A stretch of 64,000 nucleotides of DNA from Psammoneis japonica (lineage: Eukaryota), in NCBI GenBank assembly GCA_008632985.1, contig QPGO01000099.1, forward strand, positions 103,679 to 167,678, given 5' to 3'. Positions 1 to 64,000 of the stretch are shown here, in pieces; the stretch's first letter is position 1; each line of letters begins with the position of its first letter. The notes beneath the pieces are model-generated. The model worked only from the letters and a program-made list of their open reading frames with translations. It had not been told where the DNA came from and did not search any database. The position numbers and the translations under genes are program-made.

Positions 1-790
1 AATGGCACCAACGTCGCCATGCGAGTCCGAACCTCGACGGCATCCGGCGTTTGGTCGTTGACGGCCGGGTGCAGGCCATCCAGAGTTGCTGCAATCGCAG
101 CAAGCATGGCTGCATCTTCCAAGACGTACGTGCCGGCTGGTGCCAGTTGCATTGAGTCCGCCGTGCACTCGGCAACTTGATGCTGATCGTGGGTGAGGTC
201 GCCCACAAGACCGAAGTGGCGGCCGTCCCAAGGCTGCGGGTCGCCAGCCACCGTGATCGGACAAGTGGAGATTCGATGGGAAACTTGAATCTTTCCCGGG
301 TCATTTCCAAGGCCCTGTGCGCGACAGTGGGTCACGACGGGCACAGGTGCGTCATGACCGGATGCCGCGGTCAATCTTGCAAACAGCGCAGCGGGGCTGT
401 AACGGGACTGGCCGTTTGCGACCGCGGCTGCATCTGCCATGGCATTCGCGCACGTGCCGCGGTGCGGATCCAACGCCTGTGTGGCATAGAAATCTGCGTA
501 CGTGCGCATGGCGCGTGGAAGAGGTGGCATGGCCACCGGTTGTCCATGGCCATGAACACTCGGTTGTCCGCCGGCTTGTGCCGGTGGAACAGCCTGTGGT
601 GGTGCTTGCGCGGCTGGAGGGGGCGGCTGTTGCTGCCCCTGTGGTGGGATTGGTGGCCCCTGAGGCGGGCCTTGTCCCTGCGGCACTGGATGTACAGGTG
701 GCGCTACGTTGGGAGCCTGAGGCTCCTCTGGAGCTGGCGCTCCTGGATTCGCTGGAGGAAAACCTCCTGGATTCAACGTGCTCAATGGCA
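1..790 (-). mobile_element. Pro/Gln-rich ORF running off the left edge; possible ORF1 (gag-like) of a diatom retroelement (Ngaro/DIRS-like)
   Basis: Hand translation of a stop-free minus frame missing from the ORF track: LNPGGFPPANPGAPAPEEPQ...RTYADFYATQALDPHRG...HRISTCPITVAGDPQPWDGRHFGLVGD...EVRTRMATLVP. The family assignment is from memory of similar diatom element ORF1s only. Confidence 0.35.
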
Positions 791-1163
791 ACTTCTTCCA
801 CGGAAAACGAAAGAGAACAGCAGCGGAGGTATCCTGCGTCGAACCGATAGCGTTTTAATCTATCTACGGGCCGGCTTGCTGTTGTTGTTTCCAAAAGAAT
901 GAGAGGAAACAAAGCAGCCGGTGAGAGAGGCGGCGCGGCCAGGAAGTTCGGGAACTTTCAAATGGAATGGGGAATCTCGCCTTGCGGATTGCTCGAGGAC
1001 AGTCACGTGCCGTAGCCCGGTGCGTGCATGACACAGTACTGTACGGTAGATAGACCCTATTATTGGCAGGGTAAATGTCATCGCACTGCACACTGCATTA
1101 CATTACAACAAACCGCAAGTAGTTTCAAGTACGAGACATCAGTTTTCATTTTCAGTCATAGAC

Positions 1164-1992
1164 ATGCCTGGTGTTGCGAATCGAGTAGTTCTCGTTACAG
1201 GTGCCTCCCGAGGTATTGGAATTGCTACAGCACGTCTTTTTATCGAAAGCGGCGCAAAAGTTATGGCTGTGTCTCGCTCCGAATCTGACCTTGCTGCGAC
1301 CGGCCTTCCTCATTATTACGCCTCAGATTTGTCGACAAAAGAGGGCTGTCGAGCTGCCGTCGATGCTACTGAGCGAAAATTGGGTCCTATTGATATTTTG
1401 GTATGCAACCACGGAATCGGGTCGGCAGCTGAAAAGCCGCTTCATGAAACAGATGTGGAGCAATGGCGGCACTCCATGGCAACAAACCTCGATGGCCCCT
1501 TTTACCTAACGAGGTTTGTGTTACCGGGCATGGTCGAGAGAGGATATGGTCGATGTGTTTTCACGTCTTCAACTGCAGCCACTGAAGGAGCAGAACCAGC
1601 TGCTGTTGGATACAATACGTCAAAGGTAAGCTGCATGATCGTCTGGGGGGCTTTCGAAATTTTGAGAGTAGCCACTCATTTTGGCTGTTAAGTCTGGGCT
1701 GCTAGGTCTCGTGAGGTCTGTATGCCAGGATGGAGGTAAATATGGCGTGACAGCAAATGCAGTATTACCGGGCTGGGTACGGACAGAGATGGCAGAGCTG
1801 TCGGCCGAGGCCGAAGCAAAAGAAAGAGGAGTCACACCGGAAGAGGTTTGGAGGGAAAGGGCCGCTTTGTATCCACCAAAGCGAGTCGTAACTCCAGAAG
1901 AGGTGGCAAATACAATTCTTTTCCTTGCCAGTGAGGAATCAAGTGGTGTTAGTGGTGAGGCGATCAGGGTTTCTCTCGGGTGCCCAATCTAG
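1164..1992 (+). CDS. Short-chain dehydrogenase/reductase (FabG-like), 2 exons, intron 1626-1692
   Basis: TGASRGIG Rossmann motif, YNTSK catalytic YxxxK, NAVLPG. A 67-nt GTAAG...TAAG intron joins ORFs 1164..1691 and 1681..1992. Confidence 0.92.
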
Positions 1993-2609
1993 CTTTCTTA
2001 GCTGAAGTAGAGAAACCTCATGCAAAGAATCTACTACTACAATAAATGGAGACGTCGTTGGATTATCATCAGCTACCTTAATATAAGGGAGATGTCATAG
2101 TCAGCTCCATCGAGCACACGGATTTCAAGTAAGAAATGATAGAGTCTACCCGGTGTTGTTTCTGGATGTTCCACTTGCTCGTGATCCGCGACCAACTCTC
2201 GTAATTGCTATGGAGGCGCTTCATAACATGACGATGTCACACGCGACTTAATCTCCCTCCAACAGCATCAGAGCTATTGTAGCAGACAATGGCCGCCGAC
2301 GACGCAAATACAAAAAAGCCACGCGGTAACCGTTGACCTCTTGCTTCCCTCTAGATATTTCCTATATATCACGACAGGTTCGTAGTTTGACCGAAGGTCT
2401 TATTAGCCAACGGCCAACAAAAAAGGAAAACGGTCAAAATCAGGTGCTCACTTGTTGCGTTTGCTGCTTGCAGCACGGCGACAAAAACCCATATTGCCTA
2501 TGGATACCAATGCTTGAATATGATGTTGCTATAAAAAAAAATAAGGCTTTCGGCTGCTCCGTCAAGAAATTGGAAAACATACGAATACACATTATTATGA
2601 AGCACAACT

Positions 2610-3940
2610 TAGCGTTCGGTAAAAACCGTGGTTACGTTCTTGTTCCCATTCCAATTGCTTCTGATGAGGAATTGACCGAGGATACCAACGGATACGAAAC
2701 TTTTACCAGTGCTTTTGAGGCCATGGTTGGTCTGGATCCCGAGTTACGTCAGGATGTCTTGTTTGTGATTGAAGAGAGCGACAGACTGGGAAGGCCTTTG
2801 AAGGAAGACAAGCACCCTCCTCGTGTCCTCGATTCCTTCATGCTTCCCGATTCATTGTCCCATGAAATGAAAAATGACACAATGCATGGGGCAATCAGAG
2901 AATGCAAAGACAAGAGTTCCTGGGATCGCATGTGCGATTTGCTCTTGGTGTGCAGAGACCGCGAAGGGAACTGCGATGTTCCCAGCAGGCACAAAGAGGA
3001 GGGGATGAAATTGGGGCATTGGTCAAGCAGACAATGGCGGGCCAAAAAGAGCAGGATTCTAGACATTTCTGGTCAACAAGTGCTCAAGAAGGCCGGTGTT
3101 GAGTGGAGCGTGAATGACGATAAATGGAATCGTGTTTACAGCCTGCTCTTGGTTTGCTTGGAGAGAGAAGGCAATTGCAATGTTCCCAACAAATGCATTG
3201 AGGATGGCTTTGCCCTTGGAGTTGGGTTGGACAACCAATGACAAAAACACAAGCTCGGGAAGCTTGACATTGTCAAAGAAGAAAAACTCGAGGAGGCTGG
3301 AGTTGAGTGGGACCTTCGGGCTGAGCAATGGGAGACTGTGTTTTCTCATCTTGAACAATTTGTGGTGCGCGAGGGACATTGCAACGCTCCAAGGCATCAC
3401 AAAGAGGATGGGGAGAATCTTGGAAGCTGGTTGGGCGAACAAAGGAAAAAAACAAAAGGAAAGGGAAACTGAATGCTTCTAGACAGGAACGATTGGAGAA
3501 GGCTGGAGTTGAGTGGGACGTTCGGGCTGAGCAATGGGAGACCATGTTTTCTCGTCTTGAACGATTTTTGGCGCGTGAGGGACATTGCAACGCACCAAGG
3601 CATCACAAAGAGGATGGGGAGAATCTTGGAAGCTGGTTGACCAAGCAAAGGGTAGAAAAAAGGAAAGGGAAACTGAACGCCACTCGACAGAATTGACTGG
3701 AGCAGGCTGGAGTTGAGTGGGATGTTTTTGCTGAGCAATGGGAGACTATGTTTTCTCTTTTCGAACATTTTTTGGTGCGTGAGGGAAATTGCAAAGTGCC
3801 CCATTGTCACATTGAAAATGGAAAGAGACTTGGATGTTGGTTGAACACGCGAAAGCAAGCATGGAAGGCTGGAAGACTGAAGAATAGCAGCACGAACCGA
3901 CTGCTGGATCTTGGCGTGTTTTCGTCCAACAGCAGTCTCC
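2610..3940 (+). pseudogene. 3' fragment of the SF2 helicase/helicase-associated (HA) repeat gene, hypermutated
   Basis: Near-identical to 63130-63980 and to the reverse complement of 37337-38460 (AFGKNRGYVLVPIPIASDEE...). In-frame TGA at 3239 and 3694; Tyr codons replaced by Cys/His. Confidence 0.9.
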
Positions 3941-4269
3941 ACTCTACGAGGAGCCTGTCTCGGTGTCGCCTCGTCGATGCCTATGAAAGAATAAACCAGT
4001 GAACATGGCATTGAACACTACTCAAATTATGATTTGGCCGTTTTATTCCACCAATCACTTAAACGTCCTCATGGTTCCAAGGTTTGTTGCACCATATACT
4101 GTGCGACACCATGATTGTAGGCATTCTGTTTTCGATCTTCACTGTATTGCAGCCGTCGTTGCCTATTCCTTGCCCCTTATGCTCTCTCCGAGTTTTTCTA
4201 TTAAGCGTTCACAAAAGTAGCCTGGTTCGAGAAGCATTTCGGAAGGCTACAGCGATTGCGTTTGACACC

Positions 4270-4832
4270 CCATACGAAACCGCAAATTTCGTTTCGAGCG
4301 CTGCCCTTGTCGGAAGCAACGTTGCGTGGATTGGATGGAGCAAACTTTGTCACCATGACTGAAATACAAAACGCCTGTATTCCTCATGCGCTGTGTGGAA
4401 GAGACATTTTAGGCGCAGCACGAACGGGCTCGGGAAAAACTCTTGCGTTTCTGGTGCCGGTTATTGAAAAACTGTTTTGCTCGAAATGCGCTCCATCCGG
4501 CGGGCCCGGTGCTCTTGTTTTAAGTCCAACTCGTGAGCTTGCGGTTCAGATCTTTCAAGTTTTGAAAAAAAGGTGGGACAACATCATGCATTGTCGGCTG
4601 GACTAGCAGTGGGCGGTAAAAAAGAGCATCATGTCGAACAACAGCATTTCGGATCCACCAATATCCTCGTGGCTACACCGGGACGTTTGTTGCAGCACTT
4701 GGAACAGACACCAGTTTGTTGTTTTCTGCAACGCAGACGAAACGAGTTTCTGATTTGGCTGCGTTGTCGCTGAAAGAGCCCGAATACCTTGGTGTACATG
4801 ATAAGGAGTCAACATCCACTCCTTCCAATTTG
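4270..4832 (+). pseudogene. DEAD-box RNA helicase DDX10/DBP4-like fragment
   Basis: Q motif (MTEIQ), [41 protein letters not shown]. Frameshift near 4570, the DEAD motif region is deleted, and the fragment is truncated. Confidence 0.8.
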
Positions 4833-5022
4833 TCTGTCGTTGCACATTCTTCATTACAAAGTTACGTTACTGTAATTCGTTTCACTAAACATACTAACAA
4901 AAGATCAACACCTAAAGAATCTGTTCTACCTTGTTATACTGTACCGTCAGAAACTCTTCGACGACGATGTACGCTCCAAGTTGAAAAAAGCTATTATGTC
5001 ACTACAGCTCGTTCAGTTTATT

Positions 5023-6327
5023 CTACGATTCATCTGCCAATTGAATCACGCGTTGGCACTTTTGCTGCAAGACCCGCAAGGCTTCGGCTACAAGAACAGA
5101 TGGAGTTTGCATGCCGACACTTTCTACCGAGAATACAAAGTGATTTGGAATTCGCGACATGGAAATGGACTCTTTCAGCTTTGGGTTTCGCATGTAATTG
5201 CGAGACATGGTACACGCGTAGGGATTGCAAACCCGGGCCTTGACCTTGGTGCCTGGCGTGTCGCTCGAGTCTGTCGGAACAAGATCAAAGACACCTGGTT
5301 CATAGAGGTGCACCAATTCGTCCGCCAATTCATCGTAAATGGGTTGCGTAATTTCTACTTGTGGCAAGAGGCGATAACTTGCCGTTGCCACGGGAGAATA
5401 CTTGGCATGATCTCGGCCAATTCCAACACGAGCATGCGCCTCCAACTCAATCGATTGTCCCGGACGTAGCTTGGCAATTAGGATATCATCATGGACGGGA
5501 TGAATGCCATCTGGAAACCTGGTTTCTTGATCTCCCTGTGGTACCCATTCCAAGTCACGACTGTACACATGCTTAGTATACGGACGACCGGGTGTTTCAA
5601 TAGCAGCCTTTTGGTGTTTGGCGGCCGCCTCGGCTGCCGCTTGGTCGAGTTGTGAATTTCCCATGACGGAACCGTCCTCACCAGAAATGATTGGAGCATA
5701 TGTACTTTCCGAGTCACCTCCATTCGCAGCGGCGGCCTCTTTTTTCGTACAAGACACGGCCAATCGAAAGACTATTGTGTTTCGATCGGTGGCATCATCG
5801 TCTTGGCCAACAACATCAAACAAGCGTGCGTCGACATTGAGTGGAATCAATCCCAATCGATGCGCCAAGACTTCGTCGTGAATAATGGAGGAATTGTTCC
5901 ACATGTACACGTGTTCAATCGCTACTGTGGGTACTTCACTCAGCAGGATCCTACGCAAGGCATTGGCAAACGATGCGTCAATACCCACCATTTCAAACAC
6001 CATTTCATCATCTGTCTTTTCCAGAACGCGCATCGAAAAGTCGTTTCTGCGAATGAAATATGAAATTGTGAGAGCATTTTGATTTTTAGTAAGAAATACA
6101 TAGTAGCAGTATATGAAATGAATACTACACTGTACAATCAAATGTATAGTTCGTTTACTAGTGACGTACCGAAACTGCTTGAGAAACTCCTCACCGCTCT
6201 CAAAGCTTGACGGTCCTTCCTGTGGCATGTGACGAAATTCCAAACCGCTTTCTTTCACCACGTACATACCGCCACTGCGACTGCTGGACGCTGGTTTTGC
6301 TTCGTCTTGTCGTCCATCAGCTGCCAT
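5023..6327 (-). CDS. RPC40: RNA polymerase I/III subunit AC40 (RPC40/POLR1C); probable intron 6047-6169
   Basis: [67 protein letters not shown] 123-nt GTACG...GCAG segment translates as a non-homologous insert. Confidence 0.95.
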
Positions 6328-6451
6328 TGTCTTATGCTTAGTGTGTGGAGATGGACTTGGGATGCATAATGGATGCTGTCAGCTGTTGTTGTTGCTGCTG
6401 CTGGTGGTGATTGCTGTGCTTTTTTGTTTTCGTGGTGTGCTGTTGGCGTGG

Positions 6452-7080
6452 GACGACGGATAGACTGATTTGCCTCATTTTTTCGTCTGTCCTTTGTCAT
6501 TTCAAATTTTCAAAAAAAAGCGCGGGAAACACTGTAGACGCCACGCGATAACGGCAGACACACCGAATACAGCACAGGGCGAACACAAGCAACGAAACGC
6601 GTCAGTTCCTTTTTAAGCAAGGCAAATCGCTCAAGCCCAAGCTACAGTAGTAGCTTTGCCAACCAAACAAGTCAAGTTTGCACAGGGCAAGGAAGGTGCT
6701 GGTTTGCCATTGAGAGGGCCAGAAGCATGTCTTTCTTCTTGGCCATCATCTGCTATTGTGTTACACCACTTCTACTCTAGCATGCGTATTTACGTTTAGA
6801 AATGGTGAGCGTATGTCTCCGATTTCAATGGTGTGCTCGAGGGACACAGTGCTGCGAAGTACAGTGCAAATAATTCCTTGGTTTGCCCAAGGTTTGCCGC
6901 TGCGGAGAGAAACAACGTGCAGACGGACGGACCGTTCCATCATTTTCGTCTGTCTGTGCATCAATTCAAAATTTCAAAAAAGCGCGCGAAACCACTTTGG
7001 TATGTAGATCTCAGTACGACACACACGTAAAATCTACCAATGATTGCCGAGAATGCACGACTGAAAAAGCGCGCGAAAAG
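6452..7080. promoter_or_regulatory. Duplicated ~60-80 bp upstream element (about 6452-6535 and 6921-6995) with TTTSSCGC-like motifs
   Basis: CATTTTTTCGTCTGT..TTCAAATTTTCAAAAAAAAGCGCGGGAAAC versus CATTTTCGTCTGT..TTCAAAATTTCAAAAAAGCGCGCGAAAC, plus a third AAAAAGCGCGCGAAAA near 7064. Confidence 0.5.
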
Positions 7081-7440
7081 AGGCGAGCTCGTGGTCGCAA
7101 AAAATAAATCGCATTGCTTCAATGACACACATCGAACTACACGACAGGAGACGATAGCGTAGCAAACAACAATAGACGGTGTCGATTAGTGATGGCACTA
7201 TTCTATCGTTTCACCAATGTGACTGGTAGTCACGAAAATTTATGTATTGATACCTATGTCCAGATGTAGATGTACATACCATGAATAGTAGCAAACTCAA
7301 AGGTCCAGAGTGTGCCACAAATCCTGTAGTCGTCTTGTATGATGAATCAACAAGTAGATATGCAGTGCTCACGTAGGCATAGAGAGCCAGAAGGTATCGT
7401 ACTGTGCATGTGTAAATTCAATATAAGATGTTCTTGGTTC

Positions 7441-8469
7441 TCAAGGCGCCCCGGTGTTTGTCGCAAAGCAAATCCCGCAACGATGATGATTCAAATCTTG
7501 GATACCCAATTGCTGAGCACTCGTTACCCAGTACTTGGTCTTGCCACGAGAACGATCTTGCTTTTTAATTTTCTTGTAAGTATCTTGAATATGTGAAGGA
7601 ATGTGCTTGCAGGCCTGAAAGTGAACACGTTGCCACGTGCATACCGTTCGGTATAGATCCTGCAAGCTCTTGGGGTAAAACGAAGCCATAGTGGCCTTGT
7701 CGTTCTCGTCTACACAAAAGACACACCGAAGACCGACACGGGGTCTCTTGGTCTTGGAATCCACGTCGTTGCTTGCCGTCGTCTCGAATACTTCCAGGAG
7801 TTCCGACCTAACAAAACAGTGGAGTGAATTGAGAAACTCGGCGTCATGTGGCAGAGCCAAACGCAGTCCACCTCGACTCTTGTTCCCATCCGTGATAACA
7901 TTGACATCCTTCTTATTGTCACAATCAATGCTAGAAATAGACGACTGGCGTAATTGTGTCAAGACGGACGCGGCTCGGTTGACTCGTTCGTCCCCTCCAG
8001 TACCGGTATTTTGTTCTTGTTGGAGCCGAGTCGGAAAAGTGTCGAACGCCACCCGACAAAAGTCACTCGTAAAGGCTGATGATTCTTCAACTCGCGCTCT
8101 CTTGAGGACTGGTTCTAACGCTTGCTGAGGAGCGAAAGTTGGTGGGACAAAATCCGAAAGCTCCTCCACATGAGGAATCTCTGGACCAATCGCAGACACA
8201 ATGCGCTTGTTGGTCGTAGCGGTACTTGTTGGGAATGCCGCAAAATCATCCGGAGACGGAGAAATCAAAGCGGGACGATGAGCCTGAACAAGAGAAATGG
8301 AGGTATTGGGAGCAAGGTAATTGCCCGAAAAGATAACGGGTGACATGACATCTTGAAACCGGAATTCCTCGTGCGTTTGTTTCGCTCTCGTGGGAGTCGA
8401 GGCAACATGATGGATCCATGACGATGAATCTTGCGTTTCACTGCCACTGCGGCGACTTCTAGTGTTCAT
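7441..8469 (-). CDS. Uncharacterised protein with C-terminal 'LALP..D...LN.LHCF.R..RVGLRCxxC..FYPK..WQRVH..C' domain
   Basis: Long ORF; the C-terminal domain is clearly homologous to that of the ORF at 9327..11651. Confidence 0.75.
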   Translation of the reverse strand: MNTRSRRSGSETQDSSSWIHHVASTPTRAKQTHEEFRFQDVMSPVIFSGNYLAPNTSISLVQAHRPALISPSPDDFAAFPTSTATTNKRIVSAIGPEIPHVEELSDFVPPTFAPQQALEPVLKRARVEESSAFTSDFCRVAFDTFPTRLQQEQNTGTGGDERVNRAASVLTQLRQSSISSIDCDNKKDVNVITDGNKSRGGLRLALPHDAEFLNSLHCFVRSELLEVFETTASNDVDSKTKRPRVGLRCVFCVDENDKATMASFYPKSLQDLYRTVCTWQRVHFQACKHIPSHIQDTYKKIKKQDRSRGKTKYWVTSAQQLGIQDLNHHRCGICFATNTGAP

Positions 8470-9326
8470 ACCTCGCAACATTACGAGTCGATACACTTGG
8501 AAACAAAGTTACACAGCAGTCTATCAACACTGTTACTCAAGAACAACACTTTTGTGTTCACACAAACACCGCAGAGTATGTAAGAAAATACATGCGTGAC
8601 GAAAAAGCGATGGGCCTAACAGCTCTATTTCTACGTGAAAGCTGGTACACGTTCTACTGATTCCAACCCAAAGCAAATCCATGCTGGCTATCAAAAAAGG
8701 CGGGAGTAGAAGATGTACCGAGTTCAACGCTGCACCTTGGTCCTGTCGTGACAGCTCGCGACCTCGAATAGAATGAGAGGGGTTAGATTTACGTACACAG
8801 ATCGAAACGAAATTTGATCTATCTACTTAGTATGAGTAGGAATAGCTATCATAGATTAGACTAGAGGAATAGTATTCGGGACAAGACCTACGGTATCGTG
8901 CACTTTCTCTCCGAGAGATAGATGCACTCTAGTAGTGCAAGAATGAGCTCCATTATTTCTACCAAGTGCTGTCTCTCTATTTTTACAGTAAATGCAGGTA
9001 TGAGATAGAAGGCGTCAAGCACAACGCGAGAACTCAGAAAGTACAAGAGCTACTTGTACCCAATTTTGTGTTCGACCGTTGCGTACCACTCGCGTCAACA
9101 CGTGCTTCACGCCTTCGCAAACAAGGTGATGGGAGTGAACTGCCGTACAATGGGCAAGACTAGTTCAATGACGCTATCTGATATCCCTAATAGAATATTA
9201 TAGCATGTAAAATAAAGTATCTACAAGTAGTAATGACCTACTGTTTCTTGGAAAATTGGTTGCGTTGGCTTCAAAGTACAAAAGAATCCAATCTCACTTC
9301 CAACTAGCTACCCCCTATACAACATG

Positions 9327-11561
9327 TTACAATTCCCTCATGGCTGCCTCTGGTGAAAACCGAATCCCCCCTTCTTTTTCCGAATCCACCAATCCCAACT
9401 TTTTTGCACTGGTAATCCAATACTGCGTCTTGCCCCGTGACTTGTCTGCTTCTCGTATCCTCAAGTAGCGTTCCCGAATGTTGGGTGGCAAGTGTCGGCA
9501 TTTGCGCAAATGGACCCGTTGCCATGATGTAATCAATCGATACAGTTCGGATACAGTCTTGGGGTAAAAGACCGCCATGGGTGCTTCAAATTTGGGATCA
9601 CACTTGTAGGATCGTGCTCGTGCACAATGGACACAGCGTAGTCCGACTCGATCCGATGCGAGCGCTTCTGGAGGAGATGACGTCGATGCATTGTCATCCG
9701 AGTCGTGGGGAATGACGGGGACATTGTAGTCGTCATTCAAGACAAAGACTTCTAACAGTTCTCTTCGCAAAAAGCAGTGCATGGCGTTGAGCTTGGAATT
9801 GTCTTCGGGCAAGGCTAATCTTGTAGGAAACGCCACTGTCGCACCCGAGTCTTCGCTCTGCGACGATACAATAGCAAGATCAGGTTGCTTGATGGTGTCG
9901 TTGTCCTTGTTAGCCTTGTCGTTGGGTGACGCGGAAGACGCCTTCTTGGTTGTTGCTTCTATTGCTGCGGTTGGACTCGAAGTAGTGGTGGTGGTGCTAT
10001 CTTGCGTCTTTGTTTCATCGCTTGATTCACTACTGCTACTACAAGAGGTCTCTCCCGCCTCTTGCTTGTCTTCTACAGCCGCCTCTGCTCCCTTCCTTCC
10101 TGGGGTATCGGGTTTGCAATAGGGCGGTGCCGAGAAAAAGGGACTGGCTGGCGAGTTTGCCGTAACGACTTTGCGCTTTTTTCTCTTCTTGACGGGCGGC
10201 GAATCATATTCGCCATAGTACGAATTGTTGGTCGAATAGCACTGTGCTCGATTAAAATAGGATGGAACCGAAAGCGGTTCGGATCTTGGTCTTGCGGCAG
10301 CGAGATGATGAGGCATGGGAGGAGGACCAACAGGACGACGCACCACCATGGCTGGCGGGGGTCTCTTGTGACCGATAAGAGTCGTAGTAGCAAGACCAGG
10401 CCTAGCCATGTGGGGAGGAACCTGTACCGGTGGATGCGGTCTTTGCGGCGGCGGTGCAGGCATTTCAACTTCGCTACTGGTTGAAGTCGAGGCTGCAACC
10501 TGAGTCGACACGGGGTTCTTGTTTTCGGCATCCTTGTTTTCGGCTGAACTTGTACTAGCAGCAGCTGCTGCTGCAGCAGATTCCTCCACTGTAGGAGGAC
10601 TCGTTCTCAATCCCAACAAAATCGAAGCCACATCTTGCATTCCTTCTTCCTTTTTGCGGGCGGTATCCTTCGCAGTAGCACTAGCGGGAGCTGTAGTCTT
10701 TGTGGTATCAGTATCAGCCGCTTGTTGAGCAGATAATGTTGGTACTTTGGCTTGAGGTACAGACTTGGGCGTCACCACTGCAGTTGTTGCTGCCGTTGGT
10801 GGAGACGGTGGCTTGGTATTCAATACTCGGCTACTCTCTCCCAGCGGAGTCTGTTGTGGTGCCTGCTGTACTGCAGCAGAAACAGGAGCTGCAGCAGTAC
10901 TTGGTGCCTGAGACGCCGGAGGACCTGTTCCTGGCCGTCTCAACACGTGAGGAGGAGGCGGTCTCATGTGCGGTGGTGGTACTGGTGCTCTTACGGGCAC
11001 TCCATTCTTCATCACGACAACATGTTGTTGTGTACCGTTTGGTGAAGAAGAAACTCGAATAACTGGAGCAGGACGTGGTGCACCGGTGTATACCAATTCA
11101 TGTTGTGGGTGACCATGACCAGGCGGAGGACCCACTACCCGTTGCTGAGGCAGTGGCGGCAGACGACCATTAATAGCTCCTGGTGGCAGAGGCATCTTGA
11201 CTGCAGCATGAGGAGGAGGCGGTGGTCCGTGGTGATGAATAACTACAGGAACTCCAGGCCGAGGAGGAGGAGGACCTGCTCGAACATGAGGCGGAGGAGC
11301 AACACCACGTAAATGCGGAGGAGGAGCGTATCGTCGTCCTCCTGCTGCAATTACCGCTGCATGATGAACGGGATGTGGCGGAGGCATTCGTGGAGCTGCT
11401 GCTCCGGGAGGAGGACGTCCGTGGGGAATGTACCGAACGCCAGGAGGAGGAGGTCCGCGATGCTGTGGTTGTTGTAGTAGTGTACCAGCTGCAGCTGCGG
11501 CAGCTGGATTGATTCGAGCATGATGAGGATTCCCAACGGGTCCAAGCCAAACTGGTGACAT
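9327..11561 (-). CDS. Pro/His-rich protein with basic NLS-like patch (KKRKKRK) and the same C-terminal CxxC..H..C domain
   Basis: 774-codon ORF with likely start MSPVWLG. Domain: LALPEDNSKLNAMHCFLRRELLEVF...RVGLRCVHC...FYPK...WQRVHLRKC...SRGKTQYWITSAKKLG. Confidence 0.8.
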   Translation of the reverse strand: MSPVWLGPVGNPHHARINPAAAAAAGTLLQQPQHRGPPPPGVRYIPHGRPPPGAAAPRMPPPHPVHHAAVIAAGGRRYAPPPHLRGVAPPPHVRAGPPPPRPGVPVVIHHHGPPPPPHAAVKMPLPPGAINGRLPPLPQQRVVGPPPGHGHPQHELVYTGAPRPAPVIRVSSSPNGTQQHVVVMKNGVPVRAPVPPPHMRPPPPHVLRRPGTGPPASQAPSTAAAPVSAAVQQAPQQTPLGESSRVLNTKPPSPPTAATTAVVTPKSVPQAKVPTLSAQQAADTDTTKTTAPASATAKDTARKKEEGMQDVASILLGLRTSPPTVEESAAAAAAASTSSAENKDAENKNPVSTQVAASTSTSSEVEMPAPPPQRPHPPVQVPPHMARPGLATTTLIGHKRPPPAMVVRRPVGPPPMPHHLAAARPRSEPLSVPSYFNRAQCYSTNNSYYGEYDSPPVKKRKKRKVVTANSPASPFFSAPPYCKPDTPGRKGAEAAVEDKQEAGETSCSSSSESSDETKTQDSTTTTTSSPTAAIEATTKKASSASPNDKANKDNDTIKQPDLAIVSSQSEDSGATVAFPTRLALPEDNSKLNAMHCFLRRELLEVFVLNDDYNVPVIPHDSDDNASTSSPPEALASDRVGLRCVHCARARSYKCDPKFEAPMAVFYPKTVSELYRLITSWQRVHLRKCRHLPPNIRERYLRIREADKSRGKTQYWITSAKKLGLVDSEKEGGIRFSPEAAMREL

Positions 11562-12337
11562 GGTTGTTATAGCTTTTGTTGTTTTCGTTTGATTGGTATG
11601 GTTGCGTTGATACTCCAATCGCAAAAAAGAGAATGGCAACAACGTTTGCACACCACGAAGTGTCGCGTCGTGTGAAAAAAGGCGGTTGATTTTTTCGACC
11701 CGGTTTTCGCCTGCCGGCCTCTGAATTTGTTTGTATCAAAAAACAGAGTCACCAAAACATGTGCTGCTGACATGCGTTCTATTCTTTTTCGATAGTAATC
11801 GAGTAGTCTGTATGCACATACTGGATTTGTACGTTTATCAATTCGGGTCGATTCTTGTTTTCGCCGAGAAACGGTCATTTTAGCGACAGCGATCTGCACA
11901 AACAACTAAACAATCGATAGTGTTGTATTATCATCTACAATCACAAAGCAATATATATTTAATTTTGAATGTTTAGCATTTCCTCATAAAAGCGATACTC
12001 TACACGCAATCCCGCTACTATCAACCTAATTGTACACTAACAATGATGGAACTCATAGTAAATTCAATTAGAAAACATCAACATGAATGTTGTTATAAAA
12101 TTTTGCGCTATCTGCAACAAGGGAGCGTTCGTTTGACATGTTGAACTCACGAAGATTTGAATAAACTACTATCGATTTGCTCTTCTGCAGGAGATTGATT
12201 TTGAGAACATCCGAGAAGGATTTCTCGAAGCTTCACTGTCTTCTGTCGCGGCTACGAGTATGTGTTTGCTTGTTGCGTGTCACAATGCTGAAAGACACAC
12301 AAAATGCAACAACAGCGACAACATTATATCAACTCTT

Positions 12338-13093
12338 ATGCAGATTATGAAGAAGCTCGTGGTATTGTATGGCCAAGGCGGCTTGTCGGATGTGGGACGA
12401 CACGCCGTGCAAGTGGCGCTCGAAAAGTGTTCGTCCGTCACGGTTCTTACGCAGCATCCCGAATCATTGGACGAACCAAATTGGAATTGTGGTTGTCCCG
12501 AGCCACATGCTTTTACCGAGGAACAAAAGTCCAAACTTACAATGGTCCCAGTTGAAAAGTGGAATGATGAGACTCTATACAATCATTTTGAACATGCTGA
12601 CGCGGTAGTGAGTTGCATCGGCAATCGACAGCCCACGTTCATGGATGTGCCAAAGTCATCCTGGTGTGCTCACGAGGGAAACCAAATGGTAATCAAGGCC
12701 ATGAAGAAACACAAGATGAAGCGCGTCATCGTCTTGTCGTCGTTTGGTGTAGAGGACGATTGGCCTCCGGGAGAGTTTCATTGGGCTGGTAAAATTATGA
12801 GGGTGTTTTTTCTCACGTGTGCTCGCAAGCCCTACAACGACTTGACCAATATGGAAAGAGCCTATCGCAAGTCGGGACTCGATTATCTACTTGTTCGACC
12901 GGTGGGAATTGGAGAAGATCAAGTTCCTCAAAATGAGTGGCACATTCAAACGGAAAAATACAAGGATACGGATTTGGAAGTCGACATGGCCAAGCTCGAT
13001 GTCGCACGGTACATGGTGCAAGAAGCCTTGGAACCGACCCGTCATGAGGACGCTCTTGTAATAGGTGGAGTCAATAGGCCACATAAAGAGTGA
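12338..13093 (+). CDS. NAD(P)H-binding protein, flavin reductase/BLVRB-like (atypical SDR)
   Basis: KLVVLYGQGGLSDVG, DAVVSCIG, KRVIVLSSFGV, SGLDYLLVRP, DVARYM. Confidence 0.8.
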   Translation: MQIMKKLVVLYGQGGLSDVGRHAVQVALEKCSSVTVLTQHPESLDEPNWNCGCPEPHAFTEEQKSKLTMVPVEKWNDETLYNHFEHADAVVSCIGNRQPTFMDVPKSSWCAHEGNQMVIKAMKKHKMKRVIVLSSFGVEDDWPPGEFHWAGKIMRVFFLTCARKPYNDLTNMERAYRKSGLDYLLVRPVGIGEDQVPQNEWHIQTEKYKDTDLEVDMAKLDVARYMVQEALEPTRHEDALVIGGVNRPHKE

Positions 13094-13189
13094 CTTTATC
13101 ACAGCATGTCGTGCAATGTTTCATCCTTTTTCAAAAGCGCAGAAGAGTAATGTGCTTATTGCTTCCTTACCGCAGAAAGGCATGAGAAG

Positions 13190-16100
13190 CTAATTTTTAG
13201 CAAAAACAACTCCAAGACCCAGCAGTCGATTCTTGCGGTTGTCTTCAAGTTTTCTAGCCTTCCATGCTTGCCACTGGGTGTGAATCCAGTTTCCAAACTT
13301 CTTTCCCATTTTCAATGTGCCTGCGAGGCACTTTGCAATGTCCCTCCCGTTCCTTGAATTGTTGGAGAAGTGAAAACATTGTCTCCCATTGGTCTTCCAA
13401 CACGTCCCACTCCACTCCAGCCTCCTTCAGTCGTTCCTGTCGAGCATCGTACAGTTTCACTTTTTTTTTTTTGTCTGCCCGCTGCTTGTGTGACCAATTT
13501 CCAAGATTCATCCCATCCTCCTTGTGACGAACTGGCACCCTGCAATGTCCCTCCCATTTCTTGAATTGTTTGACAAGAGAAAACATTGCATCCCATTGGC
13601 CTTCCAACACATCCCACTCCACTCCAGCCTCCTTGAGTTTTTTCTCTAATGACGTCAAGCTGCTTGGCCTTGTGTTTTTTTTCATTTCCCCTTCAACCAT
13701 GCTCCAAGGGCAATGCCATCCTCAACATGTCTACGAGGAACATTGCAATTGCCTTCTCTCACCAAGTGGTGTGAGCCAAAAGCAGGTTGCAACCACGACT
13801 CCATTTGCCCTCATTCACCTTCCACTTGACACCAGCCTTCTCAAGCTTTTGTCAATGAGAAATGTCCAGCATCCCATTCTGTTTGGCCTGCCACCCATTG
13901 TCTGCTCAACCATCTCCCCAAATTCATCCCCTCCTCTTTGTGGCTTTGAGAAACTTGGCAATTCCCTTCATGGCCTGCATGCACTAAGAGCAAATCATGC
14001 ACGCAATCCCAGGAACTCTTGTCATTGCATTCAATGATGGCGCAATTCATGACATCATTTTTCATTTCAAATGACATTGAATTGGGGGGAGCACGAAGGA
14101 ATCGAGGACGCGAGGAGGGAACTCATCATCTTGCAAAGGCCCTCCAAGCCTGTCACTCTCTTCAATCATGAACAAGATGTCCTGACGCAGTTCAGGATCG
14201 AGACCAACCATGGCCTCAAAAGCAGCTGCAAAAGTTTTGCATCCATTGGCATCCTTGGATGACAGCTCTTCATGAGAAGCAACTGGAGCGGGAACAAGAG
14301 CGCAACCACGGTTTTTGCCAATCCCTTTCTGGCTTGCATGCCCAATCATTTTGATTTGCAAAGACTGAACTGCAAACAGGGTCAGCCATTGCAGCCAACT
14401 CCCAATCCACCTTGTCAACACCTGTTGCCAGTGCTTTGCAGTTTGCAATGATGGATTTGGGCACAGACTTTGCTTTCATCAAAACCTTCTCCTGCTTTGC
14501 AGCAGACATTTTTGGGCTGCCACTTGCAACAAATGCAGAGATGATGACGTTGCCTCATTGCACTTTTCCAGCAGAATCTGCAAATGCCTGAGCTCTTGCA
14601 TTTGCAGAGTGAAATGAAACTGTGCAACTCACACTGAGTTTGTGAAATGATGTTTGAGTGGCAAACGGAGCTCCAAGAACACCCATGATTTTGCCTCTGT
14701 CCAACATGCAAAGTGTTGCAGGAGCCACAGTGTTGAGCTCCACACTTTCTTGCCAGCTCCGTTCTTCAATGCATGGTCTAAACAGCAGCTTGTTCACAAA
14801 ACTCTGAACGCCAGAAACAATTTGATCAGGGGCGCCTGACTTTGGCAGATGCACTCTAGCTCTGGGTGGGACCTCGTGCTGCTGAACTGTGACATCAACA
14901 GTTTTTGGATCGCACCGCATGTCATGCATGCAGAAAGTTACAAGACTTCTGTGAAATTTTGCATCATTTTGTGGCACACTTGTTGAGCAATCTGTCCAAC
15001 AATTTTTGGCATTTTTTGTTGCAGTGCAATTCTGTGATATCTCAATTGTGCAGGGCAGGTGCATTTGCAAAAATGTGGAGTGGCAAGAGGCACAATTGCA
15101 CAACAAACTTGGCCGTTTGAATTCTCATGCTGCAGAGCTTGTGCGCAGAATTCTGTGGGCCCAATGTCACACAGAGTCCCACCCAGGGCTGGAACACATT
15201 GGCACAAGTGTTTGGGCTCCAAACTTGTCTGGCTTGGATCCCAACATGGTCACTTGTTTTGGGGACTTGGTGTGGCGATGAGGTGCAGCCATTGGAAACA
15301 GATGACAGTCAACTGGAAGCAACGAGTTACAGAGAGACAACAACCAAACAAATTTCCAGCCCCTTCCATCTCGTGCGCCAAGTTTTCTAATGGCTTCTCC
15401 TGCCCTGGGGGCAGTGAGTTGCAACTGCAGGTTGTGAAGGGTGGCTTGTCTTCGCGGGAAGACAGAGATGCCACCATGTTGTTGACGGGTGTCGTGCAAG
15501 CCTCAGAACAGCTGGCTTGGCTGGCCACAATCAGCCGGGAGAGAGGAGGGTCAAACAGCCCCCCAGAATCATCCATGGATTCCAGTGCTTGACCCACCAG
15601 AATCAGTTTTTTGGTGTTGCACAAATTGCCAACTCAGTTCTTGATCCAGCTGGACCCACTCCTTCTTTTGCCAATCTGGCAAGTGTCTCTAAACTGAGCA
15701 ATGTTTTTTCCCACCTTGGTGTGGAAGCACTGCATGGGCCCGGTGTTGATGCTCATCTCTCGGTGACTGAGGGTTGGGGTTGTTGTCTCCTGCCTCTCGA
15801 CTCGACTTGTCCCAGTCACCTCCATGATGATGCTGTGAGATGGGCTCAATTGTGTTGTCATGATGATTGTCATGTTCTTGACATCCGCTGTTTTTCTCTG
15901 CATCAGATGCACTTGCTTTTTCCGGTGGCACCTCAAAACTCCAATCTGTTTGATTTTCTCTGCACTGCTGATGCTTTTTGCTTCTTGACAGCAAAGGATT
16001 CCCACGTCCATCAACCTGTGGTGCCACACATTTCAAAATCTCCATTCTCTCAGCAAGTTTGTGTGTGAGATCAGCCATCATTGTGTCGTCAAACATGTCG

Positions 16101-16230
16101 GTGCTGCTGCTGTTGACGAAAGCTGAAAAAACTGCTGCCAGCAGGTTTTGCGCCAGCATCCCAAACCTTGACCAGAACAAAAGAGAGCCAACAACTTGCA
16201 GTGCAAATGCAATGAATGGTGAGCAGAGAG
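13190..16230 (-). pseudogene. Diverged, near full-length hypermutated copy of the SF2 helicase-HA gene, interrupted by a MITE
   Basis: Translated fragments match the intact gene: KLILVGQ..SRLIVASQASCSEACTT, AHEMEGAGNLFG, KSPKQVTMLGSK.DKFGAQTL, SFHSANARAQAF, ANCKALATGVD, HA repeats. Many frameshifts. Confidence 0.85.
14857..15191. mobile_element. ~335-bp MITE-like insertion with 16-bp imperfect TIRs
   Basis: Left TAGCTCTGGGTGGGAC (14857-14872); right GTCCCACCCAGGGCTG (15176-15191; reverse complement CAGCCCTGGGTGGGAC). It lies between two nearly adjacent parts of the helicase reading frame. Confidence 0.7.
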
Positions 16231-19200
16231 TGTGTGGCATCATTTCAAGTTGACAGAACAATGCAAACAAGAGGCTGCAAAAAGCAAAACCCGGTCACAA
16301 ACGCCATTGCCCTGCTTTGGCAGCATGCAGTTGCAGCCAGATGGGTGGCACAGATTTGAAACAAATGGTGCATGACCAAACAGCAAACAGTTTCCACAGA
16401 CGAGCCCTGCCAAGCTCCTGGTGTGGCTCAATTCTCCAACACAAGTGGTCTTGTCAGGCAGAGCCATGGTGCCAAAACACTCTCTTTTCAGCAAAATGTG
16501 GCAGCACATGTGCAACTTGGTCAGCACTCTCACCTGTTTTGCCATGGTTCCATGTCCTCTGGATTCCAAGCATGCGCCACTTTGACAAAAGCCCTTTTTT
16601 GTGCCACAAGTTCCCCCAACAGTGGTCTTGTCATGACAATGGCTCTCAACAGCTGTGCCGCAAATGGACAAAGAACATTTCTTTCTGCACTTTGAGATTG
16701 CTGCTTGTGTCATTGGAAAAAAGCAAGCAAGTGTGGTGCAGCAGCCACAAGGCTCGCATGTGTGTCAGAGTGTCATCCCTTTGTGACTGCTCTGCTGTCT
16801 TCATGGTTCTTCCATCATCCCACACATGAGCTTTGCCATCACAACCCCTCCGGCATGCAATGCATGAGCTTCATCTGTCTGAGCCACTGCAGCAGCTCAA
16901 AACTGATGCTCCAAGTCTCCAGTTGATGCCTCTTGCAGCTAAAAAGAGCCACGCTGCAGGCTTGTTTTCCACAACTGTGTTGCAACATCTTGCAATGACC
17001 AGATTGTTCTGGAGTTGCTGCAAAAAGTCATGGCCTTGACAACAAACAAACAAACAAACAAGCAGCTCAAAGGTTGCTGCTGCTTGTTGTGCCACACCAG
17101 CACACCAGCTGGCTTTTGCAGCACAGCCCAACACAACCCCAGAGGAGGTCACCTTGTGAAAGAAACAACAAAAGAAAACTCCCAGCTCAGCACTGCACAT
17201 TGCAGCAGGATTCATTGTTTGCAAGAGATGGGCACCCTTGAAACAGACAAATGGAAAAGGAGCGAGGGTGGCTCACAGGCTCTTGAAAAGTCCCCCTCTC
17301 TCCTGGAGGAAGTTGCAGCAGATGTGAAGCAGATTTTTGTTTTGGCTGAGCCAAAGCAGCTCTCAACCATTGAAGTTGGCATTTGTGAGAGTGTGGCCAT
17401 GCTCACTTTAGCCACAAGCACAATGTTGCTGCTGCCGGTGTGGCAAACCATGACACATGTGGAGTGGCTGCCATGCCGCTGCAGCGGTGCTGGCAGAGAG
17501 TGTGCATGGAGAGGTGGTCAAGCAGGCCACCTGTGCACAACAGCTTGTGTGCACAGTGCTGCCCGCAACAGCGAGATCTTGACATGTGCTCCTGTTCACT
17601 TTTTGCAAGCCCAAGGAAGTTTGCCCAGACATGATGACTCTGAGCTTGCCTGTGCATTTGTGCAGGTTTTGCACAAGCTGCCTTGTGGGGTGATGCTTTT
17701 TGATGACAACAACAAAGAGCTTTTTTGTTTGCATGCACACAAACATCTTTTTCAACTTCTGGTTTGGACAGATGAGGTTTGATGTGTGCTTTGCAAGGTG
17801 CAAAACATGTGGACTTTCTGCCAAGATGCAGCAACAGTGTGACATCTTTGACCAAACCTGTTGCCAGCTCACTGGCGCTGCTGTGTTTCCACGGATTGTC
17901 AATGGCAACAAGTCATTTTTATGCTGTGCTTGCAGTCAAGGGTGCCACCTGCACAAGTTTGTCCTGTGGCCAATCTCAGAGAAACAAACAAAGCAACAAC
18001 AAAGTGCCACACTGTGAGTCTCTTGGGTCAAGTGCATCTCTTCTCAAGGTGGAAGCCAGAGAGAGTTTGAACACAAGTGATGCTGTGCCTTTCTCCAGTG
18101 CAACAGTCAAAACTAATTTCTCAAAGAGGCTCATCCCAACACACGCTGAAACTGCCACACACGATGACCCCACTCACAGAGCAAAAGTGAGGAGAAAGCC
18201 ATCAAAACGTCATTGGCTCCTTGCACATTTGGCCCATGGCTGCACAAAGAAACTTGCAGAAAAATGGGCAAAGCACCAGCAGAGTGGGTGGGTGCCCAAG
18301 GCTGCCAAACAATCTCATGGCCCCACAAGAAGATCATGAGTGAGCTGAGTGGTGCCAAAAAACTCAACAGCTGTGGCAGCAGCAGCAGCAAATTGTGCTC
18401 TGGTGACATGGACATGTTGGCAGACTGCATGCTTGTTCCACAGGCAGTGGGAGCCTCAAAAAGCATCTGGCAGACATCACAAAATGCCCAAAATCCACAT
18501 GTGCTTGTGACAGTTGGCTTGGAAAAAAGTCAAAAAAGGAGTGGCCAGTGCCGCAGAAAAGTTGCAGTGTGCCAAAAGCAGCATTTTGTTGAAGATCTTT
18601 CACTTTTTTTTTAAGGACAATCTCCAGCCTCATGCAATGTTGTGGTTGATGCACATGGACATGAAATGCTTTTGCCTTGACAGCGGCTTGGAGCGCAAAC
18701 TCATCTCTGCTCTTCTCCACAAGCAGAGGCAATTTTGTTTGAATGGCAAGGTTTTGAAGTTTTGTCCTCATCTTTGGCTCTGAGGCAGAGGACGCCGAGC
18801 TCTTGTTTTGACCAAGTTCATTTCTTGGCATCTTGGCTGCAAAAGACAAAGGTTGAATGGTGTTGTGCAGTGCGTGCACCAGCGCGCAAGCGCAGCTGTG
18901 TCATGACGGACACAATCAAGTGGGAGCCTGTGTGCTGGCCCAGGGGCCAAAGGCCAACATTTCTCACTGACAAACAAGCCCCCCCCCCCCTGCTTGTTGG
19001 CTCTGCAGATGCCCTGTCTCTGAAGAAACGAGTGCCAGCACGCACTGGAACCGCGTCTGCATGTTGCACTTTGTCTCACATGTTGTTCCTTGTCCTTGTG
19101 TGCAGCTGCCTTGCCTTTGGTGATGGGTGTTTTTGTGCAGAGTGTCAGGTCTCCCCACTTTAACATCCCGGTTACTTTTGCGAGCCGACTCTCGCTTCGC

Positions 19201-19428
19201 TCGAGTCGAGTTAATCAAAACCTTCTGCCCACACCAGGTGAAAAAATGCCGATGGGCGTACTGCGAGCGAGCGAGAGATCGAGCGAGTCGTCGAAAAGAA
19301 ATGATGGCAAATTCGTGATGTTTGCACTAATGCGAACTGCGATGGCGCTTTCACTTCTCTTCATCGCTCGTCGGACCGCATCTTATTTCGCATGAATTCA
19401 ATCGGCATAAACACAGTCAAAAAATACC

Positions 19429-21226
19429 ATGCTGTTCTTTTCCAAGATGCCCATCAGATGGCCCTTCCTGACATTTTTTCTTATCCTCGAACTCAGCTTA
19501 CAAAAGACGGTATGCAGCGCTCAGGAACTGCCTCGTTTCAGAACACCCGCCTTTGACTACAGCATATCGCACCGCCAGAATGTGTGTGACCGGCAGCAGG
19601 CGTGGCATAATAGAACAGTTCTGTTGCGTGACGCACTCGAGGGCCTTGAGCTTCACGCTTGGCTCCCCTTTGGTGCGTTTTCGTCTCTTAATCCTGACAC
19701 CGGGGCGATTGTTCAAGATCAGCCCGGGTTCTACGTTGAAATACTTGATGAAGTTGCAAGACGGGGCAGGTTCAAGTGGAGGGATTCCTTTGGCGTGACT
19801 GATTTAAGAGTAGAAATTGGGAACAGGAGTTTAGACGAATTGCTCCAATGGACGCTTCAAACGTATGACATTGCTGCGGCGCAATGGAGCAAGAACGTTC
19901 GAAGAATCAACTCAGGAGCGAGCTTTCCAGAAGGAGTGTTTGATGGAAGTATCATTATGGTCGGTATTCAGGAGAGCGATTCAAAACTTGACATTTGGTC
20001 CTTCTTGGAGCCTTTTGAATGGAGCGTGTGGGTCATGATCGTTGTCACGTTTCTCGTCGCGGGCTTGACCTACATGTGGAGTGAGTTGTTCTTCGCATAC
20101 GCTGATTACCCTGGAACCCTGTATTCTGGCATCGCTAATATTCCATCTTGTCTCTCGTTTCAATTATACAGTGGAGTGGTTCAATGAGGATTCAGATCGC
20201 CAAGAGCTAGGAAATAAGCCCACAGAAACAGTCTACTTCGCGGCGCTCAGCTTCACCGGCGACATTAAATATGAGCCGAGTACCGACTATGCCCGGCTTT
20301 TTGTTTTTGCCTTGGCCTTCTGGAGTCTCCTCATGGCATCTGCCTATACAGCAAACCTAGCTAGCTTTCTTGTGGTGGAAAACACTCCTTCTCTCCAAGT
20401 GGAAAGCGTCGAACAAGCTGTTCGACTCAACCTTCCAATGTGCGTCCTTGCAGACAGCACCAACGAAGTCGAGGTACTGGATGCCCACCCCGGCGTCAAA
20501 CTCATACGCTTTCCAGCGAGTGGGGGTGAAGAGCCTATTTATCAGGGAGTTACCCGTGGGGAGTGTACATTGGCATTAACGACAGTCGGTAGCTGGGATA
20601 GATATCAAAGAAACAGCAAAGCCAACCGGGAATGCCGACTCTCTTGGATTGGTAGAGTGTTTAGATTTATCCCATCTGGTCTTGCAACCTTTTCTGATTC
20701 TGGAACATTCTGTACCTCTCTCATTCGGGATGTGTTCAACTTGCATCTGCTCGAAATGCATGCAGATGGTTTTATTCGCACCGAGTGGAAGAAAGCGATC
20801 GAAGCCACTGCCGATATCAACTGCGACATGGCGGCTAGTGATACCGACGGTTCCGGAGTGAGTGACTCAAACATAAGACTATCTCTCACGGACATGGGGG
20901 GCTTGTTCATTTTCTTTTATGGTTTAACAGGTATTGCCGTCTGTATGGCCCTGTTTCAAAAATGGAATCGTAAACGAAAGCTGAAACAAAATGTCGATCA
21001 GGAGGAGAGCGCGGTAAATGACGGGGCATCCCCACATGATTGGCATGGTGGCAGTGATTCTGCCGATAAACCTTTGAAATCTGTAAGAGCACAACTGAAC
21101 GAGATGCGTCAGCAACTTGATGACCAAATGGAGACAAATCGAAGAATGGATCAGCAAATGAGCGATATACTCCATGTGCTGGATAGCGGTGAACATGAGA
21201 TGGAAACGTCCCCGGACTACCATTGA
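19429..21226 (+). CDS. Ionotropic glutamate receptor-like channel (GLR), intron 20081-20171
   Basis: N-terminal hydrophobic signal, S1-like domain (GFYVEILDEVA), M1 WSFLEPFEWSVW, M3 motif SAYTANLASFL, S2 domain, final TM LTDMGGLF. A GTGAGT...ACAG intron restores the frame. Confidence 0.88.
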
Positions 21227-21814
21227 GCATAGATGCACGGCAAACAAAGACTTCTTGGTCTTGGCGTTTCTGCAACAACACCATCTACAACGCGACACGA
21301 AATCATACTACCGACTGTCGTGTTCAAGGATGTCGAATGGCCATGTTGTGTGCTCTTTGCGAATCCATCAAGCAGTGCAGCACACACGCAGGACACGTAC
21401 TTTTTCGCTGTATGAAATGTCCATACGGGTGAACCCTCTGTCGGACGTGAAGGATGGAGTCTCCTCGGTAGACGCCGCTCTATGAAAGACTTTAGACACA
21501 GCATTATATTGTCTCTAAAATTATCTGGATTTATGTAGCGATTCTAAAGCTGAATGCGGCACGCAGCCGAGCCCTTCACTGTACAAAAGGGAACAACAGA
21601 CACTGGAATCCATCTTTTCCATCCCAATCCCAGTGCCACGATTTCTCTCAACAAGCTGATCTGCTTTTGCCGTTGCTCCTCAAGCATTGTACGGTATAGT
21701 TCACAGGCTTGCGTCAGACAATGGGACGCTCAGTGGCGTTTATCGTCCATATCCATCTCACCTTCGTACTTCAAACCAAAAGTTACCTGTGAGTTCGTTT
21801 GCCACAACGATCTA

Positions 21815-24800
21815 TCATTGAGGCGAATCTTGAGAACGTTCATTCAATCTCTTAGCGCTTGTCTCTTGATCAAGCCCCGTTGCATAATTTAATTGCTTGT
21901 GAGGCTTCGTGTGATCCGTAAATCGAGAGCGACCTCTGACGCCAGCGCCTGCGTTTTCATTATGCGCTTCTGAGCATATGACAGACTCGCCATGGATCTT
22001 GAAAAGCTGATCTGCTTTTGCCTTTGCTCCCCAAGCAAGGTAGAGTTCATAAGCTTGAGTCAGATAATAGGACGCCCAGTAGCATTTGTCCTCCCTACCC
22101 ATACCGCCTTCGCGATCCATAACAAAGATACCTGCGAGCTCGTTTGCCAAAGCTCTATCCTGAACAAATCCATTCCGCCCGGCGATCGATATTGCGTCAT
22201 CGTACGTCTTTTTCACTTGGTCCCATTTCAATTTCGCATTCGTGGCTCCTCTCTCTGCTTCTAGCAACTTCAACATGTGCAACATACTCCCCGAACCACC
22301 TTCAACCCATTTTCCTATTTGCTTGATCATCTTGCCGGCAGAGATTAATAGATGAATCCGTTTCGCTGGACGCTTCGTGATTCTGGCCACCGCCAACGAC
22401 ACGAGCCCATCCATGAAAGATCGCCGACTAAAGAGAAAGTGGGGATCTGCACCTTTTGCGTACTTACAAGAAGCTATCGCCAACCTCGACGCAAGCGCCA
22501 GGTCACCAAAGTAATACGCAAGCTCCAGACGAAACAGATTCATCGTTGCGATTGTCAGTTGGTCGTTCTTTTTTAGTGAAGTTTCCAATACATCTTCTTC
22601 ATCCATAATGCCGCCGGTGAGCTTAAGGGGGTCGGACGACATGCCCCTGAGGTTAAGAACGAATTGTTGAACAGGCTGCATGGACGCCGCCATCGCTTCT
22701 TGCTTCTACTCTGCCATTTGACGACCATAAGCTTTTAAGTCTTCTTCAACGGCCCCAAGAGATAGACCACTATTCAGATAAATCATAGAATAAGAATACA
22801 CACTACCGAACGCAATGTATATGTCTCCAGAAACCATCGCAGCTTCGTAATTGTGTAAAAGAGGATCAAGACATTCTTGGATATGATGACCGTCTACCCA
22901 GTGATGGATGTACGAGTATGCATAATAATCAACCGTAGGCTTCCATGACTTCTCAATACCGAGCGTTTTCATCATAGACATTGCCAGACCTATACAGCGC
23001 CGACCTTCATCCGTGTGGCCTTCTTTGCACAAAATAGAGCCAAACACAGCAAGTGCAAACGGGCAGAATGGAGAGACACCATTACGAAGCATGAGTTGCA
23101 GCGAACGCACCGTGGAAAGAGTCGTGAGATCATATCTGAACAAACGATGCGTAGTGGTAAGAACAAAAGGACACATGAATTGTGCAACAAGACTTCTGAC
23201 GTCTCCTTTGTTCAGAGCAGGCAGAGCTTGGATATCTTGGTCCGATCGTCGATTGAGCATCTTCTTGTGATAAGTACCTCGGCCCTGATGGCGGGCCAAG
23301 TCGGATTTCTTGACATACGCAGTCCTTCCTCAGCCAAGATCTCCATACAAAAGTCAAGAGCCTCTTCATTCTTCCTCTCGTTTCGCAAAATCTTGCAGAT
23401 GTTGTAAATAGCGATGGTTTTGTGGTGAAACAGCGACGCTTTCGCCAAGATAGTTTCAGCCCGTCGTTTGCTTCGGTCATAGTGGCCACATCCGTACTCC
23501 GCCGACGAAGAGGCATTGTAGAGCTGCAAGCTTAAGTCAAAGTCGTCGTCCCAGTGAGTGTCCGTGTCTAAGAGGTTTATTCCTTTATTGAGATAGGACG
23601 CCGCTGGCACAAAAGCCGAAGACTGCATAGCTTTCTGTCCCGCTTCCAAATTCAGCTTGGCAAGAGCTTTGCGCTTTTCAGATTCATCTTTTGTATATTG
23701 ATTGGAGCCAATATTCAACTGATCCGTTGCAACAAAGAGCATCCAATCGGTGTTTTGGCTTTTGTCCTTCTTTTCAAGTGAGACGTTCCGCTGCTCATAG
23801 ATTAAATCGCCGATTTTCAAGTGCAACAGTTCGCGGTCGGCTCCTGCTGGGATGAGCGAATACGCCGCTTGATGAATTCGGTCGTGAGCAAAACGATATG
23901 CCGCGGAGAGGAGACAAGACTGTCCCTTTCGATAATGCCCTCCTTGATTGCAAGGCGAAGACTGCTGTCAAGACTTTCGCCAACGGGAACATATTGAGAA
24001 GGTGCTTCCTCCTTGTATTCGCCGTCTTGCCCCGAATTCCTTTCTTCGTTTCGTTGGCCTCGATGAACTCCTGGAGCAAATGAGCATCAAATCGAGAACC
24101 AAAGCATGCCGCAAGAGTCAGGACAGACCGCTCCTCTTCAGATAGCTTCTTTCTGATTTTGTTGGCCATTAGGTCCACGACATTGTCAGATATGGAAGTA
24201 TTGGTTCGTAAGCGGTCGACATCCCACCTCCATCGAACTAATCCCAATGAAAATGTTAGAAGGCCATCGTCAATAAGATTTTCAAGTAATCGGATAAAGA
24301 AAAATACATTTCCTTCTGTCCTTTCGTGAATGACGTTCGTGAGCAATAATGTGTCTATTGCCTCCATTCCCAAAACGTCCGCAACGAGCTCATTGGCTAT
24401 CGCTGTTGATAGGTTGCCAAGCTGAATCTTTGATATTTGGACACGGTGATAGTCTTCTCCCTCAATTTGACGCAATCGTACAGCCAAGGGATGGCTGTGG
24501 TTCACTTCGTTGTCGCGATAGGTGCCAATATACAAAACGCCCCTTGATTTTTCATCTGTGACGAGAGCCTTGATCAAATCGAGGGAAGACGAGTCAGCCC
24601 ATTGCAAGTCATCCAGAAATAATACAAGCGGCCTTGAAACGAAACACAGAGCCCCGAGAAGCGAACGAAAGGCAAGGTTCCTTGCTTCAATGCTGCTACT
24701 TCCTGCAGGTGTCAAGCAATCAGAATCTCCTTCCTTCAGAAACTGGGTCAAGTTGGGTATCAAACCCATCAATACCTTGATACTATCTTCTCCGACTGCC

Positions 24801-25225
24801 TCTCTTATAGCTTCTCTAATTTGTTCCACAATGATTTCTCCGCCTGTGCGTAGTGTGAATAGATCGTTAAAGGCAGCTACGACTGCTGAATACGGCTCCG
24901 ATCTGCGCAACAACTCGAATTTTCCCTTCACAAAGATACCATGCTCCTTCTTTTTTCTGTTCAAATGCTGGTCCCGCAGCTTTTCGACAAGAGAAGACTT
25001 GCCTGTTCCAGAGTACCCACTCACCAGAACAAGTTCGCTTTTGCCTCTGGATGTTGTTGTTATTGTTGATGTGGATGTAATATTCTCGTCTGAACAACTC
25101 GTCTCTCCTTCTTTTGCTTCATTCGATGATGACACTCGGTTATATGCATCCAATAGAATCGCAAACTCCTCTGATCTCCCATAGAGCTTGCTTACAGGTT
25201 TCAGTTTGCCGAAATTGTCCGCCAT
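21815..25225 (-). pseudogene. STAND/AAA ATPase (COG3899-like) with helical C-terminus; frameshifted, with an in-frame stop
   Basis: LYGR, Walker A SGYSGTGKS, GKFE, Walker B LFLDDLQWAD, TEGNVFF, YRFAHDRI, YLAWGAKAK. Frame changes near 23900-23960 and 23270; in-frame TAG at 22706 (MAE*KQE). Confidence 0.8.
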
Positions 25226-25532
25226 ATTTTACAAAGTTCAGCCTTCGCTCATCACCGCCATTGCGTCTTCCAAAAGTATGATGATTTGATGACATGCAGC
25301 AGGATGCGAAGCACACACAGACAGACATGCACGCAGGCGGATCAAAGACCGTGCCGTAAAGAAGATGTAAATCTCTATTATTACCAAAAAAAGGGATTGA
25401 AAACTAGTATTCAGGATAAGCGGCAGGAAGAAATGGCGGAGTAGTCTGAGTTTCTTCTACTGCAGGCATACCAACCAATATATGATTACAGTATAATGCG
25501 CGGCCGTACAAAAATGGTGCATCATCAACTCT

Positions 25533-26671
25533 CTACTTGTTGGATCCAGAGTACCCTCTTGCATAGTCTGGACAAACACTCTTGCAACACTCGCTTGCTT
25601 GCTTGAATGCCTTGACAAGTTCCGGTGAAAGTGGTTTGCCCAATGCTAGCGATCTAGCGATTTCAAGTTGGCATTGTAGTGCTCGAGTGAACTTGCCCCC
25701 ATGATGATTCCATCATTCTGTGACAATTGAGAGTGGTGGCGCAGCCATCGCAATGACACGTCCGCCATGTCGCTTAGACCCTCGGTCTCCATGGCTGCCT
25801 GTATTATTTCCAATGCTTGAAATTGTTCCGGTTGTTGATACCGATCGCGATATCGTTTGGCCCAAAAGCTCGAACCGGCGAAACGAGTGTTGGGTCCAAT
25901 ATGTTTTGCATTGTCGGTACTGGTTGAGTACTTTCCACTAAGCATGCCTCCCGCCAAAGGATTGTATGCATAAAATTGAATATTGCATTTTCTCAGAGCC
26001 GGAAAGAGGTCCGTCTCAACTTTTCGTGTAATCGCGTTGTACATTCCTTGATAGACGGTCGGCACTACGTATCCATCTCGAGACGACATGTAGAAATGAA
26101 TATAGACCGTTTCCCAAGCGGTAAAATTGGAAAGACCAAAACGACGGAATTTTCCTTCGGTATACATGGCTTGTACTTGTTCCAACGTTTCTTCAATCGG
26201 ATGGTTCACATCGGGTGCGTGCAAATAAAACAAGTCGACACTCTCCATCTGAAGCGAGGCCAAGGACGATTCGAGCTGTAGTCGAACACCGGTACGGGAT
26301 AAACTCTTGTCGGGTGTAAAGGGGTTTGCCTTTGTAGCAATCAAACACTTCGACAGCGACTTGCTTTCGTTCAGAACGTGTCCCAGGATTTCTTCTGTCT
26401 TTCCTCCCTGATACATGATTGCTGTATCCTACAAAATCAGAGGCATGGTGTTGTCATGTGAGAAAACAGTCAAATGCTATAAATAAAACACGATTGTTCT
26501 TACCAGCATGGGACTAGACCCAACGGCGCTCGACCACTGCGTGTTGTTACAGAAATCGTCAATCATGGCGACGGCATCTTTTTCACTCGTTTGTCCTCCA
26601 ATTGTCATGGTCCCCAAAATGACTGCGGGGAGGAGTCCTGAATCCTCTGTCAATGTATTGCTCTCGCTCAT
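25533..26671 (-). pseudogene. Aldo-keto reductase AKR7 (aflatoxin aldehyde reductase-like), intron 26429-26503; C-terminus frameshifted by an 8-bp duplication
   Basis: ILGTMT, LDTAIMYQGG, IATKANP, DLFYLHAPD, YQGMYNA, AYNPLAGG. The typical C-terminus (GKPLSPELVKAF...CPDYAR) is out of frame. Confidence 0.85.
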
Positions 26672-27589
26672 GGTGTGTGTATGATGTTGTAGTGATTGCA
26701 GAATAGCTTATTTGTCAACACTCGTCGCAATTCGTCACCGTCATCGTCACAGGTAGTGTCTTGTGTCGTCGCACGCGTTCATCTTATGCGTTGTAGGCGC
26801 GTGTTCGTACATCACAACTAGTTTAAATCTATCCATGAGAGACACATGATTTGTGCTCTAAATGGATTGTCGTTTTGTGTGTCACCTGGGGCTGGAACAC
26901 GTCTGCTCTCAGAAGAAGGCTTTGAAGAATTTCATCTGACAATTGCCAAGATGCTGGAGATCCTTGCTCCTGTGGCCTCCAGGACCCAATGCACAAAGAC
27001 TGCACCGCTTGATTTTCACACCTCGCACCAGCTGTGGCCCCGGCGACCCCCGGCCTGGCCAACTGCGCCCCGCACCACTGGTGAGCCGTGATTGTGAACA
27101 ATGATGACCTGGGCACCAAAGTGACACAGGAGGCAAAATGCTGCTCAGTTGGACATTTAAAATCAAAACACGGATTGAAAAACTGCAAACAAATTGCACC
27201 TGCACCAGCGGCTTTGCATTTTCACCCCTGTTGATGTTGTCGATTGCAGAGATTGTGGCTTGGAGAAGATGCAATCTCAAAGGAACATGTGAATTCAAAA
27301 AGAGGATGAAGAGCAAAATCCCATGGGTTTGATGACAATTGATGCAGTGTTGGCAGCGCAACAGCTGCAAACCAACGACAGCCGCCATTTTGTTGAACAA
27401 ACGTTGAAAAAGAGGTCATGATGTCGGCATGAATTTTGTGCACCAGATGCATGCGCACCTTTCTGCGCTGGCACAAAAAACCCATGAACAATGGAAAAGC
27501 TTGCCATGACACCATGAACATGACACATGGTCTGCAATGAAATAAAGTGCAAAAATGCAGTGTGATTGACAGAAAACAAAAATGCATTT

Positions 27590-29870
27590 TCAGTTGTTGT
27601 CAACCGTGAATGCACACACTGCGGATCCAGAATCCTTGCCATTGACACAAGCTCCAAGAGCACCAACTCCAATGATGCTTCTGCCAGCCAACAAGGACAT
27701 GGAATGTCCAAAATTGTCACCACCAGCCTTGCCATTTAATGGATCTCCAACTTTCTTCCATTCGTCTGCACTGCTGTTGTGCTGAAAGATTTGAGCTTGA
27801 TCTGCAAGGTCCAATCCATTGACGTCATGCCAACAACTTCCAATCACCAAGACACTTCCATTGCCACTCAATGACACTGAGCATCCAAAAAATCATCAGG
27901 TTGTTGTGTCAAGCAAGTTTGGCCACGTTGATTCCATGTCAAAGTCGAGCTGTTGCACGAATGAACCAAAGCCCTCCCTTCAGTTCCATGTGCACCCATG
28001 GCCACGATCAAACCACTGTTGTCAAGAGACATGACCATCCAAACAAACCATCAACAACTTGTCCATTGATTGCTTGGACTGCCCAACAGATCCCATTTTG
28101 ATGAGGCAGAGTTGCACTCATGCACAGAAAATTGACCAGCATTGTCTCTGCCCAAATTGACTTCATCTGCTCCAATGCCAACAACAGCTCCCTGCACATT
28201 CAATGAAGTGGAACATCCAAAATGATTGTTGTCAGCTTGGCCAATGAGTTTTTGTCTGAGTTGGCTCCAGGATGAGGAGCCGTGGTTGAATTGAAACAAT
28301 CAAGCTGATCCAGAATCCTTGCCATTTTCCGTGTCATCATCCCATGCTCCCATGGCAAGAATGTCTCCCGCGTCCGAGAGTGAAATGGAAAAACCAAATT
28401 GGTCAAAAGTGTCTTGTTCAAGAATGTTGCCACCAAGTTGGACCCAAAGATCCAACAAAGAGTTGTGTTCTGACACATGAACATGACCGGCAGTTGTTCC
28501 GCCACTGTCATTGTCATTGGGTCCAACCGCAAGAACAGTGGCATTGACACATGGCAAAACCGTCCCACCAATTCTTGGCCAATTTGTTTCCATTGTTGGG
28601 TGTTTGGATTGCATTGTTGCACAACAACACAGCCAGGTTTGGAAAAAGAAAAGGTCCATTCATTTGCTCCAATGGCAATTGCACTGGCATCATGAGACAA
28701 GGAGACGAAACCGCCAAAACAATGTTTTTCAGCCTTGCCATGCAAGACTTGACCAACGGGACTCCACAAACCATTTTGTGGCAAAATTGGATCCTCTTCA
28801 CCAACTGCAACAAAAGCATGTTGGGCACTCTCACCGAAATCACCCGATCTGTCAACCAGGAGTTTCCTTTCATTCATTGTGCCAGCGCTGTTGTAGAGTT
28901 TGTAGTGACCACCAACAATTCCATCACACACCCCTTGTCAAAAATGGCAAACAGACATTCTTTTGCACGAACAATGTCAATTTGGGTGGAGACAAGGCTG
29001 TTTGGTTTTCCCCCATGCATGCCAGGAGAAAAGCAATGAGCTCCACATTGCATTGCAGCCCACTTCCCATCCAGTCACTTCCAATTTGTTGTCCAACTGG
29101 GTGACGACCGATGCGACTGGGATGGCAATCACAGCAATCACTGACACAAGGGTGAAAATCACCACAATCACAATGAGTTGCCTCCAACACCTTCTTTCTG
29201 TTGTTGCTTTGTCACTGCTCTTGTTCCCCACCGCCACAACTCCCTCTGCTGTGACAGCCAACAACTCAGCCAAGACACAATGACTCTGCAAGTCGATGTT
29301 CTCCCCTTGTGCATTGTCAGCCATCTTGGCCGCAACACTGCAACAGGACAAGAGAGAGGCAATGCATCATTTGGCAAATCCAGTCCAGCAAACATCCCAG
29401 CATCACCCAGCTCTTGACATGGAATGCGCTCAGCACAAGTTCTGTCTCCCTCCATGTGTGCTCCAGGACTTGAAGGCAGCCAAGTTGGTGCTGATTCAAT
29501 GTCTCTTCTTTTGTTGATGTCACCAGAGCATGCCATTCTTGCATCTTTGCTTGTTGCCAGCATGGTCACATCCAGAGCATCAAAAACATCTGCACGCTTG
29601 TGCCTCTTTGTGCACAGCACATCTGCTGCTCTGTCTTCTTTGTGTGCCAGTGCACCCACCAACTTGGGAATTGGGAATGCCACCATCACCTGAATCAAGA
29701 TGCTGATTCTTGTCAACAAAGACCCTCTTCTTGACTGCACTTCCATTGTTGTCATTGTGGTTGGTTGGAGAGGGGGGACACCGCCCCAACTTGATGGGGA
29801 CATCAATGATGATGACTCGCCTCTGGTTGCTTGGTCTTGCTGATGGGTGGGGGTTCCCATGATCCACCAG
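27590..29870 (-). pseudogene. FG-GAP/beta-propeller repeat single-pass membrane protein, hypermutated
   Basis: Repeats WxQxGxxxxG...D.FG.S.SLS..G..LA.GA (e.g. WVQLGGNILEQDTFDQFGFSISLSDAGDILAMGA), TM segment LIVIVVIFTLVSVIAVIAIPV. Many stops and frameshifts. Confidence 0.8.
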
Positions 29871-31249
29871 GCTTCACCATGGAAAACTCTTCTGGATGAC
29901 TGCCAATTCCCTTGTCATTCAATTTCCACCTTCTTGCAAAATCATGGGGCAAAGATGGGGGCAACAACAAAACCTCATTTGGCTCCTCTCCAATTCACCC
30001 AGATGGATGACAGTGTGACATGTGGTGATGAATGAGCCAAAACCTCCTGCAGCGCACATGTGGCAAAAAGGAGGAAGAAGAAGAGGAATCATGTTGGAGC
30101 TGCTGATGGGGCTGCTCAAAGTGCAACTCTCAAGCAATTGTTTGACAAGACTTGCCACAGACAGATGATCTGATTGTGACTTCCTTGTCACTTTCAATGC
30201 TGCTGTCGCTTTCAATGCAATCGCACTCCTCTTTTGTTTTTTGTTTGAAAAACCTTCTCAATTCTTGCATGACTCCTTGAAGAAGCCACAGCCTCTCTGT
30301 CACAGCATGCATCACAAAAGAGGGCACAAGCACAAGTGGTGTTCTTGTTCTCTGATGGTGACACAATGCAAGTGCCTGTTGCAAATGCAAGAGTTGATGT
30401 CATTGTTGACACGAGAGTTTCAGTGACCTCATCGCTGCTCCTGCTCCAACAAAATGCATGTGCAGCATTGGTGTCCGTGTGTGTTGACTCCACGGCAGTG
30501 GAGGTTTTGCTCTTGATGCAAGCACTGTGAGCCATGCGTTGTTGTCATGGTGGGTGTCTTGTTGTTGTTGCAGGTTGGATGTCACCTCTTGTCACTTGTC
30601 ACCCATGTCCGCAAGCAACAATCAGGCTGGAGGTGGCAGGGACAGGCGAAGAAGCAAAACACGTGCACACAAGTAGAGACCATTGTGCAGACAGACCGCA
30701 ACTGCAATTTGTTCCTCTTTTGCCTGGCAGCATGTGCAGCACCAACACACAGTTCTTGGTGCAGGTGCCGGCACAGCAAGCTTGTTGCTGCTGTCTAAAT
30801 GGCAGATGACTCTCTGTGTGGAGACCAGCACAGGAGCCAAAAAGATGTGCATCATGAAATCAGCACTGCTGTCATTGTTCTTGTGAGCCACATGGCTTGT
30901 GAGAGCAAAAAGCTGCATCACGACAGTGCACAGAACCAAGAGCACACACATGTCTGTGTGTGCAACAAACTGACACAGCATGCAACAAATTGTGCACCAC
31001 TGAAGTCCTGTTCAAATCCTTTTGCTCCCCATTTTGCTTGAGGAAGCCACCAAAACAGACTCAAGGTTGGACTGGCCAAAGGCTTCAGCAGAAGGTCAAA
31101 AAGCTCCAAAGCACAAGAGGACAGAGAAGAAGGCTCTGGATCTGGGGCAACCCCAGTGCTTGCTCAAAATGTCAGCAGGGTTGTGGGAGCCTTCAACAAA
31201 GTGGAGCTGTCAAGGAAACCCTGGCAATTGCCTCTCATGAACATGGTGG

Positions 31250-31640
31250 AATGAGAGGGCAGCTTGTTGCCCTCAAACATGCAACAACAAGTGTCATGGA
31301 TCAGGATGCCAAGGCCATGCAGCATGGTGTGCAAATTGATGATCTGCTCCATGCAACAATTCCTCACAGTGACGAACTTGGACCCACAAGTTGTGATCTC
31401 AATGCCAGCTTGTTTCTTGGAGAACCAATCGGCTGGAAACTTGCTCAGGAAATGGATGATGCCATTGATGGAACACACAGCAAGCATGCAATGAAATGAG
31501 TTTGCACCAACAGGATGAGCCACAGCGACAAACATGCCAAGAGAGGCTTGGGTGCATCTTTGGGAATCAGCTCCTTCACATCACTGCAAAAGTGCCATGT
31601 CACATCTTGGGCAAAGTGTCAGACATTGTGCTCATCTGGG
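31250..31640 (-). mobile_element. Ty1/copia (CoDi-like) retrotransposon RNase H remnant
   Basis: DVKELIPKDAPKPL...GIIHFLSKFPADWFSKKQAGIEITTCGSKFV...EQIINL.TML.GLG.LI....MFEGN matches the copia RNase H pattern W.SKKQ..VE..TYGSEF..MFGDN. Confidence 0.8.
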
Positions 31641-32147
31641 ACCTTGCATCACTGAACTGCACAAAGACTGCGCCACTTGATTTTCAAACCTCAAACCATG
31701 GCCCTGGCAAACCATGGCCCGGCGAACTGTGCCCCACACCATTGGTGAGCTGTGCTTGTGAACAATGATGACCTGGGCATTGAAGTGAATCAGGAGGCAA
31801 AATGCTGCTCAGCTGGGCATTCAAAATCAAAACAAGGGCTGAAAAACAACAAACAAATTGCACCTGCACCAATGGCTTTGCATTTCTGCCCCTGTTGATG
31901 TTGTCAATTGCAGAGATTGTGGCTGGAGAAGACACAATCTCAAAGGAACATGCAAGTTAAAAAGAGAATGGCAAGCAACATCCTGTGGGTTTGATGACAA
32001 CTGACACAGTGTTGGTGGCACAATGATGGCTGCAAACTGATGACTGCCACCAAAAAAAGGTCATGATTCATGCCAACAGCAAAAAAAAATCATTTCTGCA
32101 AAGCCAACGCTGCTCTGAAACACCGCACAGCAAGCAACATGCATGGT

Positions 32148-32590
32148 GTCTGTTTGCCTCCCATTTCAGTCACAGCTTGCCATCTGCCACCCAACAAATC
32201 CTCCATCCACTCTGACTTCAGTGCACGCCACTTCAGAACAACAACAACCCATGTTGTTTTGTTGCAACTGTCTCTGTGTTGCACTCTGTCCATCCATTGT
32301 TGTCAGCAGAACAATTGAGCTCATCCGAGGCCACCATCATTTTGACAAAGACAAGGTCATGAGCTCTGCCACTGCCAAGAACAGCAATGATGACAAAAAA
32401 ACCACTTCTGTGACTGCTGGCATTGACTTTGGTTGCAAATCAACAAAAGTGGCACTGTGCATCAATGAGGACAATGATGCCCCAGTTGAAATTGTGTGAA
32501 ATGAAGTGGGTGGGCACATGACTCCAACCTTGGTGGCCTTCATGTGGGGCAGATGCATTGCATGGGAGAAGCTGCAACAGCACACAAAGG
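32148..32590 (+). pseudogene. Hypermutated duplicate of the promoter and 5' end of the Hsp70-TPR gene (43311-43762)
   Basis: Direct nucleotide similarity; translation MSSATAKNS..TSVTAGIDFGCKSTKVALCI..VEIV*NEVGGHMTPTLV. Confidence 0.9.
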
Positions 32591-34759
32591 GCTGCACCCC
32601 GTTCTGGCTTCCAGCTTGTTGACAAGTGCTGCACACATGCTGCTGCACATTGGCCCAAGTTTCAGCATGGGGCAATGAGTGAATGCATGGCTGATGGCAA
32701 CTTGCTGAAGCAAAGCACTCTCCTGAACAATCCCAGCCACTGAGATCTTCCATGAAAGCTCTTGTGCCTGGATGATTAAAGATGCCATGCATCTTGTTCA
32801 CCAGCTGCACAAAGTGATTTTTGTCACAAATGTTGTGACAACTGAAGCTGAAGCCATTCTCCCAACAGCTGTTGCAATGCTGGAATTTCTTGGACATGGC
32901 CAATTCACAGTGCATTGCTCCTGCAAATTCAAGAATGAGTGCACCTCAAAGGAAGACCAGCTCTCCTTCATGCAACGCCTCTGCCATGCTGTCAAGAGCA
33001 CCAGGATTTTCAAAGAGCCTTGGGCTCAAACAGTGCTCAATGCCCTTGCTGCACTCAAGCTTGTGTTCTTGGGGGCAAGACTTTGGGACACACGCACCAT
33101 TGTCAAGAATGACCTGATCAGAGTCACAGGTTGCATCAACAGGCAAAATGATGTTTCTCCAAAAAGGGGTTCCTGCAGAGAGAAGCAAAGATCTCAAAGC
33201 TGCAAACATGTGCAGATGGATCTTTGCTCTTCATGCTGCACTCTGTTGTCATTCACATCCCTGCTTTCATGATGATGACAGCATGCCATGCAATGTTGAT
33301 GCTGTGACCCATGTGCATGTGTCTTTGCCAGTGGCTGCAAGCTGCAAACACCTTGTGGATGTGTGGCAACAAAAGGGAAACAACTTTCACTGACAAAGTG
33401 CAGACAAGCAGATGGTGTTTCTTTTGCACCACATGCATCACCCCCTTTCCAAACTCAAGAGTGACCAAGACATCTGCAACAGCTCCCCAGCTGGCTGCTG
33501 GCCCATCAAGTTCTCTGATTTGTGCCATGCTGCATGAAGCCAAACATCACCTCTCCCCTGCAGCTTTGCTTGCCAAAGTGCCATCAGATGACAATTGAAC
33601 ACAACACATTGGAAGAGTCTGTTCTTGATGTGTTGCTGCCCCCAGCATCTTTGCTGCCACTCTTGTTGCCAAGTGTGCATCTGCTGTGAGCCTTGCAACA
33701 AAACAGCTTTTTCTTTGAGGCTTTGGGCTCTTGCAACAGCTCCTCCCTGCTGTGAGCTCCAAAGAGATGACTGGAAGTTGGCAAATCATCTTCTTGGCAA
33801 GCTTGCCCAACAGAGCCCAAAATCCTTGAGATTGTTGCAAAACACCAGTGGTGTGTGCACTCTTTTGTTCTGCACCAGCAGCAGCAGCACTGAGGCAGAC
33901 ACAGCAGCACTTGAGTGTCCGTTCCTCTCTGCTCCACTTGCAAAGATGAGACAGCCCCAGAACAGTGTTGACATTGTCTCTCTTGCTTCTTTTCCCCTTT
34001 TGCTGTCCATGGATGATTGCAGTGCACCAGTTGATCATGAGCACTTTGAGTTGGCATGGGAGTTGCCCAGTGTGTGAGGCTGTCTCCTTGACCACATGCC
34101 AGATGTCCCCAATGAATGAAGCTCACCCACAACCACACAGTCTCTTACTTTTTTGTGCTCCAGGCAAAGCAAAACTCTCTTTTCTCATCTTCAATGACTT
34201 GCAGAGCCAAACCAGATAAGAACTTTTCAGCATTTTTTGTTGGCAGCTCACATGAGCCCATCAGCTGCTGGCCTTTGTCAACTTTGAGCTTTCTTCAATG
34301 GCGCTGGTGGACTGCTGGTGCAATTTCCACAAATCACATTTTTCTGTGGCATGCACACAACAGGCAATTCCAGAAAAAACAATGATGAGAAAAGGGCAAA
34401 AGTCAATCAAATGTGCCCCATCCAGAAAACAACAAAGCAACACACACAAGCAAAAATGCAGAAGAAGCACATTTCTGAATTTCTTTTGGTGCTCACTTCA
34501 TGCAGCCAAAGACAATGGCCCAGTTTCCATGGACTTCCTGGTCATGAAACTTGTGCAACTCAAACATGCCTCATTCCCCACCATGGCTCACAAGCTCAGG
34601 CATGATCTCTCCTTGCTTGGCTGTGCAGACATGTTCATCAAACAGAAAAGCAGCTTTGCACACTGCAAGCCATCAGATCAAGCTGCTGCAACCTCACTCT
34701 CAAGCTGCTGCAACCTTTGGCAGTGCGGGCTCTGGCCAGAGCACGTGGGGCCCTGACAG

Positions 34760-35303
34760 CTGGAGAAGAGAGGAGTGGGTTTAATTGGACCACACTGGTT
34801 TGGAACGCTCTGTGTGCATGCTTGGACTTGTGCTCTGGGGATCACATCACTTCATCAAGCTCGCAACCAAGATGGGTCCAATCACACCAGCAACCTGTGT
34901 TGCCTTTACAACTCTGACTGTTGTGAGTCACCTGGGTGCATCATGTGGCGATCCTGGCATTGTCGGAGATGCAAAACCCCGCCATGTCACTCTCTGAATG
35001 TGGACAATTGGAGATGGTTTGGCTTGTGCAGTGTGTGTCAGTCACCCGATGGAGCCCATTGTCCAGACTGTATAAGGTTACGCCGCCGGGTATGATCATC
35101 ACTGTGTGTGGATGGGCACGTGCACTGGACGAAAGAACTTTCGAGCCTCTAAGATTTTCAACTTGTCGCGGTTGTTTTATTTGATTTACTGCATTGTGTG
35201 GGTCTCCATTGTGGCCCTAAGCGTATTCTCTGAGAAGAATAGTACTCACGATGACACAAGTGGCAATACAAACAGTACGGAAGGAGAACTGTCAAATGAT
35301 TGA
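34760..35303 (+). pseudogene. DHHC palmitoyl acyltransferase fragment
   Basis: CGDPGIV...WRW.GLCSV.QSPDGAHCPDC, then after a frameshift GYDHHCVWMGTCTGRKNFR followed by a TM segment. Confidence 0.8.
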
Positions 35304-35409
35304 AAGCGCCCCAAAAACAGAATTTGCGTTTCCAGACGAGCCTGTTTACCTAATAGAGAACCATTGATTCTGATACCCGAAACAACAGAGCACTAGTTCT
35401 CTGATGCCT

Positions 35410-36830
35410 CTATCGCTTCATCCTACTGGCTGCAAGAGCTGCTTGCACCACAAGATACGTGCTTTGCTGAGGCGGCTCCTTGGTTTGATTATACGTACTC
35501 GAAGAGCCAAGAGATATCTTTCTTGGCTTCTTCTTCGATCGGTGACCTCCTCCTAGATGAATGAAACTGGGTCTTGCATTTTTCTGCTTGAAAGACATGG
35601 CGTTACGGAAACAAAACGACCAGACGGCAAGCAGCATTTCATCGGTGTTTCTGCTATTCTCCTTGGCGGTGGCATCATGCGAGAAGCATTGTCGATGATG
35701 CGGTTGGATCGTTTAGGCTTTGGAACAATGGACGGCTCTGGCTTTTGTTGTTGGACGCGAATCGGCGTCATCTGCTTCACTTGTCAAAAGAGACTCGACA
35801 TGTTGGATAGACTTGAATTGACTTCCAACGTATCGACCCTTTCCACCATCCTTGACGAGGAGATCGTTTTTCGACCGTGATGTGAGCGAAAAGGGCTTGT
35901 CAATCAAGGTGTTAATCTTCTTCGCTGGCTTGGTATCCGCGAAGGGTTTGGGATCGGGCGGTTTGCCATGGCTGCTACCTGGATCGGTCGTCACTTGAAT
36001 TGAACGAGGCCAGGAAATACGTTGTCAGCAGGTACAACAGGCAGTGACGATCTCTTCTTGTGGGAAAGGACCACAACTGGAGGAGTGGCTGGCTTCGGTT
36101 TGCTGTTTTCCTTCACGGCTTCCTCTAATTCGTCGGTGGACTTTCCACTTCAAAATACCCAAAGAGTTGCTCAACAACTTCCATGGTTGCATTGGGAATG
36201 GGTGTGTTTTAAGTACGCGGAAAACATTCGATAAGAAAATGAGCAACGTTCGTATCTAGTCCCAGAAGAAACGAAACCATTTCCAAAAAAGTAATCACGT
36301 CGTTCGCAAGAGACAGAGGTTCTGCCGTTTCTCGTTTCCGTTTGTTTTTCGACTTGATCTTCTTCTCATTTGAGTTGGTCGCCGCAGGTTGAACGAGTAG
36401 CAACTTTAGCATATCATTATTGTCATTACCGTACTTGTCTGCAATCATGGCATGGAGCTGCATTCGAAACATGACTTTAAGTTGAATACTTGGTACCACG
36501 TGCGGCGGAGATGGGTCGTTCGTATCGATACTGGCATCGTGATGTTTCTTGAATTCCTCCACGGTAATAATGCCCTCCAACCCGTACTCATTAACAGCAT
36601 CGACACTATTTGTATCTCCATTCTGATCTGAGTTTAGTCTCAATTCCTTAGAGACGGAGATTGCTTCTGCGTTGCTCTCAGTGACTGGTTTCGCCGTTTT
36701 ACTTGCTCGTATGCGCTTGGGCTTGTTGCAAGAATTGCTGATAAGTTTTTGATAAGGTCAATGCGTCGTAAGTTGACCAATTCTCTGCGCCTTTCTATTG
36801 TCAACACCAGAATCATCCTCTAAACAATCC
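35410..36830 (-). other. Fragmented coding-like region of unknown function (spliced gene or pseudogene)
   Basis: Series of same-strand protein-like ORFs (36209..36643, 35713..35994, 35553..35780) in different frames; no recognised domain. Confidence 0.35.
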
Positions 36831-37336
36831 GAGAGCTCAGCCGTCGTTCTTTCTGTGCTGCTGTTTTTGTTTCGCAACAAGGACCAGCGTAAAGTAAAGT
36901 CTAACGAGCTCAGTATCGTCAAGGGCGTGGCGAAATGCGAAATCTGTACAAATACTGTACGCGAAAATCAGAGAGGTTCGACATGTTTCGTTTGCAGGTA
37001 TTCAGCAACGTTGCAAAGATTTGTTTTGTTCGGAATCAGCGGCTGATTTGATTGCCAAAATGATGCACACGGGGAGTATCTTGGGGTTTACTCAGTAATT
37101 TGGGCAAAATATATTTCGATGGACTAGTAGCATCGGAGTTGTTATCATTCAGGGCTAGAACACGCATATTATGGTATACACCTGGTCTAGCCAAGCCGAC
37201 GCGTGCGAGTTGTTAAAGGACGAGGTTTAGAGTTGGTTCTAGTAGATACTATCTCGCTTCACAAATTTCAGCCAGTCCTTTCATTCTGTAAAACAGAACC
37301 ACCGCCGAGACCCAGTAGGTTCCTGCATTGCAGAGA

Positions 37337-40060
37337 CTACTCTCTAGCGAAAACAACGCCAAGATCCAGCAGTCGACTCTTCCGGCTATTCTTTAGTTTT
37401 CCAGCCTTCCATGCTTGCTTTTGATCGCTTAACCAAACTCCAAGATTCATCCCATCCTCTTTGTGACCCCGCAGCACCCTACAATGGCCCTCACGCGCCA
37501 CAAATCGTCCAAGAAGAGAAAACATAGTCTCCCATCGCTCAGCCCGAACGTCCCACTCCACTCCAGCCTTCTCCAGTCGTTCCTGTCTAGAAGCGTTCAG
37601 TTTCCCTTTCCTTTTATCTCTCGTTTGGGTGCCCAACCACCTTCCAAGGTTCTCCCCATCCTCTTTGTGACCCTGCAGTACCCTGCAATGGCCCTCCCGT
37701 TCGTTGAATTGCTCGAGAAGTGAAAACATAGTCTCCCATTGGTTTTCAAACACGCCCCACTCCACTCCAGCCTCCTCGAGTTTTTCTTCTTTGACAATGT
37801 CAAGCTTCCCGAGCTTATATTTTAGTCGTTGGTTGCCCAACCAACATCCAAGGGCAAAGCCATCCTCAACGTATCTATTGGGAACATTACAATTGCCTTC
37901 TCTCTCCAAGTAAACCAAGAGTAGGCTGTAAGCGCGATTCCATTTAAAATCGTTCACGTTCCACTCGACTCCCGCCTTCTTGAGCGCTTGTTGACGAGAA
38001 ATATCCAGCATCCCATTCTTTTTGGCCTGCCGTTGTTTGCTTAACCAATGCCCCAAATTCATCCCCTCCTCTTTGTGGCTATAAGGAACTTCGCAATTCC
38101 CTTCGCGGTCTCTATACACCAAGAGCAAATCGTACATGCGATTCCAGGAACTCTTGTCCTTGTATTCTCTAATGGCGCGGTTCATGATGTCATTTTTCAT
38201 TTCAAATGACATTGAATCGGGAAGCATGAAGGAATCAAGGACACGAGGAGGGTACTCGTCTTCCTTCAAAGGCCTTCCTAGTCTGTCGCTCTCTTCAATC
38301 ACAAACAAGACATCCTGACGTAACTCGGGATCCAGACCAACCATGGCCTCAAAAGCAGTGGTAAAAGTTTCGTATCCGTTGGTATCCTCAGTCAATTCCT
38401 CATCAGAAGCAATTGGAACGGGAACAAGAACGTAACCACGGTTTTTACCGAACGCTTTCCGGCTTACACGTCCAATCATTTGACGTGCCAGAACTGAACT
38501 CCGAACGGGATCGGCCATTACAACCAACTCCCAATCCGCCTCGTCAACACCTGTCGCCAGTACTTTGCAGTTCGCAACGATAGATTTCGATGCAAACCTT
38601 GCTTCTTGTAGCACATGTTCCCGATTTACTGCAGACATTTTGGGACTGCCACAAACAACAAATGTAGATATGTCGTCCTTCAACGCCGTTTCAGTCGAGT
38701 CCACAAAAGCCCGTGCTCGAGCATTGGTAGAGTGGAACGACACAGCACGGCTTACATTTAACTTATAGAAAGCCGCTTCGATTGCAAAAGGCAGCAAGGT
38801 ATCTTTTGAGAGCTGGCTGGAATCGATATGTGCGTGTTCACTGACCTCGTCTTGATCCACAACACATAGTGTAATGGGGACTGTAATGTTTTGCTCCACG
38901 CTTTCTCTCAATGTCCGTCGTTCGATGCACGGTCCAAACAGCGCTTTATCGACAAAGCTCCTAATGCCCGAGAGGCAACGAGTGGTTTCTGCTTCCCTTT
39001 TCGGCAAGAGCGTTTGCGCGCCGTACTTGTCAAGCTTGGATCCCAGAACGGTGATTTGTTTCGGAGACTGTGTGTACCGACGAGGAGTTGCTGTAAGGAA
39101 GAGACGGTAGTCAACTGGAAGAAACGAATCATAGAGACCATATCCAAATAGCCTCCCTGCTCCTTCCATCTCGTGTGCTTCGTCAAAAATACCAAAGGAA
39201 ATGCTGCCTCCAATCGCTTGAAGAGCCTCTCCAACCCGTGGTAGAGAGTTGTAAGTGCAGGCAATGACCCGTAGCTCACTCTCATGAGAAGAGAGAAAAG
39301 CTTTTATCTCGTCAACTGATGTAGTGCAAGCCTCGGATCGACTGGTTTGGCTAGCCACAATCAATCTCGAGTGCGAAATGTCGGCAGCAAGTCCAGAACC
39401 ATCCAAGAAATCTAGCACTTGATCGACCAAGATGAGTTTCGGTGTTACGTATATCGCTGTCTGAACTTTTGATAGATCGGGACCTACTCCTTCTCGTGCT
39501 AACCGCGAAAGTGTTTCCAAGGCCAACAACGTTTTACCCCAACCCGGTGGAAGCTGGACGTTTGCTCTGCGGAAATAATTTTCTTCTCTCGAAAAACGAG
39601 AGATCTCTCCGGATAAGCCATTTGAATTGTCCCCATTTCCTCCACTTGAAGTTCTCTCAGCTCCCTTGTAATGCTCTATGATGGACTCTATTATGCTATC
39701 GTGACGACCATCTAGATCTTGGAAGCCGCCTTGACTCATGAGTGACGTACTAGTTCCTGGGGCGGCACTTTCTCTTCTGCCACTAACTTTCGGAGGAGTT
39801 GGCAGTTCTTGATTCTCAAGCATCATAACAGCACTTTTTTCGTAATTCTCTGAAAGGTACACTCTTTGATCATCTGCGATTGTCATCTCAGCGTGTTGGT
39901 CTATGATTGTGTCGTTGAATATCTCTAATGTAGCTGATTTCATCAGGTAAAAACATTCTCTGCTCTTTGGTAAGCCAAACAGTGCCGGTTGAAAAGGAAA
40001 AGAGACGGATAACTGCTGAAACAGCAGAGCTACAAATAGATTTTTACAAAGGCTATTCAT
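37337..40060 (-). CDS. SF2 DExH helicase (ResIII-like + helicase C) with four C-terminal helicase-associated (HA) repeats and an N-terminal signal-peptide-like segment
   Basis: Intact 907-aa ORF: LPPGWGKT, FDEAH, LTATP, LATGVD, QMIGR; repeats W..MF.LL..F..REG.C.VP..H...G..LG.WL..QR. Confidence 0.92.
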   Translation of the reverse strand: MNSLCKNLFVALLFQQLSVSFPFQPALFGLPKSRECFYLMKSATLEIFNDTIIDQHAEMTIADDQRVYLSENYEKSAVMMLENQELPTPPKVSGRRESAAPGTSTSLMSQGGFQDLDGRHDSIIESIIEHYKGAERTSSGGNGDNSNGLSGEISRFSREENYFRRANVQLPPGWGKTLLALETLSRLAREGVGPDLSKVQTAIYVTPKLILVDQVLDFLDGSGLAADISHSRLIVASQTSRSEACTTSVDEIKAFLSSHESELRVIACTYNSLPRVGEALQAIGGSISFGIFDEAHEMEGAGRLFGYGLYDSFLPVDYRLFLTATPRRYTQSPKQITVLGSKLDKYGAQTLLPKREAETTRCLSGIRSFVDKALFGPCIERRTLRESVEQNITVPITLCVVDQDEVSEHAHIDSSQLSKDTLLPFAIEAAFYKLNVSRAVSFHSTNARARAFVDSTETALKDDISTFVVCGSPKMSAVNREHVLQEARFASKSIVANCKVLATGVDEADWELVVMADPVRSSVLARQMIGRVSRKAFGKNRGYVLVPVPIASDEELTEDTNGYETFTTAFEAMVGLDPELRQDVLFVIEESDRLGRPLKEDEYPPRVLDSFMLPDSMSFEMKNDIMNRAIREYKDKSSWNRMYDLLLVYRDREGNCEVPYSHKEEGMNLGHWLSKQRQAKKNGMLDISRQQALKKAGVEWNVNDFKWNRAYSLLLVYLEREGNCNVPNRYVEDGFALGCWLGNQRLKYKLGKLDIVKEEKLEEAGVEWGVFENQWETMFSLLEQFNEREGHCRVLQGHKEDGENLGRWLGTQTRDKRKGKLNASRQERLEKAGVEWDVRAERWETMFSLLGRFVAREGHCRVLRGHKEDGMNLGVWLSDQKQAWKAGKLKNSRKSRLLDLGVVFARE

Positions 40061-40479
40061 AATCGAGAATACCTGAATAGCAAGAAGCCAAAAAAGATGC
40101 CAACATTACGCAATTGTGATGTAGGGCCCTATGCATGATGCGATCGATGCATGCGATGAATGCGTAGGGCCCTATGTATGTGTTCTGGGCCGCGTCGCAT
40201 GTCCGTCATCCGTCATACTTGAAAGCTTGCCTTGGTTTGGCAAGGTGTCGGAGCGACGCAGTAGAGTGAGGCATCCGAGCGAACGTAAGGGTGAGGCCTG
40301 GGAGCATTGGTTGGTGCCGAGGTGACTGGAGTAACTGGAGAAGGAATAAGGTCGAGGCAACCTCCCAACTTCAAACTGGGACAGACGAACCCTTTGTTGC
40401 TGGATCATCCCAATTGCGAACATGCGAACCCCGCTCGATAGATTACCCAATTCTTAAAAATGAGACGCCTTTCCCAGTA

Positions 40480-40800
40480 AACAACACCATCGAGAGCAGA
40501 GAGTGGTTAACGAGAAACGATGAAACTACGCTCAGCGAGATTGTTGTAACCTGCGCCACCTTGTGGACGTCGCATCGTACGTTCCGATTGTTGTTTGTGG
40601 GGCGGAACTTGACGATTTTGGGGGAATTGTTCAATTATGTTGCTGCAATGATACTGCTCAAGCGAATTGTGGGCGATCCGGAAAATGACAAGACAGCCAT
40701 TGCCGTGTTGGTCGTGCTTTGGTTGTCGCCAGAAGTGGTCTTTTCGGGCGTGGGTGGATTGCTAGTGGACTTGTGTGATAAAAAAGACGATGGTCCATGA
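40480..40800 (+). pseudogene. MFS transporter N-terminal fragment
   Basis: RTFRLLFVGRNLTILGELFNYVAA...LSPEVVFSGVGGLLVDLCDKK (MFS TM1-TM2, motif A-like); truncated. Confidence 0.6.
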
Positions 40801-40889
40801 TTGTCCTCGATATACTCGCCGGTTGTCTGGGATTTATGTGCTTGACAGCCTGGGTGACGCCCTCTTTGAATCTTGGCTCCGGCTTCGTG

Positions 40890-41130
40890 GCTTGGAGACT
40901 GCTCCGGGTTTCGGATTCATGAAGTTGGGTTTGCTTGCATATCTTGGTGGTGGACAAGCTCTTTCTCAGGTGCAAATTGGAGACACCAACATCTTTTCTT
41001 ATGCTGGGAGTATTTCCTTTGTGCTGTGGCGTTCTGTATACCTGGTGAAGCAAGTTGCTACAAGAAATCGTATCCTTGTCACGTTTGATTGGATCAAGAG
41101 CTCTTTGCTTGGTCGAGATGTAATGAGGAT
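40890..41130 (+). pseudogene. Type II NADH dehydrogenase C-terminal fragment
   Basis: LGLLAYLGGGQAL...SFVLWRSVYLVKQVATRNRILVTFDWIKSSLLGRDV is the typical NDH-2 C-terminus; the upstream domains are absent. Confidence 0.75.
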
Positions 41131-41664
41131 AGATGGACGTGCTGTGTTTTTGCAAACGCATTGCATAGGTTCGTGTAGCAAGTCGATAGAATTTCACCGT
41201 ACTCATCATCACAAATTTGCAGTTGTCTGAACCTGTACCGCCCAGTTTGACCATGGCGTGGGGAGTCGTATACTAGGAAAAAAGGAGTGCGAAAAGGAAC
41301 AGTGCTGACTCTCCAAGAGTCGTCTGCTCGGCTATCGAGCGAGATAGCTATGAGTGGATACGTTGTGTCATCAATGTGGGCGGTCGTGCCGGGATGATGG
41401 GTGGACGATGCTGCAGACAACTGATGGCTGTGCACCCCTTCTATGATAGCCACTACTAGCTAGAGCCCCACTCTAGCCAGAGTAGCAATTAAATTGGATC
41501 TAATAAGATGAACAATGCCACACGAGAACTCTCACAGCTACTTAAACCGAGCGTTACTGTGCGCAATCTATTTCGGAAAAATCGTTTTCATGCTTTACGG
41601 CAGTAACACCGACGACGCCGACGCACACTCTCGCATTCTAAAGAGCAAACATGCGCAATCACTT

Positions 41665-42400
41665 CAAACTAACTGTTTTAATTCTTTAAAACAGAAACAC
41701 AGACGAGACCAAGAAAATCCCCCCCATTGCAGAGACTGCTTTCTACCAAAAACAATGCCAAGATCCAGCAGTCGATTCATGCGGCTGTTCTCCAGCTTTC
41801 CAGCCTCCCATGCTTGCTTTTGATTGCCCATCCAAACTCCAAGTCTCTTTCCATTTTCAATGTGTCTTTGATGCACCCTGCAATGTCCCTCCCATTTCAT
41901 GAATTGTTTGAGAATTGAAAGCATTGTCTCCCATTGATCTTTGAAAACATTCCACTCAATTCCAGCATCCTCCAGGCATCTCTGTCAAGAAGCGTCCAGC
42001 TCCCCTTTCCTTTCAGCCATCCGTTGGTCTCTCAACCAATTTCCAAGGTTGATCCCATCTCCTTTGTGACCCTGTGGCACCCTGCAATGTCCCTCTCTCT
42101 TCTTGAATTGGTTGAGAAGTGAAAACACTATCTCCCATTGATCTTTCAAAATGTCCAACTCAATTCCAGCATTCTCCAATCATCTCTGTCAAGAAGCATC
42201 CAGCTCCCCTTTCCATTTGGCCATCCATTGGTCTTTCAACCAAGGTCCAAGGTTTTGACCCCATCTTCTTTGTGACCACTTAACACCCTGCAATGTCCCT
42301 CCAGTTTCTTGAACTGTTCAAGAAGTGAAAACCCAGTCTCCCATTGATTTTCAAACACACCCCACTCAACTCCAGCCCCCTTGAGTTTTTCTTCTTTGAT
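41665..42400 (-). pseudogene. HA-repeat 3' remnant of the helicase gene, with homologous downstream flank
   Basis: HA repeats ending RLLDLGIVF; the flank matches 37262-37340; hypermutated. Confidence 0.85.
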
Positions 42401-43532
42401 GATCTTGGAAACTGCACAATGGTCAAGCCACCATGTCTGCACATTGCATTGCTTCCAGATCTGTGTGGATGTGGGCAATTGGCAGTGTGCAATGGGGATC
42501 CTGCATTGTGGGTGCAGCCAACAACGATGCTGAGTTCCGAGCATTTTTGACCACAGTGAAGAGAGTGCCTTGTGATGGGAGCAATTGTGCAAGTCCGTCA
42601 CCAGCACCACTTGAAGAAGCCAGAGCACAAGCAGCACCCTCCCAGCTCTGGGCAGGGCCTCATGCTGCTGAGCCTGTGATGTGTTGAGATTTTTTTGTCA
42701 TGCGCCACATGTTGCACACAAGCACATTTCTGTGTGACTTTGGGGCAGAGCTTTGGTGTGCTGGTGTTGTTTGCGGTGTGCAGCAGCACAGTTGTTGGGT
42801 GCACCAGCCCACCAAGCAGCTGCTTTGTCACATTTTTGCAAAGCATCACTCTTCTTTTTGGATGTCTTGAGAGTGACACAGGGAAGGCAGATTTTCAAAA
42901 ACTTCAAGCGGGTCGGCAGGTGCAAAGAGTGTGCGCCACACACACAGCTGAACTTGGTCTTACGTCAAAGATGAGCACACACACTGATGCCAGAGTGTGG
43001 GCTGCACCAGAGCTTGCATGTGGAGCTTGCAGGTCCAGCATGCTGCACGGAGCCCTGCCCAGGTCTTGAGATCACAAAGAGCCACAAAATCATCTCAAGT
43101 TCTTGGCTCGCACCCAGCTGCACTTGCAAAGACACCAGCAACGCTCTCTGCTTTCATTTGCCGATGGCCTTGTAGGAGAAGACCCCAGCAAAAAGATGTT
43201 TGGTTGTGAAGGTCAAGGAAAAGTAGAGGCACTGTGGCAACAAGCACCATCATCCAATCCTCACTGGTGCGATCTGCGGTGTCTCGTCTGTCTCTTGAGT
43301 GCAAATGAAGTCTGCTTGCCTCCCGTTTCAGTCACGGCTCGCTATCCGCCACCCAATAAATCCTCCATCCAATCCGTCCTATGGATGCACCGGTATTTCA
43401 GCATGCCACTTCAGCACACGACGTACACAAGTCCGTCTTTACTTTCTCTGTTGCACTCTGTCCATTCGTTTTTCACTTGAACATATTGAAACTCGTCCGA
43501 GGTCACAATCGTTTTGATAAAGACAAAAGATC

Positions 43533-45668
43533 ATGAGCACTACCACCGCCAATAACAGCAACAACAACGAAACTACTGTCGTGACTGTTGGTATTGACAT
43601 TGGTTGCGAATCGACAAAGGTGGTGCTGTGCATCAAAAAGAACAATGATACTAGTACGATTGAAATTGTACGAAACGAAGTGGGTGGGCACACGACTCCA
43701 ACCTTGGTGTCCTTTCTGGAACGGATGCGTTACATGGGAGAAGCCGCAACAGCCTATAAAGGATCACCCAATACCGTGACACAGTTGAATCGACTCTTGT
43801 GGTCGGAAAAAGATGAGTATGATCCGTTTCAACCCTTTTATCGATTCAAGCTTGATGAAGAAAATCATGTTCAAGTGAATTACAACGGAGCACAAGAGCA
43901 AAAATTTGATGCGACTGCACTTTTAACCATGTTTTTGGGAAAGATTCGGCAAAACGTGCAAGCCACGTTGGATCGTATTCTTTCTGATCATGATAACAAA
44001 GACTACAATGTGGAATATGTTTTTGCCGTACCGGCGGTATCGAAACAACAACAAGATGATGACAATGTACGGCAAGCCATCCTGGACGCCGCGTTTGCTG
44101 CCAAGCTGGAGAATGTTCGAGTCGTAGATACGGACGCGTGTCTTGCGGCCGCCTATCGACGCAAATTTGAAAAAGACGAAGCATCCGACAAGCGACGAGT
44201 CTTGGTGGTGGACATGGGACACGCTCAAACGACGATATCGACAATTATTACGTCGGATGATGAGAGCGACGATTGTAGTAGTAATGTGCAACACGACTCG
44301 AGTTTGGGGGCTGGGTCCATGGATATTGCCTTGTTTCGATACTTTGTTGCCAATCACGAGGAATTAAAGCACGTTGAGCCATCTTCCAAGGCAGGTTATC
44401 GCTTGCTGCAGGCGTGTAGCAAACTCAAGCATCTCTTGTCGCAATTACCAGAAGGCTCTGTTACGGTAGAAAACATGAACGACAAGGATGTCGTGCTTTC
44501 GGCAACGCGGGCCTTGCTGGTGGAGCAGTGTCAGTCACAACACGAGACTCTAGTGGAGATGATCCAAAAGACAATTTCCAATCAAGACGAAAAACCGTTT
44601 GATTCTATCGAAGTCCTCGGTGGGGCATGCCGTGTCCCGTGGGTCAAGGAGACCATTCTCAATACCGTAAATGGAGTTTCATCCTTGTCGCATAGCTTGG
44701 ATGACACGTCGATTGCGCTTGGCGCCGCAGTGCTTGATGCGCGTGACAAAGAAGAATCATCCACGAAACAACAACAACAACTGCAAGCTACCGATCGGCG
44801 CATGGAGTTACGTCAAGCCGAAGAGAAAATGGCGGCTCTGGATGACGAAATGCGGAAACGAGCCGCTGTACACAATCAAATTGAAGCTCATGTGTTGGAA
44901 ATGCGCGCCGCCAAGCATGGTAGTCATGGTTCGCTGTTGCCTACGACAGAGTTAGACGCACACTTAGACCAAGCAGAGGAATGGCTCTTTGATACTGAAC
45001 AAGATGCTACACTGCAAGAGGCCGAGTCCAAACTCGAATCCATACTGAAAGCGACTCGGGAGTTGTGTAGTGACTACTTTGCGTCGGTGCAAAAAGAGGC
45101 GGATGCAAAGGAAGAGGAAATGGACAAGGCGGCAAAGCTGGCCCAGGCGGAAAAGGAGCAGGACGAAGATCAAGAAGAAGATCACGACAATCGCCGCTTG
45201 CCGAAAAAGCGTCGCATGGAAATTGTTCAGAAAAACAAAAAGGAAGCCAACGAATTGTTTGGAGACGGCAATTACCGCCACGCAGCCGCGAGGTATACAA
45301 AAGCCTTGACACATTGTTCTAAATTTGTTGATTTGAGTCCAGACGACCAAAAGGAGGTAAATGAAGTCAAGCTTTCTCTCTGTTTGAACTTGGCACTGGC
45401 GTACATTAAGCTGGACATGTTGGACCAAGCACTGCGGGTTTGCAACGACGCTCTGGATATCGACGCAGAATCGACAAAGGCGCTGTATCGAAGAGCTACT
45501 GTGTATTATGAAAAGAAGCAGTGGGATAACGCCAACCGCGATGCGCAGCAAGCCGCGAAAACAGCTCCGAATGACAAGGCTGTTCAAAAGTTGCAAGCTA
45601 GAATTGATTTGCAAGTGAAGAAACAAAAGGCAAAGGAGAAAAAGATGGCTCAAAAGATGTTTGGCTAG
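43533..45668 (+). CDS. Hsp70/Hsp110-like ATPase domain fused to a C-terminal TPR domain
   Basis: VGIDIG, IVRNEVGGHTTPTLVSF, VVDMGH, IEVLGGACRVP; helical region NQIEAHVLEMR..AEEWL; TPR motifs KKEANELF..YRHAAARYTKAL, LNLALAYIKL, KALYRRA. Confidence 0.9.
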   Translation: MSTTTANNSNNNETTVVTVGIDIGCESTKVVLCIKKNNDTSTIEIVRNEVGGHTTPTLVSFLERMRYMGEAATAYKGSPNTVTQLNRLLWSEKDEYDPFQPFYRFKLDEENHVQVNYNGAQEQKFDATALLTMFLGKIRQNVQATLDRILSDHDNKDYNVEYVFAVPAVSKQQQDDDNVRQAILDAAFAAKLENVRVVDTDACLAAAYRRKFEKDEASDKRRVLVVDMGHAQTTISTIITSDDESDDCSSNVQHDSSLGAGSMDIALFRYFVANHEELKHVEPSSKAGYRLLQACSKLKHLLSQLPEGSVTVENMNDKDVVLSATRALLVEQCQSQHETLVEMIQKTISNQDEKPFDSIEVLGGACRVPWVKETILNTVNGVSSLSHSLDDTSIALGAAVLDARDKEESSTKQQQQLQATDRRMELRQAEEKMAALDDEMRKRAAVHNQIEAHVLEMRAAKHGSHGSLLPTTELDAHLDQAEEWLFDTEQDATLQEAESKLESILKATRELCSDYFASVQKEADAKEEEMDKAAKLAQAEKEQDEDQEEDHDNRRLPKKRRMEIVQKNKKEANELFGDGNYRHAAARYTKALTHCSKFVDLSPDDQKEVNEVKLSLCLNLALAYIKLDMLDQALRVCNDALDIDAESTKALYRRATVYYEKKQWDNANRDAQQAAKTAPNDKAVQKLQARIDLQVKKQKAKEKKMAQKMFG

Positions 45669-46274
45669 AGAGAGTAAAAAAAAAAAAAAGAGAAAAAAGC
45701 TTTAGTCATTTCCTCTAGACCGGGGGGAGGTGTACAGTAGTCCTTGTGACATGTGGGAGACAGTGCGCTGCTAAGAAGTAACAATTAGAATATGTGTAAA
45801 GTACGTGTTGGAAATTTTCAACATTGCGTTGCCAGGGTTTCTTCCAGCTTTGACGGTTGCTGCATGTAATTGACCTGCGTCGTCCTGCGTTGGGCGTTGG
45901 TCATTGAGCTCTCATCAAAGCTCAACGAATTCTTCCTCTAATTGGAAAAAATCATCGCATCCAACACTTTTATTTGTGATCATTGATTGACATTTGCACA
46001 CTCATGTTCTCATTCGTGGCCCAGCAATTTGCAATCGCGGCCCACTCTCAAAGCATTTCAGGCATCCAACGCATCCAATGCTTTCGCACGACAGTTTCAG
46101 AGGCGTACACAGTAGCTGCTGGCATGTCTCTACGTGTACGCAAATTTATTACCACAAAATCCTGTAAAATAATTTCCGTTGTGACGCGACTGTGACGTTG
46201 CATTTTTCTCCCTCCGACGAAAAAATTTAGCATACAAAACACCGAAGCCATTTTTCTGAAACCAAAAAATCACC

Positions 46275-49200
46275 ATGGCCACCACCTCAGAACGAAATGC
46301 CGTCGCAGCCGACGAGTCATCAGTGCCTACTTGCCCCCTTCCAGAGAACGCTTCCAAACACCCTGAAGTGTCTTCTGATAAAAGGGGGCAAGTAGAGCTC
46401 AAGGCTCTGGAGAGCAAATGTGGCTCAGAAGTGCGCTCGCTTCTTGCGGAGTTTTTCCGCAGCATGTCGAGCAACAAGCCTTGGTTCTTTGCTGTCAAAG
46501 AGCCTCTTGTTCAGATGGAGAGCACCAGCAATGGAGAGGACATCGAAAAAGAGGCATTGAAGCCAGTGCCTCTCATGGGCACTGCTTTGTGTCTTCCTTG
46601 TTCGGGCGCATGAAAACGATCTGTTTGTCACCATCCTCGCCATTGCCGGCCTCGTCGAACAAAAGGGCAAGCACCTCAATGTCAAAAGAGATGTGTGGCA
46701 GGACTTTTTTAATGATCACAACCTCAGCAATGCAATTGTTGTCAAGAAAATCACCCCTGACACTGATGGCAAGAAGGTTCATTTCACTCGTGTCGGAGGC
46801 AAGTTTGGCAGCCTTGAAATTGTGAAACAGTTTGCCAAGGATCCCAAGGAACGGTTGTTGAAACCAAAGTGTCAGATGACCAAGCTTCGGTCCAGTTTTG
46901 TTGATGGGATCAACAGCCTTCTCCTGGACATTCTCTCAGATCATTGCATGAGCAACATGACAGATGGCGGTTTGGAAGGCGATGACATGAACAATGCTGC
47001 TGATGCCAAGCAAGACGCAGGTGTGACGGAAGAGGAGAAGATGGAACAAGAAGAAGCCAAAGACGGGATGGAGGAATCAGAAGAGCCAGTTGAAGCATCT
47101 GAAGAAACAAGCGAGGAAGTTGGACAGAAGGAACCACTGGAGTTCGAGAAGACAATCGACATTGACGAGAATCTTTGTCCTCAACTCTCTGGACTGTCGA
47201 GCGGCATCAAGCGATGGGAGCCATCTAGATTGGTTCACGACATGGTCAAGCTGCATGAAGCTGCATCCATGGAGATCACTTGTGGAGATCGGCATCCAAT
47301 GGTTTTGGCGCCAATCCCAAGGACTGCGAAGAAGAGCTGCAAGAACTTCCGTGACAGTTGCGCTGGGAGAAAATGGCTTCACGTCATTTTAAGACACATT
47401 GGCGGAGGTGACAAGACAGTTGGGACAGAAGAAGCCGAGTCATTGGGGGCTGAGTGGGTGTGTCAATGGCCAGCTACAAAGTGTGAAGCAGATTTCATGG
47501 CAGCATCCAAGGCTTCCGGTCTTCCCGTGACGCACAGAATGGACAGAATCGCAGCTGCTGCCATGTGGAGCGCTGCAAACGTCACATCAACCAGCAGCGA
47601 GTCATCCCAAGACACTTGCGGCACCAGTTTGGCAAGAGAATTGTTGTGCCGGAACGGGATGTGCAAGCCCTGGGAGATGGACATGTGCCTGCGTCGCATG
47701 GATCACATGACCACAAAAAGAACAAGAAGAGCGACGAGCACAGCGACGACACCAAAAACGTTGAAAAGATCAATTGCTGCACAAGGTCCATTCTAGATTG
47801 CATTTCCACTGAAGTGAATGGCGCACTTCAAACTCAGGTGTCATCTGAGGTTGACAACGACAAGGCATTGAAGAGCTGCCCCACCCGCAATGGCCTCGGC
47901 TGGAATCTCATCTGTGGCGGAGATCATGGGAAAAAAGAGTCCAGTGCGGTGGGCAAGCTCCACACGCACAGTGCTGAACACCGGAGAGCTCTGCTGGAGA
48001 AGAGTTGGCATGAGCTCAACACAAAACAAACAGATGCGGGAGGGTGCCGCATCTTCAAGTGTGCAAGCATCCAGTGCAAGAAAGACAACTCCGACATTCT
48101 TGCTGACACCATCTCAGCAACAATTGACAAGGACATTGAGATGTTGCTCTCACAACAGTCAGTTGGAATCAAGCAAGGAGGCGACAGCAGCAATGTCCAA
48201 TCCCTCTGTGTCCAGAAAGGCGCAACAAACATGAGGGTTGAGAAACAAAACCAAAGCAACGTGATGGCCTTTGACGCAGAGGGTGATGGATTTGCTGCCA
48301 CCATGCATGAACCACTTGCCTTGGACGGTGACAAGTGTGAGATGATGCTCGACGTCCCACAATTTACAATGTGCGTCATGGGTGACCTTGCATTCCATGC
48401 CAATGTTCTGGGCAAACCAAACTCGAGCGGCTGTTGGTGCCACCTCTGCAAACTGAACCACAAAGAGTGGAACGTAGCTGGGCATGAGAAAGGAGAGAAG
48501 TGGACTGTTGAGGAAATGAAGGCAGCATTGCAAGAGCACCTAAATTCCGATCAGGTCGACGCCATCAAGGGGGCACGCGAGAAAATGCACCACACAAGCA
48601 TCTCACCTCAGCTTTGCATTTGCCCGCCACTTCACATGGAAACAGGGTTGGCAAATGAAGGCTGGGACGACCTTCAAGAGTGGATTGATGAAGAGCTGGG
48701 GGAGATTGACGCCGAGGAAGTGCAGGCTCGGACAGCCGTTGTCACCGCCAGCACCATGATGCAAGCTGCCATGGAGAAACAACGCAAGCAGAGGGAAACA
48801 GCAGAAGTGGAGGTGAAGGATTTGAAACTCACCAAGAAGACACCAGTGAGGCAGTGCAAAGCCGCAAAGAAGGCTGCCAATGGCGAGTTGGAAGCCGACT
48901 TGAAAGATCGCATCAAGGCAACTGAGAGCGCAATTGAGAGCAAGGAAAAAGAGATTAGAGAAGCAATGGATGATTCCAAGAAAAAGCAAGCTTGCTTGAG
49001 GAAATGTAAAGAACGGGTTGCCAAGCTGCGGAAGGCTCGTGGGTGGCCCATTGATGGCATCGCCGCTCAAACTGAGGCAATTCTGAAACGGTGCGGCACA
49101 AAGCGTGAGGCGTGCCATGGCGGGGATTTCAACGGTGGATCCTGCAGGAAAATTGGGGAAAACAGCCAGGAGACAATGTCAGAGATGACTGAAGCCATTC

Positions 49201-49754
49201 TGGAGGCGAGAAAGAAACAATCAAGTCTCACCGATGAGCAAGTCAAAGAAAAATGCAGTGAATGTGGCACCCTCTTCGGTCTGTTGGACTCACTCTTTGC
49301 TTCCATTCAGGTGGTTCACCCCACTGAAGAAGAGATTGCCACAACAGAGGAAACAACAAATCGCACTGAAGTCTTGTGGCATGGCTTGGGGACATCCATC
49401 ACAACAAAAATGCATTTGGTGTTGGATCATTTGGCAGATCAAATGCACGAACATGATGGGATCGGCAACAAGGACGAAAACCATGTCGAGGTTGAGCACC
49501 AACACTCTCACAAAGCCAACATCAGAACCCAACTAATCAAGAGACATGATGCACAGAAAAACGCCCAGATCAAGTTCCGCCAGATTGCCAAAGATGCTTC
49601 AGCAGCAGAGAAACGGGAGGAGGTGACGCAGGCCTCGAAGCAAAAATTCAAGGACTGCTCTCGCAAGACCGGGCATTTGGAGGCATCAAAGAAGAAGAAG
49701 GCCATCAAGGATGAGAAGAGGGATCATTTTAGAGGTGGGGGTCAATGCATGTAA
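46275..49754 (+). mobile_element. Chapaev/Transib-type (RAG1-related) DDE transposase, frameshifted and hypermutated
   Basis: GGDHG, GDLAF..VLG..CxxC, PPLH..G, HGGDFNG, ITTKMH..DH, ENHVE.EH. Split over ORFs 46275..46613, 46693..47796 and 47565..49754. Confidence 0.72.
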
Positions 49755-49980
49755 ATTGGCTCACCTGATTGTTGCTTTACGTGTGCCACAAACGAATGGC
49801 AGAAAAGTGAGCGTCGTGTGCAAAGGAAAAACGGCATTGGGCAAAAAAGTGAGCGTCGGTGCGTTGGATGCAATTTTTTGAAATTGTGCAGAAATGTACG
49901 TCAGTTTTCTGGCATGTCGAGTTTTGCACCAGACCTGCTGAGCACGCTGCGACCCACGAGCTGAAGCTGTCGTGTTCGCT

Positions 49981-51181
49981 GGGCGATCCAGGAAACTTCA
50001 AAGGCTTCAAAAGATTCCATGTTCCATGACATTTCTGATGTTTTTTCTACAAACGGAGCTCACAACTTGTTGGCGCCATTTAAATGAGGGGCAACAGACA
50101 AAAGATCGAACAAACAAGTTGTGTTTTCGAAGTTGTTTGAAGTGTTCGAATGTTGTTCAAAGTGTTCAAACTTTTGTTGCAAATGTGTTGCCCTGCTGTC
50201 ATTTGGATTAAAAGAAAAAATGTTTGAACTTTCATTGTCGCCCTTTTGGTCACTTCAAACTGATTCAAACAAAGTTCGAACTTGTTTGAACAAGTTCGAA
50301 GTGTTCGAAGTGCATGGCAGTGCTGTGTGATGTGTCTGTTTGCACAAACTGCATTTTCGTTCGCACTGCCCGGCACGCGACACTTGTCCCACCGTGCTTC
50401 ACAACAATGGCACCAAAACTTGGCCGCCAATTGCCCAAAACCACTCATTTGGATGCTGACAAGCAATGCATGGGTCCTCCATCAACCGCTTGGATTGACA
50501 ATGCCATGGTTCATCACCTCAAAACCAATTTTGTTGTCTGTAGAACCGCTCCTCTGTTGTCATCAAGACAAACCACATAAAACCCTGTGCAAACGAAAAA
50601 TGACAAGCTTCCATTGATGACATCAGTGCAAAAATGGCTCACATGATGTCATTGCAATGCCCTGCACAATCGCTCATGGGTTGATTGACAAGTTGGGGTC
50701 ATCTCTCACAGCAGCGTCAACATGATGTCGCATCGGAAGAGGCGGCATTTCGGTCATGGCAACATGGTTTTGTGCTGATTTGTGCAAGCGCTGTTTTGAC
50801 CACGCATCCAAAAAACACTCATGTGCAGAAGCAACACCACGCAGTGTGGCCCAAAGTTAATGACATGGTGTTTCCTTGTCAACATTTGCCCATCGCTTGC
50901 TGCAGAAGGCAGACAAATCAGAAAGCACAAATCATGTTCAACAATTTAAGTCATGTGAGACTTTGAAAATGTTTGAAGTGCTTCAAAGTGTTTGAACACT
51001 TCAAACAAGTTCAAAAACTTTGAACAAAGTCTGAGGCAATGACAAGGGCAACAGAGACAGAAACCTCAAAATGTTGGAAGCTTTTGTGTCCATCCTGCAC
51101 GAGGTCCACACAGGGATGTGTTGACAGGAGTTGGGAATCTTCTGTTTCTTTTTCAAAACTTTGAAGTTTCCTGGATCGCCC
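49981..51181. mobile_element. 1.2-kb non-autonomous DNA transposon with perfect 23-bp TIRs and subterminal TTCGAA/TTTGAA repeats
   Basis: GGGCGATCCAGGAAACTTCAAAG at 49981-50003 and its exact reverse complement at 51159-51181; clusters of GTTCGAA/GTTTGAA/TTCAAA at 50120-50310 and 50960-51025. Confidence 0.8.
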
Positions 51182-52509
51182 TGCAACTGCAGCCATTGAT
51201 TGATGTTTGCATGTTCATTTTCTCAATCACGGCCCAGCAATTCTGCAAGACTGGCAGGCAATGCAGAGAGTTCAAGTTTGGATGTGACTGTTTGAGGGGC
51301 CATTCAATGCTGACTCACATGGTGGGCTTGCCATTTCAACCAATTGAAAGCACTGGCTGTGAGAGGCATCCTCAGAGCACATTTGTTTCACTTGGAGTGC
51401 TGCTCTCTGTTGTCTGCAGGTGGCTGCTGCCATTTCAACATGCCCCATTGAATCCGCGACAAAGATTGGCTTTGTGCAGGATGCTGGGCACTTTGTGGAA
51501 AGGCGCAATGATGAGTTTAGGACAAAGCACTGTTTCACGCGTGCGCACAAGCTGCACGGCATTTGTCTTGGGGGGCAAATGCGAAGAAACGGCAACTCAT
51601 GGAATGGCGTCCTCATGCAAACCTGCAAAATCTGTGACAAAAGTGGCTGTGAAACAATGCATGCTAGAGTGTTGATTTAGAAGTGGCACTGCATTTGTTG
51701 GGAAGACTTTGGAACAGCACAAAGGCGCACACACTGCAGCAGGTTGCTGGGGTCGATCGCATGAGTTTCAGCGTTAAACTGCATGCTCTGTTGGTGCACC
51801 TGACTGTGTGCTGAGGGGAGGCAACACTCACTCACAACAGCCATGTGCTGCCTCAAGACAATGATGATTTGACACGTTCTTCCAAATGCTCGATTTGAGT
51901 GAGCTGTGCAGACAAAGTCAAGCTTTCGGTCTCTTTGAACGTGGCATCGGCGTGCAATGAATGGAAAAGATGGGACACCCCCGCACATTCGCAGGATCGA
52001 GTGAGTTTAGCCTGTGCTGCAAGAGGATTGGCATTTGCAGCTAGACACTAGCATCTACGCTGGAAAGGGGAAACAGAGCACCGTGCATTGGAGGCACAGC
52101 AATCTTTTTTCGAGCAGTGTGCAGTGTCCGACGAAGTTTGAACCTCGACCAAGTTTTTGATTGTTGCTGCACAGATGCTGCTGGTATTTTGACGAGCTCC
52201 ACTCAGACCACAAGATTAGACCAACGCCATTAAGAAAACGCCAATGTGTAGGGACTATACCTTGCAAAGAGAGGTTAAGCAATGATCCATGATGCGGCTG
52301 TGATTTGTGATTCTTGACTCGTGGCTCGTGGTGATCTTTTTTCTGTCCGTGACCCGCCTGAAGATCGTTTCGCGGTTCATCGATCATCGACTCGCATCGA
52401 CGCTGATGTCGACTGTCGAATGTCGAAGCTTTCACACAAGAGGGTAATACAACACACAGTATAAAACAACACGTCCAGCCTCCTCATCAGTCTTATTGTT
52501 GCTTCCATC

Positions 52510-52872
52510 ATGTCAAATATTCCAGGATCAGCTCATTTAAATCTTAGCATGGGCGGATTGGTCATGCTTGGCGGTGCCATGGGTTTCGCACGCAAGGGCT
52601 CCAAGGCGTCGCTGATTGCCGGTCTCGCCTTTGGTTCGCTGTACTTGGGGTCAGGCTATCTGATTTGCAACGACAAGGAATACGAGGGACACGCTCTCGC
52701 AACGGGATCGTCGTCCGCCATGGCGCTTGGCATGGGGCACCGATATGCTCAAACCAACAAGTTCTTGCCGGCGGGATTGGTGGCTGTCCTGGGTGTTGCT
52801 TGTGCTGCGTACAATTACAGAAAGGCAGCCGAGTGGGCACCTGTAGCAGACGAATCGACAAAAAGTGATTAA
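52510..52872 (+). CDS. TMEM14 family small membrane protein
   Basis: GGLVMLGGAMGFARKGSKASLIAG...RYAQTNKFLPAGL. Confidence 0.88.
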   Translation: MSNIPGSAHLNLSMGGLVMLGGAMGFARKGSKASLIAGLAFGSLYLGSGYLICNDKEYEGHALATGSSSAMALGMGHRYAQTNKFLPAGLVAVLGVACAAYNYRKAAEWAPVADESTKSD

Positions 52873-53432
52873 AAGCGAGGTGGAATCTATGCGCGTTTGT
52901 TCGTTCTCTAGAGGTTTAGGAGGTTTTTAGTCTGCTGATGAAATGATCACTTACTATTGATAGAGATTGTGAGAAAACTCGTAGGCTCTCTCTCTAGAAC
53001 ACACGGGCGTATTTGTTGTGTATTGTTAGAAAGTGAAAGATCATCCATAATGATTACGGTATACCAGAAGTTTTTGCTATCTGCAGAAGGGAAATGCATT
53101 TGAACAACGGTATATGTATTGCGACTCACCACATGATCGCAAACCTTTTAATCTCTGCATAACCCACCATCCACCAAAGGAGGGCGGCTTGTCAGTGCGT
53201 AGTAGTATGTGACGTATTCTGTTCGACGGAACTAGCTAGAGTGCAGATTTGATCGGCGACTTTGACAGTATGCATTAATCGGTTGACGAACAGAGCTGGA
53301 ATCGTTCTATTCTTTGCTAAGAAGAGCGACAATGTGTGGAGCTACTCGTACGTCACAAGGCTCGTTCCGTTAGAATTTATCACTGACAGTGGAAACACAC
53401 GAATTGCTAATATGATATTCGGAGGACGAGTG

Positions 53433-55500
53433 CTAAAAGAAGAGCATAGTATTCGTGTGGCGAACGGACTCCTTGTCGCCGCCGCTTCGTTGTTGCTCTT
53501 GAGCTAAAAGACCTTGTGTCGTCCCAAGTATTGCTGGCGAGCAGAGGATTGTCCCCGCCCAAGCTCCAAGGCCGATTATCACACTTCGCTGGACTATATC
53601 AAGGAAAAACGTCGTTCCAATGCCTTTCGTTGACAGTAGAGAACGAACAAGATAGGCCCCTGGAACCAGCGCATAGATGGCAGCAACTGTGTTCCCGACA
53701 GACTGGCGGCCGTTGAAGCGAGAAAAGACACCAGCGCAAAATGAAGCGACCAAAGCAGAAACGAAAATGTTGACATTCACGTTGGCCCCGGCTTGTCCGA
53801 GACTCCAATTGATTCCTACAGCCAAGCTTCCGTGGAAACACATGTCGGGGAGGTCGTTGTAGCTGGGATGGAACAGACCAGACCAAGCAAGAGATGACAA
53901 TGGCACCAGTAGCAAATACCACCAAACACTAATGCCGTTTGTGCATTCGAGAAACTTTGTGTTACTCGCGTCGCCCATAATCGCAGCGGCAACATACTGT
54001 CCAAACCGAAGAAAGTAAGCGATCAAACCAGTGAACAATACGCCCTCGAAGAAATTGGCACCACCTGTTCATCAGTACCAAACATAGTCAGTCGGAATTC
54101 ATGAAACATAAATAAAATTGTCCAACTCATTTACTCACCAGCCACAGTTTGCTTGCAGAGACATTCAATAACAGCGTAAACGATTCGGAATCCCTGCAAA
54201 ATGTTCAACACTCCTCCTAACGACATGGCCATGAAACATGTATCGTTTGGCCATACGAGAGCAATCAGACCTGCAGTAAGACCAACGACAAGGCTTGCAA
54301 CAATTTCGAACACGATTCTCTCTTGCTTTGACAAAGTTTTTAACGTTCCGATGAATGAAACGACAAGCGCCAAACTACCTGCGATAACCATGTCTGACAG
54401 ATAGGCAATGTTGTTAGCTTAGCACAAAAGAACTACAGATCCAACATATATTGACTTTGTTGCTTACCCTTCCACGATCCGTGGAACCAAAATCCGCAAG
54501 CACCTGCAGAACTCATCATCCGAAAGAGGTTTAGCATCCAGCCCGGATACAACACCTTTGTGTCTTTGCGAATTTGTTCCAGAGCTTGTAGTGCCTCAAT
54601 GGTTGCAAGCCGACTAAACAAATCTCGTTCTTCTTCCGAAATCAGCCAAAAGCCATCTCCTGACTCGAAGTAGGACATTCTTCGATTCACCTTTTTTTCC
54701 TCCGTCGGGGAAAGGGTCACACCGGTCATTTCTTTGTTTTCCGGTTCCCTGGCATTCGAAAAGAAGAAGATACTTTCTGATCCAGATGCCAACGACAAAA
54801 TCTTGTATGCTAAGCTCTCTCGATCGCCCTCACAAGTAGCAGTGCTGGTGCCTGTCTTACTAAAGTCTCGCGCTGATCCTGTATTGGCTGCCAAGGAGAG
54901 TTCTTTGGGATTGGGTAGACGAGCGGGAAGGTTATTGGCTCCGCGTGTATTGGTGGCAAAACTTACGAGCCTCACAATTACACTTTCCATAGCGTCGAGT
55001 TTTCTCATATGAAAGCCTCGTTCCGCATTAATCATGGACGTCTTGCCTGACCAAGGTTCTTCAAACATTGCTTTACGGGGTAACAGCAACCAATGGACGT
55101 TTGAACGACCTGTGAGACCCTCGGACGCCATTTGCATCACTGGTCCAAGCACCCAAATTGGCGCACCTCCAGCATACAGATCCTTGTACACTTGTCTCAA
55201 GACGTACTCTTGATCACGAGGGCCGCCACGAAATGGCATACCGTATCTGTCCTTGTACAGACGAAGTAACGAGAGGCACTGAGCCAAATTTTCTAGCCCT
55301 CGTTGGAGTTCTGCGTCGGTTTCTTTGGCATAGGATGCCCCTCCGACGACGAGCCATCGTAGAAAAGGTATACATCGTTGGTTTTCTTCGCCCTTTGGAG
55401 CATAGTGTCGCCAATCGTACACCGGTTCATCGTCGAGAAGCGGGCTATTCTCAAGGTCCTCGTCAAATGCGCTACTGCCATTACCGTTTTGGTATCCTCC
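53433..55500 (-). CDS. ThrE-family (threonine/serine exporter-like) membrane protein, multi-exon; 5' end uncertain
   Basis: Polytopic membrane protein with ILQGF and LVPG motifs in duplicated halves. Three minus-strand ORFs (54433..55422, 54131..54391, 53433..54038) are separated by GT-AG introns near 54400-54467 and 54066-54135. Confidence 0.7.
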
Positions 55501-56146
55501 AACGGGACTGAAAGTAAAGCTTTTGTTCTTCTCTCATCGTTATGGATTGTTTCTCATTACAATTCATTTATTATGCGTGACATAGATCGCTGGAGTGGAT
55601 ATTTTACTTGATGCAAATTCACAGAGAACAACAGGAATCTAACAAATGAGAACCCCCGACTGATTGTTGGCTGCATCAACGGCATGTTCTGAGTCGTGTT
55701 CTCAGTCGTGTATCTTACCAGCAGTGATTTTATAAGCAATGTACACAATGTCGTTTTTCGCGGACTTTTTCGCGCGACCAAAGCGCCACCAAACGCGCTC
55801 CGAGCTCAGCAAAACTCCGGCAACTCCCGATCCGATAGTGTCGGCACCGCGGCGGCGGCCCGGCACCATGCACCATGTTACTACTTCTATGCGCCATCGC
55901 TACTATCGGTCACTCTTCGAAGCGGAGCTCCGTATGTGCTTCTCTCAATTGCTTTCTACTCGTGCTGCAGCTTCATCTAGCCGGAGGTCCGTGTGAGACT
56001 TGCGATCACCTTAGATACTTTCAGGCGAGAGCCGCTTTCTTTTAAGTGTAAATCTCATCACCATACTCACGACACGAAGCGCATTCACACAGTACGAGTA
56101 CGGTATACGGGAGAAGAAACAGTCTGGACGAAACAGCCAGAAGACA

Positions 56147-57973
56147 ATGGATAAGTTCGTAGCCGCCGAAGCAGAGCGTTCCAGTTGCTGGGACAACATC
56201 GTCAGAGAATACGCTACAAAATCCGGCGTCCTCAAGGAAAGGGCAAAAGAGATCAATGATGCTCACGCGGAGCTAAGGCAGAAGAAAAGCAAGCGGGCCA
56301 AGACGAACGGCAATCCAAAGGCAAGTGACCGAGACATCTTGGATGTAAACGCCGGAGGACAAATCTTTCGAGTTAGTCGCGGCACCATGACTTACTTTCA
56401 AGGCTCGCGTCTCGAAGCGCTCTTTAGTGGTCGTTGGGACCTCAAACTTATGCGCGATTCGAAGGGTCGAATATTTCTCGATGTCAATCCAATCTGCTTC
56501 AACAGCATTGTGGATTATTTGAACGAATGCAAGATCGCAGCCCCAGACGATATGCCAGATCCTCCTTATGTGGGAAAGGAGCACGAAGGGTTTCTAGATG
56601 GGCTTTTGACCGCTTTTGGTCTTGACGAGATTTGTACAGCAGTGCAACGCATTGAGAGTGTAATTTTGACTGATGTGGATCATGTTTCTGCCCTTATGCA
56701 GTTTTTGAATGAGAGTGGTGTAAGCGGAGGATTAGAACTACTTTACAGAGGATCCCGTGATGGTATGACTCCCGCGTCATTTCATGGAAAGTGTGACAAC
56801 CAAGGATCAACACTGACGGTGATCAAGTCCCAAGGAGGACATGTGTTTGGAGCGTATGTTGATAAGGATTGGCAGAGCTTAGGAGATTATCGGCCGTCAA
56901 ACAAGGCGTTCCTTTTTGGTCTGCGTTGTTTCTCGAGTAACGACCCATGCAAACTCCCGCTAGCTCTATCTGACTGCGAATATGCAATATACGACCACCA
57001 TGGCCGCGGACCCATGTTTGGTGCGGGGACTGATTTGTCGATAAACTTGCAAAGTGATTCAAGCACCGTCTCTTCCAGTCTTGGGCCCTCCTACCGGCTT
57101 CCGAAGGGGAACAGAAATACGTTTAACAGAGAAACGTTTCTTACCGATGATGGACGTCTTGTCGAAATCGAGGTTTTCAAAGTGGACAACGCATCGTCAA
57201 GGGTTAAGCCACCGAGTTCCGTAAACAAAACGAGCAGCTCTGGTATTTCGGGTGATTGGGTGAATGAATCCTTTAATGGATTCCCCAATGACGTAAAGGA
57301 CATCTTTTTGCGTGAGAAGCAGGCCCTCGTGGAAGCCACAATGGAACTTTCCGAGCTTCAAGATGCATTTGGCAAAGAAGACGCCTTCATTCAAGCATTT
57401 ACAAAAGGAGACGACCAGAGCAGAACTGTTTCTCTCAACGTCAGTGGCCATCCTATGGAAGTGAGGACAACCACGCTTGAACAGTTCCCAGAATCGGTTC
57501 TCTTCAAACAGCTTGCTGACCCGCTCTGGAACAGGGCGCGAGGAGGGGACAAGGTCGAATCTCCGCGCAACTGGGAGCCGAAAGAAGTGGTTGATTGGGT
57601 CGCGAAAATAAATGGTTTGTCAGAGGGCGTTTCCAATTTCTTTGAAGATACTACAGGGGCCGAACTGCTCGCAATGGATCGGGAAGATGTCAAGGATCTC
57701 GGTATCAAGAAAGCAGGTGCCGTTGCTCTCTTGTCGAGAGCCATCAAGGATCTTCGTGACAAAGAGTTAGACAGCTCCGCAATCTTGATTGAACACAGTG
57801 ATTACTGCATGGGCAAGATCATTGATTACATGCGTCTCAAGGCCATGACTGGAATCGGTGTTCCAGCGCCATCGCCGCCCGAGATTTGCGAACCAGAGAA
57901 GAAACGATTCCAAAGGATTGTGGAGTTCCATTTTCCCGACAAATCCGAGGCTGCCGAGTTTCTCGGACTCTAG
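56147..57973 (+). CDS. BTB/POZ (KCTD-type) + TLDc + second BTB with a SAM-like insertion
   Basis: LDVNAGG..SRLEALFSGRW..IFLDVNP..F..IVDYL; LLYRGSRDG..FHGKCDNQGSTL..HVFGAY..GPMFGAG.DL; VSLNVSG; W.PKEVVDW..TGAELL.MDREDVKDLGI. Confidence 0.85.
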   Translation: MDKFVAAEAERSSCWDNIVREYATKSGVLKERAKEINDAHAELRQKKSKRAKTNGNPKASDRDILDVNAGGQIFRVSRGTMTYFQGSRLEALFSGRWDLKLMRDSKGRIFLDVNPICFNSIVDYLNECKIAAPDDMPDPPYVGKEHEGFLDGLLTAFGLDEICTAVQRIESVILTDVDHVSALMQFLNESGVSGGLELLYRGSRDGMTPASFHGKCDNQGSTLTVIKSQGGHVFGAYVDKDWQSLGDYRPSNKAFLFGLRCFSSNDPCKLPLALSDCEYAIYDHHGRGPMFGAGTDLSINLQSDSSTVSSSLGPSYRLPKGNRNTFNRETFLTDDGRLVEIEVFKVDNASSRVKPPSSVNKTSSSGISGDWVNESFNGFPNDVKDIFLREKQALVEATMELSELQDAFGKEDAFIQAFTKGDDQSRTVSLNVSGHPMEVRTTTLEQFPESVLFKQLADPLWNRARGGDKVESPRNWEPKEVVDWVAKINGLSEGVSNFFEDTTGAELLAMDREDVKDLGIKKAGAVALLSRAIKDLRDKELDSSAILIEHSDYCMGKIIDYMRLKAMTGIGVPAPSPPEICEPEKKRFQRIVEFHFPDKSEAAEFLGL

Positions 57974-58618
57974 AGAGTAGATTTTACAAGTATTTTGTCA
58001 TCCCAGTTCTTGCCATTTCGTTTACTACTGTGCATTTCCAACGTTGCCTTTGAATTGCGTTACCCACCCTCTCCGTCAGTCAGTCAAAACAATGCGGTAT
58101 GGTGAGGGTGACTCTTCAGTCTGTCCTCATCAGTCTCAGTCTTTGGGCTATTGTTTTCTTCCAATGAGGTCATTTGGGGCATATTATTGGTTCGATAAGA
58201 ATGTCTAATAGTCACTATTTGACATTTCGACTGGCATTATAGGGTATCTCTCGTCGGCGCGCCACAAAATGCCGAGCCAAGAGCCACAACACCTCGAGGA
58301 ATAGGAGGAAGGCTTCGCTGGACTGAAAACGATTGTTTCACTGTCACTGTTAGCTCCTATTGTGCACTTGAGAAAAACATAGCTACATTCACTAAGACCA
58401 CTCATGATAAACGCGCTTTTGTAGAAGGGTAGATTTGAAAGCTCAGAACTAAACGTGCAAAAACAAATAAAGCAACAGTTAACATAATATTTTCTGCCTT
58501 AGAATCCAAAAGACCGGTGCCATAGGCAGCCCTGGTGATTGAACGTCGCATCTCGCAATCAAGCGTTCTCGTTCTTTTTCATAGGTACAAATAGGTGTCC
58601 AGATATATCCCTACACAA

Positions 58619-59284
58619 CTATACGACAGCCATGCTTCCGTGTTGCTTTGCTCTATGGGGTTCTTCGTCTCGTATCGGGAGAGGCGACTGCGTCTCCGAA
58701 TATAGGCAACTCGTAACACAAGCGGTCAGCAGCATCGTCACGAGCGTCAGTTCTGGTGATGTCGCTCGATCCAAAGGCGATTTTACTGTAATGCAGTACG
58801 CCTCGAAGAGAAATTCAGGAAGAATCATCCCAAGAACAATTCCCATTGAAAATGTTCTCCACAGCGTGAATTTGATGATGTCGAGGACGTCTTGAGGTAT
58901 TTCGTAGGCTTGGAGGGGACTAACCAATAACGTAAGATACAGGCATCGAATGGCCAGAATGAATACTGTGACGAGGGTATTGAAAGCGACTATCACGACA
59001 CCCGTCAACTTCTGGTCATCCAAATCGAAATGGGACCCTGCATCCCTTATCGATGTCCATGAGCAGAAGAGTGCGAGCGGCACAAGAACGCCAAAAGAAC
59101 ATCCGAGACCTGTTCCCAACCGGACAAGATTTCTTAGGGATCTCTCAGAAAGGTCACATCTCGTTTGTACCTTGTCGCTTGTGGGCGGTTCATCATTTCT
59201 CGCTTTTTCGTCTCCCAATAGATGCACACCGAACTCCGACTCTTCCACGAGATACGGCACCGGCTCCTGTGGTCGCGGTGTCAT
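58619..59284 (-). CDS. Hypothetical membrane protein (about 4 TM segments)
   Basis: 221-aa ORF with several hydrophobic segments; no family recognised. Confidence 0.45.
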   Translation of the reverse strand: MTPRPQEPVPYLVEESEFGVHLLGDEKARNDEPPTSDKVQTRCDLSERSLRNLVRLGTGLGCSFGVLVPLALFCSWTSIRDAGSHFDLDDQKLTGVVIVAFNTLVTVFILAIRCLYLTLLVSPLQAYEIPQDVLDIIKFTLWRTFSMGIVLGMILPEFLFEAYCITVKSPLDRATSPELTLVTMLLTACVTSCLYSETQSPLPIRDEEPHRAKQHGSMAVV

Positions 59285-60054
59285 TCTCGATTACAAACTT
59301 GGCAAATACTCTTATTACCGACCACACTGTTTGAAATGAAATGACAATGGCAGTTTTTGTCTGCAGCTGTGACTGTTGTTTCAAAATGTTGGGCGACCAA
59401 GCGTTCGTGACAATGCCTTTAGTCGGAGGAGCAGTTTTTGTGGGCTTAATTGTAACTCACGATGTCTTTCCTGCTATGGGCTTATATCATTTTGAAATTT
59501 TGGTCCAAGGGCAATACAAGATCATAGTAACAATCGAAATGTCACAGAACATGCTGTCATTCTTTCGTCTCGAGTCATTCCCGTATTACAATCGCGTAGA
59601 TTCTACTTCACGATTACTTCTAACCCCCAGCTCGCGTGACGGGAACACAAACAATTTGGGTGGAAGGAGAGCGAGACATGTCAGTCCCCTATTTCCAAAT
59701 AACACACCGGTAATGCAATCAGCGATGACATGGCTCTGTAAGAGTATACTAATATATTCGAGAAGTCTCGCTGGGAATAATTCAATAGCCCTCAAACGAA
59801 TGATTAACCTCGATGCTGTAAAAGTGTAGTTAGCACCCGGGTGGCCTCTTTCGGTGCCATGTACCGTAACACTACTCTCTAGACAGCTGATTACGATGCT
59901 GCGCAGGAATCAGAGATCATCAGCTGAAATGGAGATTTGTATATGGTAGAGTAGCAGTACTCACTTCATCGCGCCGCCAGGCTTCGTGTGGCCCTCTTTA
60001 ACAGCAAAATGTAGGGCATGCTTATAGATAGGGTCTATCGTTTGTCAACAAAGG

Positions 60055-61307
60055 TTAGTTTCCTTGTTGAAAAAATGTGGCAACTCGTTCGCCAGCCTCC
60101 AACCCACTTAATGCGGCTGCTTCCAGAGGCGTCGCATGTCTGGATGGCTTTGAAATGAAGTCGCCACAAATTGCAAGTCTCCATGGCGCCAGTGTTACAC
60201 TGTCTTCTAGTAGATCGAGGGTTTTGCCCTGGAAACCTGCTCTCCATAGCTTCGAGCTCAATTCTTTTGGCTTGGGTACCGATGCAGTGTCGCCTCCGAA
60301 ATAAGTTGCGACTAGACGAGATACTTCTTGCGCCAGCATTGACTCAGCCTTCGGTTGCTGATTCTCCGCCATGAAATATTCAGCAAACTCAATTGTCGAT
60401 ACTCCCGTCCACAAGTCTCTATCTTTCGAAAGCCGTCCTGGTTTGGATGCTTGTCTAGCCAAAAACTGAATCATTGGGGACCCATGAACGCTTACCGCAT
60501 CATAGGGCAAATTATCGGAAATCCTTCTGGATAAAGGATAGAAAAGGTGATTACCGGCCTTTTCGCCTCTCGTACACCCTCCAATGCGTCAGCGAGACTA
60601 AAGAGTCTATCACTTATCGAACAATCGCCTTTAGTGTCGTGAATGGATGCCTCTTGCTCTCGTTGTGCGATATCGTGAACAATAGTACTCGCAATCGTAG
60701 GGTCGTGAGTAGCTATTACTAACGCATCATACGCAGGTTCATCAAGTACGCTCTGCCCATCAATGCTAAGCCTCCAGCCACCAACGTCTGCAACTGTCTC
60801 TGCACCAACGACCCGTGCGTCTGAATGAACTTCAATTCCTGCCATTTCACAAATACTCGGACACAGATTCATCATGTGAGGTATTCCAACATAGGCCGGT
60901 CCTCTGCTGTTGTGAGTCACAAAACCGCAAAAGTCTCCTCCACTCGTCGCATTTGCGCACGTAATCGTGTCGCTCTTGTTATCCTTTTCGTTTTGTTGTG
61001 CTGTCGCCCCGACAATTTCATTCGGCAAAAAGCCGCCACTTTTGGATCCCAACATTCCAAAGCGACCCTCCCACTTTGCCACCATGGAATTTTGTTGCAA
61101 TAAATTCATGACCGAAATCAACCGAGGATCGGAAGCACGGAAGAATTGCGCTCCGCCGTCATGCTGCGCACCACCACGTAATCGGCCACCCACTCCGTTT
61201 CTTCCCGCATCAAGAATTACTGGAGAAGCACCACGATTTCGAAGAACAAGAGAACAAAGGGTTCCTGCAATGCCACCACCAACTACAGCAACGCGGGGTT
61301 GAGCCAT
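60055..61307 (-). CDS. Renalase-like FAD/NAD-dependent oxidoreductase; 1-nt frameshift near 60520
   Basis: VAVVGGGIAG, GVGGR, HDGGAQFF, YVGIPHM, LAICGDF, EAAALSG. Adding one T to GGATTTCC restores the frame, so this may be a homopolymer error. Confidence 0.8.
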
Positions 61308-61525
61308 GATGATGCGATTCCAGCGACATGGATAGTGCGGGCATTCAGTGTAAAGAAAGAAGAAAATGAGGCGCATCGCATGCACAAGGATGACGGATGA
61401 CGGACATGCGACGCGGCCCATAACACATGCATTGAAATCATGCATAACGCATGCATCGATCGCATCATGCTGGCGTACAGTGTTGGCATCTTTTTTGGCT
61501 TCTTGCTATTCAGTTCTTCTCGACT

Positions 61526-64000
61526 ATGAATAGCCTTTGTAAATATCTATTTGTAGCTCTGCTGTTTCAGCAGTTATGCGTCTCTTTTCCTTTTCAACCG
61601 GCACTGTTTGGCTTACCAAAGAGCAGAGATTGTTTTCACCTGATGAAATCAGCTACATTAGAGATATTCAACGACACAATCATAGACCAACACGCTGAGA
61701 TGACAATCGCAGATGATCAAAGAGTGTACCTTTCAGAGAATTACGGAAAAAGGGCTGTTATGATGCTTGAGAATCAAGAACTGCCAACTCCTCCGAAAAT
61801 TAGTGATAGAGGAGAAAGTGCCGCCCCTGGAACTAGTACGTCACTCATGAGTCAAGGCGGCTTCCAAGATCTAGATGGTCGTCACGATAGCATAATAGAG
61901 TCCATCATACAGCATTACAAGGGAGGTGAGAGTACTTCAGGTGGAGGAAACGGGGACAATTCAAATGGCTTATCCGGAGAGATATCTCGTTTTTCGAGAG
62001 AAGAAAATTATTTCCGCAGAGCAAACGTCCAGCTTCCACCGGGTTGGGGTAAAACGTTGTTGGCCTTGGAAACACTTTCGCGGTTAGCACGAGAAAGAGT
62101 AGGTCCCGATCGATCAAAAGTTCAGTGAGTGACATGCGCAACACTGAAACTCATCTTGGTCGATCAAGTGCTGGATTTCTCGGATGGCTCTGGACTTGTT
62201 GCCGACATTTCGCACTCGAGATTGATTGTGGCCAGTCAGACAAGCCGCACCGAGGCTTGCACCACATTGGTTGACAAGTCTGCAGCTTTTCTTCCCACTC
62301 ATGAGAGTGAGCTGCGGTTCATTGCCTGCGCTTGCAACTCTCTGCCACGGGTTGGAGAGGCTCTTCAAGCGATTGGAGGCAGCATTTCCTTTGGTATTTT
62401 TGACGAAGCACACGAGATGGAAGGAGCAGGGAGGCTATTTGGATACGGTCTCTATGATTCGTTTCTTCCAGTCGACTACCGTCTCTTCCTTACAGCAACT
62501 CCTCGTCGGTACACACAGTCTCCGAAACAAATCACCGTTCTGGGATCCAAGCTTGACAAGTACGGCGCGCAAACACTCTTGCCGAAAAGGGAAGCAGAAA
62601 CCACTCGTTGCCTCTCGGGCATTAGGAGCTTTGTCGATGAAGCGCTCTTTGGACCGTGCATCGAACGACGGACGTTGATAGAAAGCGTGGAGCAAAACAT
62701 TACAGTCCCCATTACACTATGTGTTGTGGATCAAGACGAGGTCAGTGAACACGCACATATCGATTCCAGCCAGCTCTCAAAAGATACCTTGCTGCCTTTT
62801 GCAATCGAAGCGGCTTTCTATAAGTTAAATGTAAGCCGTGCTGTGTCGTTCCACTCTACCAATGCTCGAGCACGGGCTTTTGTGGACTCGACTGAAACGG
62901 CGTTGAAGGACGACATATCTACATTTGTTGTTTGTGGCAGTCCCAAAATGTCTGCAGTAAATCGGGAACATGTGCTACAAGAAGCCAGGTTTGCATCGAA
63001 ATCTATCGTTGCGAACTGCAAAGTACTGGCGACAGGTGTTGACGAGGCGGATTGGGAGTTGGTTGTAATGGCCGATCCCGTTCGGAGTTCAGTTCTGGCA
63101 CGTCAAATGATTGGACGTGTAAGCCGGAAAGCGTTCGGAAAAAACCGTGGTTACGTTCTTGTTCCCATTCCAATTGCTTCTGATGAGGAATTGACCGAGG
63201 ATACCAACGGATACGAAACTTTTACCACTGCTTTTGAGGCCATGGTTGGTCTGGATCCCGAGTTACGTCAGGATGTCTTGTTTGTGATTGAAGAGAGCGA
63301 CAGGCTAGGAAGGCCTTTGAAGGAAGACGAGTACCCTCCTCGTGTCCTCAATTCCTTCATGCTTCCCGATTTGTTGTCCTTTGAAACGAAAAAAGACATC
63401 ATGAACCGCGCCATTAGAGAATACAAGGACAAGAGTTCCTGGGATCGCATGTACGATTTGCTCTTGAAGTATAGAGACCGCGAAGGCAGTTGCAAAGTTC
63501 CTTCTAGGCACAAAGAAGAGGGGATGAGTTTGGGGCATTGGTTAAGCAGACAACGGCAGGCCAAAAAGAATGGGATGCTGGATATTTCTCGTCAACAAGC
63601 GCTCAAGAAGGTGGGAGTCGAGTGGAACGTGTACGATGATAAATGGAATCGCGCTTACAGCCTACTCTTGGTTTACCTGGAGAGAGAAGGCAATTGTAAT
63701 GTTCCCAGTAAATACGTTGAGGATGGCTTTGCCCTTGGACGTTGGTTGAGCAACCAACGACTAAAATATAAGCTCGGGAAGCTTGACATTGTCAAAGAAG
63801 AAAAACTCGAGGAGGCTGGAGTGGAGTGGGACGTGTGGGAAAACCAATGGGAGACTATGTTTTCACTTCTCGAGCAATTCAACGAACGGGAGGGCCATTG
63901 TAGGGTACTGTTTGGTCACGAAGAGGATGGGGAGAACCTTGGAAGGTGGTTGGACACCCAAAGGAAAGCTAAAAGGAAAGGGACAATGGACGCTTCCCGA
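61526..64000 (+). pseudogene. Near-identical inverted copy of the 37337-40060 helicase-HA gene with a premature TGA at 62126; runs off the window
   Basis: Close match to the reverse complement of 37570-40215, including upstream DNA (61385-61525); the stop lies within a mutated patch. Confidence 0.9.

Follow-up and report, generated by a model that had tools for sequence, protein, structure and literature searches.

What removes nearly every TA dinucleotide from some parts of a diatom nuclear genome? The question is raised by a stretch of 64,000 nucleotides from Psammoneis japonica (contig QPGO01000099.1; here called the window, whose own numbering is used throughout), in which six sharply bounded, TA-depleted tracts make up 22 kb, or about one third. 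These are D1 (about 2745–3884), D2 (about 13255–19160), D3 (about 26859–35070), D4 (about 41744–43342, with a right edge uncertain between 43123 and 43356), D5 (about 46393–52007) and D6 (about 62100–62394, plus strand), with edges taken from change-point fits and each good to about 30–100 bp. An earlier note on this DNA had described six TA-poor domains and about 15 TA at 26830–35070; all six are present with fitted edges near the claimed ones, and 14 TA were counted in the 8.2 kb of D3, the largest tract. Segments of 500 bp contain 0–5 TA in the tracts versus 10–41 outside, and segments wholly inside tracts have observed/expected ratios of 0–0.19 for TA and of about 1.4–2.15 for TG+CA. The longest gap devoid of TA spans 1771 bp inside D3 (28903–30674); were TA as dense as in normal sequence (0.0417 per bp), the chance of such a gap would be about 8e-33.

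Pooled composition (22,265 bp of tract versus 37,740 bp of normal sequence) showed that TA is reduced to 0.31% from 4.17%, which is 7% of normal, and CG to 1.88% from 5.59%, which is 34% of normal. TG and CA are each raised to 10.9% from 7.22%, and the combined loss of TA and CG (7.57 points) approximately balances the combined gain of TG and CA (7.36 points). GC content is essentially unchanged, at 0.48–0.49 in D1–D5 and 0.52 in the 295-bp D6, compared to 0.474 in normal sequence. The survival of TA is 0.04–0.13 across all six tracts and that of CG spans 0.85 to 0.20, with individual values for TA and CG of 0.13 and 0.55 in D1 (classed as TA-free), 0.07 and 0.26 in D2, 0.04 and 0.20 in D3, 0.07 and 0.21 in D4, and 0.12 and 0.61 in D5. 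TA loss thus outruns CG loss in the tracts.

An artefact of sequencing, base-calling or polishing on modified DNA is an extremely improbable source of this pattern. Contigs from the public, accurate reads of run X1 match 26876–33590 and 42199–44023 with 0–4 differences per 0.9–1.8 kb, and per 0.9–1.4 kb over D3, which makes a base-calling artefact unlikely, and k-mer contigs over the tracts have a word depth of 59–70, equal to that of flanking genes. The changes are also coherent, since tyrosine columns read Cys or His within an open frame of 755 codons in D5, repeat copies differ by TG↔CA exchanges, and the same selective loss of tyrosine occurs in an environmental relative of the D5 protein. 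What speaks for an artefact is that a single sample from a single study supplied the reads, that the assembly itself was probably made from it, and that platform and library type are unrecorded. The TpA-erasing tracts are confirmed as real.

The direction of change was polarised by two intact paralogues encoding a helicase with HA domains. The first, at 37337–40105 on the minus strand, has a 922-codon ORF with ResIII/DEAD, Helicase_C and four HA domains (Pfam) and a normal TA content, and served as the ancestral reference. The second (61385–64000, plus strand) has an ORF with Pfam domains that starts at 62129 and continues past the window end at 64000. Homology places a decayed, near-full-length copy of the gene (13190 to about 15730) in D2, next to 3.2 kb of unassigned DNA, and a decayed 3′ fragment (41677–42399) in D4, again with unassigned DNA; D1 is contained within a duplicate of the 3′ part (2611–3939, plus strand). 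In the copy at 13190–14620, the 37 ancestral TA had become TG at 16 sites and CA at 14, with 1 kept and 6 other outcomes, and the 54 ancestral CG had become CA at 21 and TG at 17, with 7 kept and 9 other. The remaining dinucleotide classes were kept at 30–82%, and the lowest among them, GT (18/61) and AC (39/67), mostly reflect positions next to TA and CG sites that were converted. Over the tracts, 97 of 139 ancestral TA had turned into CA (53) or TG (44), 10 were kept and 32 had other outcomes. When polarised by the two outgroup copies, the alignments gave A→G at 44/109 TA sites versus 61/742 elsewhere, C→T at 50/160 CG sites versus 45/614 elsewhere, and transversions at 98/1625. The excess of A→G at TpA on which the earlier note had staked its reading is present, its four quoted paralogue examples were all found in the alignments (2896–2953 and 62131–62142), and the polarised counts bear out its description of TpA-erasing A:T→G:C transitions on both strands alongside CG→TG/CA in the same tracts. 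The direction of fungal RIP is rejected, as TA is destroyed and CA and TG are created.

These changes took place in situ after duplication. A pair of direct, LTR-like repeats of about 400 bp in D3 (26990–27387 and 31658–32052, both plus strand, 82.5% identical) carries 11 TG↔CA double mismatches with at most 2 of any other double-mismatch type, and at 6 ancestral sites that D1 and D2 have in common the outcomes disagree. The D1 duplicate has an unmutated left edge (2611–2750, plus strand) that keeps 6/6 ancestral TA and is 97.9% identical to the intact copy; identity is 88% immediately beyond, and 25/28 ancestral TA are altered from 2787 onward. D1 thereby begins 82–171 bp inside the helicase homology, while at the other three of four testable edges tract and homology end together within resolution. 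D6 covers about 300 bp of TA-erased sequence at the 5′ end of the otherwise intact second helicase gene. Relative to the 13 TA of the sister copy it has 5 changed to TG, 4 to CA and 2 kept, together with 11/14 CG kept, and its flanks retain TA at 28/37 and 54/58.

The affected DNA comprises transposon-type sequence, repeats, duplicates and gene fragments, as the earlier note had claimed. D3 holds FG-GAP_2 gene fragments (27593–28659, minus strand; PF14312, E 1.7e-7 and 2.5e-5) and a mutated duplicate (32148–32590, plus strand) of 43310–43762, the upstream region and 5′ end of an Hsp70-TPR gene. Of 18 reference TA in this duplicate 8 became CA, 4 TG and none was kept, and the reference CG gave 10 CA and 9 TG; its partner at 43310–43762 is unmutated. 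D5 carries short TTCGAA-derived repeats and the remnant of a transposase gene, P0121 (47487–49751, plus strand), the 755-codon frame, which belongs to a large unnamed transposase-like family with 870 HMMER hits and a family profile match at 47586–49727 (E 1e-142). P0121 lacks Tyr entirely (0, where the family median is 2.37%), and at the Tyr columns of its relatives it reads C, C, C, H and S. The same selective Tyr→Cys/His loss was found in P0232, an otherwise unrelated environmental protein of this family. A relative of P0121 is predicted to fold like RAG1, RAGL and Transib, which identifies the D5 gene as a putative RAG1/Transib-like transposase. Among the 143 ORFs of the window there were no viral genes. 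The targets thus include one RAG1/Transib-like transposase gene and an LTR-like repeat, while D1, D4 and part of D2 are copies of a host helicase gene.

The base that follows the edited A has a strong influence. Counted per strand, A→G occurred at 43/74 TAC, 21/57 TAT, 11/51 TAA and 12/64 TAG (TAC versus TAR, Fisher p=1.5e-7), and informative strand choices favoured the A followed by C, which had been edited in 40 cases and passed over in 7 (p=1e-6). The fourth base had no effect (TACA 16/25, TACC 9/17, TACG 8/14, TACT 10/18). Surviving TA agree independently with this preference of TAC>TAT>>TAA≈TAG, at 0.42 for TTAA, 0.22 for CTAA/TTAG, 0.16 for CTAG and 0 for ATAC/GTAT. Along the tracts, edits on one strand are mixed with edits on the other and do not cluster into runs (runs tests P 0.28–0.88), and a single-strand-specific deaminase would accordingly need repeated access to both strands. 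The preference for TAC makes a TadA-type adenine deaminase a better fit than ADAR or Pol eta. ADAR-type editing was rejected because its 5′ T is found in the tracts but its preferred 3′ G is not.

Four other accounts deserve weighing. The earlier note had read the locus as repeat-targeted and RIP-like. In a process of this kind, duplicated DNA would be recognised through its homology, perhaps during the sexual cycle, and become the target of mutation. Many targets are indeed duplicates, the three matching edges fall at the end of helicase homology, and the inset at the left of D1 resembles the way RIP tapers at duplicate edges. Diatom DNMT4, which is described as grouping with RID and as having no assigned function (PMC9998398), could take part. 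However, the two intact helicase genes (61385–64000 and 37590–40221) are 94.4% identical over 2632 bp and unmutated except for the D6 patch, so duplication alone is not the trigger, and the pair of 32148–32590 and 43310–43762 was hit on one side only. The A:T→G:C chemistry also lies beyond any cytosine methyltransferase or deaminase, and the integrated viral (NCLDV) target of the comparable process in Bigelowiella natans is reported as single copy. Repeat targeting is consequently unsupported and we consider it doubtful, although edges at the ends of homology keep a homology-sensing trigger alive. A modified thymine is somewhat less probable still. The signature is strand-symmetric, and T→C at (G/A)TA, favouring G on the 5′ side, describes it no worse than A→G at TA(C/T); thymine at TpA that was oxidised to 5-hydroxymethyl- or 5-formyluracil by a TET/JBP-type enzyme acting in marked chromatin would pair with G and give T→C. 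Dinoflagellate 5-hydroxymethyluracil favours TpA, and 5-formyluracil causes A:T→G:C changes. No result of the analysis speaks in favour of this route, and deamination of adenine is more economical in that known polynucleotide adenosine deaminases already need U/T at −1.

It is very unlikely that the pattern arises as a by-product of repair in methylated DNA. This would involve error-prone Pol eta patches after T:G processing, with a WA→WG signature, or a thymine glycosylase that resolves G:T mismatches left by replication at TpA to the wrong base pair, and CpG decay in the same tracts does mean that T:G mismatches must arise there. Yet A→G by preceding base is not raised at AA (26/287) relative to CA (22/215) or GA (13/240), as against TA (44/109), and Pol eta, which the earlier note had listed as a candidate, is not borne out. 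D6 lost 9/13 TA while keeping most CG, and TA survival in D5 is far below its CG survival, which shows that TA loss is not tied to CG deamination; near-complete TA removal under a strict TAY rule is also unlike polymerase error. Little weight can likewise be given to editing before integration, by which RNA, cDNA or single-stranded DNA of a mobile element would be deaminated in an ADAR/APOBEC3-like manner and then inserted, tract edges being insertion edges. Sharp edges and the transposase gene in D5 are in line with this, but shared ancestral sites were converted differently in the two repeat copies, the unmutated edge of D1 lies inside a single duplicate, D6 is a patch within a resident gene, and both strands were hit without runs. 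Poly(A) tails were looked for at the ends of copies and none was seen.

The explanation that we regard as probable is adenine-deaminase editing at TpA in marked tracts, combined with CpG decay, in a system of the same kind as that of B. natans. The tracts would be silenced, non-genic islands of the nuclear genome, containing transposon relics, dead duplicates of genes and gene scraps, on which two context-specific transition processes have acted. The fast one converts TpA to TpG or CpA, by A→G at 5′-TA-3′ on either strand, takes TAC before TAT and both before TAA and TAG, and is near completion, with a residue mainly of YTAR sites such as TTAA. In chemical terms an enzyme, probably a TadA/ADAT-type polynucleotide deaminase recruited or limited to marked chromatin domains, would deaminate adenine in DNA to hypoxanthine. 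The slow one would be ordinary CpG→TpG/CpA decay as expected from deamination of 5-methylcytosine; the CG→TG/CA excess is observed in the tracts, which may be methylated, and transposons of diatoms are described as CG-methylated (PMC9998398). Since TAA and TAG are removed and no new stop is created, proteins are scrambled by missense changes such as Tyr→Cys/His and not by truncation, and a role in defence may be envisaged.

Of the mechanisms put forward in the earlier note, the TadA-like deaminase is the best fit, and it stands together with the TpA-erasing A:T→G:C mutation; Pol eta, repeat targeting and the absence of any description do not. TadA and ADAT enzymes convert A to I, which is read as G, and require U/T before the edited A. 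Bacterial TadA is described as an editor of UACG in mRNA, by which the Tyr codon UAC comes to specify Cys (PMC11472039), amphioxus ADAT2 as deaminating DNA (PMC10354150), and 5′ACG as the preference of TadA/ADAT2 and 5′UAG that of ADAR (PMC10661471). The tracts show both features of the UAC in the tRNA-Arg anticodon loop, U/T at −1 and C at +1. Against such an enzyme, the native motif needs G at +2, for which the tracts show no need, fungal Tad2/Tad3 is described as favouring UAG (PMC11087585), the least edited context here, and the known enzymes act on RNA hairpin loops and not on kilobases of chromosomal duplex. ADAR and APOBEC3 of animals are likewise deaminases that inactivate selfish nucleic acids by mutation, and ADAR shares the U before A, but they act on RNA, or on cDNA before integration, whereas the diatom changes arose in the chromosome. 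CpG decay of transposons by 5mC in vertebrates, plants and some fungi leaves the same CG→TG/CA changes, but covers only the CG half of the pattern, the TA half being faster and independent. Fungal RIP (RID/DIM-2; see PMC2621366 and the discussion of the preprint below) is C→T at CpA, makes TpA and stops, and mutates both members of a duplicate pair; the sparing of the 94% pair differs from this, though not absolutely, since the outcome hinges on the timing of duplication. The likeness to RIP lies in dense, sharply bounded transitions that ruin repeats and mobile DNA in place and skew dinucleotides.

Our literature searches found no report of TpA-erasing hypermutation in diatoms, and the one account of the pattern to date is a 2026 preprint on an unrelated alga. 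Mettrop et al. (bioRxiv 10.64898/2026.01.13.699255) describe the same TpA-only signature in integrated NCLDV and virophage DNA of B. natans, so that the earlier note's statement that it knew of no description is outdated except for diatoms. In mutation-accumulation lines 230/231 mutations in two regions were A→G or T→C, all on TpA according to the authors, who propose ADAT2. TpA→TpG/CpA transitions and their confinement to discrete regions are common to both organisms, and over the long term the process is described in the preprint as leaving clusters poor in TpA and rich in CpA+TpG, in which transposon-type genes and unannotated ORFs are overrepresented. B. natans differs in being a rhizarian, in that the rate, very high and confined to some of the lines, was measured live there and the diatom window holds the end state only, and in that both measured targets are viral, compared to a Transib-like transposon, repeats and host gene duplicates here. 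The preprint puts TpA at about half its usual level in the NCLDV region and sees no reduction in the virophage region, versus about 93% erased in the diatom tracts, which have a separate CG→TG/CA component as well. In the preprint text CpG, flanking context and diatoms have 0 occurrences each. The diatom case adds the TAC>TAT>>TAR rule and co-located CpG decay, and extends a genome-editing process about which very little is known to a second lineage.

The six TA-poor stretches singled out in the earlier note are borne out by counting, since 500-bp windows inside them hold 0–5 TA against 10–41 elsewhere in the window. In the same windows CG is also low, TG and CA together reach about 1.4–2.15 times expectation, and GC content is as elsewhere. 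The longest gap without TA measures 1771 bp, for which the chance at normal TA density is about 8e-33. A change-point fit set the edges of these tracts, D1 to D6, at 2745/3884, 13255/19160, 26859/35070, 41744/43342, 46393/52007 and 62100/62394, with support intervals of 30–100 bp, the TA density permitting no sharper fit, and the tracts occupy gaps between intact genes. When 22.3 kb of tract was pooled and compared with 37.7 kb of normal sequence, TA was 0.31% against 4.17%, CG 1.88% against 5.59%, and TG and CA 10.9% each against 7.22%. The gain of 7.36 points in TG and CA balances the loss of 7.57 points in TA and CG, as expected if both TA and CG had turned into TG or CA. Positions 1–1000 show a pattern unlike that of the tracts, with GC of 0.60–0.62, low TA (observed/expected 0.22–0.35) and normal CG (0.83–1.09); four overlapping long ORFs lie there on both strands, with no Pfam match.

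The direction of change is observed and not assumed, because host paralogues polarise it. Self-comparison and Pfam identified two intact genes for helicases that carry helicase-associated (HA) domains, at 37337–40105 (−) and 61385–64000 (+), which are 94.4% identical over 2632 bp, and self-comparison located decayed copies in D1 (2611–3939), D2 (13190 to about 15730) and D4 (41677–42399). The intact pair, oppositely oriented and separated by 21 kb, has the three decayed fragments nearby, and the gene has been repeatedly copied within the region. With the count restricted to sites identical in the two intact copies, the 37 ancestral TA of the D2 copy became TG in 16 cases and CA in 14, with one retained and six otherwise changed, and its 54 ancestral CG became CA (21) or TG (17), seven being retained and nine otherwise changed. 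The remaining dinucleotide classes were retained at 30–82%, lowest for GT (18/61) and AC (39/67), which mostly flank TA and CG sites that had been converted. Folded over both strands, C>T affected 50/160 sites in CG against 45/614 in other contexts, and transversions numbered 98/1625. The excess of A>G at TpA, whose absence the earlier note regarded as fatal to its claim, is present (44/109 in TA against 61/742 in other contexts, strand-folded), and the four paralogue examples that it cited were all found in the alignments. Across five pairwise alignments and D6, 139 ancestral TA yielded 53 CA, 44 TG, 10 kept and 32 other outcomes. Tandem units of 204–206 bp, in 2.1–2.5 copies at 3286–3794, 37431–37853 and 41873–42376, code for the HA-domain repeat and make the alignment ambiguous there. 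Since the change is polarised by host paralogues, foreign DNA bearing its own dinucleotide signature is rejected, and by reasoning so is GC-biased gene conversion, which is not TA-specific and to which the change of CG into TG or CA runs opposite.

At each TA the A of either strand can be hit, and the edited A was followed by C in 48/97 conversions. Where the two strands differed in this respect, the A with a 3′ C was the one hit in 40 cases and was left intact in 7 (p=1e-6), and per strand A>G reached 43/74 at TAC, 21/57 at TAT, 11/51 at TAA and 12/64 at TAG. The surviving TA sites give the same motif independently, survival being 0.42 in TTAA, 0.22 in CTAA/TTAG, 0.16 in CTAG and at most 0.08 in the remaining contexts, with none in ATAC/GTAT. 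The most enriched trinucleotide is TGC/GCA (1.82-fold). A weaker effect of 3′ C is seen also outside TA (VAC 21/147 against VAR 24/452, p=9e-4). There was no preference for a fourth base (TACG), and TG-type and CA-type outcomes showed neither clustering nor strand runs along the DNA.

The tracts hold what the earlier note had called transposons, duplicates or gene fragments, and the contents of D1–D5 show the description to be right even though Pfam shows no transposon domain in them. D1, D4 and the first half of D2 are copies of the helicase gene by self-comparison; D3 contains FG-GAP repeat scraps (Pfam), a copy of the 5′ region of an Hsp70 gene and a pair of 400-bp direct repeats, 4.7 kb apart and LTR-like in look; D5 contains an open frame of 755 codons at 47487–49751 (+). 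A Pfam search of 143 tract ORFs gave only FG-GAP_2 scraps and chance-level matches, with no reverse transcriptase, integrase or transposase model, and Rfam gave no match anywhere in the window. Processed pseudogenes were considered and rejected, as poly(A)/poly(T) is absent from the copy ends. By our own count from the ORF list, D2 and D3 harbour 14 and 12 overlapping ORFs of at least 150 codons on both strands. Through the loss of TAA and TAG stops the tracts are full of long spurious ORFs, which gene predictors would over-call. Outside the tracts, the named sequences closest to an RNA polymerase I/III subunit gene (5023–6378) come from diatoms (Nitzschia, Fragilariopsis, Pseudo-nitzschia, Chaetoceros and Cylindrotheca, 55–74% identity), so that the window belongs to a diatom and not to Bigelowiella. 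An 802-codon open frame of normal TA content at 9327–11735 (−) belongs to no Pfam family.

The product of the D5 frame, P0121, has no word-indexed homologue, and used alone as query it found no relative among metagenome loci; exhaustive HMMER searching gave 870 cluster representatives of its relatives, typically 1000–1300 aa long. The family is without a Pfam model, the search being empty for P0121 and for 12 full-length relatives, and a sequence-profile search of the PDB with P0121 returned coiled-coil noise only. The predicted structure of a full-length relative (mean pLDDT 91) has the fold of RAG1, RAG-like and Transib transposases, with Foldseek matches to 6dbw, 6b40 and 6pqx (E 1e-10 to 4.5e-4), and Asp, Asp, Glu and CxxC positions are invariant in the family. 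The fold points to what may be a RAG1-fold transposon family in the diatom and in many environmental assemblies, perhaps worth a study of its own. The edges of D5 showed no convincing terminal inverted repeats. Short repeats, both direct and inverted and made up of TTCGAA, TTTGAA and TTCAAA variants, are clustered at 50120–51030 and look like a CG-containing unit caught at various stages of decay from CG to TG or CA.

Although open over 755 codons, the P0121 frame encodes no Tyr, against a family median of 2.37%, and at positions where its relatives have Tyr it has Cys, Cys, Cys, His and Ser. A similar loss is seen in P0232, an environmental relative of 1126 aa from an unrelated source, which has 6 Tyr against 13–30 in 11 close relatives (16–30 in the nine that are full-length). 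At 12 conserved Tyr columns it carries five Cys, three His and four Tyr, and it retains 24/26 Phe, 10/10 Trp and 16/16 Cys. Another environmental relative, P0286 (800 aa), is selectively Tyr-poor with five residues. The Tyr loss in P0232 and P0286 suggests that the same TA-erasing process may operate in at least one other assembly, and proteins without Tyr but rich in Cys and His offer a simple database screen for it.

A sequencing artefact is unlikely. The public sequencing run X1, a single sample of a single study with no library type on record, is probably what the assembly was built from, and it carries 91% of the sampled words from 26001–36000. The earlier note would have abandoned its claim over reads with intact TA; instead, k-mer contigs of X1 in pieces of 0.9–1.8 kb span 26876–33590 and 42199–44023 and match the tract sequence with 0–4 differences. 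This agreement rules out assembly or polishing error, and together with a word depth of 59–70, equal to that of neighbouring genes, it argues against base-calling trouble, X1 not being an orthogonal platform. The internal coherence of an open D5 frame whose Tyr columns read as Cys, His or Ser argues likewise, as does the selective Tyr loss of P0232.

The LTR-like repeat copies differ by 11 double mismatches of TG↔CA, any other type occurring at most twice, so that each copy resolved the same ancestral palindromic step independently, within the chromosome and once the duplication had taken place. At 14 ancestral sites shared by D1 and D2, eight outcomes agree and six differ, a concordance that is not significant in a four-way alignment that is noisy in the HA-repeat region. 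TA survival is 0.04–0.13 across all six tracts, whereas CG survival is graded from 0.85 in D6, 0.61 in D5 and 0.55 in D1 to 0.26–0.20 in D2, D4 and D3; the loss of TA thus saturates first and, by arithmetic on these survivals, proceeds per site at about 3–15 times the rate of the CpG decay found alongside it, the two being separate processes. In D6, a patch of 300 bp at the 5′ end of a helicase gene that is intact elsewhere and whose frame is still open, 9/13 TA are lost and 11/14 CG retained; several non-TA differences there make gene conversion from a mutated copy possible.

The earlier note called the process RIP-like and repeat-targeted; a trigger of that kind, with duplicates sensed by homology, is now less favoured. 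It accords with the left edge of D1, which falls within the duplicate by 82–171 bp (the six leftmost ancestral TA, at 2620–2745, are all retained at 97.9% identity, and from 2787 onward 25/28 are changed), and with the other three testable edges, which lie at the end of homology within resolution. However, the 94% identical helicase pair is spared, one duplicate pair is mutated on a single side only, and the main target in Bigelowiella is reported to be single copy (bioRxiv 10.64898/2026.01.13.699255). For these reasons we favour silenced domains, rather than homology, as the probable target. As to the agent, error-prone Pol eta acting at WA, another suggestion of that note, is unsupported because A>G at AA is not raised, and ADAR-type editing, with its 5′UAG motif (PMC10661471), is unsupported because no context is less favoured here than one with a 3′ G.

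The TadA-like candidate of the earlier note fares better, and a TadA/ADAT-type enzyme acting on DNA is the best fit to the signature: all known polynucleotide adenosine deaminases require U/T 5′ of the target (PMC10661471, PMC11472039, PMC11087585), bacterial TadA turns Tyr codons into Cys codons by editing mRNA at UAC(G) (PMC11472039), and deamination of DNA has been reported for an ADAT2 of amphioxus (PMC10354150). The match is partial in that the native TadA motif has a +2 G, which the tract signature does not need; fungal Tad2/3 prefers UAG (PMC11087585), and such an enzyme would have to reach both strands of long duplex tracts. Modification of thymine, giving T→C at GTA, is a rival that sequence alone does not distinguish from the adenine route. 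The CpG decay would most simply be deamination of 5mC, as diatom transposons are CG-methylated (PMC9998398). Any mechanism must account for a TAC>TAT>>TAR motif, for hits on both strands without strand runs, for action in place after duplication and for a pace that exceeds several-fold that of the accompanying CpG decay.

The earlier note knew of no description of such a process in diatoms, and full-text literature searches, together with a look at the Phaeodactylum mutation-rate paper, gave us no report of TpA hypermutation there. The one known description of TpA-specific DNA hypermutation is a 2026 preprint on a rhizarian alga, in which the enzyme is a proposal. Mutation-accumulation lines of Bigelowiella natans show the same TpA-only A:T→G:C change; in two viral inserts 230/231 mutations were A→G or T→C, all 230 placed on TpA by the authors, who count 124 TpA-poor clusters genome-wide and propose ADAT2 (bioRxiv 10.64898/2026.01.13.699255). 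The accessible text of that preprint has no mention of CpG, flanking context or diatoms (bioRxiv 10.64898/2026.01.13.699255). The finding is real and striking, though precedented. It extends a process of which little is known to a second, distant lineage, and contributes a sequence motif, CpG decay in the same places and two new sorts of target, namely host pseudogenes and a Transib-like element. Tentatively, and as a possibility to which we give well under even chances, diatoms and chlorarachniophytes may share, by descent or convergence, a chromatin-directed DNA adenine-deaminase defence that changes A to G at TA(C/T) throughout silenced domains. Such a defence and 5mC decay would between them erase both self-complementary pyrimidine–purine steps, TA and CG, and the defence would inactivate transposons, viral inserts and stray gene copies through missense changes that scramble the protein and add no stop codon. 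If true, this would be a natural base editor of duplex DNA with kilobase-scale targeting, and genome engineers would have an interest in a natural adenine editor that works on chromosomal DNA. Seen at saturation in a diatom, the footprint places the process in a lineage that includes major marine primary producers, and since diatoms include species with genetic tools, its mechanism becomes testable.

Follow-up and report, generated by a model that had tools for sequence, protein, structure and literature searches.

A decayed transposase gene and its surroundings

We analysed a window of 64,000 nt from Psammoneis japonica (contig QPGO01000099.1, positions 103,679 to 167,678), in which a preliminary description had noticed a tyrosine-free, RAG1-related transposase and had taken the host to be a stramenopile; the host is indeed one, specifically a diatom. 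The stretch 46275..49754 is a defunct copy of the transposase gene of a DNA transposon, and it lies within one of at least five TA-depleted islands (Table 1). The tract in which the preliminary description had placed the TA scarcity falls inside this island, but the TA-poor DNA is larger.

Table 1. Features of the transposase locus and comparator regions in the window (o/e, observed/expected dinucleotide ratio)
Feature	Position	Strand	Observation
Decayed transposase gene, ~1160 codons	46275..49754	+	tblastn; collinear with 1168-aa homologue P0002; no Tyr codon
N-terminal piece, frame 3, 112 aa	46275..46613	+	Matches P0002 residues 88-135
Frameshift 1, frame 3 to frame 1	46590..46630	+	tblastn and contig of run X1
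Frame-1 piece	46630..47598	+	Rest of N-terminal domain, acidic linker, pre-core helices; P0002 129-186 and 423-541
367-aa ORF	46693..47796	+	Open reading frame with 0 Tyr
Frameshift 2, frame 1 to frame 3	47581..47582	+	1-nt deficit in the window
729-aa ORF with catalytic core	47565..49754	+	Catalytic/zinc-type residues retained
Coiled-coil hairpin, ~110 aa	48711..49041	+	Inserted between LH..G helix and A(Y)HGGD motif
TA-depleted island	46234..52030	.	30 TA in ~5.8 kb, TA o/e 0.08
TA-poor island tail	49755..52030	.	Without recognisable coding sequence
Nested MITE-like repeat	49978..51184	.	35-nt terminal inverted repeats (89% complementary), subterminal GTTYGAA-type repeats
Comparator island: TA-poor part of HA-domain gene copy	2745..3945	.	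TA o/e 0.12, CG o/e 0.63
Comparator island: HA-gene pseudogene and unidentified DNA	13201..19250	.	TA o/e 0.05, CG o/e 0.26
Comparator island: FG-GAP fragments and copy of Hsp70-TPR gene 5' end	26860..35070	.	TA o/e 0.03, CG o/e 0.19
Comparator island: HA-domain fragments	41690..43340	.	TA o/e 0.08, CG o/e 0.25
TA-normal HA-domain gene	37279..40221	-	107 TA in 2632 nt, 838-aa ORF; unmutated reference
Second TA-normal HA-domain gene copy	61385..63996	+	94% identical to 37590-40221; 94 TA

The preliminary description held that the element was disabled mainly by missense. Missense changes are widespread, but the first frameshift contributes too and is common to the second read set, because the covering contig of run X1 reports no gap there. 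At the second frameshift, the X1 contig carries one extra T, which joins both ORFs in frame; this mismatch reflects either allelic variation or an indel in the assembly. The 729-aa ORF keeps D120, D274, C292, C295, H357, H617, H622 and E638/E642 (nucleotides 47922, 48384, 48438, 48447, 48633, 49413, 49428 and 49476/49488, respectively), and the stretch upstream of the core encodes the protein's own N-terminus.

Downstream of the gene, Pfam searches on the 8 ORFs of at least 90 aa in 49755-52025 gave no hits, and the island held no RAG2-like ORF, which rejects a RAGL element with a RAG2-like Kelch partner. The arm regions of the MITE-like repeat reached 4-8x single-copy depth in run X1. An inverted-repeat search around the island revealed no TIR pair or TSD bracketing the element, so its transposon nature is read from the protein alone. 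Rfam returned no matches on 45000-53000, and a search of metagenome contigs for related loci yielded 388 pattern matches, none of them a confirmed relative.

Fold and clade of the transposase

We modelled the intact homologue P0001 with AF2 (pLDDT 92) and compared the model with solved structures. In Foldseek, RAG1 was the top match (E 2e-12), and VIA-align gave RAG1 with Z 20.0 (469 aligned, rmsd 4.4), BbRAGL with Z 18.9 and HzTransib with Z 12.4, the next family being the P element transposase (Z 9.9). The P0001 core superposed on RAG1 residues 453-1008, from the DDBD through the C-terminal domain, and the RAG1-core fold was present in the homologue models together with its zinc-binding modules. 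The model of full-length P0184 behaved similarly (RAG1 Z 19.4, HzTransib 6pqx Z 17.9, BbRAGL Z 17.9). Identity in the structural alignments was 10-13%. To our knowledge, no CMCT-clade structures besides those of RAG1, RAGL and Transib have been solved, and RAG1 as top hit is therefore no sign of special closeness.

Across 64 sequences (P0001 numbering), D306, C324, C327, H388, H645, H650 and E667/E671 were invariant or near-invariant. D143 lies in G-x-D-H-G, the invariant D306 lies in G-D-L-A-F, and E667/E671 is at least 90% conserved. C324-x2-C327 follows D306 by 18 residues, H388 is invariant, and H645-x4-H650 precedes the glutamate by 17-21 residues. These residues form a D-D-E acidic triad on an RNase H-like core, which the window copy keeps as D120, D274 and E638/E642, together with the C(2)C, H and H(4)H pattern. 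As defined in the text of PMC12730594, D-D-E with C(2)C and H(4)H marks the CMCT clade, which includes EnSpm, Mirage, Chapaev, Transib and RAG1.

Sequence profiles were silent on this relationship. Pfam searches on the window ORFs and 55 homologues (E ≤ 0.1) found no RAG1, EnSpm or transposase family, in a Pfam copy that may lack split RAG1 models; the other matches were coiled-coil noise and a weak DUF1280 hit (P0024, E 0.0046). A 64-sequence profile against PDB sequences retrieved coiled-coil proteins only, and the BFVD viral fold library gave nothing meaningful, with all query-normalised TM-scores at or below 0.16. By language-model features, RAG1 clusters scored 0.91-0.94, behind unnamed cnidarian clusters at 0.96. 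The absence of a Pfam RAG1 or transposase family hit restricts the placement to clade level. The transposase is thus predicted, from models and conserved motifs, to be a CMCT-clade member with a RAG1/Transib-fold core, in a large family outside Pfam (875 cluster representatives at E ≤ 1e-3).

The origin of the ORF from a RAG1/Transib-fold transposase agrees with the preliminary description, and the proposed HMM comparison was answered for RAG1 and Transib by structure, the Pfam HMMs giving no signal. Its label "Chapaev/Transib-like" stands at CMCT clade level only. Strict Transib or RAGL membership by sequence was not supported, as Pfam at E ≤ 0.1 revealed no RAG1 or transposase similarity in the 55 homologues or the window ORF. 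Chapaev carries a Chapa zinc finger at its N-terminus, to which a RING may be added, according to the text of Kapitonov and Koonin 2015 (PMC4411706), whereas the N-terminal 330-520 residues of five full-length homologues held 2-10 Cys and 0-1 CxxC motifs; this composition test argues against a Chapa finger or RING.

The CMCT clade, which in the text of Kojima 2025 (PMC12730594) comprises EnSpm/CACTA, Mirage, Chapaev, Transib, Plavaka, ESTA, Lanisha and RAG1, shares motif pattern and fold with the family described here. Elements of the clade are marked by 5'-CA..TG-3' termini and a TSD of 2-5 bp. The present family differs in its Cys-poor N-terminus of ~400 aa and in the coiled-coil hairpin inserted in the zinc-binding region. 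This hairpin (model residues 412-522) matched generic hairpins only and is without counterpart in solved RAG1/Transib structures. The pelagophyte Aureococcus anophagefferens has AanRAGL (Tao et al. 2022, PMC9435367), likewise a RAG1-fold transposase of a photosynthetic stramenopile, which is accompanied by a RAG2-like gene, TIRs that are asymmetric and a TSD of 5 bp. Its sequence is recognisably RAG1-like, whereas the present family is far more divergent. RAG1-like elements had already been published for this stramenopile, and a word search of the supplement text of PMC9435367 found no diatom.

Tyrosine loss and TpA transitions in five islands

All three ORFs of the decayed gene (112 aa, 367 aa and 729 aa) contain no tyrosine, as had been noted for the two longer ones. 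None of the 105 homologues longer than 400 aa was Tyr-free, and at their mean Tyr content (2.46%) about 18 Tyr would be expected in 729 aa, with a probability of about 1e-8 for none. The ACHGGDFNG motif quoted in the preliminary description is present: the window has EACHGGDFNG at the place of EAYHGGDFNG in homologues, and of the 70 retrieved family proteins that carry the motif, 58 have Tyr directly before HGGD. At columns with Tyr in both homologues, the window reads Cys (6) or His (3) in 9 of 9 cases, with TGY or CAY codons. The predicted route through TA to TG or CA thus holds: since Tyr codons are TAY, every Tyr becomes Cys (TGY) or His (CAY). Tyr-majority columns usable for finding other hypermutated family members numbered only 1 and 4.

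The long ORF had been attributed to a change that rarely makes stops, and this was borne out. The frame stays open because TAA and TAG vanish while the change from TA to TG or CA cannot create a stop codon. TGA remains as the only common stop, and a run of 755 codons without it would arise with a probability of about 8e-9. This shows that the frame was inherited from a real gene.

The gene region (3480 nt) contains 16 TA (o/e 0.08), close to the 15 first estimated, while the minimum across 432 island-free windows of 3480 nt in the same 64 kb was 124 and the median 146. CG numbered 127 (o/e 0.58), with CA at o/e 1.48 and TG at 1.60; for the whole island, CG o/e was 0.58 and TG/CA about 1.6. The window background has TA o/e of 0.5-0.75 and CG o/e of about 1. 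The five islands span 22.9 of 64 kb and contain a transposon, a MITE-like repeat and pseudogene copies, with TpA o/e of 0.03-0.12 and CpA/TpG o/e of 1.3-2.0 overall. CpG, said earlier to remain common, is far less depleted than TpA (o/e 0.58 vs 0.08) but is ~40% below a background near 1.0. Neither refuting condition named in the preliminary description (Tyr-free homologues, or CpG as depleted as TpA) was thus borne out. CpG is depleted in all five islands (o/e 0.19-0.63), and its loss increases in step with that of TA, contrary to the claim that TA loss is decoupled from CpG decay. CpG decay shares the islands with TA loss and is about 3x slower.

We aligned five TA-poor copies to TA-normal paralogues, all within the window. 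Of the 130 ancestral TA, 14 were kept, 49 became CA, 40 became TG and 27 had other fates, whereas the remaining dinucleotides were kept at 51-75%. For the 192 CG, the corresponding numbers were 49 kept, 54 TG and 46 CA. In the opposite sense, TG/CA had turned into TA at 6 of 520 sites. When two reference copies were included in a three-way alignment, the direction was the same (TA kept 8/32; 13 CA, 9 TG). In the youngest pair, TA was kept at 9/34 sites and CG at 27/48, which supports the earlier view that TA loss runs ahead of CpG loss.

These data bear on passive decay, in which the islands would be old unconstrained DNA at a genome-wide mutation-bias equilibrium, with TpA and methylated CpG the most mutable steps and genes keeping TA by selection. 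The islands are indeed pseudogenes and dead repeats, TA and CpG loss both grow with overall divergence from the paralogue, and TA is already low in the background taken as genome-wide. We nevertheless regard this account as quite unlikely. The islands end abruptly, over no more than tens of bases, and the intergenic DNA that adjoins the transposase island (45669-46233) has normal TA density. The youngest pair has lost 74% of TA while keeping 79% of other dinucleotides, which implies a TA-specific rate far above background. In Phaeodactylum tricornutum mutation accumulation, the text of PMC6604790 gives a GC-to-AT bias with CG, CC and TG, not TA, as mutagenic contexts. GC-biased gene conversion lacks dinucleotide specificity and UV photoproducts at TpA are not confined to regions, so both were rejected by argument, as was selection against TA in DNA that is already dead.

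A repeat-induced mechanism, resembling RIP with opposite chemistry, would recognise duplicates by homology and mutate both copies at TpA. Every island does hold repeated DNA (HA-gene copies, the Hsp70 fragment copy, the transposon with an internally deleted paralogue, the MITE-like repeat), and the island edge at 13201 coincides with a homology edge at 13190. However, the two 94%-identical 2.6-kb HA genes keep about 100 TA each, and their differences follow an ordinary spectrum (16/136 are TA vs TG/CA), so duplication alone is no trigger. In the copy at 2611-3649, depletion begins ~130 nt inside the homologous block; island edges are therefore not always repeat edges. The hypermutated giant-virus insert described in the text of the Bigelowiella natans preprint (10.64898/2026.01.13.699255) is single-copy. 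Homology-triggered mutation is accordingly judged unlikely.

Residual island TA (n=78) comprised 3 RTAY, 36 mixed and 39 YTAR sites, against 525, 902 and 260 in the background (n=1687; chi-square p = 2e-16). Log survival of RTAY, mixed and YTAR sites (-4.58, -2.64 and -1.31) fits an additive per-strand model. When sites were grouped by the base that follows the A, events occurred at 43/80 sites before C, 21/59 before T, 12/56 before A and 12/63 before G. The mutated A thus prefers a 3' pyrimidine, 5'-TAY (pyrimidine vs purine, p = 1.3e-5).

Since 5'-TAY on one strand is 5'-RTA on the other, the data fit a hit on either base. 5-hydroxymethyl- and 5-formyl-uracil-type bases are mutagenic, and a thymine in 5'-RTA-3' of silenced DNA could be modified or oxidised to such a base, pair with G and change to C. 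This thymine-side route appears improbable; a U/T-A preference is already a known habit of ADAT/TadA and ADAR enzymes, as set out in the preprint text (10.64898/2026.01.13.699255). The same preference for U before the edited A (10.64898/2026.01.13.699255) would suit editing at the RNA level, with A-to-I changes in element transcripts or dsRNA copied back to DNA. That route is scarcely credible for a DDE DNA transposon without reverse transcriptase. The strands are near equal (49 CA vs 40 TG; Tyr columns 6 Cys vs 3 His), and mutated blocks include non-transcribed upstream gene flanks (32148-32590 matches 43310-43762).

The island was also recovered from the second read set. Contigs of run X1 covered it at 51-61x, with similar depth in the flanks, and reproduced the TA-poor sequence; X1 perhaps comes from the same culture as the assembly, which limits its independence. 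X1 and the window differ at 35/5037 nt (0.7%) in the island and at 0/1187 and 5/1336 in the flanks, about 3x denser in the island, with TA and CG steps predominating. Among the 40 differences listed, 27 were TA or CG vs TG/CA, balanced in direction (14 and 13), and in X1 record 2 only 3 of 17 differences in 1852 nt restore TA. These results largely refute an artefact in which a long-read base-caller misreads modified island bases and writes TA and CG as TG or CA. The window does have at least one 1-nt indel (47581) not in X1, as is often the case in long-read assemblies. Frameshifts are present in the islands as well, and the island copies diverge from their paralogues by 14-33%. Double changes from TA to CG, expected of independent strand miscalls, do not appear among the four most frequent fates of TA, which changed to CA or TG at 89/130 sites. 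This single-hit pattern agrees with a real mutation in which each event removes its own target, and base-calling error is an extremely improbable source.

Known hypermutation systems and the proposed process

TpA-only A:T to G:C hypermutation has been measured in B. natans mutation-accumulation lines, with an ADAT2-like adenine deaminase proposed as the agent in the preprint text (Mettrop et al., 10.64898/2026.01.13.699255). The present case resembles it, on that text, in A:T to G:C change at TpA, giving TpG or CpA by strand, in regional confinement, and in the long-term signature, transposon-like coding sequences being poor in TpA and rich in CpA+TpG. TpA transitions on either strand and confinement to regions of foreign or selfish DNA, the marks of the B. 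natans type, were both found. The host here is a diatom (stramenopile), whereas B. natans is a chlorarachniophyte (rhizarian). The targets in the preprint are giant-virus and virophage inserts; here a DNA transposon, a MITE-like repeat and duplicated host-gene fragments are affected. Depletion is deeper (o/e 0.03-0.12 vs Rho 0.45 for the B. natans viral insert), and the islands lose CpG, a dinucleotide for which a word search of the preprint text gave no mention. The 3'-pyrimidine preference seen here might also appear in the preprint's Table S2. De novo rates are direct in B. natans; here the signature is read from the sequence alone.

RIP of ascomycete fungi is similar in its regional, dinucleotide-specific transitions in repeats and transposons with surrounding genes spared. 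Its chemistry is the reverse (CpA to TpA, so that TA rises), and it mutates all sufficiently similar duplicates, whereas the two near-identical HA genes are spared here. The opposite direction, with islands poor in TpA and rich in CpA/TpG, rules out fungal-type RIP. Full-text searches of the literature yielded no report of TpA-specific hypermutation in diatoms, and the P. tricornutum mutation-accumulation paper (PMC6604790) mentions none. So far, the sole report of TpA hypermutation acting on invading DNA is a 2026 preprint that concerns a single chlorarachniophyte, and the diatom case is rated a new member of this very recently described kind.

Taken together, the tyrosine loss very probably stems from a regional TpA to TpG/CpA transition process acting on a dead copy of a CMCT-type transposase gene. 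A first process converts TpA to TpG or CpA, that is A:T to G:C on either strand and most strongly at 5'-TAY-3', and has removed about 90% of TA. A second, slower process converts CpG to TpG or CpA, the signature of 5-methylcytosine deamination, with ~40% of CpG lost here. The first process is inferred to be active, locally targeted DNA editing of silenced or methylated repeat DNA, the alternative being passive decay; an ADAT2/TadA-type adenine deaminase, as proposed for B. natans, would be the leading candidate agent.

The observed order TAC > TAT > TAR is similar to the U-A-C that TadA/ADAT recognise in the anticodon loop of tRNA, which may indicate a recruited tRNA deaminase. We tentatively raise the possibility, which we do not consider the probable outcome, that diatoms have an active local defence that deaminates adenine at 5'-TAY-3' on either strand alongside CpG methylation, a mirror image of fungal RIP. 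Such a defence would act on silenced repeats, transposons and junk duplicates and inactivate them by missense while their ORFs stay open. If this reading is true, the same signature in the rhizarian Bigelowiella would make the system ancient within the SAR supergroup.

The RAG1/Transib-like core, visible through structure only, widens the known diversity around RAG1 ancestry. Annotators should be warned that such islands give long, stop-poor, Tyr-free ORFs resembling genes. The diatom case presents near-complete depletion in CpG-losing DNA, its targets being not viruses but a transposon and duplicates of host genes, and its 5'-TAY preference offers a testable handle for finding the enzyme. The same signature in a diatom suggests that a widespread eukaryotic genome defence may have been overlooked.

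Composition and reading frame of the transposase gene

The preliminary description of a TA-poor, tyrosine-free, RAG1-related ORF was borne out by dinucleotide counts, which gave 16 TA in the 3480 nt of 46275-49754 (observed/expected (o/e) 0.08) and 127 CG (o/e 0.58), with an excess of CA (1.48) and TG (1.60). Across 432 island-free control windows of 3480 nt from the same 64 kb, the TA minimum was 124 and the median 146. None of the three gene pieces (112, 367 and 729 aa) contains Tyr. This is not a family trait, since each of 105 homologues above 400 aa has at least one Tyr; because homologues average 2.46% Tyr, about 18 would be expected in the 729-aa piece (P(0) ~1e-8). All nine columns with Tyr in both P0001 and P0002, two homologues from the protein library search, read Cys (six; TGC/TGT) or His (three; CAT/CAC) in the window copy, the substitutions already noticed from the sequence. 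The HGGD motif is preceded by Tyr in 58 of 70 motif-bearing family proteins and by Cys here.

A tblastn search with P0002 showed that 46275-49754 is a single gene of ~1160 codons in shifting frames (see table); full-length relatives have 1148-1173 aa and were found on ~4.4-4.6 kb contigs. The change of TA to TG/CA eliminates TAA and TAG from all frames and can give rise to no new stop, in agreement with the earlier argument that the ORF would stay long, and TGA is the sole common stop left (n = 141 in the island). A TGA-free run of 755 codons has P ~8e-9, so the frame goes back to a real gene rather than being produced by the composition. Missense, first proposed as the main cause of inactivation, is not the only one, since a frameshift near 46590-46630 cuts off the first 112 codons. 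With the extra T behind 47581 found in X1, a second sequencing run, ORF2 (46693-47796) and ORF3 (47565-49754) unite in one frame of ~1040 codons; the second shift thus reflects allelic variation or an indel of the (long-read) assembly.

The TA-poor sequence was reproduced by X1 at a depth of 51-61 in the island and 56-66 in the flanks; record 2 carried 17 differences in 1852 nt, three of them restoring a TA. This agreement argues against a base-calling artefact, with limited independence, as X1 may stem from the culture that was assembled. Over the 8 kb compared, X1 and the window differed at 35 of 5037 nt (0.7%) in the island and at 0 of 1187 and 5 of 1336 nt in the flanks. Among the 40 listed differences (82 in total), 27 set TA or CG against TG/CA, with the derived-looking state in the window in 14 and in X1 in 13, which suggests that both decay processes went on after the two sequences separated.

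Positions of features in the window, and conserved positions of the transposase family
Feature	Position	Frame	Basis or remark
P0002 residues 88-135	46434-46604	3	tblastn
P0002 residues 129-186	46630-46812	1	tblastn
P0002 residues 423-541	47230-47598	1	tblastn
P0002 residues 531-1146	47565-49658	3	tblastn
Second frame shift	47581		window without one T present in X1 contig
TA-poor islands, same signature	2745-3945; 13201-19250; 26860-35070; 41690-43340
TA-poor island containing the transposase	~46234 to 52030		exceeds gene bounds; sharp edges
TA-poor paralogue blocks	2611-3649; 13190-14620; 15201-15728; 41677-42176; 32148-32590		self-comparison
HA-domain genes, TA-normal references	37.3-40.2 kb (37279-40221); 61.4-64 kb (61385-63996)		inverted copies
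5' end of Hsp70-TPR gene			TA-normal reference
Hsp70-TPR gene, neighbour of transposase	43533-45668		nearest to diatom proteins
MITE-like element, 1.2 kb	49978-51184		nested in TA-poor island
G-x-D-H-G	D143 (P0001)		invariant/near-invariant
G-D-L-A-F	D306 (P0001)		invariant/near-invariant
C-x2-C	C324, C327 (P0001)		invariant/near-invariant, 18 residues after D306
L-H	H388 (P0001)		invariant/near-invariant
A-Y-H-G-G-D	(P0001)		conserved
H-x4-H	H645, H650 (P0001)		conserved
E	E667/E671 (P0001)		conserved

Predicted fold and classification of the transposase

No Pfam family was found for the 729-aa ORF. Its best relatives were P0001 (753 aa; 31% identity, 98% of query, E 5e-117) and P0002 (1168 aa), and the family comprised 875 cluster representatives at E <=1e-3 in a library of 1.8 billion proteins. 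An AlphaFold2 model of P0001 from a 64-sequence alignment reached a mean pLDDT of 92.2 and a pTM of 0.88. Foldseek against the PDB ranked RAG1 first (6cim_A, E 2.1e-12, probability 1.00), followed by amphioxus RAGL (6b40_A, 7e-8) and Helicoverpa Transib (6pqx_A, 7e-5). An independent structure search over 48,161 chains gave mouse RAG1 at Z 20.0 (469 residues, rmsd 4.4), with model residues 18-718 superposing on RAG1 453-1008; BbRAGL followed at Z 18.9, HzTransib at Z 12.4, and the next transposase, P element, at Z 9.9. The full-length model of the homologue P0184 (pLDDT 80) scored Z 19.4 with RAG1 and Z 17.9 with both DNA-bound HzTransib and BbRAGL, and by these scores the modelled family is therefore no closer to RAG1 than to Transib. 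Language-model features agreed with the fold (unnamed cnidarian clusters 0.96, RAG1 clusters 0.91-0.94).

The catalytic and zinc-binding residues of the conserved pattern (see table) are all retained in the window copy. We take their mouse RAG1 counterparts to be D600, D708, C727, C730, H937, H942 and E962. On this correspondence, spacing would be nearly the same as in mouse RAG1 once a 110-residue coiled-coil hairpin is left aside. This hairpin (model residues 412-522) matched only generic hairpins in the structure search. Kojima names transposases with such a pattern the CMCT clade (EnSpm, Mirage, Chapaev and Transib, with RAG1; PMC12730594). We file the protein, on the predicted model, as a putative CMCT member with a RAG1/Transib core fold, at clade level only. 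Placement in a lineage was withheld because several results were negative: no RAG1 or EnSpm Pfam model matched any of 55 homologues at E <=0.1; a profile against PDB sequences returned coiled coils only; and neither a RAG2-like ORF in the island nor TIRs bracketing it were found. In five full-length homologues, the N-terminal 330-520 residues contain few Cys (2-10, with 0-1 CxxC); judged from sequence, this would argue against Chapa/RING fingers, which are characteristic of the N-terminus in Chapaev and RAG1 (PMC4411706). Of the proposed "RAG1-related, Chapaev/Transib-like" identity, the core fold stood (Z 20.0 and 17.9), and the family assignment beyond the CMCT clade did not.

Residues 63-244 of the P0184 model form a confident alpha/beta N-terminal domain (pLDDT 70-94) with a disordered linker (243-297) behind it; its window counterpart lies at ~46434-46812. 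A weak link to DUF1280 (PF06918) was seen in P0024, another family protein (E 0.0046), and in 12% of the members of one nearest Atlas cluster (rank 2); DUF1280 may be a fragment or domesticated relative of the family.

The host was correctly called a stramenopile and is more precisely a diatom: the nearest Atlas cluster of the neighbouring Hsp70-TPR protein is Bacillariophyta (0.99), and among named hits it comes closest to Seminavis robusta (52%), followed by Cylindrotheca, Ditylum and Nitzschia. A RAG1-like stramenopile transposon is already published for Aureococcus (AanRAGL, which has TIRs, a 5-bp TSD and RAG2L as its partner; PMC9435367); a word search of that paper's supplement text found no diatom named.

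Direction, context and extent of TpA loss

The five islands together make up 22.9 of the 64 kb, with o/e ranges of 0.03-0.12 for TA, 0.19-0.63 for CG and 1.3-2.0 for TG/CA, versus 0.5-0.75 for TA and ~1.0 for CG in the remainder. Positions 1-825 of the window form a GC-rich stretch (62.5%) with TA o/e 0.21 and, unlike the islands, normal CpG (o/e 0.93); it is probably just GC-rich coding sequence.

Self-comparison of the window paired TA-poor blocks with TA-normal paralogous genes as an internal control (see table). Pooling five pairs, 130 TA of the normal copies became CA (49), TG (40) or other (27), or were kept (14), and 192 CG became TG (54) or CA (46), or were kept (49); retention of the other 14 dinucleotides was 51-75%. 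In the opposite direction, TG or CA had turned into TA at 6 of 520 sites. In a three-way alignment with two reference copies, 8 of 32 TA were kept, 13 became CA and 9 TG. TA change affects both strands about equally, and each site changed once and was then no longer a target. The Hsp70-TPR upstream region and first codons (43310-43762) are copied at 74% identity into 32148-32590 in the largest island. This copy kept 0 of 16 TA and 1 of 23 CG; host promoter and gene fragments therefore mutate once duplicated into an island.

The HA-domain (PF03457) gene has two inverted copies with 94% identity over 2.6 kb and long ORFs, of 838 aa in one and of 622 and 226 aa in the other, and at least three decayed, TA-erased copies (2.6-3.9, 13.2-15.7 and 41.7-42.4 kb). 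A plain repeat-induced process is made unlikely by the two 94%-identical genes, which keep normal TA contents of 107 and 94 and an ordinary mutation spectrum between them.

Surviving island TA differed from background in context class (chi-square p = 2e-16). RTAY made up 3 of 78 island TA versus 525 of 1687 in background (98-fold depletion), mixed contexts 36 versus 902 (14-fold) and YTAR 39 versus 260 (3.7-fold); none of the gene's 16 residual TA is RTAY. The log survivals (-4.58, -2.64 and -1.31, respectively) are compatible with an additive per-strand model in which A before a pyrimidine disappears ~3.5x faster than A before a purine. When paralogue-pair events were classed by the base 3' of the mutated A, read on the strand that carries this A, frequencies were 43/80 for C, 21/59 for T, 12/56 for A and 12/63 for G (pyrimidine vs purine, Fisher p = 1.3e-5). 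Such a strand-wise trinucleotide preference would be expected for a single-base-flipping enzyme.

The proposed precedence of TA loss over CpG decay holds for the rates: the youngest pair kept 9 of 34 TA versus 27 of 48 CG (other dinucleotides 0.79), a roughly threefold difference in loss rate after background subtraction. The two losses are not decoupled, since both occurred in 5 of 5 islands and TA-poorer islands are also CpG-poorer. Apart from this decoupling and the inactivation put down to missense, and with the family held at clade level, the initial interpretation was largely right. CpG is undepleted in background. Most simply, the islands would be silenced DNA carrying CpG methylation, with the TpA process at work within these same domains; for P. 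tricornutum, PMC6604790 reports ~6% of the genome as methylated.

The MITE-like element has 35-nt TIRs (49978-50012 and 51150-51184; 89% complementary), many subterminal GTTYGAA-type repeats and termini other than CA..TG. X1 depth rose 4-8-fold, to 250-480 versus ~55 for single-copy sequence, over 49806-50339 and 51141-51407, which contain both arms; the element is therefore multi-copy in the genome. In one X1 contig of single-copy depth, 46648 is linked to 49509 through 36 other letters, and the contig matches 49509-49755 at ~88%; it looks like an internally deleted, non-autonomous paralogue of this transposon elsewhere in the genome. A 55-nt direct repeat (82% identity) lies at 45981-46034, upstream of the transposase start, and 51194-51248, in the island tail; contigs of X1 connect the two places or loop from one to the other, suggesting a dispersed short repeat.

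Relation to known hypermutation systems

The signature is the same as that of Bigelowiella natans mutation-accumulation lines. According to that preprint (10.64898/2026.01.13.699255), A to G and T to C accounted for 230 of 231 mutations within two integrated viral regions; GC-biased mutations all fell on TpA; the rate was ~1000x background; DDE and reverse-transcriptase domains were overrepresented among coding sequences low in TpA; and an ADAT2-like deaminase was the proposed agent. The working mechanism, adopted from B. natans and in all its steps one that we infer, is that adenine would be deaminated to inosine in DNA and read as G. In contrast to B. natans, the process here occurs in a diatom and strikes a DNA transposon, a MITE-like repeat and host-gene duplicates; TA is far more completely depleted, CpG decays alongside, and a 3'-pyrimidine preference is visible. 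Compared with fungal RIP, the process is the chemical mirror image.

A full-text literature search found no report of TpA depletion or hypermutation in diatoms, and the P. tricornutum mutation-accumulation paper, in its available portion, reports no such TpA process (PMC6604790). The phenomenon is of a kind described once, in 2026, and is here extended to a further major lineage. Both the almost complete erasure of TA in this diatom and the resulting 5'-TAY preference would be worth follow-up by specialists.

Follow-up and report, generated by a model that had tools for sequence, protein, structure and literature searches.

A TA-free patch in a young helicase gene duplicate of the diatom Psammoneis japonica: probably a gene-conversion tract from an older paralogue that had lost its TA

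We analysed a 64,000-nucleotide stretch of the genome of the diatom Psammoneis japonica (contig QPGO01000099.1, positions 103,679 to 167,678 of the forward strand), referred to below as the window and numbered from its first letter. One copy of a duplicated helicase gene in the window carries a short and sharply bounded patch in which every TA dinucleotide has been lost, and the same TA-loss signature is found window-wide, in islands of kilobase size. Sequence comparison suggests that the patch entered the gene through a short interlocus conversion event, with an older paralogue that had already been TA-converted as the donor, and we put the probability of this reading at about 0.6.

Results

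A diverged, TA-free patch in copy B

Copy A (37337..40060, reverse strand) is an intact open reading frame of 907 amino acids with ResIII/DEAD and Helicase_C domains and four HA domains. Copy B (61526..64000, forward strand) is an SF2 helicase and HA-repeat gene that extends beyond the window end; its two open reading frames, 61451..62128 and 62129..64000, share one frame. The two copies are inverted duplicates 21 kb apart and form a 2516-nt inverted repeat with 96% complementary arms (37590-40105 and 61481-63996). They were aligned without gaps across 61481-63998, where the position in A equals 101586 minus the position in B, and differed at 115 of 2518 positions.

These differences were concentrated in one tract. 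Between 62126 and 62344 on the forward strand, the minimum extent of the patch as bounded by its outermost excess differences, 36 of 219 positions differed (16.4%), against 79 of 2299 elsewhere (3.4%; Fisher p = 9e-13). Divergence in the patch was thus roughly fivefold that of the remaining alignment, and the 101 bp after 62344 contained no difference at all. The nearest flanking differences set its maximum extent at approximately 62113-62445. The counterpart in copy A, at 39242..39460 on the reverse strand, holds 10 TA.

Counted over 62120-62345, copy A has 10 TA and copy B none, while CG is nearly unchanged (11 in A, 10 in B) and TG plus CA is higher in B (46 against 32 in A). The flanks of copy B have kept their TA, with 29 in A against 31 in B on the left and 59 against 58 on the right; outside the patch, two TA>CA/TG changes and two in the reverse direction were found among about 88 TA, giving no net loss. 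The first-pass annotation had described a TA-less patch in an otherwise near-identical copy, with most CG retained and TA-bearing flanks, and the alignment agrees with it on each of these points, including all seven of the sequence conversions that it quoted.

Nine of the ten TA have each undergone one transition, either TA>CA or TA>TG; the tenth disappeared within a replaced block of five bases at 62279-62283, and no TA was gained. Read along the patch, the outcomes were interleaved: CA, TG, CA, TG, CA, CA, other, TG, TG, TG. The nine transitions make up just 9 of the 36 differences. Three others were CG>CA/TG, two were CA/TG>CG, and 22 belonged to no signature class, in line with the extra non-signature differences mentioned in the annotation; five tandem double substitutions were also present. 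Six differences at 62233-62248 fall in a period-3 run (P = 0.002 under uniform placement), to which we give little weight at a local density of 31%.

Copy B is left with 295 bp devoid of TA (62100..62395), bounded on each side by a TA common to both copies. Among 1536 TA-to-TA intervals measured in ordinary DNA across the window this is the longest, the runner-up being 198 bp. Loss of all TA by chance was rejected, since 36 random substitutions destroyed 10 of 10 TA in only about 1 of 100,000 trials.

The stop codon and lost conserved residues

The sole in-frame stop of copy B, from the ATG at 61526 to the window end, is the TGA at 62126..62128 (forward strand), where copy A has ACA (Thr). The inactivating stop was therefore correctly placed in the patch by the annotation, but it is not a product of the signature: ACA and TGA differ by two transversions, and neither is a TA or CG signature change. 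The codons that follow (62129..62146, forward strand) encode the conserved stretch AIYVTP, which we take to be helicase motif Ia. Copy B reads VTCATL here, owing to five changes (CG>TG, TA>CA, TA>TG, TA>CA and CG>TG). Among 19 outgroup proteins, the Y of this stretch is kept in 16, the V in 17 and the P in 17.

Divergence and constraint

Synonymous divergence between the copies (pS) was 0.271 in the patch, 0.030 in the left segment, 0.035 in the helicase core and 0.066 in the HA-repeat region. The patch value is some nine times as high as in the left segment and the helicase core, which adjoin it (Fisher test on the synonymous sites of the patch versus both neighbours: p = 6e-8). The ratio pN/pS was 0.47 in the patch, and the comparison of synonymous with non-synonymous changes, a weak test when taken alone, gave Fisher p = 0.02, or p = 0.08 after the signature changes were reverted. 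The excess in pS together with this ratio suggests that many of the patch differences arose under coding constraint and not in one burst.

Downstream of the patch, the helicase core (62345-63280) has dS 0.036 and dN 0.004, giving an omega of 0.12. It contains 3 non-synonymous differences, compared with about 14 expected had B evolved neutrally after the split (Poisson P = 5e-4). This result suggests that the stop is recent and that B was the recipient. It also upholds the view of the annotation that a young duplicate has been disabled, as B was under constraint until recently.

Two residues in the patch appear to be derived in copy A. Copy A has Lys where B keeps the Ala of the family (16 of 19 outgroups), and Val where B keeps Phe (9 of 19 outgroups, with Leu in another 9); the state of A occurs in none of the outgroups at either site. 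When the old paralogue described below as copy C was used as outgroup, it agreed with B at 12 of the 36 patch sites, part of which can be accounted for by parallel TA conversion and chance. With the same outgroup, a manual count from the alignment of the non-TA patch differences gave 15 derived on the B side against 6, an excess that a burst confined to B would produce as well.

TA-depleted islands in the window

Four large islands and the tract in copy D described below show the same loss of TA. In the 1-kb bins of the large islands the observed/expected ratio (o/e) is 0.00-0.10 for TA and 1.5-2.1 for TG plus CA, the edges are sharp, and TA conversion is saturated over 1.4 to 8 kb. The island at 13255..19161 is depleted in both TA and CG and has sharp edges (bins 14001-19000: TA o/e 0.02-0.06, CG o/e 0.13-0.34, TG plus CA o/e 1.7-1.9). 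The island at 26859..35071, depleted likewise, carries remnants of FG-GAP_2 repeats and includes the longest TA-free run of the window (1771 bp, 28903-30674), and a third TA- and CG-depleted island, 41744..43173, lies over a further HA-repeat remnant. CG has been lost only partly from the TA-depleted island at 46393..52008 (bins 47001-52000: TA o/e 0.06-0.10, CG o/e 0.45-0.70). Island edges meet the ends of gene copies at 13255 (copy C) and 41744 (the HA remnant). The surroundings of copy B are ordinary DNA with no island.

Pfam searches of 112 island open reading frames gave FG-GAP_2 above the cut-off in two and HA just below the cut-off in one, the rest being sub-threshold noise; 12 long island open reading frames matched no family, and no viral or transposon family was matched among the 124. 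At 47487-49751, a comparison with the Protein Atlas returned transposase-like neighbours with scores all under 0.9, which is a weak lead only.

Two further members of the helicase family are affected. Copy C (13196..15728, reverse strand) is an old, broken paralogue in a TA- and CG-poor island and keeps 1 of the 67 TA of copy A. Copy D (2611..3945, forward strand) is a truncated paralogue that begins at copy A residue 536. Its first part, 2611-2787, is A/B-like (98.3% identical, 6 of 7 TA kept), and it is TA-converted from approximately 2746-2788 onward.

The edited A was followed by C more often than by any other base: 38 of 59 TAC were changed, against 18 of 49 TAT, 11 of 43 TAG and 8 of 45 TAA. 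Within the patch, which of the two strands was edited follows the TAC preference of copies C and D (5/6, compared with 38/59 overall).

The converted tract of copy D has a pN/pS of 0.42 (Fisher p = 1.5e-4). After the signature changes were reverted, its pS was 0.162 and its pN 0.080, and the corresponding values of the patch were 0.176 and 0.082. By this match the patch and the copy D tract fit one older lineage, although the agreement involves two tracts only and a constant collateral share in a mutagenic process would give the same.

Search for a donor

Within the window, blastn and tblastn matched only copies A and C for the patch segment, and copy C, 66% identical to the patch, was rejected as the donor because it is too diverged. 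A protein search limited to the patch residues gave no match, and two exact 23-base patterns had 0 matches in metagenome contigs. Against 1.84 billion representative proteins, among which the proteins of this organism are absent, the best match had 61% identity. Thus the donor search proposed in the annotation yielded no donor in the window or in the public collections.

Sequencing depth and the possibility of an assembly artefact

The annotation had also named an observation that would overturn its reading, namely reads showing the patch to be a consensus or polishing chimera from another copy. In that case the patch would belong to a different family member and would have been written into B by the assembler. 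We checked this with Logan contigs of three sequencing runs from one sample and one study, of which X1 and X2 supplied contigs over this region and X3 none. At 13 patch positions of run X1 (62263-62297), the letters of A had a depth of 53.9 out of 109.8, which leaves about 56 for the letters of B, and the unique flank had 55.5; had the true B been A-like, the A letters would stand at about 110. The X1 positions listed within 62126-62245 comprise 62236 only, and among the X1 pieces listed none spans the whole stretch or passes from flank to patch. One X1 contig, 62345-62672 (2 other letters), starts right past the last patch difference, resembling a two-branch bubble whose flanks are shared. 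On the side of a chimera, the family is large (119 X1 contigs on 4 kb, 63 of them less than 90% alike), within the unique flank a contig and the window disagree at 60581 and 60806, and run X2 shows only an A-type contig over the patch (31/31), gaps in contig cover being uninformative. Since each version stands at the depth of one copy in run X1, the chimera is disfavoured and we regard it as highly improbable. The nearly single-copy depth of the B letters also means that no identical donor is visible in run X1; a donor diverged by a few percent would escape 31-mer contigs.

Origin of the patch

Gene conversion from a diverged, mutated paralogue, which the annotation had favoured, is the best-supported reading. 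The synonymous excess, the pN/pS of 0.47, the apparently A-derived residues, the match with copy D and the absence of net TA loss from the B flanks all argue for it indirectly, but the donor itself was not found. TA conversion is complete in the patch (10/10) and absent from the flanks of B. A possible but unlikely alternative is that the patch was made in copy B itself, by a short-range and possibly homology- or RNA-guided TpA deamination of about 250 bp, with error-prone repair adding the non-signature changes including the TGA. Such an event would agree with the lack of a donor in the searches, with the single-copy depth of the B letters, with the mainly B-derived non-TA differences and with the arrangement of A and B as inverted duplicates 21 kb apart, a target type for repeat-triggered defence. 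The TAC preference in the patch, shared with copies C and D, points to the same process wherever it acted. A burst, however, should give a pN/pS near 1, against the 0.47 seen together with a pS some ninefold that of the adjoining flanks, and copy A appears to have derived residues of its own in the patch. Moreover, the other 2.3 kb of copy B show no TA loss, the known process yields pure TpA transitions, and the five tandem double substitutions and the five-base block resemble old divergence.

The mosaic could also have been formed the other way round, the patch being the old resident, either because a functional paralogue supplied copy A with a new segment or because A-type sequence overwrote both sides of an old, TA-converted B. 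Mosaic ancestry is what the data display, and they do not give its direction directly; copy D even shows the opposite layout, with an A/B-like part joined to a long TA-converted tract. Yet a B that had carried the stop throughout should have been neutral, in conflict with the low omega and the deficit of non-synonymous differences in its helicase core. B also sits in ordinary DNA and not in an island, and one short conversion is a more parsimonious account than two long ones in the flanks. We consider this order of events improbable. Two other sources of the signature were rejected. Repeat-induced point mutation (RIP) of the fungal type acts in the wrong direction, since the codons of copy A that contain TA (two for Tyr, one each for Ile and Val) represent states found across the family, and a retro-copied, ADAR-type hyper-edited RNA would show one strand only, in contrast to the interleaved TG and CA outcomes.

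Under gene conversion from the older paralogue, copy B would have been a working young duplicate of the helicase gene A beforehand. A conversion of about 220-330 bp would then have overwritten its segment from motif Ia to just before motif II. The putative donor would belong to an older paralogue lineage, T, that had already become a pseudogene and been fully TA-converted in an island of its own. The converting process would change TpA to TpG or CpA (A>G on either strand) with a preference for 5'-TAC, presumably by adenine deamination, and may be of the same kind as that described for Bigelowiella natans. The imported tract would have brought in the TGA and the loss of the conserved Tyr, Val and Pro, by which B would have been disabled.

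Discussion

The closest known case is that of Bigelowiella natans, in which integrated viral DNA undergoes TpA-specific hypermutation (Mettrop et al., bioRxiv 10.64898/2026.01.13.699255). According to the parts of that preprint consulted, 230 of 231 changes were TpA transitions, scattered over time and without collateral changes, and an ADAT2/TadA-like adenine deaminase was put forward as the agent (bioRxiv 10.64898/2026.01.13.699255). As far as those parts describe it, the footprint is shared: TpA>TpG and TpA>CpA changes, a subset of genome regions affected, and TpA depletion with CpA and TpG enrichment in clustered kilobase windows. The changes in B. natans are AT>GC only; in the patch, transitions of this kind account for 9 of the 36 differences. 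The differences are also clear. B. natans is a chlorarachniophyte, whereas the host here is a diatom, and compared with what the same parts report, the affected DNA here includes host helicase-family duplicates (copies C and D) in place of recognisable viral genes. The islands here are CpG-poor as well and have undergone nearly total TA depletion. A 5'-TAC preference is seen here, while the words 'trinucleotide', 'context' and 'CpG' do not occur in the main text of the preprint. Finally, the patch itself was in the most probable reading copied from DNA of this kind and is not a site where the process acted.

The tRNA adenosine deaminases of the TadA/ADAT type, and the early adenine base editors, prefer a U/T-A-C substrate. 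In the window, too, the edited A comes after a T and has C as its most frequent 3' neighbour; an enzyme of this type may have acted on DNA here. The transfer proposed for the patch also has a counterpart in the human pseudogene CYP21A1P, which serves as the template for interlocus gene conversion into CYP21A2. As in that case, the tract is short and sharply bounded, is older in its divergence than its flanks, would come from a dead paralogue and would bring disabling changes into a working copy. Unlike in CYP21A1P, the damage of the putative donor would be a context-specific hypermutation signature and not ordinary decay.

In RIP of ascomycetes, duplicated DNA receives context-specific transitions and is then silenced (PMC2621366, PMC7296669). 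In what these sources describe, mutated duplicates are the common feature, and here the island edges at 13255 and 41744 coincide with copy ends. RIP makes TA by converting CpA to TpA, whereas TA is destroyed here, so that no fungal machinery is implied. If the patch did arise by a local event in copy B, the diatom would have a counterpart of RIP that targets adenine and is guided by repeats or by RNA. This defence would be able to hit short stretches of functional genes, and its repair would leave collateral substitutions.

The TpA>TpG/CpA footprint, for which the only account that we found in print is a 2026 preprint dealing with a chlorarachniophyte, is now seen in a diatom, on duplicates of host genes. 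The paired copies allow a site-by-site comparison of the states before and after conversion, and the 5'-TAC preference is a clue to the enzyme. With gene conversion from an older paralogue as its source, the patch would link two processes: silenced copies lose their TA to context-specific hypermutation, and conversion between paralogues can spread the damage to a working gene. Copy B is apparently a duplicate under purifying selection that was killed by such a transfer.

A TA-free patch in one of two near-identical helicase genes

Copies A and B encode an SF2 helicase (ResIII/DEAD + Helicase_C) with HA repeats after the helicase domains. In copy A (37337-40060, minus strand) the ORF is intact and 907 aa long; copy B (plus strand) starts with the ATG at 61526 and runs beyond the window end, the gene being cut by the window edge. 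Together they make up an inverted repeat of 2516 nt whose arms are 96% alike and separated by about 21 kb, and their gap-free alignment contained 115 differences over 2518 aligned positions. In line with a diatom origin of the window, the top named relative of this helicase was from Seminavis (36%); those of the RPAC1-like gene at 5023-6327 were from Fragilariopsis (65%), Nitzschia (57%), and also Chaetoceros, Pseudo-nitzschia and Cylindrotheca.

Within the 219-bp patch at 62126-62344 of copy B, 36 differences were found (16.4%), against 79 in the other 2299 positions (3.4%; Fisher p = 9e-13). When the interval 62120-62345 was compared between copies A and B, TA fell from 10 to 0 and CG from 11 to 10, TG+CA rose from 32 to 46, and G+C rose from 0.469 to 0.522. 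The flanks kept their TA (29 vs 31 and 59 vs 58). The first-pass annotation had described a TA-free patch with most CG retained, additional non-signature differences and an inactivating TGA, and each of the conversions it quoted was present in the alignment.

Nine of the ten TA had been removed by a single transition each, TA>CA or TA>TG (the signature), and the tenth lay within a replaced 5-base block. The TG and CA outcomes alternated along the patch, indicating that both strands were hit. The remaining patch differences were three CG>TG/CA, two TG/CA>CG and 22 of other kinds, including 10 transversions; in copy B outside the patch, TA>CA/TG was found twice and the reverse twice. Destruction of all ten TA by 36 randomly placed substitutions occurred about once per 100,000 trials, and the 295-bp TA-free gap in copy B was the longest among 1536 gaps of the window's ordinary DNA. 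The sole in-frame stop of copy B up to the window end was the TGA at 62126-62128, which differs from ACA in copy A by two transversions, and is thus not a signature change.

Direction and sequence context of TA loss

At two Tyr>Cys sites, the Tyr of copy A was found in 16 and 18 of 19 outgroup proteins. At other TA-bearing codons, the Val of copy A was shared by 17 of the 19, and the Ile by nine, with Leu in nine more. This agreement indicated that TA was ancestral and has since been destroyed. Fungal RIP was rejected as a candidate, because the destruction of TA is the opposite direction.

Sequence context was counted by pairing copy A with the patch, with the converted tract of the truncated paralogue copy D (2788-3330) and with the old broken paralogue copy C (13560-15760). 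Over the available strands, the A was edited in 38 of 59 cases when followed by C, 18 of 49 by T, 11 of 43 by G and 8 of 45 by A (chi-square p = 3.6e-6). At head-to-head sites with different +1 bases on the two strands, C won 33 times and lost 6 times, and in the patch alone TAC was edited at five of the six sites offering it. This preference points to a TadA/ADAT-like enzyme as the putative agent; the substrate preference of such enzymes is in line with TAC. Copy C had the same outcome as copy B at six TA sites, an agreement that context-driven strand choice would produce without descent of the patch from copy C.

TA-depleted islands hold decayed host genes

The whole window showed a TA o/e of 0.41 and TG and CA o/e of 1.35-1.38, and was two-state. 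Ordinary DNA carried 35-55 TA per kb with CG o/e of about 1, and TA-depleted islands lay at 2746-3945 (the copy D tract), 13255-19161, 26859-35071 (the largest), 41744-43173 and 46393-52008. The large islands had sharp edges, with TA o/e of 0.00-0.10 and TG+CA o/e of 1.5-2.1 in 1-kb bins, and the longest TA-free run was 1771 bp (28903-30674). CG o/e was 0.03-0.35 in most islands and 0.45-0.70 in 46393-52008, where TA was gone and much of the CG kept, suggesting that TA loss was early and fast, and that CpG decay came later. Island G+C stayed at about 0.48, because CG>TG/CA and TA>TG/CA cancel out.

Host genes in decayed form were found in the islands, namely helicase copy C (13196-15728, minus strand), HA-repeat remnants and FG-GAP_2 remnants. 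Among 124 island ORFs scanned, none matched a viral or transposon Pfam family. The FG-GAP_2 remnants (27593-28659, minus strand; 31.8 and 24.8 bits, cut-off 23) lay inside the largest TA-free island, and are a second host-type gene family in converted DNA. The 755-codon open frame at 47487-49751 had no Pfam match; its Protein Atlas neighbours (Plavaka, Transposase_21, RAG1 RNase-H-like) all scored below 0.9 and are leads only. Long open frames in islands are expected by chance, since TA-free DNA cannot contain TAA or TAG.

Depth of the patch in public sequencing runs

Three public runs of one sample cover the stretch; runs X1 and X2 were compared as Logan contigs. Under a consensus or polishing chimera, the A letters would be expected at roughly twice the normal depth. 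For 13 positions of the patch (62263-62297), the A letters in X1 had a depth of 53.9 of 109.8, leaving about 56 for the window's B letters, beside a unique flank depth of 55.5; this comparison rests mainly on the second half of the patch, with few first-half positions covered, and the run may be the source data of the assembly itself. An X1 contig also starts at 62345, right behind the final patch difference, and the pattern is that of two single-copy variants between shared flanks. An artefact would agree with the A-type contig that alone covers the patch in X2, and with the lack of a flank-to-patch bridge among the contig records listed; given the X1 depths, we regard it as hardly credible.

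The contigs of X1 and X2 also departed from the window in the unique flank, with T at 60581 and A at 60806 instead of C at both sites; this reflects either a difference between the run and the assembled individual or minor consensus errors in the assembly. Differences between A and B were clustered a second time, on a smaller scale, at 63349-63394 (9 in 46 bp), where the copy A letters were common to 3-9 family contigs in X1, and the copy B letters at 63350 and 63394 were rare or unseen among X1 contigs. At 63372, the copy B letter had a depth of about 29 in X1, half of the single-copy depth, and may be a heterozygous allele.

Divergence and origin of the patch

By Nei-Gojobori counts between copies A and B, the patch had pS 0.271 and pN 0.129 (ratio 0.47), the N-terminal part (61526-62125) dS 0.031 and omega 1.07, the helicase core (62345-63280) dS 0.036, dN 0.004 and omega 0.12, and the HA region (63281-63997) dS 0.069 and omega 0.93. 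With dN/dS of about 1 in the N-terminal 200 codons and the HA region, constraint on this gene is mostly in the core. Synonymous divergence in the patch exceeded that in both adjoining segments about ninefold (p = 6e-8), and non-synonymous change lagged behind it (p = 0.02, modest for the patch alone). The core held three non-synonymous differences, against about 14 expected under neutral evolution of copy B from the split onwards (P = 5e-4). This constraint indicates that the stop is recent and that copy B is the recipient, in agreement with the proposal that a signature tract can disable a young duplicate.

Copy D (2611-3945, plus strand) is a mosaic of an A/B-like piece, at the broken end, and a TA-converted tract. 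Over 2611-2787, its first 177 bp, it was 98.3% identical to copy A and kept six of seven TA; from 2788 on, identity was 85.6%, with 2 of 20 TA and 11 of 24 CG kept. Judging from this mosaic, working and converted copies seem to have exchanged sequence in both directions. The D tract had pS 0.268 and pN 0.112 (ratio 0.42, p = 1.5e-4). When signature changes were reverted, the D tract (pS 0.162, pN 0.080) and the patch (pS 0.176, pN 0.082), two tracts only, were practically equal, which fits one older TA-converted lineage. Copy D would be one fragment of this lineage and another member the patch donor; copy D itself is truncated and lacks the gene part matching the patch.

We give a probability of about 60% to gene conversion into copy B from a TA-converted paralogue, by which old, already converted sequence would have been copied in rather than produced by a burst at copy B. 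This origin, favoured in the first-pass annotation, has the best support of the readings compared, from the synonymous excess, the match with copy D and the residues that appear derived in copy A, but is not proven; the search for a donor in the window and public collections found none. No identical donor shows up in X1, where the B letters had single-copy depth, although a donor diverged by a few percent would share no 31-mers. A local event at copy B itself is unlikely. With copy C as outgroup, 15 non-TA patch differences fell on the B side and 6 on the A side (counted from the alignment), a pattern that a local event followed by error-prone repair would also give. A burst would not make non-synonymous change lag, and the like structure and divergence of the D tract also point away from one. 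Within the patch, copy A moreover appears to be derived at two residues, with Lys where copy B and 16 of 19 outgroups have Ala, and Val where copy B and 9 of 19 have Phe; TA conversion is complete in the patch, while the remaining 2.3 kb of copy B show none. A reversed direction, with the patch as an old resident relic in copy B, is still less probable, as the core remains constrained and the stop is recent.

The closest precedent is the 2026 preprint on Bigelowiella natans by Mettrop et al. (bioRxiv 10.64898/2026.01.13.699255). As given in its main text, two integrated viral regions mutated about 1000x faster than the remaining genome in mutation-accumulation lines, 230 of 231 changes there were A>G or T>C with the GC-biased ones all on TpA, 124 TpA-poor, CpA+TpG-rich clusters were found genome-wide, and an ADAT2-like deaminase was proposed as the candidate agent; a term search of that text returned neither trinucleotide context nor CpG. 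No report of a TpA footprint in diatoms was found among the papers listed by the literature searches. Unlike those viral regions, the targets in P. japonica, a diatom, are host gene duplicates.

The patch is best read as a new case in which two known processes meet, gene conversion templated by a pseudogene and TpA hypermutation of the kind recently described. Its setting is notable in that the host is a diatom, the targets are duplicates of host genes, TA loss is near-total and accompanied by loss of CpG, and TAC is preferred.
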